64,000 nucleotides of DNA, from assembly GCA_040954595.2 (NCBI GenBank), contig CM082577.2, positions 13,957,903-14,021,902 of the forward strand, read 5' to 3'. The position numbers were made by a program, and so were the translations under genes. The notes under the pieces were generated by a model. It did no database searches, was not told the origin of the DNA, and saw only the letters and a list, made by a program, of their open reading frames with translations. The DNA is from Balanoglossus misakiensis (Eukaryota > Animalia > Hemichordata). Positions 1 to 64,000 of the stretch are shown here, one piece after another. Positions within the stretch are counted from its first letter, which is position 1. The number at the start of each line of letters is the position of its first letter.

Positions 1-100
1 TTCATCAATCAAAGGACACATTATATTAAGGCTACTACGGATGTGACGTTGCGGAAACATAATCTTCATCATTTTTCCAGAAACAAATTAGCTCACTCAC

Positions 101-236
101 CTTTTGGGCCTTGCTCTGAGTGCACACTCTTTCAGTGGTGACACCACACAGCAGAATGACTTGAAGGGTCTGGGTATTTAAATACTGGACCCCATACCTC
201 GGATGTGACACAATGTTGCGGACAATCAGGGCTGAT
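101..236 (-). CDS. Probable internal exon of an unidentified minus-strand gene continuing off the left edge
   Basis: Minus strand: acceptor ...ttcaaaag| then 136 nt open (SALIVRNIVSHPRYGVQYLNTQTLQVILLCGVTTERVCTQSKAQK), then a strong donor AAG|GTGAGT. No family recognised. Confidence 0.4.
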
Positions 237-1420
237 CTTTTGAATGTCAGTGAAAATTTTAAACAGGGTATCTGTATCTCATATACATGTGCAACAACAA
301 AGGTATGATACTATTATTTAAAAAACATTGTAGCAATAATACCCCAGGTTTCTATTGCAGAATGGCAGCCCAGTAAATGTATGACATCATTTTTTACCCT
401 TATTTGGTAACACGGCTGTACTTATGTACATAATACAGGACACAATCAACACTCATCAATGATGCAGTAGTGCTCAAGAGATTCCATGAAGGTGTAGGAA
501 ATAAAATATCTCTACAAATTGTTCCAACAGAAGGTTACAAAGACAAAATTAATGTTTACATTATGGCCCTTTTTAAATTTGGCCACCGGTAACGCAGAAA
601 ATCAGCAAAATTATGACCATTTTTTTAAATAAAAAAAATGACTTTGTCAAATGAACCAAAAGTTATCTATGTTTTGAAACATGCTGAAATTGATAAAATA
701 CTGGTAAAATACACCACATATATCCACAAATTAAGCAGAGGTAGGCTGGTAACACTGTTCCTTAAAAATAGGTACCCTTAAAGCTTGCTTTTGCCGATAT
801 GCAAATAAGGTACAGGGGTTTTATGTTCATGCTGCCATATATAATTACCGGTATATGTATCGAACAAATCCTGATCACTAAAATAAATAATATCTTTGGA
901 GAGATTGCATGACAAAATCTCACATGCCTCAAGCTTTCATGTGTGCAGTTCAAGATGTCAGGCCCTCTAGATTACTTTAAATAATCTAGGAAGTTCAATC
1001 AAGTTCAGATGTCCAAATTACAGACATTGGCCTACTACTTTGGATGCAATTGTCAATGATCATGACCATGAACAATAAATTTCACACTCAAATCATATTT
1101 AATGAAAGGTAAATGAGTAGAACTTATTAATCATGATTGTAGTTACTAGTAATTCATTTTATTCCTAGTTTACAAATACCCCCCAATTGCTTTCATTTTG
1201 TCCCTAATTCTCTTGACTGTGCGTAAAGCTACTGTTTTTAAAAAGTTGACTTTGAGCGCTGGTGAGATGACAATGTTTTCCCAGAAATGTTGGCTAGTAC
1301 TGCCAGCAGTACCCATAAGTTTCATGTTTATGAGTGTCTAATTGTTTTTATAAGAACAAACAGGAGGGGGTAAGGGAGGGGTCAGTGACTTGAAGTGGTA
1401 GAAGTCACATGACATTTCAC

Positions 1421-1570
1421 CTCAGACAATCTTTGAGATTTGACAGCTGATTTACTGTAACTCTTGGCGTTTTGTCTTGTGCAAAATCTACCTTGTAACT
1501 TATCTAACTTTGCGCTTTTGCTAGGTTTTGATGTGGAGTCCACTACCATCTGAATGTTTGTCAATGGTCT
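1421..1570 (-). CDS. Possible exon of the same unidentified minus-strand gene
   Basis: Pyrimidine-rich acceptor ttctccctcattctgcag|, 150 nt open (RPLTNIQMVVDSTSKPSK...QRLSE), weak donor GAG|GTGAAA. Confidence 0.25.
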
Positions 1571-2021
1571 CTGCAGAATGAGGGAGAATGGGTAACGAAT
1601 GCACATACCACCAACCCCTTCTCCACACATACAATTAGCCTCAACATACCTCAGAGTCATTTAGACTAGCAACGGTCTTTGATCAGTTTTAACATACCTG
1701 TAATCAGTCCCATGCATCTCACATATAAACATGGCACTCATTGATCATGAGAAGAATAATTCCATGTGATGTTGGCTTGCTAGGGCTAGTTTTCTTAGCA
1801 ACTCCCACTATTAGCAGCTTTTAATTGATAAATTTCCCCCTCCTACTCTTTAGTCCACAAACGACACCATTTTGAATTGCGCATTCCATGATTGTGTACT
1901 CTTGCAATTGGGTTGAATACACCAGTGTCACTATTTACCTGTTTTATAGACAAATATGTGGCAACAATGACAGCTTGTTTCAATGGTGGAAGAGGAGAAA
2001 GACTCTGCAACCCTGTTGCAC

Positions 2022-5000
2022 TATAATAATAATAATAATAATTTATTTGTATAGCGTCAGTATCCACAAAAAATGTGATCAATGACGCTCAAAGCAAAAG
2101 TACAATACAACAAATGGCTAAAAAACAGATTTAAAAAGTAAAGTTTTAACATTTGATTTAAAAACAGATAAGTCTGGTGCCTGGCGAATGGTGAGTGGAA
2201 GATTATTCCAAAGAATTGGAGCAGCAACAGTAAAAGCACGATCACCATAACTCTTGGTGCGTGATCGAACAGGGCAGAGTTTGAACTGATCAGCTGACCT
2301 TAAATTGCGACATGGAACATATAGATTAGTCATGCTAGAAAGATAGATTGGACCAAGTTTATGAATGGATTTAAAAATGAGAACTAACATCTTAAAAACA
2401 ATACGCTCTGTAACAGGTAGCCAGTGCAACTGATACAAAATTGGAGTGATGTGACAGGTGATTTTAGAACGAGTTACAATTCTAGCAGCAATATTCTGAA
2501 CGCGTTGGATACGGTTGATTGAATACTTCGGGAGCCCAAATAAAAGTGAATTACAAGAATCAATTCGAGACGTAATGAATGCATGAACTAATTGCTCTGT
2601 AGCTGAATGAGATAAATATTTGCGGATAAGCGCAATGCGACGTAAATGAAAAGTGGCAGAGCGGCAGATCTGTCCAATATGTGGCTTCATTGTCAGACAA
2701 GAGTCAAGGATCACTCCAAGGCTCTTAGCCTGACAATGGACGGGAATCAGAGAATCGCCAACACGAAGTTCTGAAATCCCTCTAGCAGACAGATCACCCA
2801 AAATACCAGAGAAAATAACAAATTCAGTCTTTTCATCGTTTAAGCACAAGAAGTTTTCAGACATCCAAAACCTAACATCAGAAATACAAAGTTCAAGATT
2901 TGAAACAGTTCTTGCTGCGTTGTCTTTACTAAAAGACATATAAAGTGAAGAGTCATCTGCATAAAAACTATAAAGACAACCATGACTTTGAACTAATTCA
3001 CCTAATGGAGACGTGTACATATTGAAAAGTATGGGACCAAGAACTGATCCCTGTGGTACCCCAGTGTCGAGCGGATAAAAAGGTGATTGGGTGGAATTTA
3101 CAAGTACACACTGACTACGATTGGAAAGGTATGACTTAAACCACATGAGAACAGTATCTGAGAGACCGAAGCGGTCTCTTAAGCGATTGAGTAAAATGGT
3201 ATGGTTCACAGTGTCAAATGCTGCGGAAAGATCGAGTAATACCAAGAAAACATCTCTTTTTTCATCAAGAGCAAGCAAAATGTCATTTGTTACTTTGAGG
3301 AGAGCAGTCTCAGTACTGTGTCCTGGCTTGTAAGCAGATTGCAAAGGCTCGTCCAATGAATGGTTGACAATGTGAGAAGTCAGTCTCTTGGCAACAATAC
3401 GTTCCAGGATCTTCGACAAAAACGGCAGGTTGGATACAGGACGGAAATTTTTGAGAACTTCATGATCAAGAGATGGCTTTTTAAGTAGAGGTTTAACGAT
3501 GGCTTCCTTGAAATGAGGAGGTACAGCACCATACTGCAGAGAGTTATTGAAGATTTCTGTGATATGTGGTAACAAAACTTGTAAAATGTCAGAATGTTTG
3601 AAGATCTTGGTAGGAATCGGATCAAGGCGACAAGTAGATGAAGGCGATGCACGAATAACCTTGTCAATTTCATCAGCTGTTGTAGGCTCAAAGGCATTAA
3701 GGCGACAATCGGATTTCAATTCAGTTTGTGGTTGTGAATGATGTCGAATGGAATTGCCCATATTTATAGTTAGTGATTTTACGCGATTAATGAAGAATTT
3801 TGCAAAACGATTTGCTAATTCCAGAGAATCATCATGTTTTGGTAGTACAGTGGATGTGTTATTGTGACCAAGCAGTCCCTTTACGACCTTGAATAATAGT
3901 TTTTGGTTACCTGAGCACTCGTCAACAAGGCCGACATAATGGTTCTTTTTAGCAGCATCCACAAGGCGAACGACGTCGGTCCGACAGGCCCTGTAAATCT
4001 GGCGATGTACTTCCAACCTAGATTTTCTCCACATTTTTTTTTCTGCCTTCATTCTTTTCAACCGGGCATCGATGATTGACTGATTAATCCATGGCACTGG
4101 TCGCCTATTTGGCACTAGTCTCACACGGGTTGGTGCATGGCGATCAAATATATCGCTAACAGTGTTTTTAAGCAAATCCCAATTAGTAGATACGTCAGCA
4201 TCGGGTTGAAGGCGGATGGATGCAGATAATTCAGCAGCGAAACCATTAGCGGAAAAGGATTTCATATCCCTTGATGTAACAGATTTACGCGTGTTTCTAA
4301 CGTAAGAGTAATTGCGTATTGAGAATAACACTGGGAAATGATCAGAGATCGCATGGATCGGTTCAACTCGGACATCAGCGATGGTACTGTCATCAGCACG
4401 AGTAATGATATGGTCAATAGTATGGCCAGCACGATGTGTAGGAGAAGTTATCAATTGACTCATAGAAAACGACTCCAGAATGTCATGATATTTCCGGGCA
4501 TTTGGGCAGTTCAGATTGTCAATATGAAAATTGAAGTCGCCAGTGATGACAAGAGGGGCGTTGTTGGTGAGATGAGAAGACAAGAAGTCAGTGAAGTCAT
4601 TAACGAAGTCATCAACAGTGAAACCATTTGTTTCATTCGGAGGAGGACGGTAAACCGTGGCTAGTGTGATATGCGACGATGGAGTTTTTATACGTACCTC
4701 CATTAATTCAAACGACTTGATTGAGGTAGAAGGTGGACATTGTGACACTAACAGTGAAGATTTAAAAATCGTAGCGATGCCTCCCCCACGACCTTTACGC
4801 GGAACACTGATGATGCTATAGCCTGGTGGCAGAGTTTCATTGATGAGGGATGAATCACTGTCATCGTCACGAAGCCACGTTTCAGCAAGCATTAAAACTT
4901 CCAAATGACAGTCTTGCAGGAATTCGTTGATAGCTGTGGATTTATTGCACAATGATCGACAGTTCATGAAGGCGCAGCGTAGAACATTTCTTGGATGCTG

Positions 5001-5190
5001 ATCGATGGATGGCTTCGTGACAGGAGATAAGTCGACTGGAATATTGTGTGATTTGTCTTTCGCTGGAACAAAACCAGTCTGAGACTGATTATTGTTATGC
5101 AGTAGTTCGCCATGGCTATTTGAATATTCAGTAGTATGAATCCTGAGGAGATTACCATAGACTAGAGGTTTTCTGAAAATATCCAGATTT
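2022..5190 (-). mobile_element. Non-LTR retrotransposon, L2/CR1 group (probably L2 clade), 5'-truncated
   Basis: EN+RT ORF; short 3' UTR with a stem-loop (2053-2089); terminal (TTA)n tail at 2022-2042. No ORF1 or TSD seen. The 5' boundary is approximate. Confidence 0.9.
2118..4967 (-). CDS. LINE ORF2: apurinic-like endonuclease plus reverse transcriptase (949 aa, uninterrupted)
   Basis: EN motifs MNCRSL, LAETWL, VYRPP, GDFNFH, TIDHI, SDHFPV. RT motifs NFRPVSNLPFLSKILE, LDLSAAFDTV, GVPQGSVLGP, YADD. L2-type C-terminus HITPILYQLHWLPV. Confidence 0.95.
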   Translation of the reverse strand: MNCRSLCNKSTAINEFLQDCHLEVLMLAETWLRDDDSDSSLINETLPPGYSIISVPRKGRGGGIATIFKSSLLVSQCPPSTSIKSFELMEVRIKTPSSHITLATVYRPPPNETNGFTVDDFVNDFTDFLSSHLTNNAPLVITGDFNFHIDNLNCPNARKYHDILESFSMSQLITSPTHRAGHTIDHIITRADDSTIADVRVEPIHAISDHFPVLFSIRNYSYVRNTRKSVTSRDMKSFSANGFAAELSASIRLQPDADVSTNWDLLKNTVSDIFDRHAPTRVRLVPNRRPVPWINQSIIDARLKRMKAEKKMWRKSRLEVHRQIYRACRTDVVRLVDAAKKNHYVGLVDECSGNQKLLFKVVKGLLGHNNTSTVLPKHDDSLELANRFAKFFINRVKSLTINMGNSIRHHSQPQTELKSDCRLNAFEPTTADEIDKVIRASPSSTCRLDPIPTKIFKHSDILQVLLPHITEIFNNSLQYGAVPPHFKEAIVKPLLKKPSLDHEVLKNFRPVSNLPFLSKILERIVAKRLTSHIVNHSLDEPLQSAYKPGHSTETALLKVTNDILLALDEKRDVFLVLLDLSAAFDTVNHTILLNRLRDRFGLSDTVLMWFKSYLSNRSQCVLVNSTQSPFYPLDTGVPQGSVLGPILFNMYTSPLGELVQSHGCLYSFYADDSSLYMSFSKDNAARTVSNLELCISDVRFWMSENFLCLNDEKTEFVIFSGILGDLSARGISELRVGDSLIPVHCQAKSLGVILDSCLTMKPHIGQICRSATFHLRRIALIRKYLSHSATEQLVHAFITSRIDSCNSLLFGLPKYSINRIQRVQNIAARIVTRSKITCHITPILYQLHWLPVTERIVFKMLVLIFKSIHKLGPIYLSSMTNLYVPCRNLRSADQFKLCPVRSRTKSYGDRAFTVAAPILWNNLPLTIRQAPDLSVFKSNVKTLLFKSVF

Positions 5191-6358
5191 CAAGACAAGA
5201 AATTAAAGGTATACAGTCACCTCCAATTTACATATGCCGATTATATGGCTGAAATGGCATATTGAAGCGTTTAAAGAACATATTGTGTAGACCATGAGCC
5301 AGTAGGGGTTTACCTCCCCCCCCCGGGGGAATTTTTGAGACAATGTTTTTCTGAAAGCCTATCATATACTGAGTAAAATTCACTTTGTTTGCCATCTGGG
5401 CACCGGGGCGTTTTCGAGTTATTGGCTTCTAAATTATATTGGGTAACGTATGTAGAAAAGCCTAAAAGTGCATATAAATTGACGTAGGGGGGTAAATTAG
5501 TCTTGTAAAATACTGTCTCTCTGAATGTATACCTAGAACAACAGGGAAGTGTTTGGTATCAAAAGAAAGCTTAATAAACAAGCTTTCCATTAATTACAAA
5601 ATTAAAGTGATATGACAAATCATGACATCATAGTGACGTCATAAGTCAAAATACCCTTACGAAAATGGTGTTCTGTTCACCTATAATTTGTATAAATGTG
5701 GAAGAACGGGGTGGAGGTGGGAAAGACGACGTGACCTGGCTCAAGCAGAGAACTGAATGAATGAATGAATGAATGGGGAAACAAAGGACGGCCAGTCTGA
5801 CGCTAAGGGCCGTGTGCACAGGCCAAGCTGATTGGTCAGAAACGAAGCAGTAAAGGTCAGCACCAGCGGCGCTGATTGGTCGAGGAAATGGAGGTGGGGC
5901 TAGTGAAGACCACCTCGGTGTGTTCACAAAAAACATCTGTGACACAACACAGATTTTACTTTGTGAAACACACCACGCTGGATTGAGATAGAAGTAAGGC
6001 TTTTAATACCCGAACAAGAAACTCGCTTAACAAAACTTAATAAATTACAGAGAAAAACACAAGTGTCAATAAATGAACAATAAAACTAAAATACACTAGT
6101 CTAGCTATTCAAATAAAAAACGCTAATCTAAAATTGGGAGGGGGCCCCTTCAGTCAAGCGGTCGAACCTGGCCCTGTGGGTGGATCCATCCTGACAGGCC
6201 GAAATGTGAGGGAGGTTGTGCACTTCCCGAGAGATGGGGGTCAGGATGAAATCCAAGGCCCAAAACGAAGGAAGAATGACTGAAGTTGACCCCCAAAATA
6301 AAGGGAAGTGGAAAAGAGGAAATGGGGTGAGATGTTGGAAATGCTGGGAGTGGGATCC

Positions 6359-7052
6359 TGGGGGACGGGTCGACCGTGCGAGCCCAGGTGGGAGCGTGGA
6401 ACGAATGAGACAATGGAAAGATGTCACCCAAGGGATCATAACATGATGCGGCTTGGGGGGGAGGGGGGTCCTGGGGGACGGGTCGACCGTGCGAGCCCAG
6501 GTGGAAACAGGTGGAATGAATGAGACAATGGAAAGATGTCGCCCAAGGGATCATAAAATGATGCGGCTTGGGGGGGAGGGGGTCCTGGGGGACGGGTCGA
6601 CCGTGCGAGCCCAGGTGGGAGCGTGGAACGAATGAGACAATGGAAAAATGTCACCCAAGGGATCATAAAATGATGCGGCTTGGGGGGGGAGGGGGTCCTG
6701 GGGGACGGGTCGACCGTGCGAGCCCAGGTGGGAGCGTGGAACGAATGAGCCCAAGGGATCATAAAATGATGCGGCTTGGGGGGGAGGGGGTCCTGGGGGA
6801 CGGGTCGACCGTGCGAGCCCAGGTGGGAGCGTGGAACGAATGAGACAATGGAAAGGTGTCACCCAAGGGATCATAACATGATGCGGCTTGGGGGGGAGGG
6901 GGGTCCTGGGGGACGGGTCGACCGTGCGAGCCCAGGTGGAAACAAGTGGAACGAATGAGACAATGGAAAGATGTCGCCCAAGGGATCATAAAATGATGCG
7001 GCTTGGGTGGGTGTGGTTCTGGGGGACGGGTCGACCGTACGAGCCCAGGTGG
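6359..7052. repeat. 113-bp GC-rich tandem array (6 units plus a partial) in the Ngaro-like element
   Basis: Repeated GGGGGACGGGTCGACCGTGCGAGCCCAGGTGG...CCCAAGGGATCATAAAATGATGCGGCTTGGGGGGG; reverse complement of 50388-51081. Confidence 0.95.
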
Positions 7053-7089
7053 CATGTGGTAAAACAAGAAAAAGGAGGTAAACTTATCA

Positions 7090-7372
7090 GAAGGCAAGCG
7101 CGAGAAGAAACACTCTCGAATGACTGGCAAGCACATGAAAAGCATGACGCAAGGAGGTAACGGAGGTTCTAAAAACAACTGGTAACAGTCACTAGACCAT
7201 CTACCTAAGTACTGAATTAGGTGATCGGGGATGCGAGACGAAGCAGCCGTGGAAAGAAACACTCTCGAATGACTGGCAAGCACAGGAAAAGCATGACGCA
7301 AGGAGGTAACGGAGGTTCTAAAAACAACTGGTAACAGTCACTAGACCATCTACCTAAGTACTGAATTAGGTG
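7090..7372 (-). pseudogene. Tyrosine recombinase C-terminal remnant, tandemly duplicated (149-bp period)
   Basis: Translates TAASSRIPDHLIQYLGRWSSDCYQLF, the LGRWxSxxY motif with the catalytic Tyr region typical of DIRS/Ngaro YRs. Confidence 0.75.
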
Positions 7373-8616
7373 GGTCGCTGTTTGCCCGAGCAATTGCCCT
7401 GGGCTTTGCTGTGGTCGCCGGAGAAGCAGATGGAACAGCAATGGGCGAAGGAACAGTTATCTTTTTTACAACCCGTGGGCGAATTGAAATTATTGCAGAG
7501 TTCTTTATCCTGATGGAAAACGCGGGGACGTCCCTGCCGGTCCTGTGATGGCGGTTGCGGTGGTGCGGAGATGGAGTTAACCGATTTCCTGCTGCCCGGA
7601 GCGAGTTGCGGACATATCTCGGTAGCGTGGGCTACACTTCCGCACAGGTTGCACAGCACTGCTCGCATGCCGGAGAAAATAGAACAATATAAAGTAGTGT
7701 CCCGGCGAGACCAATCCACTTTTATGTTATGGTTTTGCAGCAAAGCCGCGGCCCTAGCGGAAAATGCACGATGGTACTCATAAAAGGCCAAGCCACTAAA
7801 ACGACGCGACATGTCGACTAAATCTCGTTGGTATGAGTCCAGTTCTTCACGGCGATTCGGATAAGCCTCGCACATAACATTTTTATAAACCGAAAAGGCT
7901 AGAATGAATTCTTGGATTGTAAGCGAGCGATGAACTCGAGTGTCGTGTAAAGGTCGCAGCGACAGGGCCTCGTCGCCGATAACAATGTGACGCTGGCTAT
8001 CGTTGAAGCTGTACCCCGGAATGAGCAGGCATGCCAAATTGACGTCCTTACCTGCGAGAATATCTCGACGAAGGGAGGGTGATACCAGTTCGACGTGCGG
8101 TAAATTTTCCGAGGAGATACCGCGAGAACGGAGCAGGTCATTGGTAGCGCCAGAATGGTTGTTGTTGTTAGTGGCCGAGCCGCGGCCGCCATCTTGGAAA
8201 GCGTTGGTGTGTACGTTTTGCTCCATAGGCGGATGTGACGTCACCGGCGATGACGTCATGGGTGCGTTGTTGCTGAACCCTGGATTTTGCTGTTCCAAAA
8301 CTAAGCGCGTCAGGTTGTTGACAGAGTCTTGCAGAGATGTAAACATGGAAGTAGTTACATAATTGTTTTGCTGCTCTTGCCTACTGCCTTGGGGGACGTC
8401 GGAAAATTCAGGAGAGGAACGACGATCGGCTGGAACTTCGTTGTTGTAGCCCTGAACAGAAGTCGCACAGTTCTCAGTGACCAGTCTATTCAGATCGGTG
8501 GTACTCGGCGACGCAGACACGGCATCCGGTGTCGCTGAAGAACGGGATTGAGCTCGGGTAGTCGGTCTAACGTACGGCTGAGCTGTTGGGACTCGTGATC
8601 GACGTCTGGCGGGCAT
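7366..8616 (-). CDS. Gag-like protein (416 aa) of the Ngaro/DIRS-like retroelement
   Basis: First ATG gives MPARRRSR. Conserved-looking core LTIQEFILAFSVYKNVMC...FYEYHRAFSARAA; CCHC knuckle CNLCGSVAHATEICP; C3H/CCHC finger CNNFNSPTGCKKDNCSFAHCCSICFSGDH. Confidence 0.85.
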   Translation of the reverse strand: MPARRRSRVPTAQPYVRPTTRAQSRSSATPDAVSASPSTTDLNRLVTENCATSVQGYNNEVPADRRSSPEFSDVPQGSRQEQQNNYVTTSMFTSLQDSVNNLTRLVLEQQNPGFSNNAPMTSSPVTSHPPMEQNVHTNAFQDGGRGSATNNNNHSGATNDLLRSRGISSENLPHVELVSPSLRRDILAGKDVNLACLLIPGYSFNDSQRHIVIGDEALSLRPLHDTRVHRSLTIQEFILAFSVYKNVMCEAYPNRREELDSYQRDLVDMSRRFSGLAFYEYHRAFSARAAALLQNHNIKVDWSRRDTTLYCSIFSGMRAVLCNLCGSVAHATEICPQLAPGSRKSVNSISAPPQPPSQDRQGRPRVFHQDKELCNNFNSPTGCKKDNCSFAHCCSICFSGDHSKAQGNCSGKQRPT

Positions 8617-9199
8617 TTTTCTTCGGTTAGAACACGTAACGACGAAGAGTGAAAACACAGGTTGAAATGGAGGAGTTACGTAGTAAATAAAGACGACGTG
8701 ACCTGGCTCAAGCAGAGAACTGAATGAATGAATGAATGAATGGGGAAACAAAGGACGGCCAGTCTGACGCTAAGGGCCGTGTGCACAGGCCAAGCTGATT
8801 GGTCAGAAACGAAGCAGTAAAGGTCAGCACCAACGGCGCTGATTGGGCGAAATGGAGGTGGGGCTAGTGAAGACCACCTCGGTGTGTTCACAAAAAACAT
8901 CTGTGACACAACACAGATTTTACTAAATGTGAGGTTTTGCAAAACACGTCTCTGAGCAATTGTACTGATGAAAACTGTGATGTGTTTGGTATCAACAGAA
9001 AGCTGATTGAGTAAAGTATCTAATTATTGCAAAATATTGATATAATAATCAATTACGTCATCATTACGTCATACTTCCAAGTACCCTAACCAATTAGTGA
9101 CTATGATGACAAGTTATTACCCTAGGAGATAGGTGCCTTTAAATAAAAAAATTGGTAAGGAAGGTTTGTGAAGTCCATTCTATGTAAAAAATGGTGCTG

Positions 9200-11700
9200 A
9201 TTCCAAAAAAAGGCAGTCTTATTGACCCCACCCAAGACAAAATTGCCATTTTGGCACTTTTTAACCCAAAAAAGGTCATTTTTAGAAAACACTAAAAACA
9301 CACTGTTTTCGTCACATTCGAAGATCTGATGACATATGATATGCCTATTCTATGTAAAATTTGGTTGATATTACGAAAAAAGCAGTCTAACTGACCCCAA
9401 ACGAGACAGAATTGCCTTTTTGACCATTTTTTGCCCAAAAACGTCATTTTTAGACAAAACTTAAAACACACTCTTCTCTTCATATTGATTGATTTGATGA
9501 TATATGGAAAGTCAATTCTATGTGTAAATTGGTGACTATAAAACATAAAGCAGTCTTTTTGACCCCAATCAATACAAAAATGCCATTTTTGGCCACATTT
9601 TTGAGGTCAAATAAGGTCATTTTTACAAAAAAAACTAAAAACAAACTGTTTTCTTCATATTCAGAGATCATGTGATATAATATAATTTCTGATTTTGTAT
9701 TCAGAACGAAGAGGATACATGTTAACAATCTATCCGGAGCTGGTATAGATGTACTTAAAAAAATTATACCATGTTGGCATGTATAACCGACTTATAGTAT
9801 ACAGTGTGAATACATGGATCGTCTCGTTTTATTGTTGAGTTCCATTTTAGGCTAAATGTGCCTTTCAATATCATCAATTCAACTGATATCATATGGTATG
9901 ACATTTTAAATATGCAAATATAACATCAAAACTCAAAAGGCAAAAACACCAATTATTTTGTTTTCTGAAACAGACAATTGTTGACTAGAAGATGGCTTAG
10001 TGGCAATTTTGTATTGAGTGGGGTCTTAATAAGACTGTTGCGTTGGTATCAGCATATTTTTTGCAAAAAATGGACTTTCCATTCATAATCAAACATTTAA
10101 ATACGAAGAAAACAGCTTGTTTTCATTTTTTCTTGAAATGACCTTTTTGACCAAAAATGGCCAAAATGACAATTTTGTAGGGCTGAAAAGAATTTTTTTT
10201 TTGGAATCGGCTCCCATTCAACAAAAATGGACCTTCTCCGTACATCATAAGATCTGAAAATAAAGAAAGAAGTTTTCAAACAGTTACCTTTTTTGAGCAA
10301 AGTGGCCAAAATGGCATTTTTTCCCTCTGTGGAGTCAGTAAGAGTGCTTTTTTGGAAAAATCGCTACTTTTAAGATAGAATGGACTTTTATTTATTATTA
10401 GATCACCAAAGGGAAACAAATAGCATGTTTTTAGTATATTCTAAAAATGACCCTTTTTGGGCAAAAAGTATTTTCATCTTCATTGAGATCAATAAGATTG
10501 CTTTTTCTAGAGTCAACAGCAATTTTTCAATAAATGGACTTTTCATACATGATCAAATTTCCAAATATAAAGAAAAACGTTTGCTTATTTCTTAAAATGG
10601 CCTTTTTGGGCAAAAACTTGCCAAAAAACGCACTTTAATCTTGAGTGGCGCCAATAAACCTACTTTTTTGAATACCTACCAAATTTTACACAAGGTGGGT
10701 ATACAATACATTATCAGATCTCCGAAAGTGAAGAAAATATATAAGTTTTGAGTGTTTTCTAAAAATGACATTTTTGGGGCAAAAAGTGGCAAAAATGGCA
10801 CATTTGCCTTGAGTGGGGGTTAATAAGGCTGCTATTTCTGGAATCAGAACTATTTTACATAGCATAAACTTTTCATATATCACATGATCTCTGAATATGA
10901 AGAAAACAATTTGTTTTTAGTTTTTTTGTAAAAATGACCTTTTTTTACCTCAAAAATATGGCCAAAAATGGCATTTTTTTGTATTGATTGGGGTCAAAAA
11001 GACTGCTTTATGTTTTATAGTCACCATTTTACGCATAGAATTGACTTTCCATATATCATCAAATCAATCAATATGAAGAGAAGAGTGTGTTTTAAGTTTT
11101 GTCTAAAAATGACGTTTTTGGGCAAAAATGGTCAAAAAGGCAATTCTGTCTCGTTTGGGGTCAGTCAGACTGCTTTTTTCGTAATATCAACCAAATTTTA
11201 CATAGAATAGGCTTATCATATGTCATCAGATCTTCGAATGTGATGAAAACAGTGTGTTTTTAGTGTTTTCTAAAAATGACCTTTTTTGGGTTAAAAAGTG
11301 CCAAAACGGCAATTTTGTCTTAGGTGGGGTCAGTTAGACTGCTTTTTTCGTAATATCAACCAAATTTTACATAGAATAGGCATATCATATGTCATCAGAT
11401 CTTCGAATGTGACGAAAACAGTGTGTTTTTAGTGTTTTCTAAAAATGACCTTTTTTGGGTTAAAAAGTGCCAAAATGGCAATTTTGTCTTGGGTGGGGTC
11501 AGTTAGACTGCTTTTTTCGTAATATCAACCAAATTTTACATAGAATAGGCATATCATATGTCATCAGATCTTCGAATGTGACGAAAACAGTGTGCTTTTA
11601 GTGTTTTCTAAAAATGACCTTTTTTTGGGTTAAAAAGTGCCAAAATGGCAATTTTGTCTTGGGTGGGGTCAATAAGACTGCCTTTTTTGGAATCAGCACC
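9200..11700. repeat. About 170-bp subterminal tandem repeats in both arms of the Academ-like element (copy 1)
   Basis: Unit ...GACCCCACCCAAGACAAAATTGCCATTTTGGCAC...; about 3 units in the short arm and about 11 inverted units in the long arm, degrading inwards. Confidence 0.85.
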
Positions 11701-14700
11701 ATTTTTTACATAGAATGGACTTCACAAACCTTCCTTACCAATTTTTTTATTTAAAGGCACCTATCTCCTAGGGTAATAACTTGTCATCATAGTCACTAAT
11801 TGGTTAGGGTACTTGGAAGTATGACGTAATGATGACGTAATTGATTATTATATCAATATTTTGCAATAATTAGATACTTTACTCAATCAGCTTTCTGTTG
11901 ATACCAAACACATCACAGTTTTCATCAGTACAATTGCTCAGAGACGTGTTTTGCAAAACCTCACATTTATACAAATTATAGGTGAACAGAACACCATTTT
12001 CGTAAGGGTATTTTGACTTATGACGTCACTATGATGTCATGATTTGTCAAATCACTTTAATTTTGTAATTAATGGAAAGCTTGTTTATTAAGCTTTCTTT
12101 TGATACCAAACACTTCCCTGTTGTTCTAGGTATACATTCAGAGAGACAGTATTTTACAAGACTAATTTACCCCCCTACGTCAATTTATATGCACTTTTAG
12201 GCTTTTCTACATACGTTACCCAATATAATTTAGAAGCCAATAACTCGAAAACGCCCCGGTGCCCAGATGGCAAACAAAGTGAATTTTACTCAGTATATGA
12301 TAGGCTTTCAGAAAAACATTGTCTCAAAAATTCCCCCGGGGGGGGGAGGTAAACCCCTACTGGCTCATGGTCTAGTGGTGCTCTTTTTTTCGCGTGTGCC
12401 ACCCACTGAAAATCTGTGATTGGCTGGATCTCAATTTGCCATTGTGACTATAGTTAATTTACCAAATGTGACTGTATACCTTCAAGTTCAGCTTAGAAGT
12501 GAAGAAACCACAGGATTGATGTTGCTTTTTTCATGATTTTTAGTTGTTTTATATAGTTCAAGAATTTTGTCACTTATTTGTGTCAGAATAGATAATAGAG
12601 GGGAGAAGAAAACCACATGTTTGTTGTTGTTGCTGTTTGTTTAGTTTTTTTTTATTGTCAATGAATTTTAGGATTTATTTTTATCATAATACAATGTAGA
12701 TTGTAATTCAAAAGAGAGAGAGCAAGTTATTAGTTCAGTACCATATGCCTCAGCATAATTTAGTTTCAGTACACCAGAAAGTCTCCAAGTTCTACTGTAT
12801 TTCTAATAATTTACCACATTTTGGCCTCATTCAAATTTTCTGCAATCATGTTTATGTTTGTAAGTTAAAGCAACATTATCCATTCTAAGCGAATTATTTG
12901 AATGAGTGTCAATAATGTCACTTGACAAGTTTGTTAATACTGTATCAAATAATTCAGTAAGTCAGCCTGAAGATCAGTACATTTTTTTCACCCATAGCCC
13001 GTTTGCAACAAGTGAATTACACAGCGCAGAGCAGAGCAGTATTGCGTATTTTTTCATTGTCACGTCTCATGTGAGTCCACTTATCTTCAGGAGAATGCCA
13101 TTTCAGCCAGACCTGTGTGTAATAGCAATATTAACATATTAACATGCACGGTCACTTACTGTAATAACTAAAATAGGCTGGAATGGCACAAGCAACTGCT
13201 GGAGAAGTTTACTTCTAGTGATAAGTTTTCACTTTCTGCAATGCCAATTTTGGTATTTGAAGTGAAATGTATTGTATGTATTGTATATTGTATCTATATA
13301 TGTGCATATGCATGCATGTCATGCCTGTATGTCCATCCACATCAGAAACTTGAAAACCAACCAGGCATATCACCTTGATATTTGGTGTGCAGATGCAGGC
13401 CCGGCTGTAGAAGGGATTTTTTTTTTCAAATTGAGTTGTCATTGCCCAAATTATGGAAATCAGGTGGAAAATTATGAAATTGGTCAAAACTCAACAATGA
13501 CTACTTAAGGAAAATTGCTTTGAAAATTGGCATACATGTAGCATATGTGAATCACATACAGTCCTGAATGTTCTGAGGTGATTTCATGATTTTTTTTGTC
13601 TATTTTCACATTATTGGATTTCTCATCAGAAGCATAGGGCAAGGTATGAATTTAGGCAGAATAGTCCATTCAATCGATTGTTGATGTAAACTTCCTTACC
13701 GCTCACCAGTTGTTATCATTGAACAGGTGGTGAAAAGCTTTCTTACCCCTTAGTTTGTTTTCTGTGCAAGACATGTACTATCCTATCATGTACCATGACT
13801 CTTTATTGAATAGGCAGGTCATAAATACATATTAAATTTAACATATTAAATATGACTTCTATCAAACCAATACTACAAGGGCTTGTGTCTGAAGCCCTTG
13901 TACCAGTGTTACTGTGATTAAATTTACTTTCCCTTCTTGCTAAGTGGATAACATGACACTAAAGTGCCATACAAAATGGAGTCCTGCATCACAAATGCCC
14001 AAACTGATTGTGATGTATGGTACATTGTTAGTACACATCTTCCCATAGTTGATCCAGCATGAACTCATTTTGCAAGAAACTTTGTGGTTATGACCTGAAA
14101 CCATACAAAAGTGGTGATCTGGTCGGGGGTAAGAGAAGTCCTCTAATGGGGTCAGAAATGAGTAGGTACTAAGATATGGAGTCGGTAACCTATTCAGACA
14201 AATGAAGTTTCAGTGGCCTAGCTGTCATACCAGTACATCCCCAAGTTAAAGGCCAGAGTCTTAATGGGACATCATGACGGCTACCTTCATGTCATTTCCA
14301 TATCGCATGTTTCTGGTCGATAAACATCCCAGTGTTTGAACTGTTCAAGATGAACCACGCATCCAAACTAAAATTTTACGATTAGCATATACTCTCTCCA
14401 GTCAAAACTAGTTCAAATTAAAAGAAATATATAAATTTTGAGCCAACTTCAAACATACCCCTAGTCATGTCCTCTTCCCAATTTGAACATTTTGCTAGAC
14501 TTTGCTAAAGAAAAGGGACATAATATCAAAAAAAAGTTTTTTTTTAACCCAAAAATGCCACCATTTCCAGGGATCAATAATATATGCAACGCGAACAAAA
14601 GTTCAAAAACTCAGCTTCCAGAATATATATGGTGTATGGGGGTTTTAAAGTTGTCTTTGATGAGAAATAGGCCTCTGAAAAAGTCTCGACGGTTTCATGC

Positions 14701-14951
14701 AATGCCACCTTAATGTCCTTGGGTGATCTAAATGTAAGGGTTCTCAACAACAAGAGACGTATGAAGAGATTGAAAGCCCCATGAGCGACACATTCTAAAC
14801 CATTAAGCTATATTGCTTGTATCAAATTGTCGACTCTCAGCGATGCATACCAAGATACTTGTGTACTTTTTTGTATGGAGGCCGATTAAACAGGTGTGGC
14901 ATACATTTGATACCCTATACCCCTTGTTGAAATTGCAAAATACAGTCACAA

Positions 14952-15922
14952 TAGTCCTGTTTCATAAGTCAGGTCCATGACATATGTACCGACATCTGTG
15001 ATTGGTCCATCTGGTAATCTTAGGTCCACTTGCGGCACGCTGATTGGAGGGACCTTATGTGTTAGGTCTTATCATTATGTATTATTCACTAGACCTTGTA
15101 GGTTAGGTCTTATTACTATGTATTATTCACTTTACAGCTCCTTGATTGGTTAATGTGTAGGTCTGGTCCTCCAGCGTTCACTGCCTCATTATGCAGGACC
15201 TTGTAGGTTAGGTCTTATTAATATGTATTTATTCAATTTTCAGCTCCCTGATTGGTTAATGTGTAGGTCTCCAGGTTTCACTGCCTCGTTATGCAAAGTC
15301 TTTTGTACTTTCTGAATACTGTTGTCGTATTCTGTCTGGCATGCTACCTGCGCGTGGTCGAAGCTCGCGATCGATACCAGTGTATAAAGAAAGGCACTCA
15401 TATAATGATTGGATTTCACCTTTTCCTTCACACTATTCATGGCATTTTATGTGAAACTGTGAACTAGATACTCGAAATAAAAATTGCCAGGAGAAATTTC
15501 GCATTTATTTCCAGTGGCGGTTTGTTGAAATGGGCTAGTGTTTTGTTACGTAATGCCTTTCAGCGCATCACTTCGTGTAACATCTGGCCATACAGACTGA
15601 CACGTTAACCAATCAGGGAGCTGTATGGTGAATAAATACATATTAATAAGACCTAACCTACAAGGTCCTGAATAATGAGGCAGTGAACACTGGAGGACCA
15701 GACCTACACATTAACCAATCAGGGAGCTGTAAAGTGAATAATGCATAGTAATAAGACCTAACCTACAAGGTCTGGTGAATAATACATAGTAATAAGACCT
15801 AACCTACAAGGTCCCTCCAATCAGCGAGCCGCAAGTGGACCTTAGAGAAGCGGATAAACCAATCAGAACATGTAATACGTGTGCATAGGACCTGTAATGT
15901 AGGTCATTTTGAAACAGGACTA
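14952..15922. mobile_element. Foldback MITE with TAG...CTA ends and internal inverted sub-repeats
   Basis: TAGTCCTGTTTCA ... TGAAACAGGACTA. GACCTTGTAGGTTAGGTCTTATTA repeats at 15050-15240 are mirrored at 15630-15815. No clean TSD. Confidence 0.7.
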
Positions 15923-16129
15923 ATTGGACATCGATGAGATGTTCATGTCTGTCAGTAAGGTAATTTAAATGATGAATCCCAGTTGAAAAGTAAAATCATA
16001 AAAAATAAACCAAAAAGTGGTAGCTCTTGGGCTTTTAAAGACTGTGTATTATAGAATCAAACATTTTGAGATCTTTTATTTGGCAAACAGACTCAGTATT
16101 GGTGAATGCTGTGTTGATTTTAAAGCATA

Positions 16130-16570
16130 GTGGTGGATTCACAAGAGAGGTCACCCTGTTTTGGAATTAGGTGATGGTGGTCACCTTGGGGGGGGGGGGT
16201 GTCACCCACTTTTCCATGTGGTCACCTGGGAGTCACCCTTATTTTCCATATTCGATGAGGGGGGGGGGGTTAATCACTTTTTGACGGTTACAGTATTGCA
16301 GAATGCGGTGTTGCTTCTATCGCATAGTGCATGTATCATCACAATCAATGTTAGGAACTGGTCAGTCTGTTCGGCCTGGGGTGGTGGATTCGTAGGAGAG
16401 GTCACCTTGTTTTGGAATTGGGTGATGGCGGTCACTGAGGGGTCACCCTTATGTTCCATGTTCAATGAGGGGGGGGGGGGGTCAGTCACTTTTTGACCGT
16501 TACAATTTACAGTATTACATAATGCCGTGTTGCTTCTACCGCATACCGATAGTGTGTGTATCATGACGAT
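16130..16570. repeat. Diverged tandem duplication (about 210-250 bp unit) with poly-G runs
   Basis: GTGGTGGATTC..AGAGGTCACC..TTTTGGAATT at 16130 and 16381; TCACTTTTTGAC..GTTAC..GTGTTGCTTCTA twice. Confidence 0.7.
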
Positions 16571-16579
16571 AATCTTTAC

Positions 16580-16930
16580 AGCGCCGGCCCTGATAGGGAT
16601 TTGCGGCCCGAGGTCGTACGGCGGAAGCGCCTATCGGAGATGAACTCTGTTGATAAAACTCTGACCATGAGTCATTTTGCGGATCACAGCTCGGATACTT
16701 TGAGCCAATCAGAGCAGAGTATTTTAGCCCAATCAGAGGCCCAGTAATCATCCAATGGCGTATCTTTTATTCCTGCCAAAACAAAATTTGTTAAGTTGTA
16801 CAGCTGCGTCTCGCTCCTGTAATTTCCCCTGCCATCCCTTCAGAACCTTGCTCATAATTCACCCCAGACGTATAGTACGTCACAGCGCCCGACCGCCTTA
16901 CGACCGAGGTTTGTAGTGCAACATCGAGCT
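16580..16930. promoter_or_regulatory. CpG-rich candidate promoter with three tandem CCAAT boxes, possibly for the left minus-strand gene
   Basis: AGCCAATCAG (~16703), GCCCAATCAG (~16727) and TCCAATGGCG (~16751), about 24 bp apart, in locally CpG-rich sequence. Confidence 0.35.
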
Positions 16931-18619
16931 GTAGCCATAAACAAATGATGAACTATCGCTGATTATTTATGAAATCTCCTAACTATAGTCGTCATGTTCG
17001 CTCTCGAAATCATGCCACCAGTCGGGAAAAATGACGTACTTCACGTAAAGTTTATAAAAGAATAAACCAATTTCCACTGCAATGTATCCCAAAACCATTA
17101 ATGTGACAGGATTTTAAAAATAACGATAATTTCGGCATACAAAAAACATGTCACAATTCCCTACATTTGATTTTAATCAGATTGGGTGAGCTCTGACTTG
17201 CCGTTTTATCAGATAAAATTGATAATATCGTTTAACTTATAATTTAGAGTCTAATATTAGACTGGGGAGGTCTTGCCGTTTTATCGAATAACATCATATA
17301 AAATCGATAATATCGTCTAAATTCTAATACTACACCACAGCCCTACACAAGGATGGCGTCCAACTCTCTGTCAGCCAATTAGCGCTTGTATGCAAACTGT
17401 CCTGGGGGTGTAAACAAAGAGAAAGACAAAGCTGACATCATGTTACTGTTCTTGTGATGAAAGTTGGTCATTCGACATTCTACGTGTACATGTATATGGG
17501 GAGGGGGAGAGCGGGTTGGAAAAGAAATGGCCGAAAATGTTTAATAGAAACAAACGTGATGAATTAAGTAACTAATTAAACGTAAAATTTCATAGTAATA
17601 TATATATAGTCACTAATTACCAGGCAATGAGACTATAAAACATTGTTCTGCGAATATGAAATAAATATTCCATCATGGTTGGGTGCGAGATATGCAGTGC
17701 ACCCCTTCGTGGAGTATCAAATGGTTCAATTGTTGTAACAATATATAGTGGCGTCAGAGCTTTAGCCACGCCCACATTTTATTGATTTTGCTCGGTAGGG
17801 CCCTACCGAGCGGTGGGGGTTTAAAAGCAGGCGCGGTATATAACGCATGCTGACAGGAGAAGGGGAGAGGGCAGAGAATCACTATAGTAAACTTAGTGAA
17901 CATCATATCTGTACAATGGATCGAGCCATTTTTTCATTATTTTCATTTATTCACTGAGAACTCCTGCATGGATCTTAAATAGATCACAGATAAAGTCTGT
18001 GAATAAATACAGTAGGCATGCTTTAGAATCCTACTGGCATTTATTGAAATGATCAATGTACACTTGCAAAGAACGGACGGACTTGCGAAGAGCTCGTTTA
18101 AAACGTCGTTGTCTTACTTAGAGATAACAAATAATAACATCACTTTGACATCTCGGTCTGTAGACAAAAATTCAGTAACGTAGAAACATCCATTTAATAT
18201 ATCTATATTACAATGATGAAATAATTAATGGTCTATTTACAATAATCTCACTGTACAAGGAGACGGAAAGTTTCATTCGTCAAATTCCAAATTCTTCGAA
18301 GACTGTAGTCAAACTCTCGGCATGCCTATTATCTCATCAATATATACCGGTAGCACAATTTCTGAATTAGTCTTAGAGTTTGACTTCAGAATTTATATTC
18401 AAAGAAACGACGAAACCAATTGATATAGTGGTCTTGTAAAATTGGGACGCTTGACTCTTATAACTTGAGCTCCAGTCGTTATATTTTGGTTCTGGTCTTA
18501 GAGCAGCCATATCTAACATGTACCCACCAGCGTTCCATCCAGAATGGCATCAGCAGGGGGATATGTCCCCAGCTTTCCCAGAATATTTGGGAGGGGATTC
18601 AACTCTGACAATGGGGATG

Positions 18620-19491
18620 TAGTCTGGTACCCTGCCCCAATCCCACCGCTGGCTGCGCTACGATAAAGGGAAAGGGGTCAGGTACGGCCCGATTTCACAC
18701 CCTGAAACCTGGGAAGACCACGTGATCATAAACAAGATGGATGCCTCCAATGTCCGTACGCCAGCCAAGATTCATCCACGCAGTTTATTTTGTTTCGTTT
18801 GTTGTAAAGTTGGAAATCGAATGATAAACATTCATGGAGGTAAAGGAGAGAACGGGAAATGAGTATCTTACAGGCACGTAAGCTGCAACTGGATAAAAAA
18901 TTAAAGTTTTAAGTAATCTCATATATGCTTTTAATTATGTCTATTAAATGATATTTCATGATAATATATCAAGCTCAACACTTATTTATGACAAAATGGC
19001 CAAAAATTAAAGAAACACGAAAATTCCATCAATTTAAAAAAAAGTGCAATATTGCAATGAAAAATTAAAATCTGATGTCTCAGTGGTGTACATTTATTTC
19101 CATGAGCTCAAGTGGATGAGATCATGTTTTGTTTATGAAGTTTCATAACCTGAAATGCATCATTTTCATTGTTTCTTGCATTTTCCCACGGTGGCGGCCA
19201 TAATCGCTTGCGGCAAAGCTTTATTATTTATCTGGTTAAAACTTGCATATGCACTCATATTTAGGGTTTATAATGCTTGTGTATAGTTCACTGCCTTCAT
19301 CTGCATGGACTAATAGTAGTGAAGTTTGAAACAGAAATTATGAAAATTATCCCAAAAGTTACAGCTTACGTGCCTCTAACAACTTAATGTTCGTATGTAT
19401 CTACCAACGAGAGCCATGTTTACAATAGGCCTGACCCTTTCCCTTTAGCGTAGCGCAGACAGCGGTGGGATTGGGGCAGGGAACCAGACTA
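18620..19491. mobile_element. Non-autonomous DNA transposon with TAG...CTA ends and about 9-bp TSD (AcademH-like)
   Basis: About 65-bp TIR TAGTCTGGTACCCTGCCCCAATCCCACCGCT... / ...AGCGGTGGGATTGGGGCAGGGAACCAGACTA; flanks ATGGGGATG and GGGGGGATG. Confidence 0.75.
18871..19374. mobile_element. Nested MITE (Kolobok-like) inside 18620-19491
   Basis: TIR AGGCACGTAAGCTGCAACT ... AGTTACAGCTTACGTGCCT; flanks TTAC / CTAA (degenerate TTAA). Confidence 0.6.
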
Positions 19492-19917
19492 GGGGGGATG
19501 TAATTTCTCTAGCATGTGAGTGACGTCATTTTAAGGGGCACTGATCTGCTAGGCAGTCTGATTTCAGGGTACCTAATTTACATGCATTTGCATACAATCA
19601 TTTCAAATGAACAGCGCCCCGTGCTTAAGTATGCGTCCGTTAGGATTTTTTCCCGAGGTACCGATAATCTCACTTTTCCAGCTTAATACTGCGTTAGAAG
19701 AATTGTAGGGAGTGCCAATATGTCAACAGGGGTACCCCCCCCCCTCTTCCCGGTCCCAGTCTAGATGAAACAATCAACCTACTACTTCAGTATTGGAGAT
19801 TTACTTTCCGCCGTGGCGTAGTGACAATCCATTATCCTGTACATGGTGATTGTCATAAAACTATACAGTTCAAAAGAACATTTATTGACTTTACATTATT
19901 TAAATGTTAAGAAATTC

Positions 19918-20051
19918 TAGTCTCGCCACTTCGCTTGTGCGCCACTGGCGGTATGACAAGGCGAGGCGCGAAGCTCCTCCAGCCTCAGATCACTCGCCGC
20001 TCACGTCCTAACTTTGCACTGGCGAAGGGACGAGGTCTGGAATCGAGACTT
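19918..20051. mobile_element. Tiny GC-rich TAG-ended element (AcademH-like MITE)
   Basis: TAGTCTCG ... CGAGACT; flanks AAGAAATTC / AAGAAAGTTC (imperfect 9-10 bp TSD). Confidence 0.55.
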
Positions 20052-22104
20052 AAGAAAGTTCAAGTAGTCTTGACAGAAAGTGAACATCATAGACAATGTG
20101 TGATTCTAGTCGCAGGATGCAAAATGGAGCAATGACCACTTTAAATACATATACCGGTAGGTACAATTCCCAATACAATAATTATTAACTTTGACTGGGT
20201 TTCCCACTACAATATAAAACACAAACATGTTCTTGGTCACTTCACACAAAAATTATTTTCATTATTAATTTACAGAGCATTGGATTGTTTGTATACGATA
20301 TTAAACAACTGAGACATCCGATGTGTATCTGATGCGAGGAGAGAGACAACGAGAGGTTGCTATCACCACAGTGTGGAATGTCAATAACATGAAATGTATT
20401 CGCAACTAGAAACTAGATGAATATATTTTGAGTGTGCACGGACAATCTGTTTGTTCTTCATCCTATTGGGACGTCTCGCCAAATTCACTGCAGTAATTTG
20501 AACTGTGAAAGGCTCTCTCGTCCTCTTTCAACTCAAACAACAATATCGCATTCTGGTTTACCCGGAAGTGCAAAAGACGCGCCGAATAAAATGAAAATAT
20601 GACTGGGGACATGGCTGTACATGAATCCTGCATTGACTTAAACAGAGAGGAATTCCTGGCTCTAAGTGTCGACTGTAAGATGATATGTAGATACATAGCT
20701 ATTCGCACACGGCAGACGTTTATAATGGAGTAGGCCCGCTACCTATGTTTGAAAACACGTGTGTTGAAAAGTATTCATTCCATAATTCTTTATCACGGGA
20801 GTTATTAAAGTATACATCGACCACAACTGCATGATGCATTTATTGGTCACATGTCTACATCAAAGCATACTTAATCATTTCCCACTAAACATCTCAAACT
20901 GACACAGCTGTAAAATAGCAACCATAAATGCTCCATGTGAGGTAACCTGACGCGCAGACACTTGTATTGCACAATGACGTAAGTTTTTTTTAACTGAGAT
21001 GACGTCATCACATTATTTTCAAAGCAGTCTCAATATTATGCTGTTCTGATTCATTAACACGAATACAAAATACAAAATATTTTACACACACGTTTTATCA
21101 CTTAATTTTAAAATGTCGATTGTACATTTAAATTTATGTAATAATATTTAAAGGGCTTAAATTTATGTAGGCCTAAACTACAGGATTATGCAATAGTCTG
21201 ACTTACTATACATAATCCGTCAAGCAAAATTATTTTTTTCCAAAAGATATTGTGAATAACCGACATACATTTTTCTTTTAAACTATCACTTAGCAATGAC
21301 GTATTACTGCCTTGATATGTTGACAGAAATCGATTAAATTCTGCGTTTTTACCTGAAGCTCTCTATACACGTTGCAACTACTTTTGTTGATAAGTCGAAT
21401 TTTGGTTGTGATATGAGTACACTAATGTCGTTTTTATATTCTGCAAAGGCGATACATGGCATTTTAGGTTTTGCTGTACAATTTATTAGTATGTTATTTT
21501 AATTGTTCAGTCATGTCTGTAACAACACAGTATTTACTTGAACTATCTACATGGTTCCGACTTTAATGTCTAAAATAAAGTCCAGTGATTCAAAAAGTAT
21601 GACATTGTTTGGTGAGACGTGGTGGAATATATATATAGGATTGATCCAACAAGACACTAGTCGACATGGAAACGATTTGACATGATTTGTGAACACGACT
21701 GAACGTATAAGGTTCCTGCATCACCGGTGTACATGGAATGTTGATCATCTCTTGTCATGTGTGCACAAAACGTCAGGCCACCATTATCGAAACATTACTG
21801 AATGCAACAATCGTCAGTTGACTACAAAAAAATTATGATACATATTTTGCATTTTGGAAATAATCCGACTTTGTTACAGCGATAGTTAATGTAAATGTAC
21901 AACTCTTTAATTAAATTAAAAAGATATTGCTGTTTGTGGTGAAATATTATATCTTGTGACTAATGATTTTTTTTATTTACAAAGACAGTCCGAATGACCA
22001 AACACAAAGATTTTTAAATGATTAGGATAATCTTTTATTCGTTTTTTTTTATCCGGTAGATCATACGATACTCTAACCTTGAATTAGTCTGCGTTTTTTC
22101 TCTC

Positions 22105-22334
22105 TCATGATGTTGTCAAGGCAGTCTTTGTCTTCTTTGTAGATTTGCTGTTTTTCAACGAGATCGCCATGGTCCACTCCTTGCCCTCATGTTGTTGTGT
22201 GACGTCAATATCACCGTAATGACGTAGTACAAAACCAACCAATCGATCCACGCTGCGAAGAAATGCCTCTTCACAGAAATCATTGCTGCTCGTAGAGGTG
22301 TCCACTTTCGGAGACTCTGGGCCTTGGATTTTAA
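22105..22334 (-). CDS. Polycystin gene terminal exon (cytoplasmic tail)
   Basis: Acceptor ttctcccttccaccag|; VKIQGPESPKVDTSTSSNDFCEEAF...ALTTS*. Confidence 0.7.
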
Positions 22335-25300
22335 CTGGTGGAAGGGAGAAAGAAAGATTTTATCGTCACCTGTTTGCATGGAATGTCGTCTTGGTTTTGC
22401 TTTAGTCGACGTCTCGCTCTTTCTCTCGCCAACGCGATACCTACTCCCTGCCTCCCGCCCCCTCCCTCTCCTCTTTCTCCCTCCCCTCCTCTCCCTCCCC
22501 TCCTCTCCCTCCCTCTCCCCTATCTCCAGTGCTTCGTACCATTGCGAACAACTTGTTCGAGACCAATTTGAGATTTCCACGAAACTGACATTGAAACACC
22601 GTCGATGTATTGCAACCCGCATACAACAGAATGGGAAATGGGAAAAATGCCTGCTCACCTTTAGGTATTTTGTGGCGTGTGACTGCTGACCCACTGTTCC
22701 TGGTCATGCCCACAAATGTGAGGAAGCGTCTCCAGATGAACTCCACTATCTCATACTCGTTGGACTGTCGACTGATGTCATTCTTCACCGCGTGGATACT
22801 CTGATTGAGGATGGTGAGGAACATGTTCATCAGAATCCAGTAGAGACACAGTATGAAGAAGAAAAAGAAGATCTTACTGAATACCCGATTGATCTCGTTG
22901 AGGGCGTGGTAGTCGAATCTGCCGAGCATCATGGATATCTGAGTTGCCATGGTGATGCTCAACGTGGCGTAGTCCATCAGGGCCCTGCCGAAGACCAAGT
23001 AGAAGACTTGGCAATACGCCACGAAGACGATGATCCAGATGACGCTGAAGTACAGCAGATCTCGGAAGCAGTTTTTTAGTGTCATTCCCAACATGGACAT
23101 TCGCTTGTTGAATCGCAGCAACTTCAGGAATTTGAGAACGGCGATGAAGAGGGTCATGGCAAGGAACCAAGTGAAGATATTGTCCCAGTATGCAAGGTGT
23201 TGAAAGTTGACGAATTTAGCTGACGAGAAAAGAAACGGAGGGATGTAATTTTCTTCAAAAAGTTTACGGGCTGTGCGACACTGAAGCGCGCTGCAAGATT
23301 GTCGAGGTTTGCATCAAAAGTGAAAATCACTTGATGTACGGATAGGTGTGATAGAAACGCTAAACGTCCCAAAGAATTATATTGAGAATTAAGATTTACT
23401 TCTACTGTTTTATCACATAACTGAGCGAATTTAAATCAAATTCAGTGGTCGAATAAAATGGTCACCGGGCTCAATTTTCAGAGAGACTTCGTTAAAGTTT
23501 TCACTCATAGAAAATAAACCATTGGAGAAAAAATGGCGACCCTTCATTTGTTTATATGGATTTAAGATCTTAAAAAAGAGAATCCTAAAATCCACACCTA
23601 AAAGAAATTAAGTACCCTTTTTACAGATCGCATATCTTTCACTAAAGTAACTGCCTAATATACTCACTGTGATCCGTGTGAACATGGGTTAACGCCAGGG
23701 TTGTAAATATTTGCCTGAGGGCGTACATGGCAATGACGACGATGGCAAACACGATCAAGACCATTTCAAGACAGTTCCAGAAACTCTTGAAGTACCGCTT
23801 CTTCTCTTTACGAATTTTCATCAGTTCATGGATCATAAAGTACACCACGAAGACCACGTAGACAAGCTGTGCCAAGATGACAAATATGGCTGCCAGGCCA
23901 ACGTAGTTGTACAGTCGAAAGGTGGAAATGTTGGGCGAAAGCAGACCGCCGCCAACGGTCGGTAGCTCGATCAGAAAGGTCACCAGACTGAACAGGTTAA
24001 CATTAGCGTTGTAGACCGTCAGTTCGACGAATATTGCCCTGGTGTATTTGTCGTACCAAGAGTTATTCCTCAAGTAGTCGATCAGTTCAAAGGATTTCTC
24101 CATGGTGCTTCCCAAGGTAGCCACGTAGCCTCCTCCGCCGTAGAGAGTTTGGTAACCCAGCACTGGCAATCCGTTCAACTCGCTGGCTGTGTGATAGATC
24201 CACGGAGAGTCTTCACCAGTCGGGATCGATGTGGAATTTTGTCCAGTGAGATTGAGGGGTATCCAGCCAACATCAAAATGCCCAATCTCTTCGTTACCGT
24301 ATATCTCGTAGTCAACGGAGCAGCGCGGAACGACGGCGCCCATGGGATCTACAATATCACATTTTTCTGGAAAAATTAAAAAAAAACATCACAGGCAACC
24401 GCCACAGTTACACCTTCAGTTTTTAAGTGACGTTATTCAATACAACTAAGAAGGAACAGGAAAATAACGCGGCCAAATGACGTTGGGATAAGTTTTAGTG
24501 GGTATATCATTTTTGATGGAAACACGTTCAGAATATTATACAGAAAATAATTTTTTAAATCCTACTCTGAGATAAACATGGAATTTGTGTTTTTTTAAAA
24601 ACATTACCTGGTGAAACACGGAGTTGTCGAAATCTGGCCGGACCTACTCTGTAAGACTCTCTGTTTTTGATAAATCGTTTGTGTCTCCAGTGCATTTTCT
24701 GTCCATTGTAGTATTCCTCCGAGTAGAGGCCGGGAATCATCGCTTCTTCCATCCAATCCCAGAAGACATTTGGGGAGGTCTAAAGAATGAAGAGGTTCAA
24801 ATTTGGTCAAGTTGACTTTCAAACGAGAGTGGCATCTTGTAGTTTAAGCATGACAGTGTAACAAGATGTGATTTATGTTTTGTGTTTGAAATCTGACCCG
24901 TTCATAAATTCCCTGTCAGTGAAATTAGGGAAATCTTTGGATAATGAATACGCATTGGATGAATGGCAAGTGTATTTGTCCGCTATAGGCATGTGCCAAC
25001 CGGAGGACGTTTCACAGGTCAAATTAATTTACATCATGCATGCGGCATCTGTTCTTTGACATCAACCGCGAAGTTGCGGATAGATTATTTCCTGCTCAAT
25101 ACACCAGGCCCTGTTTGCCAAACTCCCATTTGACAATTCTTCACTGAAGTCACAGTTCACTGGAAGACTTAACTTCCCGCCATTTTGTGACGCGGTGTCT
25201 TTTGACCTCTTGGTCCGCTGATACTGTGGTGTATATCATTGACATGATTTTCTATACACGTAAAGCGCGTGAACAAATAGGTTTGCTTATAAAAAACAAC

Positions 25301-26757
25301 AATTGCCACGATTTGATAGAACAAAATAAAAAAAAACTTGGCGGAGAAACGATTTCTTCTTACCCTAGAAAGTCCGTCAAAATTGATTCTCGCCTGTGAA
25401 TAAAAAGAAATAAACATGACGAGTAAAGATACGGCACTTTACAGTGTCGCTCAATTAAGCAAATTTTTGCCTTCAAGTAAGGATTCTTCGACTTTAATAA
25501 ATTTTCTTGATGTTGGTTTTTCAAATTCGCATATGCTAATATATTTTGATATTTATCTCCCGTGTGTCTTTGACGTTTGCTGTACTACATTGTAAACTGC
25601 AATGCCATAGGAATAGCATATTTTTCACCTACATTCTGTGTGGAAACTCGAAAAACGACTCTTAAGTTACTTAACTTCTGACGTACGCATCCCCAGCTAC
25701 TTGTATTTGATTTGAAATGTTATTCTACTTTCAAAACAGCGCATATTTCTTCCACATCGAGGTTTATATAAAAATTTAGAACAGAGAAGAAAATATGTTA
25801 TATTACACTAACCAGTTTATGTTCACTTTCGAAGAAAACTTGATGAATAGAGTTGGTCATGACGTAAGAATTTGGATCTCTGTTAGTATAGCACAAACTG
25901 AGAAGCACGATGACAAACACGCCGAAGAGGGCGATCTCCCTCAAGACGTTCTGCATATGGAGTTCATTGAGTCGTTCCTTTCTCAGCGCTTCAAGTTTGT
26001 CACCCTTTGGCGGCAGCACGTATGCCTTCCTTTTAGCATCTGAAATCAAAGGTAACAATATGCATGTGTAATGATATTACTGATATGGAGAGAAATATTC
26101 ACTACTCAATGATACGACATAAAAAAATATTGACTGTCGTGTGAAATATCGTCACTTGGTTTTTTTCACTAACGGTTAATTGTCGGTTAGGTAGCTTGCG
26201 TAACCACAGTCAAGATATAAGCATCACATTTTGCAGTGTCTGGTTAACTTGGTTAGGAGAAGACATCACAACAACGTCTTATTTTATTTATTTTATCATT
26301 GTATTTTAAATTGACATAAGATTTAAAATGACCGATCTGGGTATTCACTAATTTCCGTCCCAACTTCCCCTTTGTAAGTAAAGATAAAACCACATGCATT
26401 GATCAGACCCTTCTCATGTATTAAGAATGACAACAAACATACGCACCGCCGCTGTTGGTAATTGGTCCTTGGAGATATTCCTCGTCGGATTTTAAACTGT
26501 TCTCCTTTACATTGGGTTTGCCGCCCTCTTCCTCATCGTCTGTGACTTTCTTCATGAAACACGAAAAGAAGATGGCAATAACGATGACCTGTAAAAATAA
26601 AAGGTGAAAATTCGGGTCGATTTATGAATGTTGACTAAGGTTTTGAACTAGTTAAAGAGCATGGCGGCCGATTTTCAAAATTTGTATGCAAGAATAATAG
26701 CTACCATTCACGAATAGAAGTCCCTTAATGGACTTCTATTGTACATCTCCGCGGCTC

Positions 26758-26846
<89 letters not shown>

Positions 26847-26880
26847 CCACCACCACCACCACCATTACTACTTCGATTAC

Positions 26881-26913
<33 letters not shown>

Positions 26914-29900
26914 CTTCAAATAACATCTGAGCAATTTGTTTGCATTTCATAGTACGCTAATGTTCATCTGATGTACAGTCATTTATTTACCTGTAAAGGT
27001 TGGGTGACCAACACCGATAGGGAGAAGGACAGGACAATTGATATCAGCCATTGTACAGATTTTTCAGCACCCCATTCCATGCTGTAAAGTATGACGAAAA
27101 ATGCCGAAGTTACAACAGTTACAGTGCATATGATCCAACCGATATAGAGACACCAGTGAGGCAAGGAGCAAGTTTTCCTCTTCTTCTTTGCTGTCTGTTT
27201 GTTTTCTTCCATGTCGTTGAAGAGCACATCGAACTTGGCAGATTCCGGCCTCGTCTTTCTTCGGCTAATCCACTTGGAGAGACTGATCGTACCAGGTCGA
27301 CTTCTTCTGAAGATTTCGACAATGATAAAGTTGACGGGAAACACTACCAGGTTGGTCATCACGCTGACGTAGAACTCGAATGACGTCAGAATAAAGGGGC
27401 CGATTGTCACCGTAAATACGCTCTTGGCGCGAACTTCGGCCCTGAACCACATGGCGCTGGCCAGCATGGAGCAGTAGAGAAGCGACAGGCAGCAGGTCAG
27501 TCGTTGCACTCGAGTGAAATGGCTCTTGCTTGGACGGGAGAGGACCGAAAACCAGAGGTGCTTCTCTGACAAATTCTTCCTCGCCGACTGGAAGAACAAC
27601 TGGTTGAAGTTGGTCAAATCTTCTCTGCCAGCCACGGGGATCACTCGGTCTATCAATCCATCGTCGTATTCCACTGCAAGCCATTTGTCACAGATAAAGT
27701 AAAATCTGAAGGGGGCAAATAAAGTTCAAGAAGTCGTAGTGACACTAAAAAGTGATGGTCAATTCTGTTTATGTATGAAATTTCATGAGGTTGCCATCTA
27801 TAATGTGTTATTAGCGTGCAATTTATCGGTATCGAGACCACGTCATGTATCAATACTAAGCGATGGTGCAAATGTTTAGTGTAAAGACGTGGAATCGGAC
27901 TATGTATTTAGATAAATGTTTGCGACATTTCTGCATGATTTACTAACAACATGGTGTGCATATGTATTTCATACACATAGAAATTGTATTGTGCAAAGTT
28001 GTGAATTGAAACGACGGGGTGTCTGTCAGAGTGTCACGTGTCTTGAATGCTGAATTACAAATGCGGGCGACGTATCTTAAAACCCTTCTTTTGCCAATTT
28101 CTATTTTATGCATAGTGTGTCCTCGGCACTCACAGAGAAAAACACCGACCAAAACACTTTTTATGACTTGATACCTCTACTATAATAAAGATAGTTGTGC
28201 GATACACAAAAGAGCTTTCATGACTCCATACTACTATGATAAAGAGAGTTGTGCGATACAGAACGTGCATCGCTGCAACCCCGTGATCTTGAAAACGTAT
28301 CACAGGAAGAGAAACGAAATTTTGCCACTTAACACAATATTACGACATCTTGATCACCATCCACGCTCATCATCAAAATGCGTCGTCTGATAATTAAACC
28401 AATAGGCAAGTAGCTGCAACAGCTTACCGTTCACCAGTCTGTACGTCAGTCATCATGATTCGTGATAGATACCAACTACCATGCTGTCCCTGACCAGAAT
28501 CATCGTGCCAAATACGCAGATATGCTAATGGCCCTAGACACTGCGGCACAGCCATCACAAAATGGTCGATGCTACCTGTTTGAAACAACTTCAGAAGAAA
28601 ATTTCTTAAATTGCCATTATGATCATGCAAGTTGTTTTTCAAAATCATTTAGTGGGGTTTAGCAAAGCACGCTGAGAGTGAATATAAAACAAAATGTTCT
28701 CAATAGACCACGTGGATCTATTTTGTTGCACTGTTTGGAGTTTTTCGGTTCTATTTGGAGAAAACAAATACTTATGTTTATGTATATATAGCATGATGGT
28801 GCATGGTACAGTGATTAAGGGAACCGCCATTAACTATGGCCTGGTGGGAAGTCCTGCAAGAATAAAAAGATATGGCTTCATCTACCAACCTTTCTTCTGT
28901 TATCATCGAGAACTCGAATTCCGGTATCTTCCTCGTCGCCAGAGAGCATAAAACTGACTTTGGACTTGGTGCCAGCTCCACGGCGCATGCCCGTGTACAC
29001 TGCGATCTCATAGAAGTATTTATCGTGAGAATTATTGTCGGCCAATGGCGTTACTCCCCACTGCAACAGAATGTTATTGAATATTTTTAAAGATTGACAA
29101 AACAATTTTTTGCCAAAAACTGTGCATGTGCTAATTTGTTATCAAATTCATTGCTCTTTCAATTACAACATTTGCAGTCATAAACGTTGTTCACATTCGC
29201 CATGCAATCCGACAATCCGACTGAAATTTACGGCGACATATGTCACTTTATTTTCGGGAATAGATTTGGTCCGCCTCCGCACTACACCGGTACCCGTGTT
29301 TGCCTCCACCGTCTTATTGCATATGAGCATATGACTGTGTCAACTAGGTTGACGTTACGCGTGCACACGCGCGAATTTAGGTCGGCCCAGATTTTACGTT
29401 GGTCCTGGATCCCCCTTCCTACCAGGACCAAGCTAAGTTGGCCCTATAGGCCGACGCAGCGTGTACTGTCCACATTGGATATTTTACACCGGCTCAGGCC
29501 CAGCATCACCTTGTACACGCCAGTGCACGGTCGGTGGATGGGCGGGTCATCTGCCTACCTTTTCTATATCTTTTCTGTCTTGGCGCCGTGCCCAGATTAA
29601 TAAAAGGAAGTAGAGACCAAGAAGGACGAAGACAGTGGAGAATACGGAAGCGTTTTGGTTGACGTTGAATTTATTGAAAACCGTTGAGAAATCGATGCTG
29701 TTTGGAGGAACGAAGAAATCCGCGGCAAAGGACGTTAAATGCGAACACAAACAATGCGTTGCCTGCGTTGTCGTCAGATCTCCCACCTGGAAAGAATCGA
29801 CAAAAGACACGTTAAATCTTGACGACCAAGAAAATTAGGAATGTGCGATCGGTAACATATTAAAAACACAGGGGTAAAAGTTAAGGACGCGAATTTGGAG

Positions 29901-32900
29901 GTAATAAAATTAAATAAATGTCATCAATTTAATTTTCACCAGTGATTTTATGTGTAGGAGTATATACGGGGGAGATAATTTCAAATTAAAATTGCGACAT
30001 ACAATGCGCAGCCGGCCCTTTGTTTCTTAAAAAACATTTCCTTGTATATAGAGATCTCTTGAAAGTATGGAAACGCTCATGGGCCTGGTAAATATTATTT
30101 TGTTCCGATATCATATGGCAAATTTTAATTTAAAATTTCGCTGTTTTTTCTTGTATATAAAATATACAGAGAGGTCTCTCTTGAAACTATAGAAACGCCA
30201 ATGGGCGTGGCATTCTGGCCTGGCTGTTAAGTAAATGGTACTTTGTTCCGACATCACTGTATTTATTACATCGCTGTTTTTCTAGAAGTCGCCATGTTAA
30301 TTCTATAATGAGAAACAAGGTCAACGGTCTCATCGATATGATGTATGCATACTTTTAAGTCTCTTACATGCACTAGACCTAGTGTGGACTTCAATTTCGA
30401 CCTGGCTTTTTATCAAATCTTTTGCCATGGTGATATTTTAGCCAATGTGACAAAAGATGATAATGTTGAATTCAGATTTCTCATCATATATGTGGAGATT
30501 TTATTTCTTATGATATGAACAGGCAAAGATCTGAACTGACAATGCGTTTACCACGAGTCCAAGAATAGTATAAGAATACTAGTACATGTACTGGTATAAG
30601 AATGCGCACTATAGATAATTGGGACAAGGGTGTTTAACCCAACTTTCACGAAAACGTCATCTTTCGTATATGTGGTGATAGTTATATAAAGAAAATTATT
30701 ATTTAATACTAAAATAATAATATACGCACCCTACATCCATCGTTAATCCACTTTTCATCGGACTCGTGCCAAAACAGACAATTGGATGAAATAACAGTGA
30801 ATGAATAATTGGTATGAGTGGCAGCCATTCCAATGACGTCATCTGAAACATTCAATGTGCTTGTTTTGAGTTTTAATAATCGTGTTTATTCTCTATAATC
30901 TTACCACAGAAGATCATATGAATGACGCTAATTACACTTAAGGGTGAGTTCATTCCAGCTGATTTTACATATGTGCCAGCTTTAAAAGGAAGCCGTCATC
31001 GCGCCGCGTGGGTGTCCCACTTGATGAGAATATGTCCTCCCATTCAATCGCAATACTAGGATCTTCATTCTAGGATCTTCAGTTGCTGTCATGCGCAGTC
31101 TTTGGTACGATTGGCTGCCTCGTTCACTCTAAGAATTATGTAATTTCAGGGATTTGTGGATGAATTGTAATGTTTATAAACAAAAAACCGCGATGCGACG
31201 ACCGCTTCCCTTTAAGTTCAGTTATTTTAGGAACATCAATTTTAGTCATACACTAGTATAACTCGCACGATATTTTATAGAAACGAAAGGGAAGTGGCGG
31301 ACGTTGCATTCTTGGGCTTCATAACTTACTGCATTTTGAATTATGGCAAAAACGAATATTAATTTTATGTAGATTGTTCTTCACTTACAATTACTGTTTT
31401 GTTGTTATTTGCTCTGTTATTTTGTCCAAAAAATAGCGCGAGTATTAATTTGAAGTATTTCTGAAATCAAAGTTACAAAACTTTCAACATCCAGTTTAAA
31501 ACTCACAAAACCAAACAATGTTCTGCAATCGGAACCGACCCCAATTGTATATTTGAAGAGCATTCATGAAACGTACCTGGCAGTTGCACGGCGATATAAT
31601 ATTGACCTCTTCGTTGTAACACAGAAGAAGGAACGTGACAGGAATATTTCAACTCATCAGTGAGATCTTCCCATAAGGCGTCGCCGCTGTCCACGCTGCG
31701 TGGCAAATCACACGAGAATTCGTGATCTGCGAGAGTTGGTGGCTCGTTGAATTTCAGATAGGCCTTCAAGGGGATTTCCGTCGTCGGGAGAATTATAAGT
31801 CGATAGCTGTTGTCAAGGCCATTCACCTCGAACACGTGACCGTACAACTCCTGTGTTCGGGGAAATTCCACAGCGACCGTCTCCCATTGGGGCAGCAAGT
31901 TTGGATCGTTGTCCAGGAAGAAGGCGACCTCCTCGTCCAAACCGGAGACAGCCAGTGTATTGCCGCTGGAATCGATGACGTTCAGACCGATGACGCCAGA
32001 TTTGATTTTACTTCTGGTGGGATCCCAGCTGTAGGGATTACCTGAGAATGACGTGGTCTGTCAGACCACGCGTTGATGGAAACAACAGAAGATTACAAAC
32101 TGGCGAACAGTGAATGTTGAGACACCGGTTTCAGGTACTGGATGAGAGCAAGATTTAAGAAAAAAAATAATTGTCAAACCATAGTTCTCATTAGAGACAT
32201 TATAGGTCCCTTCACACATCATCAGATTATTTGCGCTTTAATGTTACGATGCTGTTCTTTTCTCGAAATCTGAACTACGATATCTCTTCTGAAGAGGTTT
32301 ACTTGCTTAGCGTTCCTTGCTCTTTCTGATGATAATACCTAAAAGACCAACATTTAAAATGGGCTAACATCGCCTTTATTTAAATTTAATAGGCCTTTTT
32401 GCATTTACCGACTTAAACTGTACGTTTTGTAGTGCAGTGTGCGCAAGATCTCGTGTGAACAATTGAGATCATTCGGCCAACCCAGATCTACGTGTAACGC
32501 ATTTGAAGTTTACCTAGACATTAAAAACGAATATTGAGACTAGAAAAACAAGTTGTCTTATGATTTAATCACTTTTTAAATAAAGGTTTTGGATTGTCGA
32601 TCACATTTTTCACTAATCGTGTTCCCCGCTACAGATGCAGAGACCAAGTAAGTCATCTTGGTGTGGAATTTGTAAGACGGCTATTCTTCCCATTTGAGGA
32701 ACGCGGAACCCGTAGCCGGATCAAGTATACTATGCTCGCGTACTATTTCAGAGTGGCTTCGGTTTCGCCAATTTCTTGTCAGTGGTTGGATATTTTCCAA
32801 CAAGATGCAGTTCAATGTTATATTAGTCCATCATACGTATTTTTCTCGGTTATAAGCCCACCTGTGCACTATCTAAACAATATCACTGCATACCTCGACA

Positions 32901-35900
32901 TCCACGTAGGTGTCAGAGAGCACATCTGTGAAGAGAGCTGCCGCAGAAGGAAGTTGAAAACTACCCACAGATCCCACTAGTTCCCTCTGCTGGAAGTTTT
33001 CTGGCTCGTCCCTGTGAAGTTCCACGGTGAGGAACTCTGAGGGTAAGATGATGGACGGCTCTCCAACCACTTGAGTTGATCGCACGGTTTGACTGACGAC
33101 GTCTATGATGCTCATTCCCAAAGTGCTGATTACACGAGCCTGTAGAAAGGTTCCATTAAATTAGGTCACTAGATTTTTTTTCTGTTTTCCTTTTAAAGGG
33201 ACAGTAGCTGTATCTTTTGGCCGTATTTTCGTGTTTTTTTGCTCTATGTTTACAATTTCTTGTTCTACTCCAAAGAGTATTGCTAATGCCCAGAACTCAG
33301 CTTGTCAACATAGCCTGTGTGTAACTGACATTGTTATTCTTAACAAATGATTTCTGGTCTGGAAATGCTGAATATATACATATACATGTAGTTGTGTTAA
33401 TAATCTGGATACTGGGCAACTCATTGTCTTTCAGGGATTCGAAGAAGAAACTGCAGTAGATACACAAAACAAATATACTGAAATAGTTAAGAAAATGGAG
33501 CTTTAATCAAAGATAATTCACTTGAATTTTTGTACATGTTTATAAGAGTCATCGTATTCATTTCGAATTAAAGGGACAAGGTTTCTCGCTGCCCTTTTTC
33601 CCATTAATTATGTTTGATACAAGACAACGTTTATGTTATTCTACATGTGGATATATAGTGAATCAACGTTCAACAACACAAACCTTCCATGCCACTTGTA
33701 GACTCGAGAGTGAAAAAATCGCAAATATGAATTACCGGTGTTTACCATTAATTCATTTTTGGCGAGATTTTTACTCTCATATCCTGTAAACGGGATGGAA
33801 GTTGTGTGTGGTCGAACGTTGATTCACTATATATCCACGTGGACATTAACATAAACGGTGTCTTGTATCAAACATAATTAATGGAAAAAGGGGCAGCGAG
33901 AGAGAAAGAATTTCTCCCTTTAAGATGCCCTTGCGCCCAGAACTGGTCGATAGAAAATAGTCGTATTCACAACCGAGCACCGGCTTCACGTACCTGTGTC
34001 TGTTCGATGTAACTCAAACTATTTCAAATAAACAAAATAACTCTCCGATTTATTTTGAATATTCAAGTGAGATGGTGGAATAGCGCAGTGGGGCTTCAAA
34101 GAATATAAAATGCTTACCGCCCTCTCTGCAAAATCGACCTGTTGTTCTTTGATCAAAGCCTGCTGCGTTTCATACTCTTCTATTTCTTCGGGTGAAGGGT
34201 CATCACCATAGTAATTGGGGAACTCTGGTGGCTCAGTCGGTTCTGGTTCCACTTCTTCCTCGTCTACAACCACGGCACTCTTGATAATGTTGCCTATGCC
34301 CTCTATCAGTGCTGTAAAAGAATAACATGAACATAGCTGTGATAAGTGCTGAATTGGCAAGTTCTGGAAGCTGTATTCACTTTCTTTGAAACGACAAACA
34401 AATACGCCTTTTTCATAAAGAGGGCGCCCGTCCAAATCATGGCGTCATGCCCAACTTTGCATCCAGTGAAAGAAACTTGCGCTGTATTTGTCAACGCCTG
34501 CAAACATCGACTTGGCGGTAAGACTAATACATGTATTGATGACTTACGCACGTATTGCTTTTATTGTTCGAGTGTCTGTTCCAAATACCTTGTTTACGCC
34601 ACAGTGTTTGATGATTAAATTCGACTTGCAAAGAAAATACATCTATGACAAATATTGATTACAGTTGCGTTGATCAGAACAGACACTGACTTGGACCCAT
34701 ATTGCGTTTTTTTCAGTTAAAAACACAACTCCTGTTGAACTCCTATAGTGACTTGAAACTTGTTAGATATTCTTACATGTTGCTGTATTCAACATTTCTT
34801 CTCGGCTTTGGTCTTTAATGTCCTGTAACTGATTTGCCATGAACACCATAGCCAGCGCGGCTCGTACCTGAGTAGAAGAAACCAAAGAGTCTCATGTATA
34901 CGGGACGAATAATGGATTAGAAGTACATTGGACCACCGTGATTCAAACGACCTGACCGCCAGTCACTGACCGGCATTCTTGAACTAGGCCAGAGCAAACA
35001 AATGGCTACCAATCAGTTATATTCACCCTGCGACAAAGAAAATTCCCACACGCCTATGTGGTGGTCACATTTGTCGAGCGCATATACAAATAAGTGCACC
35101 AATGAAATTCGTGTGGTTATTAACAATGGTTTTCGGGATTTGTTTAAATATTAAACGGCGATTAAGTATTAGTGATGCCTTTGTATCGAATCGCATAATG
35201 ACTTGGGAGAAGACAGCGCAATTTACAGACAGGCTTCTACATCAATTGACTCAAAGTGCTAATTCTCTGATATGCGCCGCCATGTTGGATTTTGTCGGTT
35301 ACCCAATTTGTATATTTTCTCGCTTCTGCCAATTTTCGACCGAGACAATGATTGGTTACTCACAAGTGCATCGTCGCCCGAGGAGCCTGGGCCAGTCAGA
35401 TCAGCAAGAGCGGCAGACGACATCAACAAGGCGTCGATGGTGTTGGCCCAAAGACAAACTTCTGACAGTGACAACAATAGATGACTTCGAAGCTGAAAGT
35501 GAACGGAAACGCCACGAATTTGTCAACAGTAGCGGTTAGGTATGGTAGTATGGTAGTATGAAGTATGAAGTATGGGTCTCTAGATGGAACAACGGAAAAA
35601 GAAATGTATCAATATGTGTCAGATAAATTCGGACTGAAATTAGGTTTGTACGTACAATCCAGTATAAAGAAATAACTGCATTCTGTTGGTGAATAAATTC
35701 TGAATTTCGATGAGTTTTTTTCCGATTGCCCTCTCTACAGACCAACGCTCGGAGAATCGTTAGAAATACAAATAGTTGGCTTTCTTTTTGGGACAGCAGG
35801 GATACAAGTTACAACGCTAGCTTGATTTAATTCTTTGAGCGGCCAATTTAAAAAAAAGAAAGAAGAAAGCGCGTGTAAAAGACTGATTGGAGCAGGAAGA

Positions 35901-38900
35901 TAATACATATAGTTTAAAAAAAAACATTGCCATCCGTTACCTGGCATTCCGAAGAACAACATTGGCTATGCGGAAAACATATAAAATGTGGCTGTTTGGG
36001 CTGTTTATGTGCAATATTCAAAAGAAAAAAATATATATTTGTCAAGTTATAAAGCTATGTGTTAGTTGATATTCCTTAATTTACGGGTTAGTCAGGGCGT
36101 CTTACCACAGGACAGTGAATAATAGCTTGTTGAAATAACATTGTGCACAAGTCATTATGATTGGCTGAACCCAGCTTGATTAATGCCTTTATGAGATCAT
36201 CTTATATGCATAAATTACGAGTTGGTGTGATGCCCAGCACGGTGTCTTTTTCTTACTTGCGGCAGGCGGAGCTAGGCGATGCAAATATATTTTGTTGTAT
36301 GCGCAGTGAGCGACTATAGGTGATACGCCAAGCAACTGGTGGACAAATGGCTTCGTTACCTCTCCCTTCGAATCCTCATTGTTGTTTGACGGGTCGCCGG
36401 ACTCAGTACTATTGACATTCTATCACAGGTGGCCGCATATGAACACAAAAAACTCGTGTCATGTAATAATGGCGGCAGTCGTGTCAATGATGGTGACAGA
36501 AAATTGTGACAGACAACACGACGCATAGTGGTTGAGAAATTAAGGACAAACAACCGACATGCCGCCATGAAAAGACAGAAAAGGTGAGTGATTGAATTAT
36601 GAATTGAGATGAAGAAATATCCTGAATGAGTTGAATGTGGGGCATGGACTGAAAACCCTTTATCACCAATGACGGTTCCATCAAACATCCTAAACTATTC
36701 TTCAGGGACTCACTTAATGTTAAAGTGTATATCATAGCACTGTGCAATGGAACACAGTTCCAATATCTTTTGAAACTGGGATATCGGACGGCACTGGACC
36801 AGAAAGAAATCTTAGGACTCATTACTTTCAATATGAGTATATTAAAATGATGATGGAAGACATTAGATCAAATATACGTACCTGCTGATCGTCTGGATAA
36901 AGTGACAATAAAGCCATTATTAATTGAGTTGCTCCTTGAAAATCTCCCGCTTGCATCAATTGCTCAAGTCTACTATTTTCTCCAGTAACTAACTGTTCCA
37001 CGAGCAGGTCGCTCTCCCCTGGTGAGATCTCGATTTCTGTCACCTAGTGGCAACGAATAGGTCATTCTGTTAGCATCGATTCAAGAGAAGAAAACGTTGT
37101 CGCGCTTCGACCTTTCATCAGAACACACAAACCACAAACTTACCCGGAGTGAAAGTTCGAACACTGCATAGGCGCCGTACTTGTCGATGACGTGGACAAT
37201 GACGTCATAGGCGTAATCTAAGTCGGCCGGGCCGGCGGCAAATATGAGCGTGTTCTCGCTAGGATCGCTGCCGTAGTAAATTTGCGACAAACTGCCATCC
37301 TTGTTGCCATAGAGAATGCGGTACTTGAGATGGTCATCTGTCAGAGAGCCTTCGTTTCTTTCCACGTCGTGTCCTTCGTCCAGCCAATTTTCACAGGTGA
37401 CAAGAAACTCCGTCTGTATCGCAGTGCCTGAATTAAATACATAACATATATTTTGAACCACACAGTGTTTGAACTCATGACGGTGACAGTGGTAAAGGCA
37501 ATATAAGCATTTCATTTTTGAAGAAGGGGGGGGGGGGGTCTTAATGCTGAAATAAATGAAGCGACGCTTCGACTGGATGTTATTTTGTCGAAATGATTTA
37601 ATTTGGCGTGTTTATAGTCATTTCAAACGTAGGCCTACATCATATTAGAAATACCGATGATCATTGGTCAATTTCCTAATTTTAAGTTATTTCCACATTG
37701 GGCATTCTACAGCACCTGATAATTTTACTCGCTCTGAAAAACCAGGCGACAACTGTTAGACACAAATATTTGAAAAGCATTAAAACAAATCAACTTTCTA
37801 TCTCCCATATGTAAGCGTTCAGACAATATATAGATTTACGGGATACTGAGCTCGATAATTAACTGCAAAATGTTGATTTCAAAAAGTGAATCTCATATCT
37901 TGTATCCTTAAGAGCAAATCTCATTCAGTTGCATATATCTACTGTTATGGCGTTTAGAGAAACAGACTGAAACGTCACGTCTCCGTCACTCTCCATGTTG
38001 CAGTTCCAGAAAGCGTATCGCCCCCCCCCCCCACACACACACAAATTATTCCCCTCTCCTCGTCACAGGTAATCAGTGAATGTCACTATAATTAAATTAG
38101 AAGGCGTACCTGTTGTCGGGGATATCTGGCAAACACCGTTGTACGGAGGCAAGTTGGTGATGAACTCGATGAATGAATAGCCTGTGGCGTAACCTTGGCG
38201 ACTTCCGTATAGTCCGAGACGAAATTTACGACCGGCTTCGAGAGAGTTTGGCAGGAAGCTGATCCCAGTCTTCTGAATACCTAAATGGATCAGATGAATC
38301 AAATTGTGTATAATTGCATAAAAAATACTACAACCATTTGAAGGCCGACGATAGTCTTATGCGCATGTGCGTAATTTCGTGTGTGCAACCAATCCAAATG
38401 GTCTGTAAATGTTGCGCGTTGAAATATTGGACTACCTTCGCCTCCTACTATAATTCACGCGCACTCTATAAGTTGACTTTAGTTTTTGCCCCTTCTTTTC
38501 ACCAAATTTGACGTCTTTTCCCGATCTCCAACACATATTATGGTCGCCGCAACCTCCTTATTATTAGAACAGCACACTGCCTTATGCAATTTTCTGTATA
38601 CAATTTTGTAACCAGAGTCGTGGGTTTGGCACTGGAGCACAAGACGATCGTCGCCCTTTAAGTGTACTCACGAAGTCAGGACACTGTTAGTGCCGACACA
38701 ATATACATCTTCGGTCAGAAATGTGTCCACTGGACAAAAGTAACGGTAAACTGAAGCTTGCCCTCCAAATACATAACGTATGTTAATACATGTACTATTA
38801 AATACCCCGATCATGGTCCTTGCCCAGAGAACGCAAAAAATGTAACTTACCCGTAGAAGTCGAGTCCTGGAAGTTCGGAACAGGGTAATAGTTGCCATCA

Positions 38901-41900
38901 TTCTCATCACGAACATGTAAGGACCATTGGTAAGACAACCTGACGCCTTGTGAACAACTCAAGCATTCGCCTTGATAAGACAACGTGCCAGTCGGGTTGA
39001 CTTTGCCTCCACAGTTCGTCTTGCAGCTAAAACACAAATGATAATCTTGAAATTCTATGCATATTCATGAATGACATGGGCATATTCTTTTGTCCAATCA
39101 ATCGCGTTGTTATTGTAATTGGCAACGTGCGCAATCATTGGTATTTAAGAGAAAATATGTAAACTATATTTTTGCAAGCAATTTCTCTGTCAAAGTTTCG
39201 CTGCTCCCAGTAATTACGCTAATATCAGAATAGGAAAAGCTTGAGTCGTGTTCTGGAAAGGGGCTATATAATGAAAAAGCATAAATCAAGTTTACAGGGA
39301 GTATCGTTTTTGTTTTAGCGGGAGCTTGCATGTTCACTGTCCGAGTTCTTTTCCGATAGCACGTCAAAAGAAAACAATACAACAGTTCCTGCAAGATTGC
39401 TTGATTAGAACATCTGTAAACAGTGCGTTGTGAAGTGAAAATCAGCAAATTCAATTTCGGACACAACAGGACACATCACGCGTTCTATTACTCCCACAAT
39501 TTCTTATCTATTACAGGACGCAATGACGTCAATCAAAGGTCTGATAACATTCATGCTTTGGATATGAAGGTCTTTTATACTGTTGAAATTAACAACTTCT
39601 ACTCTACTAAACATGATTGTCTGCTTAATTGAGTGTTTAACAGGTTGACATGACGTACAGACATGTCCAGCTGACCAGGTTACTGACGGAGAACTTCAAA
39701 TGTAATGAACCCAAGTCATCACTCGGTCAATTTTCTTTTCCCTGCAATTTACCGTTTGTAAGTAAATTTATATTATGTCTGATTCATGTAATTGCTAAAA
39801 ACCGTATTGTATAATCGGTCAGCACCATACATAGCACATATAAAAGAGCATAAATCTCACCTTACAGAAATAGACGGTGGCATTCCCTCCACAAGTTCAA
39901 TTTCTTGGTCAAAGTCACCTTGACGTTCATTCGCTAACACAATTACCTTGAAGATATACGTAGTATTGACATGCATTGGTAGTGTGTCAAAGGAGATGAT
40001 TCCATCGTGGTAGTCAATTCGACCAGGGCCGTGACTGAAACATCCACCGTTATCAACGTCAGGTTCAGGCGTTGGAAGAGTTTCGTCTAAGTCGTTCCCC
40101 ACCATCGGGAAAGTTTCTCCTTCCCGTCGACAAAACCACACAAACTGCAAACCGCTTTTATCCTCCGGGTTTTCTGCATCGGGGTCAAAGGTGAGCGTCA
40201 GGGCATCGAGTTCAAGAGCGGCGCCGTATCCGACGGGCCGTCCGCTGCCACCAACGATGCTGACGCTGAGAGGAGAGGAGACGAAATGAAGATAAGCAAC
40301 ACTTTCGCCTGCAGTGTTGTATTCTCCCACCATGGAAACCGTGAGATGAACTTTGTATATGGCTGTTGGAAGAGATCTTGCGGCAATAACCAGCTCTGTA
40401 CCATTGTCTTGAAGAGCCAGGCCGATATCATTACCCAGGTCGTCGATCTCATATAAGCTCCAAGTGAAATTGGTAATCGACGTCTTCATGCAGTCCAGAG
40501 TGACCAGTGACCTGATGACGATAGTTTGTGATCTTTGTTCTACTCTGGGGTTTTGAAAAGTTTCGCCCCCATCTTTGATTGCGACGCTGGGAGCATTACA
40601 AGGTAGACCATCGACATCTATGGCCAAAGACACCGACGGGCTTGATACAAAGTTTTCAGCGGTGACAGTGACAGCGTATATGCCGCCACTCCCGAAGGAG
40701 TGTTGACACTGCAGTTGGTTTCCGTAGCCATCTTGTTTATCAAAATTGGCGTACGTGCTCATCTGCATACAGTAATAGGGACCAACAACCAATTTTGTTG
40801 AGCCGTCATTGAAATCCCAGAGAGAGCAAGCGTGAAGGTAGTCATTGCCCATGTTAAGGGTAAAGTTGACGACTTCATTGACCATTGGTTCATAGTTGGT
40901 AGCGGTTACTTGCAGAGTTTCTGGGATTGGCTCAATCAAATAGACCGTCCTCTCCTTGATCTGAGTGTTGACCGCATTTTCGACAGTGAGTTTGACGGAG
41001 TACGATCCCGGGTTCTCATAGACGTGTGATGTTGTATTTCCGGTTCCGGTGGAACCATCTCCGAACTGCCAGCTGTATGTTAGATTGCTGCCGCTGAACA
41101 TATTGGCTGTAAACTGTGTCACGTTCGCGAATGGAACGTGGTTTCTGAATGGGCCGTATGCTATATGATAGGTGTCGTTGGTTGGCCAGAATCCAATGAT
41201 GAGGCCGATGACTCTGATGTCTTCATAGACCTCAACCACCGCAGAATAACTGGCATAAGAAACCATGTTCCATATATTGACTTGAACGTCGTAGGAACCA
41301 ATGCTGGTGTAATTATGCGCAAATATATTGGTTTCGGACAGTGTCACCTCTTCTGCCGGAATGAAAGTGCCGTCCCCAAAATACCACTCGATGGTGGGTG
41401 CACTTGGCGGACCGAACAAGGGCACGATGTTTAGCTGGAATGTGACTAGAGCCACGTCATCTACAATTATCACTGGGGATTCCGGTGTTAACACCAAGTG
41501 GTACGTGTCCTCTTGAACAGTGATCGCAAAGGGTAACATGGCGGTTACCGAGCTGTACACGTTGAAGGCAGTAACGTTAGGCGTGAATTGTCCCGCTTCT
41601 CCCCAACAGTGTGTGAAAATGATGACGTCACCTGCGTCCGAAGTGGCAGTAGCACTTTCGCCGTCTCCAAAATCGATATTGATAGTAACATGAGTGCCGT
41701 TGATGACGGTGGCATTGATGTCCGTGCAGTTGCCGGTGTCTGCCAGATTTGTGGCTGTGCTAACCACAACATCATCGATCCTGTTAAGTACCATCATTTC
41801 CGTAGTAAATGCCATCGAACTGACCAAATTAAAACAGTTGACGGACACAGTGAACGTGCCTGCCACATTGTACCAATGCGAAAGTAGCACTGGCACCGTT

Positions 41901-44900
41901 AATGTGATTGGGACATTGTTCATAGATAACATGGGCGATCCATCTCCGAAATCAACTTCCACTGTCATATCGTCAGGTGGCTGTACTCCAGAATCGAGAG
42001 TGACCATGAAAAACGCTTCATCGGGACTGCGAATTGTGTCGTTCAATTTGGCGAACTGAAGCCCTTGAACCGGATAAATGATTATTACCTTTCTGCTTAT
42101 GGTTTCAACGTCGATGAGGTTTTCAGCGCTACCAGTTATAGAATACTCGCCAATTTCAGTGTATGTATGCTCGACGGTAAACTCCCTTGCTTTGTTCTTG
42201 TACACAGACTCGACACCTCCGTCGCCGAAGTCTAACTCAAACGTGATCTTAGATCCAGCGCTCACTTTCAGCTGAAACGTCATCGTCATGTTAATACCTC
42301 CAGTGACATTCTCAGCGTATCCTGCCGTGTCTAACACCATACGCAAGTCGCGAATTGGAATGACCACGGCAATCTCAAAGACGGCCGATTCGTTGTTCAT
42401 CTGGTTTTTGACCATGACGCTGCAGGTGTAGTTTCCCGATTCCGCGTACTGGTAGTCGATTGTCGGGAAGCGCCACTCCATGGCGCCCGTGTCGTCGCCG
42501 AAATCAAAATAATACAGGACGTGATCGCCGCTTGTCTTGGTCGCCGTTAGAGTGATGGAATTGGCCCTAGAGTCCAGCTCTACTGAAAGTGAGACTCCAC
42601 TAACAGGTTCTGTGACTATCTGTCTTTCATGCACTGAGATGAGGTGAGTTGTGGAGAAGATGGAATTTTTCTCACTGCCGCCACAAAATGTGTTGGTGTC
42701 GTTCGCGCACTGGATATTACATTCAGTGTCACTCAGCTGAGTATTTGACCCATAGTCGTTGCCACAGAAACACTGACTGCCTTCCCTGAGCGCGGCAAAT
42801 TTATAATTGTCGTATCGGCAACTATGGCGGCACGTTTCAGGGGTGATAGCCTGTATGTAGGTCGGTGAAATGGAAAATTCAGGAAATGCGATGTTTTCCG
42901 CGTAACACCCAATATAGTGAGTCTCAACGTAGCCTTCAATTGAGGAGAAAAGACGCTGTTGTTAGTTCACAAGAGAAATATTATGGAGTTTGTTAGGGAA
43001 ACAAAAACTATTGTTATAGAAACGGGTTAAAACATGTATCCTCTAGTCGAACCATAGAAATCGGAGGGTCTGGCCAACGTTTATACGATGGAAAGCTTTG
43101 TGAATCAAGTAAGTCATATATTTTCGCGACACGATCCCATATGGCTGGCAGATTGTAATAGCGGTATATGGTGGTTTGCATATAAATATGGGGTTTGAAA
43201 ACAATCGTGATGAGGGCCTTTTATCTGTCTGCGTGAAAAAGGCGTCGAATACTATTTAGAACGTCTCTTTTTTTACCTAATAGGTCAGGTGGATTAAAGT
43301 GTCGAGAATTATAATAATAATACGTAAAAAAACTAAATCATGTTTGTTTTATCATCAATAAAATACATTTAACTCAATTAGTATTAATTTTGACATAAAA
43401 ATTAAAGAAAACGTCTGTTCGAACAGGAAAAAAACATCTACTTCTTCTACACTTACCTCTAATGTATTCATGTGTAATTGTATCTATGTCGATTAGATCG
43501 TCCCAGAACTTGAGATCGTCCAAGAGGAACTTGCCATATGTTGCTGTAAATCGGTCATTAGCCTGGCCAACATAGAAATCGGGATAGGGCTCTACTGCAT
43601 CAAGAGGTTCCAAGTAAGGTCTGGTCGTCCCCTCCACATCGTAACCGGCACATGCGCCGTCGATGTACACGTGGATACCCGTGACTATGGACCAGGTGAA
43701 CGTCACGTGACTCCATATGTTGATTTCCAACTCGAACACCAGGGACCATTTACTGGATTCAAACGCTGCCCCAACCTCGAAGACATTTTGAGGTCCCGCG
43801 GAGCTGTTGGCGTTCAAACGAAAATAAAAGCCGTTAGAGGAGCATCGATGGCCCCCTCGCGACAAAATATACAGATCGCTGTCTTTACCACTGATGTTCA
43901 GGGATGGAGACATCCACGTGGATACCGTCAGGCCGCTGTCACAGTAAGACATGTCTTTGATGCACCAATCGCTATCGTGTTTGAGGGCGATCTTCTGTCC
44001 GTTGCCGTCAAGATGGACAGCCTCGTCCACAACACCAGGCACGATGTCTTCTTGATAAAGTTTGTATGCTGTGCCAATGTTGGTGTCTGGTGTGTAACCT
44101 TCAATGGTTCTGTTGTCCGCCGACAGAGAGTCCATCGTCCAATGGAAAAACTCAACATTAATCTCATCTGACAAGAAAGAAAAAGGATGGAAATTTGTTT
44201 TCAGTTATAGTGAGGTTGTACATGAAATTTAGGAGTGTGTTTTGATTCGTCGTCTGTTCTCGGTGTGGCAAATTTTATTGGCGTCTGTCTTTTATTTTGA
44301 AATTATTTTTTTACAAAGCTTGGCTGCAATGCCACGTTGAACCCATGGGGGAGAAGTGTTACTAGCGAGAGAGGTTTACTCCAGTTTTACATCCTAACAT
44401 TACTGTATGAATCGTGAATCTCTAAAATTCCATTCAACATCATGCCTATACGCTGTACGCTATATTTTATTTCAGTACACTGAACTAATACTGGTTCAAC
44501 ACAACACAACACAACACAACACAACACAACACAACACAACACACTACAACACAACACAACACAACACAACACAACACAACACAACACAACACAACACAAC
44601 ACAACACAACACAACACAACCCCTCACAACACAACACAACACAACACACCACAACACTACAACACACTACAACACAACACAACACAACACAACACACCAC
44701 ACCACACCACACCACAACACACCACAACACAACACAACACAACACAACACAACACAACACAACGCAACGCAACGCAACACAACACAACACAACACAACAC
44801 AACCACTCTTGCTAATAGATCATGACAATAGTCTCACCATAGACATATGCAAAAAGGTAAATATCAGTCTCTGACACAGTTTCCTCCACAAATTTAATGT

Positions 44901-47900
44901 CGTCAATCAGAAAGCTTGGATTGGTTGAACCAGTGAACGGATCGCGTCCAATGATCAACGACGTAAACCCGTCGCTCGCCAGATTTCCATTTCCGCCATC
45001 TTGTCGGTCCAAAGTACTCCAATGGATACCATTCACATAAACTATGACATTCACGGTGTCCCACATAGACCATGAGCCAGTAGGGGTTTACCTCCCCCCC
45101 CCGGGGGAATTTTTGAGACAATGTTTTTCTGAAAGCCTATCATATACTGAGTAAAATTCACTTTGTTTGCCATCTGGGCACCGGGGCGTTTTCGAGTTAT
45201 TGGCTTCTAAATTATATTGGGTAACGTATGTAGAAAAGCCTAAAAGTGCATATAAATTGACGTAGGGGGGTAAATTAGTCTTGTAAAATACTGTCTCTCT
45301 GAATGTATACCTAGAACAACAGGGAAGTGTTTGGTATCAAAAGAAAGCTTAATAAACAAGCTTTCCATTAATTACAAAATTAAAGTGATTTGACAAATCA
45401 TGACATCATAGTGACGTCATAAGTCAAAATACCCTTACGAAAATGGTGTTCTGTTCACCTATAATTTGTATAAATGTGAGGTTTTGCAAAACACGTCTCT
45501 GAGCAATTGTACTGATGAAAACTGTGATGTGTTTGGTATCAACAGAAAGCTGATTGAGTAAAGTATCTAATTATTGCAAAATATTGATATAATAATCAAT
45601 TACGTCATCATTACGTCATACTTCCAAGTACCCTAACCAATTAGTGACTATGATGACAAGTTATTACCCTAGGAGATAGGTGCCTTTAAATAAAAAAATT
45701 GGTAAGGAAGGTTTGTGAAGTCCATTCTATGTAAAAAATGGTGCTGATTCCAAAAAAGGCAGTCTTATTGACCCCACCCAAGACAAAATTGCCATTTTGG
45801 CACTTTTTAACCCAAAAAAAGGTCATTTTTAGAAAACACTAAAAGCACACTGTTTTCGTCACATTCGAAGATCTGATGACATATGATATGCCTATTCTAT
45901 GTAAAATTTGGTTGATATTACGAAAAAAGCAGTCTAACTGACCCCACCCAAGACAAAATTGCCATTTTGGCACTTTTTAACCCAAAAAAGGTCATTTTTA
46001 GAAAACACTAAAAACACACTGTTTTCGTCACATTCGAAGATCTGATGACATATGATATGCCTATTCTATGTAAAATTTGGTTGATATTACGAAAAAAGCA
46101 GTCTAACTGACCCCACCTAAGACAAAATTGCCGTTTTGGCACTTTTTAACCCAAAAAAGGTCATTTTTAGAAAACACTAAAAACACACTGTTTTCATCAC
46201 ATTCGAAGATCTGATGACATATGATAAGCCTATTCTATGTAAAATTTGGTTGATATTACGAAAAAAGCAGTCTGACTGACCCCAAACGAGACAGAATTGC
46301 CTTTTTGACCATTTTTGCCCAAAAACGTCATTTTTAGACAAAACTTAAAACACACTCTTCTCTTCATATTGATTGATTTGATGATATATGGAAAGTCAAT
46401 TCTATGCGTAAAATGGTGACTATAAAACATAAAGCAGTCTTTTTGACCCCAATCAATACAAAAAAATGCCATTTTTGGCCATATTTTTGAGGTAAAAAAA
46501 GGTCATTTTTACAAAAAAACTAAAAACAAATTGTTTTCTTCATATTCAGAGATCATGTGATATATGAAAAGTTTATGCTATGTAAAATAGTTCTGATTCC
46601 AGAAATAGCAGCCTTATTAACCCCCACTCAAGGCAAATGTGCCATTTTTGCCACTTTTTGCCCCAAAAATGTCATTTTTAGAAAACACTCAAAACTTATA
46701 TATTTTCTTCACTTTCGGAGATCTGATAATGTATTGTATACCCACCTTGTGTAAAATTTGGTAGGTATTCAAAAAAGTAGGTTTATTGGCGCCACTCAAG
46801 ATTAAAGTGCGTTTTTTGGCAAGTTTTTGCCCAAAAAGGCCATTTTAAGAAATAAGCAAACGTTTTTCTTTATATTTGGAAATTTGATCATGTATGAAAA
46901 GTCCATTTATTGAAAAATTGCTGTTGACTCTAGAAAAAGCAATCTTATTGATCTCAATGAAGATGAAAATACTTTTTGCCCAAAAAGGGTCATTTTTAGA
47001 ATATACTAAAAACATGCTATTTGTTTCCCTTTGGTGATCTAATAATAAATAAAAGTCCATTCTATCTTAAAAGTAGCGATTTTTCCAAAAAAGCACTCTT
47101 ACTGACTCCACAGAGGGAAAAAATGCCATTTTGGCCACTTTGCTCAAAAAAGGTAACTGTTTGAAAACTTCTTTCTTTATTTTCAGATCTTATGATGTAC
47201 GGAGAAGGTCCATTTTTGTTGAATGGGAGCCGATTCCAAAAAAAAAATTCTTTTCAGCCCTACAAAATTGTCATTTTGGCCATTTTTGGTCAAAAAGGTC
47301 ATTTCAAGAAAAAATGAAAACAAGCTGTTTTCTTCGTATTTAAATGTTTGATTATGAATGGAAAGTCCATTTTTTGCAAAAAATATGCTGATACCAACGC
47401 AACAGTCTTATTAAGACCCCACTCAATACAAAATTGCCACTAAGCCATCTTCTAGTCAACAATTGTCTGTTTCAGAAAACAAAATAATTGGTGTTTTTGC
47501 CTTTTGAGTTTTGATGTTATATTTGCATATTTAAAATGTCATACCATATGATATCAGTTGAATTGATGATATTGAAAGGCACATTTAGCCTAAAATGGAA
47601 CTCAACAATAAAACGAGACGATCCATGTATTCACACTGTATACTATAAGTCGGTTATACATGCCAACATGGTATAATTTTTTTAAGTACATCTATACCAG
47701 CTCCGGATAGATTGTTAACATGTATCCTCTTCGTTCTGAATACAAAATCAGAAATTATATTATATCACATGATCTCTGAATATGAAGAAAACAGTTTGTT
47801 TTTAGTTTTTTTTGTAAAAATGACCTTATTTGACCTCAAAAATGTGGCCAAAAATGGCATTTTTGTATTGATTGGGGTCAAAAAGACTGCTTTATGTTTT

Positions 47901-50900
47901 ATAGTCACCAATTTACACATAGAATTGACTTTCCATATATCATCAAATCAATCAATATGAAGAGAAGAGTGTGTTTTAAGTTTTGTCTAAAAATGACGTT
48001 TTTGGGCAAAAAATGGTCAAAAAGGCAATTCTGTCTCGTTTGGGGTCAGTTAGACTGCTTTTTTCGTAATATCAACCAAATTTTACATAGAATAGGCATA
48101 TCATATGTCATCAGATCTTCGAATGTGACGAAAACAGTGTGTTTTTAGTGTTTTCTAAAAATGACCTTTTTTGGGTTAAAAAGTGCCAAAATGGCAATTT
48201 TGTCTTGGGTGGGGTCAATAAGACTGCCTTTTTTTGGAATCAGCACCATTTTTTACATAGAATGGACTTCACAAACCTTCCTTACCAATTTTTTTATTTA
48301 AAGGCACCTATCTCCTAGGGTAATAACTTGTCATCATAGTCACTAATTGGTTAGGGTACTTGGAAGTATGACGTAATGATGACGTAATTGATTATTATAT
48401 CAATATTTTGCAATAATTAGATACTTTACTCAATCAGCTTTCTGTTGATACCAAACACATCACAGTTTTCATCAGTACAATTGCTCAGAGACGTGTTTTG
48501 CAAAACCTCACATTTAGTAAAATCTGTGTTGTGTCACAGATGTTTTTTGTGAACACACCGAGGTGGTCTTCACTAGCCCCACCTCCATTTCGCCCAATCA
48601 GCGCCGTTGGTGCTGACCTTTACTGCTTCGTTTCTGACCAATCAGCTTGGCCTGTGCACACGGCCCTTAGCGTCAGACTGGCCGTCCTTTGTTTCCCCAT
48701 TCATTCATTCATTCATTCAGTTCTCTGCTTGAGCCAGGTCACGTCGTCTTTATTTACTACGTAACTCCTCCATTTCAACCTGTGTTTTCACTCTTCGTCG
48801 TTACGTGTTCTAACCGAAGAAAAATGCCCGCCAGACGTCGATCACGAGTCCCAACAGCTCAGCCGTACGTTAGACCGACTACCCGAGCTCAATCCCGTTC
48901 TTCAGCGACACCGGATGCCGTGTCTGCGTCGCCGAGTACCACCGATCTGAATAGACTGGTCACTGAGAACTGTGCGACTTCTGTTCAGGGCTACAACAAC
49001 GAAGTTCCAGCCGATCGTCGTTCCTCTCCTGAATTTTCCGACGTCCCCCAAGGCAGTAGGCAAGAGCAGCAAAACAATTATGTAACTACTTCCATGTTTA
49101 CATCTCTGCAAGACTCTGTCAACAACCTGACGCGCTTAGTTTTGGAACAGCAAAATCCAGGGTTCAGCAACAACGCACCCATGACGTCATCGCCGGTGAC
49201 GTCACATCCGCCTATGGAGCAAAACGTACACACCAACGCTTTCCAAGATGGCGGCCGCGGCTCGGCCACTAACAACAACAACCATTCTGGCGCTACCAAT
49301 GACCTGCTCCGTTCTCGCGGTATCTCCTCGGAAAATTTACCGCACGTCGAACTGGTATCACCCTCCCTTCGTCGAGATATTCTCGCAGGTAAGGACGTCA
49401 ATTTGGCATGCCTGCTCATTCCGGGGTACAGCTTCAACGATAGCCAGCGTCACATTGTTATCGGCGACGAGGCCCTGTCGCTGCGACCTTTACACGACAC
49501 TCGAGTTCATCGCTCGCTTACAATCCAAGAATTCATTCTAGCCTTTTCGGTTTATAAAAATGTTATGTGCGAGGCTTATCCGAATCGCCGTGAAGAACTG
49601 GACTCATACCAACGAGATTTAGTCGACATGTCGCGTCGTTTTAGTGGCTTGGCCTTTTATGAGTACCATCGTGCATTTTCCGCTAGGGCCGCGGCTTTGC
49701 TGCAAAACCATAACATAAAAGTGGATTGGTCTCGCCGGGACACTACTTTATATTGTTCTATTTTCTCCGGCATGCGAGCAGTGCTGTGCAACCTGTGCGG
49801 AAGTGTAGCCCACGCTACCGAGATATGTCCGCAACTCGCTCCGGGCAGCAGGAAATCGGTTAACTCCATCTCCGCACCACCGCAACCGCCATCACAGGAC
49901 CGGCAGGGACGTCCCCGCGTTTTCCATCAGGATAAAGAACTCTGCAATAATTTCAATTCGCCCACGGGTTGTAAAAAAGATAACTGTTCCTTCGCCCATT
50001 GCTGTTCCATCTGCTTCTCCGGCGACCACAGCAAAGCCCAGGGCAATTGCTCGGGCAAACAGCGACCCACCTAATTCAGTACTTAGGTAGATGGTCTAGT
50101 GACTGTTACCAGTTGTTTTTAGAACCTCCGTTACCTCCTTGCGTCATGCTTTTCCTGTGCTTGCCAGTCATTCGAGAGTGTTTCTTTCCACGGCTGCTTC
50201 GTCTCGCATCCCCGATCACCTAATTCAGTACTTAGGTAGATGGTCTAGTGACTGTTACCAGTTGTTTTTAGAACCTCCGTTACCTCCTTGCGTCATGCTT
50301 TTCATGTGCTTGCCAGTCATTCGAGAGTGTTTCTTCTCGCGCTTGCCTTCTGATAAGTTTACCTCCTTTTTCTTGTTTTACCACATGCCACCTGGGCTCG
50401 TACGGTCGACCCGTCCCCCAGAACCACACCCACCCAAGCCGCATCATTTTATGATCCCTTGGGCGACATCTTTCCATTGTCTCATTCGTTCCACTTGTTT
50501 CCACCTGGGCTCGCACGGTCGACCCGTCCCCCAGGACCCCCCTCCCCCCCAAGCCGCATCATGTTATGATCCCTTGGGTGACACCTTTCCATTGTCTCAT
50601 TCGTTCCACGCTCCCACCTGGGCTCGCACGGTCGACCCGTCCCCCAGGACCCCCTCCCCCCCAAGCCGCATCATTTTATGATCCCTTGGGCTCATTCGTT
50701 CCACGCTCCCACCTGGGCTCGCACGGTCGACCCGTCCCCCAGGACCCCCTCCCCCCCCAAGCCGCATCATTTTATGATCCCTTGGGTGACATTTTTCCAT
50801 TGTCTCATTCGTTCCACGCTCCCACCTGGGCTCGCACGGTCGACCCGTCCCCCAGGACCCCCTCCCCCCCAAGCCGCATCATTTTATGATCCCTTGGGCG

Positions 50901-52557
50901 ACATCTTTCCATTGTCTCATTCATTCCACCTGTTTCCACCTGGGCTCGCACGGTCGACCCGTCCCCCAGGACCCCCCTCCCCCCCAAGCCGCATCATGTT
51001 ATGATCCCTTGGGTGACATCTTTCCATTGTCTCATTCGTTCCACGCTCCCACCTGGGCTCGCACGGTCGACCCGTCCCCCAGGATCCCACTCCCAGCATT
51101 TCCAACATCTCACCCCATTTCCTCTTTTCCACTTCCCTTTATTTTGGGGGTCAACTTCAGTCATTCTTCCTTCGTTTTGGGCCTTGGATTTCATCCTGAC
51201 CCCCATCTCTCGGGAAGTGCACAACCTCCCTCACATTTCGGCCTGTCAGGATGGATCCACCCACAGGGCCAGGTTCGACCGCTTGACTGAAGGGGCCCCC
51301 TCCCAATTTTAGATTAGCGTTTTTTATTTGAATAGCTAGACTAGTGTATTTTAGTTTTATTGTTCATTTATTGACACTTGTGTTTTTCTCTGTAATTTAT
51401 TAAGTTTTGTTAAGCGAGTTTCTTGTTCGGGTATTAAAAGCCTTACTTCTATCTCAATCCAGCGTGGTGTGTTTCACAAAGTAAAATCTGTGTTGTGTCA
51501 CAGATGTTTTTTGTGAACACACCGAGGTGGTCTTCACTAGCCCCACCTCCATTTCCTCGACCAATCAGCGCCGCTGGTGCTGACCTTTACTGCTTCGTTT
51601 CTGACCAATCAGCTTGGCCTGTGCACACGGCCCTTAGCGTCAGACTGGCCGTCCTTTGTTTCCCCATTCATTCATTCATTCATTCAGTTCTCTGCTTGAG
51701 CCAGGTCACGTCGTCTTTCCCACCTCCACCCCGTTCTTCCACATTTATACAAATTATAGGTGAACAGAACACCATTTTCGTAAGGGTATTTTGACTTATG
51801 ACGTCACTATGATGTCATGATTTGTCATATCACTTTAATTTTGTAATTAATGGAAAGCTTGTTTATTAAGCTTTCTTTTGATACCAAACACTTCCCTGTT
51901 GTTCTAGGTATACATTCAGAGAGACAGTATTTTACAAGACTAATTTACCCCCCTACGTCAATTTATATGCACTTTTAGGCTTTTCTACATACGTTACCCA
52001 ATATAATTTAGAAGCCAATAACTCGAAAACGCCCCGGTGCCCAGATGGCAAACAAAGTGAATTTTACTCAGTATATGATAGGCTTTCAGAAAAACATTGT
52101 CTCAAAAATTCCCCCGGGGGGGGGAGGTAAACCCCTACTGGCTCATGGTCTAACATGAAGGTTATATGCCGCCAGTCGTAGGCACTGGGCGCTTTGGCGC
52201 GAAACGACCATTCCCCGTCGTCTGCCGACAAAAGTGTGAATTCAACAAAAACGCCGTCATACTCGAACCGGAAACCTCTTGACGTGGACGGGTTATCGTA
52301 ATTAGATATGATCACACAATCAGTCTTTGAATGTCGCTGGAACCAAAACGACAGTGTAAAGCCTGTCGGACAGCGTAGGGTGCTTCCGATACAAGCCGTG
52401 TTGTCGAAGTCTGCGGAGAGCCACGCCCCAGTTGCATCCAGAAGTCCCCCTTGCGATTTGCGAGCTGCAGCCAGCTGAACATATCCATGCATCTCCATTG
52501 CAGCGTCACCAACCATGTAGCCGCCAGAAATCTCATCCATTGGCAAATGGAGACGTT
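22105..52557 (-). CDS. Polycystin-1 family gene (PKD1-like / PKD1L2-like / REJ receptor), 24 traced exons, about 3,275 aa; this allele is disrupted by a transposon in the first traced exon
   Basis: Exons in transcript order: 52557-44838 (minus the TE), 44167-43457, 42933-39861, 39026-38851, 38280-38110, 37427-37144, 37043-36882, 36419-36360, 35492-35364, 34867-34777, 34311-34118, 33139-32894, 32057-31577, 30842-30730, 29786-29559, 29060-28890, 28588-28428, 27705-26991, 26588-26447, 26039-25813, 24779-24608, 24366-23668, 23219-22659, 22334-22105. All GT-AG with compatible phases. The signal-peptide/start exon was not located. Confidence 0.92.
22659..23219 (-). CDS. Polycystin cation-channel TM exon
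   Basis: KFVNFQHLAYWD...KFLKLLRFNKRM...LMNMFLTILN, typical of PKD channel S4-S6. Confidence 0.9.
23668..24366 (-). CDS. Polycystin TOP domain / channel exon
   Basis: YGGGGYVATLG...WYDKYTRAIFVELTVYNANVNLF...YFKSFWNCLE. Confidence 0.9.
26761..26912. repeat. Compound microsatellite (CAT)n-(CAC)n-(GAT)n, intronic
   Basis: Directly visible; about 28 CAT, 6 CAC, 11 GAT. Confidence 0.97.
26991..27705 (-). CDS. Polycystin exon: end of PLAT and TM2-TM5
   Basis: FICDKWLAVEYDDG...HLWFSVLSRPSKSHFTRVQRLTCC...LPHWCLYIGW...QWLIS. Confidence 0.92.
28428..29060 (-). CDS. Polycystin PLAT/LH2 domain (two exons: 29060-28890, 28588-28428)
   Basis: YEIAVYTGMRRGAGTKSKV; LGPLAYLRIWHDDSG...SWYLSRI. Confidence 0.9.
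29559..30842 (-). CDS. GPS motif and TM1 (two exons: 30842-30730, 29786-29559)
   Basis: CLFWHESDEKWINDGCR|VG...THCLCSHL/TSFAADFFVPPN, with an intact HL/T autoproteolysis site. Confidence 0.9.
30986..31211. mobile_element. TTAA-flanked MITE (Kolobok-like), intronic
   Basis: TTAA-AAGGAAGCCGTCATCGC ... GCGACGACCGCTTCCCT-TTAA. Confidence 0.6.
33572..33919. mobile_element. TTAA-flanked palindromic MITE, intronic
   Basis: TTAA-AGGGA...CTCGCTGCCCTTTTTCCCATTAATTATGTTTGATACAAGAC is mirrored by GTCTTGTATCAAACATAATTAATGGAAAAAGGGCAGCGAG...TCCCT-TTAA; arms of about 130 bp. Confidence 0.8.
39861..42933 (-). CDS. Polycystin giant exon (3,073 nt): WSC domain, tandem PKD repeats, start of the REJ module
   Basis: YIGCY...CRHSC...GSQCFCGN...CNIQC...FCGG (WSC). 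Repeated DFGD/WYFGDG/WQFGDG/WDFNDG (PKD). REJ: PCNAPSV...LQFVWFCRR...GGCF. Confidence 0.93.
43457..44167 (-). CDS. Polycystin exon: concanavalin A/LamG-like domain 2
   Basis: AVHLDGNGQ...CDSGLTVSTWM...WSHVTFTWS..GIHVYIDG...FLLDDLKFWD. Confidence 0.85.
44497..44802. repeat. (CACAA)n pentanucleotide microsatellite, intronic
   Basis: Directly visible. Confidence 0.97.
44838..45065 (-). CDS. 3' half of the LamG-like domain 1 exon (downstream of the TE insertion)
   Basis: MWDTVNVIVYVNG...LIIGRD...FLIDDIKF; donor G|GTGAGA. Confidence 0.85.
45740..48240. repeat. About 170-bp subterminal repeats (copy 2)
   Basis: Unit starts near 45771, 45941, 46110, 46279, 46447, 46620, 46790 and onward; inverted units at 47760-48240. 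Confidence 0.85.
48516..48751 (+). promoter_or_regulatory. Direct repeat A1 with two CCAAT boxes; likely promoter of the gag transcript
   Basis: CCCAATCAGC and ACCAATCAGC plus (CATT)n, 70 nt upstream of the gag ATG; repeated at 51480-51718. Confidence 0.5.
48824..50074 (+). CDS. Gag-like protein (416 aa), identical translation to copy 1
   Basis: As for 7366-8616. Confidence 0.85.
   Translation: MPARRRSRVPTAQPYVRPTTRAQSRSSATPDAVSASPSTTDLNRLVTENCATSVQGYNNEVPADRRSSPEFSDVPQGSRQEQQNNYVTTSMFTSLQDSVNNLTRLVLEQQNPGFSNNAPMTSSPVTSHPPMEQNVHTNAFQDGGRGSATNNNNHSGATNDLLRSRGISSENLPHVELVSPSLRRDILAGKDVNLACLLIPGYSFNDSQRHIVIGDEALSLRPLHDTRVHRSLTIQEFILAFSVYKNVMCEAYPNRREELDSYQRDLVDMSRRFSGLAFYEYHRAFSARAAALLQNHNIKVDWSRRDTTLYCSIFSGMRAVLCNLCGSVAHATEICPQLAPGSRKSVNSISAPPQPPSQDRQGRPRVFHQDKELCNNFNSPTGCKKDNCSFAHCCSICFSGDHSKAQGNCSGKQRPT
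50068..50350 (+). pseudogene. Duplicated tyrosine recombinase C-terminal remnant
   Basis: HLIQYLGRWSSDCY at 50068 and 50217. Confidence 0.75.
50388..51081. repeat. 113-bp tandem array (copy 2)
   Basis: CCACCTGGGCTCG starts at 50388, 50501, 50614, 50709, 50822, 50936, 51049. Confidence 0.95.
52153..52557 (-). CDS. 5' half of the LamG-like domain 1 exon (upstream of the TE insertion)
   Basis: Acceptor ttttcatttcag|; ERLHLPMDE...CPTGFTLSFWF...DWRHITFM. Confidence 0.85.
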
Positions 52558-53785
52558 CTGAAATGAAAATTATACAGGTATATATGAGCATCTAATCGAC
52601 GCCCCATTGTGGCTGCATGTTGCAATTTGAACAAGTGTTATATTAAACGGGTACCCAACCGATAAACTGATACAAACACAGGTAGATCAATGGGGATGAT
52701 TGTGAAAGACAAGGAGCCGTTTAATCAGCTTTCATAGCAAGAGTACAAAACTATCATTGTATGTGTCGCCAAGAGATGGCAAACTGATGTAAACACAGAT
52801 AATATGGCTCAATGGGGATGATTGTGAAAGATGCGGAGACGATTTATGTGTTTTATTGTGGAAAAAAAACGCATGTGAAATTCAGCAGCTCATGGGGATA
52901 TCATTCATGACAAACGAGAAAAGACGCCGTTACAGTAAAGTTGTTCATCGAGCTAGACTGTAAATTAACCACGACAACTTATTTGAGGTCTGGAAGTCTT
53001 TAGAAAGTTATTTGCGAAAACTTGCCAGAATTTCTTTTCACGCCTCGCCATTCTTGAATCTATACAAGGCGGTCAATACACAAAATGGAAATAACTCACT
53101 CGTTCGTACACTTGTATGACCATAAATTTATGTTAGTAAAGGAGTGTAAATAATGCGAAAAGTGGCAGCGCGTGGGACTAGTAACACTGCTGTGAATGTA
53201 TTCCATAACATACACTGTATCTATGGCATGTGTGCGTGTGAGACATTTGTCAGTATAGGGCGCATCTCAAGAGATTGTGACATGTCTTTGAGGTAATATG
53301 TACAAGCAAGCTGCACATGCCCGTACAGCTCTTGTAGCTTTGTGGATACAATTCGAAACAGCATACTTAATTCGTATGAATGTCACGTCAAGTACAAAAG
53401 AACAACATTCCAAGCGATCGAAACACAAGGTATCCTCTGCCCGTATGCTGGTATACGCAGCAAAGAAGGGTGAACAGAAAAGGACGTTTATCATTGAAAA
53501 GTTAGGATGCATAAAACGGATTGCACACAAGAGTAACTCATTGACTTCATAGCTTCGCACCATGGTTTGTCGTTGCAGAAGTGGTTTGGAAAGAGAGCAG
53601 TGGTCAATCAGGGATGTTTGTCATTGTTTGAACACCATACAGTACAATGCAACTTTGACTTTCAAACTATTTACCCGATTACCGGCATTGCATAATGTAC
53701 CCAAGGTTAGGCTACAGTGAGAAGCGCCATCAACATTGTTTTCTGAGTTACCGCTGTCATTCGTTTTGTATTGACCATAAATTAT

Positions 53786-54550
53786 ACAGCCAGTTCAGTT
53801 CTTACGGCCAGGGGGAGGGGGGGGGGGGGGGCGGCAAAATCCAGGAGGGGTTACTTAAATTTTGAAGTCCAAAGGGGCGGGGTCATCTGTTTTTTTTTAA
53901 ACGTTTAGGGGGGGGGGGTGTCACATACTTTTGCCACCGAACTTTTGCTTTTCAGTCCACAAAATTGCAGTTTCGCGCCCTTTATTTTACAAAATTTTCT
54001 ATTGTGGGATGGGGACACCCCCTCCCACACCCACCCCTTCATTCTCCGCCACATTTCATTTTTTGGCAAAAAGTAAAATTGGTCCTCCCAAACATTGAGA
54101 AAATTTGCTTTCGAGTTATTAAAAATGCAACTTTGAGCTACATATTTTACAAAAATTTCTTATGTGGGAGGGGGACACCCCCTCCCACGCCCATCCCCGC
54201 CACTTTTCTTGTTTTACCAGTTCTAGCAACTATTGTATTGACTTGTCATTTTATTTTGTTCGTAGATTTCTTTATTGCAATGATGATATATATACCGGTA
54301 CTTCAATTACTTTAAGAAATTTATAATTGAGGTGTGAGCATCATTCCCTTTATTGCATACGGTGTACATAGGATCAGGACGGCGAATGTTTTCAGCGGGG
54401 GGGGGGGTCATCATATTTTTGCGTCTGTCAAAGGGGTGTCGTCATTTTTTGGTGCTGGGTGAAAGGGGGGGGGGGGTCGGCCTGATTTTGAAAACCGATG
54501 ACACAAACTTGCCGCCCCCCCCCCTCAGCCGTAAAAACTGAACGGTCCCT
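53786..54550. mobile_element. MITE with G/C-rich TIRs (Harbinger-like)
   Basis: GTTCAGTTCTTACGGCCAGGGGG ... CCCCCTCAGCCGTAAAAACTGAACGGTCCCT; left end degenerate; internal duplicated GGGGACACCCCCTCCCAC. Confidence 0.55.
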
Positions 54551-55433
54551 AATACAAATATTATGGAAACTTGTCCTGGGTGACATTCAAAATATTTACC
54601 GGAATGCTATAGCCTAATCTATGGTTCGGGTTGATGCTATTATTTTTTATTTTTTAATCAAAAATCGATTTTGTTGTATATCATTGTCATTATCAAAACT
54701 AAAAAGTGTCAGAAATAAAAGTTCCGTCTTGATGATCGAAAGTCACGCCGATGAATGTTAACACGAGTGCACAGTGACAAGACAAATATCGTGCATTGCA
54801 GTGAATACAGTTCCCATTGGGTAGTTAAAAAATAAAACATCCGTAAATTCGTGATGACCTGTATTTTTATTAATTATTTATTTGGTATAAGCTCCGTATG
54901 CAAGTTAAGAGGCCGGTTTTAGCTCTATTGAGTATTTAGCTTCGCTGTATTGGGCTCTCGTCCAATCAGAATGGCGGATGGTAGCATGAGCCAATATTTC
55001 GAGTATATGGCTGTAGTGTGTATTACAATAGGCCTATCTTAGATAGGTCGGAATGGAGAGGTCATTCCTTTTATTTTAGGACGCATCAGCTGCTTGTCTT
55101 TTCTATTATATTGGACAAATTCGGATTGTTTTATCACTTCAAAAATTGAAGACGCCGAACTATAGTTTCCCTGTGCCTATTTGGATTTGCCCTACGCTTT
55201 TGTAGTCTAATGCAATAACAAGATAACTGTAGTTACAAAATCACGCTTCCAAAAAAAACACCGTGAGAGAATTCATCACCTGCATTTCAGTTTGTCTGCA
55301 TTCATTGACCTGAGACTCTTTCTCTCTGCATGCACACAGACGTTGCACTGCATTCTTTGACTAATTAGTGTGACGTAATGCTAAAAGCAAGATTCTGATT
55401 GGGTAGTAACTGATATGCATATTTCACTCACAG

Positions 55434-58400
55434 ATGGTGCCTCGTTCTCGTACCGGAACCGTTGCTTGTATTTGAAATCATTTGGACTTCGACGGTCTTC
55501 AAGCATGGAGGTCCCGGTCGCCTCCATGCTTGAATGTCGGATGTCTGGTAAGCATGACATTTAATTTAACTTAACTTAACTAGTACACTCTATCTAGCAA
55601 GAAGGGTAGTGGTACGGCGAGAATGTCCTCCCACCATGAAAATTCTGAATGTGGAAGGCGTCACAGCAAAATGTACATCGTTTGCGGTCTCAGTCGGCTT
55701 TGCTGTGGCGGTGGTATCGTAACACACTACGTACGGTATACGTTTTGAGGCGGGCGATTTTAAGGGAAAGCGTTAGTGAAGAAACTGACCAATTGCGACT
55801 ATTTGATAGTGGATTTTATCGCATTTATCATAATTTTTTTGCTGTTTGGAGATTTTTTGGCATCATTATAACTGTTATGAGCTACCAGTGTTAGCTAAGT
55901 CCCGATGTTGGCAGCGGCACAAAGAGAATTAGTTCGAACCATAGACGGCTCTCCCTCCGAGTTTTATGTTTGTTTGTTGTTATTGATTGGCATAATGAAC
56001 AAAAAAAATGTTTGCTTGTTTAATTATTTTTAAATATGGTCACGTTTGTTGGCATGTTAGGTATATTCAACTGTTAGGGTTGGGATTTATTCGCATCACT
56101 CCCTGTGTTCGAACTAATTGCATATCCTTCATATTTTGACTAATTAGTGGAATGATAATTGATATGCTGAATTTGTTTTATGGTTACTAACTTCTATGCA
56201 TTTTTAATTCACAGAATGATCCATTACAACTCGGGATTCTCTTCCTCGTCCGGGGCAAGTTTAAGACCGCTCAATGGTAAGCATATTTGTTTTTATCGGG
56301 CATAACGAAATTGTTTGAACATAGGAAGCAATGTATGCCTACAAGCTAATTTACATAATCCAGATATCAACTTCTGTTTTTTTCGTTCAAATTCTGTGTG
56401 CTCTGACCTCGATTGCCAGTAATATAATCACGACGACATGAATTAAATAGACAAGCAAGTTAAAATCTTCACATGAAGCATAAATTCAATTTGGATGTTC
56501 ATGTATTTCTTTGGCTGAAAGTGTGATTATCCAACACCATGCTTAATCATGTTTTGTAAAGGTTAGTTGCATGAAATTAGTGTGATAGCCAGCATTCGAT
56601 GTGATGGCCAACAGTAGTTCCAAATACGCTATTCAGTGTTCACATGTGTAGATAAAATTGTCGATCACTAATACACATTTTGAGAACGTACTTTTAAGGC
56701 GAATCTTAAAGTAAAACAAGGACACTTGAAACACCTGTTTAGTCAAACAAAAAGATATTGATTTTTCTATTGACAGAACAAAGAAAATGTACATGTTAAC
56801 TTTCAACAGAGACTGGCTACATCAGTTAATCATTTGCTAGTTTCCTCCAAAATGTGACATTTGCAGTACATGAATACTTTGATTTCTATGGCTTTAAAAT
56901 TTTAATTTTGAAATTTTCACTCTTATTCCTCAACATACTTTTCCGGATAAAAATAAATAAATTTGTATGTACTTCATATTTTTGTTAGTATGCAAAACAA
57001 AAAAAAAGTTATTAAAATGTCAACCTACAATGATACAAATCATGGAGAATTGTTGTTAAAATATTGTACTGTGTGTTGTTTAGAGTAAAATAAAACAATA
57101 CTTTCAGGCCAGAAAGAAAAAAATCATGGCATAAACAGGCTGCAGTTTTTGCAGAAATTTCTCTGTTTATGTCAAGGTTAGTACATGTACAGTACATGTG
57201 CATCATTTGATAGCCAGCATTCGATGTGATGGCCAACAGTTAGTTGCAAAAACCTATTCAGTGTCTGTCCAATAACGGGTGCAGCAGATTGAATGAAAAT
57301 TGCATTGAAAAGATGTAGACTGATGTCAAAGTGGTTGCATTGATATTAAAGTTTGATCTGAATAGTCAGTTATATTGCAGTGAGTTCAATATGAAGTTTG
57401 TTGTGTTCAATGTAGCCTTGCTCCAAGTCTGTAGGCTTCATTATTTAAAAAAAAAATACATTTCAGAAAATTGTGTACTGAGTCTCTCTATGGAGCTTGT
57501 GGGGAGGATAGCGTTGGCTCATGGTAACCAAAGCCAGAAGTCCATTCCAAAAGTCCATTCCAAATTTGAAACTCAGCTCAGTACCAGAAACTCGCTCAAA
57601 GCTAGCAAAATACACGAAAAGTATTAAGAATCTTTACAAAGACAAAAATCACCAAGCGACTGGTGGGCTAGTCTATGTTCTCAATGTGTCTTCCCCGGTA
57701 ACATCACAACCCTTCGAAATGTTTTGGTAAACTGATATTCAAAGTTGAAATTTTAAGGCTTGTTTTACTAAGATACATGTTTAATAATTCATATCAATGT
57801 CCATTGTTGTGCTAATCAGTTGTATGAGGTCAGTTGGATCAGATGCAAGTTTCATTTTCAAAATAGCTATAAAGTAAGCCTTGTACAGTATTATCTTGAT
57901 GTCACAGATATAGTGTCAGTTTCACTGGTCACCTGATTGCCATGTTGGGGTATACCCATGTGGAGCATTTTTACTGCAGTACCGATGTAAATGCAGTTTC
58001 AAAATCGCTGTTTCAAAGAACGCTGACACAGAATTCTACGATTAGTATTCTACTGTTGTGCATTATCACAGCACAGTCAGACCCTACAGTCATTATACCA
58101 CATCCTGCATATTTTCACTAAGTGGTTTTGCATAATTCTAAAGCAAGGTTATGATTGGTTACTAATTAATATGCATATATTTAATTCACAGTCTTAAACG
58201 CAGCATTTCAACGTATGCCGGAGGAGGGAGAGAATACCCTGGCCCGATCAAGACCGCTTTCCGGTAAGCCCAACTTGCTGTATACATGCTTCATAGCTTG
58301 TTTATAAATGCTACCTTTTCCCATCAAATAGTGAATTCACCCTTTCTAAATTATGGGGGCGTCAATCAACAATTGGTTATCATGAACAGTTGATTACACC

Positions 58401-61400
58401 AATAATCTTTTGAATATTCTCCACTTGTATAACCTTTAGGTAGCACTATCCTCAACAATATCAGTTAATAAGATTCAAATTTCATATTGAAGATGTTGTA
58501 TAGCAAAGCTGATCAATTATGACTATTTGATGTGGAATTTATCAAAGAATGTGTCACAAATCAACAACTGAAGAATAAACAGTCACCTAACATGTATCAA
58601 ATTTTTTGTTAGAGGGAACCAGAGCAGAGTCTCATAAACCTGCCCACTCAAGCTAACCATAACTTGACAAATGTTTCCGTCATAGCATGCAGAAAATTGT
58701 GTAGGCATGACTTGGGATGTAAATTTGATGAAAATAGCTAGATGCATATTGTTCACAAACAGCTGACTGTACTGATAGACTAGTAGTTGTGTACTTCATT
58801 TACATATTCAATACTTGTAGTCTTACCATGTCTACATCTGGGGGATTTCTTGACCAAAATGTCCCTGCGGGTACAATGTCATGTAATCATGTAGTATGGT
58901 AGTACAAAAAATGTAATTGTCAGTCTGTTTATGGCATTTTTAAATATTTGATTTTGTCTATGATTTTGATTAGGTTTTTGGTTTCAAAATCATTTTCTAT
59001 ACTTTTGACATTTTTGGGTGAAATGATTTTGCTTGATAAATCTGATTTGCCTGAAATTCGGTTTACAGTATTTACACCATCTATAAATTATGAAGTATCA
59101 GAATTGCATCAGGCCCCAAGATTCTAGTCACCATTAGCAAGTGTATTTTTGGCCATTGACCTGGGTAAGCTACAAATAAAAATGCGTTGTCAAGGGTATA
59201 ATGGTTTTTTGCACGAGCTGCATGTTTATAATTTGCAATAGAAATAGACACTGTTGCAAAATTTGCATTTTTATAATTTGCCATTTTTGGTCTTAAATTT
59301 TTTTCCCCCCAAAAAACTCATGTCAGATTACTTTGAAATTTGGTAGACATTTTTCTAGGGGTAAACAAAGTTAGATGTAAAACGTTTGGTGAAATTTGTA
59401 TGCTTGTGAAATTTTTGCCTAAAATTGTTAGGGGCCAAAGAGTTTTTCTTCTTCATGGGCGCTTTTTTTTATAAAGCTAGAACTAGAAAACAGCTCCATG
59501 TACACATCTCAAACTTGGCACAATGATGGGAGCCTACGAGTTCTTGTGCATAGCACTCTTGCAGTCTAATTAGTCATGAGAATGTGACCAGCGGCCATAT
59601 TGGATTTCCTGAAAGACGTGAAATCTCAGATCTCAGGAACTACTGGCCCGAACGTCTCCAAATTAAAAATCTTCTTCTCCAGAACCAGCAATCACCAAGT
59701 TGTGGGATTATGTGTATGTGTTTAGCTAAGTGAGGTCTACAAAAATACTGTACAGAATTATGATTGGTTTCAGCTGAAACTTTGCATGAAACATCAGGGG
59801 CAAGACTAATTTGAAGTCTATTGACAAAATTTTGAAAAGTCAACAAATGGCCGCAATGTTAGATTGTTGTTCAGCTCATTATTTCCATATCTATTTTTAG
59901 TCTAAATACTGATAGCACTGTAATTCTTTTTATGGATATGGGTCATATGCCTAAAAGTTGTTGCAATTTTTTGGCAATTTTCTGATGACCTATGACCTAG
60001 TTTTTGAGAAACTTATTATATTTGCATATGTCTAATACTAGCCGTTGTAAAACCACCAGTGTCACACGACTAAAATCACAGACAGGTTTTCTTTCAAATA
60101 TTTCTGCAATTTTGGCAATGCTTTTTGACCTATGTTTGCTGCTTGTTGTCGTTTTTCTGCATATCTAATTATATGCTAACAAAAGGGGCTAGACGTTTGG
60201 TTTTAGATGCATGTGGAACACATGGGACTCAAATTTGATGATTAATTTCTGGACCCCCTTGATCTCTCTTGACCTCATTAAATATATACATATCTAATTT
60301 TAAGCTTGCTAGGAGAGTTGAAAGTGCAGTTTTTTTGTTGACACGCATTACTGTGGTACTAAAATGTGATGGTTAACTTATGACCCCCTTGACCAATGTT
60401 GACTTATTAAATATGTACATACACAATATCTCAGCATCCGCACCAGATACAGCCTGGACATGTCGAGGGCTGAAACTTTAAAGGGTACACAAGCTGCAAC
60501 TTTTGGGATGATTATCATACTTTCTTTTGTCAAACTGTACTACCATTTAGCCCATAAAGATGTATGTACTGCTGTATACAAGTGTTATTTGTGTATAGTC
60601 TGCAGTTTTTATTCAAATATGTGACTCATGATGAAATGCCGTGCATTTGCTGACCAACAAAATATAAACATTGCATGTAGTCAGCGTTGTAATTGAGCAT
60701 TATTTTGAATTCAAGTCCAGACAGCGGCCATTATACACATACCCCGGTACAGACTATGGTAACAAGTGAAACACTTAGTATATCTGCATGGTGTTTGGAA
60801 TAGAGCAAAACATAGCATTTGATACACAAAACAAAAATGCTGGAAAAGCCATATGTTACAACTAATGTCCTTTTCTGTAAAACATGTATCCAAAACACTC
60901 AATTTGTTCATTGAATACATGTTCAATTTTCAAAATCGTCTAATATTGTGCAAATTTGTGCTATTTGTTTGAAAAGGGAAAATTCAAACTGAGATTATAT
61001 CAAATGTTTCCTTCCATTAAGTAAAATTGAAAATTCTTCTGCTAATAATTATCCCCCTTTGTACCACACCCACTTTCTATATACAGGCCCTCCATCTATA
61101 GGTCAGTTGGTATTTGGAAACTGTGCTTGCTTCTCCGTACAGACCACAGGCCATTGTTGTCAAAGTTGGTCACAGTTGATATATCAAATTAATATCTTAA
61201 CAGACAACAATGCTAAAATACAATGAATTAAAGGAAACTTATAAATAATTAATAGCTGCGCATATTCAACCTATAATACCAGATAATAATTACGATCACA
61301 ACCACTAATTATTCAATGGTCAAATACCCAGTGTTTACATGACAAAGTGGAAATTTAATAAAAAAAAAAATGACTCCTCAAATCCTGAGATCACAGATCA

Positions 61401-62675
61401 GTCATAAACTAATAATATGAACTTCTGGTGAGAGTATTATAGGAATTGTTGAAAATAACAGAGAGAGTAAAAGAAAGTTTTGTAGATGCATGGTGGCACT
61501 GAAACAAAAAATCCTTCACATCCACAAGGACATATCACATGTCACATTAATAAACTTATTTTCATAGCCACCCCTGAAAGACTGGTGTTTTTGTGCCCTC
61601 CCTCAAAATTTCTCATGTAAAAAAAAATTAGCCTGAGGCCCTCCCCCCCCCCAAATTTCTCATGTAAAAATTCGATGCCCCCATAAAAATGCTCAACACT
61701 CCTTTTCACCTTCACCTGCATTTTGTGACATACATGTTTATGATTGCTTACTAACTACTATTCATAATTGATACACAGATGGAAGCCACGATTGTCGGAA
61801 TTTCAACTGGTTCGGGTTTCTCGTTCTCCTGCGCGCCGAAGTCTGTTTAAGACTACTTTCTGGTAAGCATGACTTCATGTATATTTCCTCTTATGGGGCA
61901 TTATAGCAAAACCATAAAAAACAAAATGAAAATGCTCTAAGCCTACAAATAGATTTACATATTCCAGCTTTCTTTCCTTCAAATTCTGCATGCTCTCTCC
62001 TTGATTTCCTGTAATATGATCATGATTACGTGAATAAAATGGACATAAATTCAATTTGGACTCATTAAGATTATGGCAGACTACCCTGGTAGCTATAATT
62101 GTATTTAGGCGCCTTGGATAACATTACTTGTTTGCTGGGTGGGTGTAGGTTTCTTGAGAAAGTGTTGTCATAAAGTGTGCGAACACATTTCTGTTGTTTA
62201 CATATACGGTACAGATAATGATGTCAGTTTCATTTGTCACCTGATTGCCATGTTAGCATGTACCCATGTGAAGATTGTTTGCTGCACTACTACTGTGTTA
62301 ATGGAGTTACAAAATTGCTGTTTCACAGATTTCCCTGATTATTATTCCCTTCTAGTGCATTATCACAACACAGCTTGACCCTACAATTATACCATGTTCT
62401 GTTCTGCATATTTTGAATGACATAATGCTAAAAGTTAATTTCTGATTGGTTACTTATTAATATATATATATATATATTGATTCACAGCTGGTGTCTTAAA
62501 TGTCATCATTAGGCTGTGGAGGAGGGGGAGAAGACTTGGACCCTATGTTGAAGACCCTTGCGGCATGATTTGCTGTATACAGCGTGTATACATGCTGTAT
62601 ACATGCTGTATACATGCTGTCAACATTTGCTGAAGGAAGGGGAGAAGTCCCAGGCCCCATTAAATACTTTTTCTG
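55434..62675 (+). ncRNA. Putative spliced transcript (lncRNA or 5' UTR / micro-exon gene) built from five paralogous small exons
   Basis: Exons 55434-55547, 56215-56276, 58192-58263, 61779-61862, 62488-62675. Each is preceded by a (TGATT)GGTTACTAA-like branch point and CACAG, and followed by G|GTAAGC. Confidence 0.5.
59250..60450. repeat. Degenerate interspersed repeat, possibly Helentron/HINE-like
   Basis: Motifs AAACTTGGCACAA and AAAAATCTTCTTCTCCAGAACCA; duplicated GACCCC(T)TGA..GAC.T.ATTAAATAT. Recognised from memory only; boundaries are rough. Confidence 0.3.
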
Positions 62676-62896
62676 GTAAGCATGACTTGTTGTATACACA
62701 TGTACATGCCAAATAGCTAGTTTATGCTATCTTTTCCCATCAAATGGTTAATTCACCCATTCAAAATTATTGGGGCAGCAATCCACCACTGGTTATCATG
62801 GCCACCACTAATAATCACTTGAATATTCTTCACTTGGTAACCTTAATGTAGTGCCACCGTCCACGATTGATTATCACTAGTTGAATAGGGGATCTA

Positions 62897-63053
62897 ATTA
62901 AGCAATAAAACACCCGCAGCCATGGTATACCACGAGATTTTGACCAGTTCACGACATATACGCATGAGCGATAGCGAGTGCGTATATGTCGTGAAGTTGA
63001 ACTGGTCAAAATCGAGTGGTATACCATGGCTGGGGGTGTTTTATTGCTATTAT
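62897..63053. mobile_element. Palindromic non-autonomous element (possibly Crypton-like)
   Basis: AGCAATAAAACACCCGCAGCCATGGTATACCAC..ATTTTGACCAGTTCACGACATATACGCA, a 14-nt loop, then a near-perfect reverse complement. Confidence 0.65.
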
Positions 63054-64000
63054 ATTATGCCAGTATATTGAAACTTTGCATAAAACATTTTAATAAGGCA
63101 TTTTCTTTGACTTTGATATATGACTGTGGTATATGACGAATATATCACGTGTCGTGTCTCGACCAATAAAATAGCGTGATTTACACCATCAATATACTGG
63201 TATAATATAATTGTATTTATGGTATAGGGGAAGTACTTCACAACTCAAAAATGTTTGTGTATGTTGATTTCTCATTTCAACTCTTCAGAGATTTGGTCCC
63301 TTCATTTTGGAATAAAATAGCAAATACTAGTAGTATTGTTTCTAAATTTGTTTTGAAAAAACAATCAGAAAAATGTTCCACTATTGTTGAAGCTCGATCT
63401 TAAGAGGTGAGCTATAAAATTACTTTAAAAATTGGTCAGGTATTTTTGGTGGATCTCACATTCTATTGATTAAATCCTTAAAACGGCTTTCCCAGTTTTG
63501 ATTAGGTATTGACTGCGCAAAAATAAGAATATAGTCATTTCAGTTATATATATATTGTTTGTCAATGAATGTTAAAAAATAAATATAGAGAGAAGACAGG
63601 GTGATTCCATGCTACCTTCTCAGTTAGGAGGTAAAAATATTATGGAAAATGTTGAGTCAGCACTTTTCTCACACTGCTATTACTATAGATTTCCTATAGT
63701 GAAAATATCTGAAAACGCAATAATAAATCAAACACGGTGACATAATGTTGTCCTTACATGCTTCTATTTTGGCACCTTTTATGAAATTTTTGAGATTATG
63801 ACAATTTTGCTACTTTTTCTCAAAATTTTATATGTAAAGCTATGTGATAACCACTTACTGCAGGCAGGTAGTTATCTTACCTAAGGAGGGATAGTATACT
63901 TTAACCCTAACGCTGCCAAGTCAGTTGAAACTGGTTTGATATCCAAGGTGCCTAGAATCCTGGCTCCCAAGCCCGTTAGACTGCCAAGTGCTTGTTAATC

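What the first reader, a model, noticed from the sequence alone, without database searches (positions are those of the whole stretch)
5288..52152. Composite mobile unit: a transposase-less Academ-like foldback transposon carries an intact retroelement Gag gene and has just duplicated locally
Seen: two 7,087-bp elements (5288-12374, 45066-52152) in inverted orientation with no net indel. Arm-specific variants are shared (e.g. GTGATATGAC vs GTGATTTGAC), but the 3-bp TSDs differ (GTG vs ACA), so these are two independent insertions. Each carries a 3.2-kb Ngaro/DIRS-type derivative whose only intact gene is gag. Known: Academ elements have TAG..CTA ends and short TSDs; Ngaro elements encode gag, RT/RNH and YR. 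Inference: neither partner can move itself, yet the chimera moved very recently using a transposase supplied in trans. A class I gene with its promoter is being spread by a class II vector, a possible route for gag amplification or domestication.
Basis: partly seen in the sequence, partly recalled or inferred. Interest (0 to 1): 0.85.

Follow-up and report, generated by a model that had tools for sequence, protein, structure and literature searches.

The report
DNA transposon carries retroelement gag passenger
Two identical 7-kb copies of a transposase-less DNA transposon each carry a crippled retrotransposon whose gag gene is still open, and one copy splits a coding exon of a host polycystin gene, so the unit likely jumped very recently with a borrowed enzyme: a tidy case of one mobile element riding in another, with no sign yet that the gag is useful.

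Summary
Copies A (5288-12374) and B (45066-52152) are 7,087 bp, inverted, with 0 differences and different 3-bp target duplications (GTG, ACA). Read contigs indirectly suggest B is heterozygous. The vector has ~692-bp arms, TAG..CTA ends like curated Academ-1 families (13 of 15 nt) and no transposase. No partner transposase was found, so it is Academ-like only. The 3.2-kb cargo is a Ngaro derivative: A1, gag (416 aa), two YR tails, B1, A2. RT/RH, most of YR and B2 are gone. Reads show relatives with YR, B2 and other insertion sites. The gag-deletion form has roughly 3-4 haploid copies, against tens of transposon ends. Best reading: nested insertion, decay, then hitchhiking by trans-mobilised cut-and-paste. 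Gag amplification or domestication is unsupported, and expression was untestable. The scan's look-ups showed no earlier finding on look-alike DNA. New variant of a known kind.

The parts
5288..12374 (.). Copy A of the composite element (7,087 bp), TSD GTG at 5285-5287 and 12375-12377
45066..52152 (.). Copy B, exact reverse complement of A, TSD ACA at 45063-45065 and 52153-52155
5288..5700 (+). Outer part of left arm (413 bp; 1 mismatch to right arm), starts TAG
8932..9210 (+). Inner part of left arm, resumes after the cargo; 279 bp, 0 mismatches to right arm
11683..12374 (-). Uninterrupted right arm (~692 bp), ends CTA
9171..9669 (+). Left array of ~168-bp tandem units (2.9 copies), inverted against the right array (foldback layout)
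9959..11716 (-). Right array of ~169-bp units (6.7 copies by TRF at 10588-11716, degenerate units back to ~9959)
5701..8924 (-). Cargo in copy A: deleted Ngaro-like retrotransposon, 52% GC against 33-37% for the vector (copy B: 48516-51739, + strand)
8689..8924 (-). Repeat A1 with two CCAAT boxes and a GC-box-like motif (candidate promoter, untested)
7366..8616 (-). gag ORF, 416 aa (copy B: 48824-50074, +); 48% identical over 99% to a Ptychodera flava protein
7105..7372 (-). Two tandem copies of the C-terminal tail of a tyrosine recombinase; 63% identical over 19 aa to the YR end in L014
6346..7052 (-). GC-rich ~113-bp tandem array of the cargo
5961..6259 (-). Repeat B1 (single copy per element; B2 absent from the window)
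5722..5960 (-). Repeat A2 (2 substitutions and a 3-bp indel against A1)
5694..5700 (.). 7-bp sequence doubled at both cargo ends (also 8925-8931). The reads show it is also native to the Ngaro A2-B2 spacer, so it reads as microhomology rather than a TSD
52153..52558 (-). 5' half of the split coding exon (laminin-G domain, Pfam positions 11-86) of the polycystin-1-like host gene
44830..45065 (-). 3' half of the split exon (Pfam positions 88-150)
5207..12481 (.). ~185-bp MITE (5207-5287 plus 12378-12481, 14-15-bp inverted ends, TTAA/TCAA flanks) split by copy A

Best explanation
This is a transposase-less, Academ-like foldback DNA transposon that holds a decayed Ngaro retrotransposon with an open gag frame, and the whole 7,087-bp unit likely moved very recently by cut-and-paste with a transposase supplied from elsewhere in the genome, giving two nearby copies, one of which splits a host polycystin exon. 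Shown: identity of the copies, the TSDs, the anatomy, the split exon and MITE, and relatives in the reads with YR, B2 and other insertion sites. Inferred order: (1) a Ngaro inserted by its recombinase into the left arm at position 413, since its 5' end starts at the first base of A1, near where other family insertions start; (2) an internal deletion removed RT/RH and most of YR, before or after step 1; (3) B2 was lost by a crossover at a 7-bp microhomology, possibly copied from the intact mirror arm, which would end any retrotransposition of the cargo; (4) the intact outer ends were cut by a trans-acting transposase, and copy number rose by gap repair or replication-coupled local hopping. Gag is most likely a passive passenger that has not had time to decay.
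For: 0 of 7,087 differences and distinct TSDs. The empty site of B restores one laminin-G domain: Pfam positions 11-86 and 88-150, homologue residues 32-164 and 165-241. All 9 tblastn segments of the 1,775-aa homologue have 0 stops. The empty site of A restores a MITE. Exon contigs begin exactly at 52153 in both X1 and X2, as expected of a branch between filled and empty alleles (inference). One contig of the arm, identical over 108 bp, has depth 4,247 against 75-100 for unique DNA in X1. Joint 51746->51181 at depth 482 shows relatives with a spacer and B2, the spacer ending in the doubled 7-mer. A YR-coding contig (depth 234) and three other 5' flanks at 48512-48516 show free Ngaro copies. 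A gag relative in L014 is followed by overlapping RT and YR ORFs. 31 of 34 curated Academ-1 starts viewed begin TAG, and the nearest match ours at 13 of 15 nt; AcademX TSDs are 3-4 bp. A1 and A2 already differ at 3 places while the two composites differ at none, so the cargo is older than the last jump.
Against: No autonomous partner was found: no genome is held, and the metagenome and viral end searches gave only unpaired matches. Empty copies were not seen directly, because a loose end at the junction also fits the element's own right arm. The contigs across the insertion junctions were not among those listed (tables cut: 690 and 91 records not shown), so heterozygosity is indirect. Depth is not a copy number (tool caveat), and X1-X3 are one sample that may be the source of the assembly. 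The Repbase 11-nt rule is missed by one mismatch against the bivalve library.
Confidence: 0.8

Rival explanations
1. The gag-only cargo belongs to a functional non-autonomous Ngaro lineage, or its gag is kept by selection (for example as a helper or inhibitor of the active Ngaro family), and the DNA transposon is now amplifying an expressed gene.
For: The deletion ends within a few codons of the gag stop and leaves an in-frame stop. A1 keeps two CCAAT boxes. Indels between the window's gag and family contigs are 6 and 3 bp, in frame. The deletion joint has depth 152 in X1 and 645 in X2, which leaves room for 1-2 copies beyond the two in the window.
Against: Only about 3-4 haploid copies (rough). 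Among 12 listed family variants in gag, 6 are silent and 6 change the amino acid: weak evidence, and it reflects the retrotransposing family rather than the captured copy. With no divergence between A and B, selection after capture cannot be seen. One copy knocks out a host exon.
Confidence: 0.1
2. The cargo was not a normal retrotransposon insertion but a fragment copied into the transposon by template switching during repair or replication (the FoSTeST or gap-filling route of Pack-TIRs), then moved.
For: 7-bp microhomology at the 3' junction; microhomology is common at Pack-TIR breakpoints (PMC8277862 passages); no vector sequence is lost at the site.
Against: The 5' junction falls at the first base of A1, within 4 nt of three other family insertion ends, which a random template switch would not predict.
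Confidence: 0.15
3. One copy is an assembly artefact or a segmental duplicate, or the perfect identity comes from collapsed consensus.
For: Perfect identity of long inverted repeats is a known assembly risk (general knowledge); no spanning long reads were examined.
Against: Identity stops at the element ends. Each copy has its own TSD, and each empty site restores an older structure. Both read sets break at 52153. Matching TSD pairs also show that the 32.7 kb between the copies is not inverted.
Confidence: 0.04

Closest known systems
Multicopy Pack-TIRs, e.g. Ssk-FB4 of Drosophila (PMC8277862; passages read)
   Same: A TIR or foldback element carries a near-complete gene with upstream sequence, has microhomology at a breakpoint, and makes further copies by transposition.
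   Different: Pack-TIRs are defined there as carrying non-TE sequence; here the cargo is a retrotransposon remnant. Ssk-FB4 has protein and selection evidence; this has none.
Academ (AcademX / Academ-1) DNA transposons (PMC10045372 passage; library of PMC10294476, supplement file 24, first 400 nt of entries only)
   Same: TAG..CTA ends, 3-bp TSD; ends match Academ_M.phylippinarum_1 at 13 of 15 nt and resemble Academ_A.kagoshimensis_1.
   Different: No transposase; long foldback arms with 168-bp arrays; carries cargo.
Ngaro-like tyrosine-recombinase retrotransposons (PMC9210276, PMC6681497; passages read)
   Same: A1-gag-(YR tail)-B1-A2 order; gag family linked to RT and YR in L014; copies with lost repeats or broken ORFs are reported in Xenopus.
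   Different: RT/RH, most of YR and B2 are missing; A1 and A2 are no longer identical; it moves only as a passenger (inferred).
Ngaro inside EMALE virophage elements (PMC8547959, passages) and TEs hitchhiking on Starships (bioRxiv 10.1101/2025.06.18.660325, abstract and outline)
   Same: A retro- or other element nested in a larger mobile unit that could carry it.
   Different: Those vectors are large and encode their own enzymes, and movement of Ngaro with EMALEs was left open. Here a small non-autonomous vector has two identical loaded copies.

Membership tests
Academ (AcademX type), non-autonomous | 3-4-bp target site duplication | tested here: met
   2 of 2 copies have 3-bp TSDs; feature from PMC10045372
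Academ (AcademX type), non-autonomous | TAG..CTA termini | tested here: met
   31 of 34 library starts viewed (of 100) begin TAG; 4 of 100 begin TAC
Academ (AcademX type), non-autonomous | Repbase rule: first 11 nt match a member with at most 1 mismatch | tested here: inconclusive
   Rule. The three nearest bivalve families have 2 mismatches each. Only one bivalve library was available, searched by start motifs.
Academ (AcademX type), non-autonomous | Academ transposase in the element or in an autonomous partner with the same ends | not testable with these tools
   The element has none, as expected of a non-autonomous copy; no genome is held for a partner search
Ngaro-like (derivative) | Split direct repeats A1..B1 A2 B2 | tested here: not met
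   The cargo has A1, B1, A2 but no B2; relatives in the reads have B2. It is a truncated derivative, not a complete member.
Ngaro-like (derivative) | gag, RT/RH and YR ORFs | tested here: not met
   Only gag and two YR tails in the cargo. The gag family is linked to RT and YR in L014, and a YR contig joins the tail in the reads.
Ngaro-like (derivative) | No methyltransferase domain after RT/RH (against DIRS-like) | tested here: inconclusive
   No MT hit in the 555-aa RT ORF of relative L014, where RNase H gave no hit either; the window's own family RT was not available
Ngaro-like (derivative) | RT phylogeny separating Ngaro from PAT-like | not testable with these tools
   RT is deleted in the cargo and no genome is held
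Pack-TIR (multicopy) | Captured internal sequence is non-TE | tested here: not met
   The cargo is retrotransposon-derived; definition
Pack-TIR (multicopy) | Several copies with their own TSDs | tested here: met

The most novel reading that the evidence does not exclude
A gag-only Ngaro derivative, trimmed exactly to promoter plus gag, has traded its own retrotransposition for transport by an active Academ-like DNA transposon, and its expressed Gag is kept because it helps or blocks the live Ngaro family: a class I gene caught at the first step of amplification by a class II vector.
Probability: 0.08. Interest if true: 0.7.

Novelty: new variant of a known kind. Interest (0 to 1): 0.35.

Why it matters
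It is clean sequence evidence that an Academ-like family is moving now in a likely acorn worm, that it tolerates a 3.2-kb insert inside one arm, and that it can break host genes (an early exon of a polycystin-1-like gene). That gives a ready donor and target for testing Academ transposition once the partner enzyme is found. It also shows a Ngaro remnant being moved by an unrelated element, a pairing I did not find described (searches, limited library). It would matter more only if the gag proves expressed and selected.

Tried and rejected
Whole-genome search: no genome held. End motif in metagenome contigs: 3 hits, all one locus, 23 nt only, no partner end within 4 mismatches; rejected as chance within another repeat (that the context is SINE-like is recalled). 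End motif in viral contigs: 10 hits, none with an inverted partner. Gag relatives in viral contigs: none confirmed. Pfam gave no family for gag or the YR-tail frame. The Atlas gave only unnamed clusters at 0.90-0.91. No RNA holder listed; this says nothing on expression. X3 held next to none of the words and was left out of the second laying. Reading the 7-8-bp doubling round the cargo as a TSD: rejected, because the reads show the 7-mer is native to the Ngaro spacer. Inversion between the copies: rejected, because the TSD pairs match. The AcademH paper (Kojima 2020) is not held; its TSD statement was taken from a citing passage. Supplement file 25 of PMC10294476 held no Academ. One passage of PMC4298943 was uninformative. 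Paper searches gave no statement of Academ terminal sequence in their listings. Earlier scan findings: no look-alike by sequence for the arm, gag or inner arm, none near, none by words.
Full report
Observation. Copy A (5288-12374) and copy B (45066-52152) are 7,087 bp each, inverted, 32.7 kb apart, and differ at 0 of 7,087 positions. They begin TAG and end CTA, and are flanked by GTG/GTG and ACA/ACA. A random 3-mer pair matches with probability 0.018 here, about 3e-4 for both. Similarity stops at the ends, so this is not a segmental duplication.

Both insertion sites check out independently. Copy B lies in an early coding exon of a minus-strand gene with laminin-G, WSC, PKD, REJ and polycystin channel domains. 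The two halves match Pfam Laminin_G_3 positions 11-86 and 88-150 (both below the curated cut-off singly). They match residues 32-164 and 165-241 of Ptychodera flava polycystin-1-like P0077 (63% and 52%). All 9 tblastn segments of that 1,775-aa protein have no stop, so the part of the gene tested looks intact apart from the insertion; read-through into the element stops after 29 codons. Copy A splits a ~185-bp element with 14-15-bp inverted ends. The host is likely an acorn worm, from best hits.

Vector. With the cargo set aside, the left arm matches the right over about 692 bp with 1 mismatch, followed by inverted arrays of 168-169-bp units: a foldback layout. There is no transposase; the longest stop-free frame in 8932-12374 is 104 aa. 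AcademX makes 3-4-bp TSDs (PMC10045372, passage). In the curated bivalve library (PMC10294476, supplement file 24, entries cut at 400 nt), 31 of the first 34 of 100 Academ-1 entries start TAG. The nearest match our end at 13 of 15 nt, with 2 mismatches in the first 11, one more than the Repbase rule allows (PMC4455052, passage). I therefore call it Academ-like, about 80% likely Academ. No partner was found.

Cargo. On the gag strand the order is A1 (236 bp), gag (416 aa), two copies of a recombinase C-terminal tail, a 113-bp array, B1, A2, and 21 bp. Gag has 76 homologues among 3,437 candidates, the best 48% identical over 99%, and aligns through the terminal zinc finger. One relative with DNA context, L014, is followed by overlapping RT and integrase-family ORFs, and its YR end matches our tail. 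[quoted passage not shown] B2 is absent from the window.

Read contigs (3 runs listed, one sample, possibly the source of the assembly; tables were cut, with 690 and 91 records not shown; depth is only a rough guide). Unique DNA in X1 has depth 75-100. A 108-bp arm contig with no differences has 4,247, so tens of near-identical ends exist. A joint from 51746 back to 51181 (depth 482) shows relatives in which A2 is followed by a spacer and B2. The spacer contains the 7 bp doubled around our cargo, so the 3' junction is a microhomology crossover, not a TSD. A contig with upstream YR sequence (depth 234) and three other flanks at 48512-48516 show free Ngaro copies whose 5' ends fall at about the same place as ours. 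The contig across the gag/YR deletion has depth 152 in X1 and 645 in X2 (unique about 300), roughly 3-4 haploid copies, two of them in the window. One X2 contig leaves the window's sequence at the gag end, so the cargo's stop was probably made by the deletion, at a cost of about two residues by comparison with L014. In both runs the exon contig starts exactly at 52153. That is what a branch between a filled and an empty allele gives, so B is probably heterozygous; the junction contigs themselves were not listed. Empty vector copies were not seen directly.

Mechanism. Most likely (0.8): recombinase-mediated insertion of a Ngaro into one arm; loss of RT/RH/YR and of B2; then trans-mobilised cut-and-paste of the loaded element with local reinsertion. 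A1 and A2 differ at 3 places while the composites differ at none, so the last jump is younger than the cargo's decay. Which copy is the donor is unknown. Rivals are capture by template switching, a selected gag-only unit, and artefact (see the Rival explanations section). Against selection on the passenger: few copies; 6 silent and 6 amino-acid-changing variants among 12 listed; no divergence on which selection could show. For it: the deletion ends next to the gag stop, and family indels are in frame.

Comparison and novelty. It works like a multicopy Pack-TIR such as Ssk-FB4 (PMC8277862, passages) but fails that definition because the cargo is TE-derived. Nested Ngaro in virophage elements (PMC8547959, passages) and TEs on Starships (bioRxiv 10.1101/2025.06.18.660325, abstract) are precedents for riding inside another element. 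Gag-only non-autonomous LTR elements (TR-GAG) are recalled; the term appeared only in a search listing. Searches listed nothing that describes Ngaro carried by Academ, but the library is partial and the AcademH paper was not held. The scan's earlier notes hold no look-alike; one describes an Academ-related element elsewhere in this genome, an untested lead for the enzyme source. Verdict: real, recent, a new variant of a known kind; interest 0.35.

Noticed in passing
window 2118-5189 (-): Open 1,023-aa endonuclease + reverse transcriptase frame of a LINE (L2-like by recalled motifs). Repeat A2 of copy A points towards it on the same strand, about 0.5 kb upstream, and could lend it a promoter (speculation).
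   Followed up: partly
window 5288-52152: The two inverted identical copies bracket 32.7 kb holding most of the polycystin gene, and the whole 46.9 kb is bounded by TAG..CTA: a substrate for inversion or for moving as one macro-element. No inversion in this haplotype (TSD pairs match).
   Followed up: partly
window ~22100-52560 (-): Large polycystin-1-like gene with two N-terminal laminin-G domains before WSC, PKD, REJ and channel domains; this allele is truncated by copy B.
   Followed up: partly
window 5207-5287 and 12378-12481: ~185-bp MITE with TTAA/TCAA flanks, Kolobok-like by recalled end features.
   Followed up: partly
window 14999-15865, 18620-19491, 33584-33901, 62901-63048: Other small inverted-repeat elements seen in the self-comparison.
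   Followed up: no
window ~52575-52860: A high-copy repeat in the intron beside the split exon (summed depth 4,000-17,000 with many loose ends).
   Followed up: no
window 44497-44803: (CAACA)n satellite of about 61 units just past the split exon.
   Followed up: no
L014 1-3590: A contig in a bacterial MAG record carries an animal-type Ngaro gag, RT and YR: likely host contamination.
   Followed up: partly
L004 4430-5666 and L008 2761-3997: Four direct copies of an 18-nt motif at 405-420-bp spacing in two viral contigs; unrelated to the finding.
   Followed up: no
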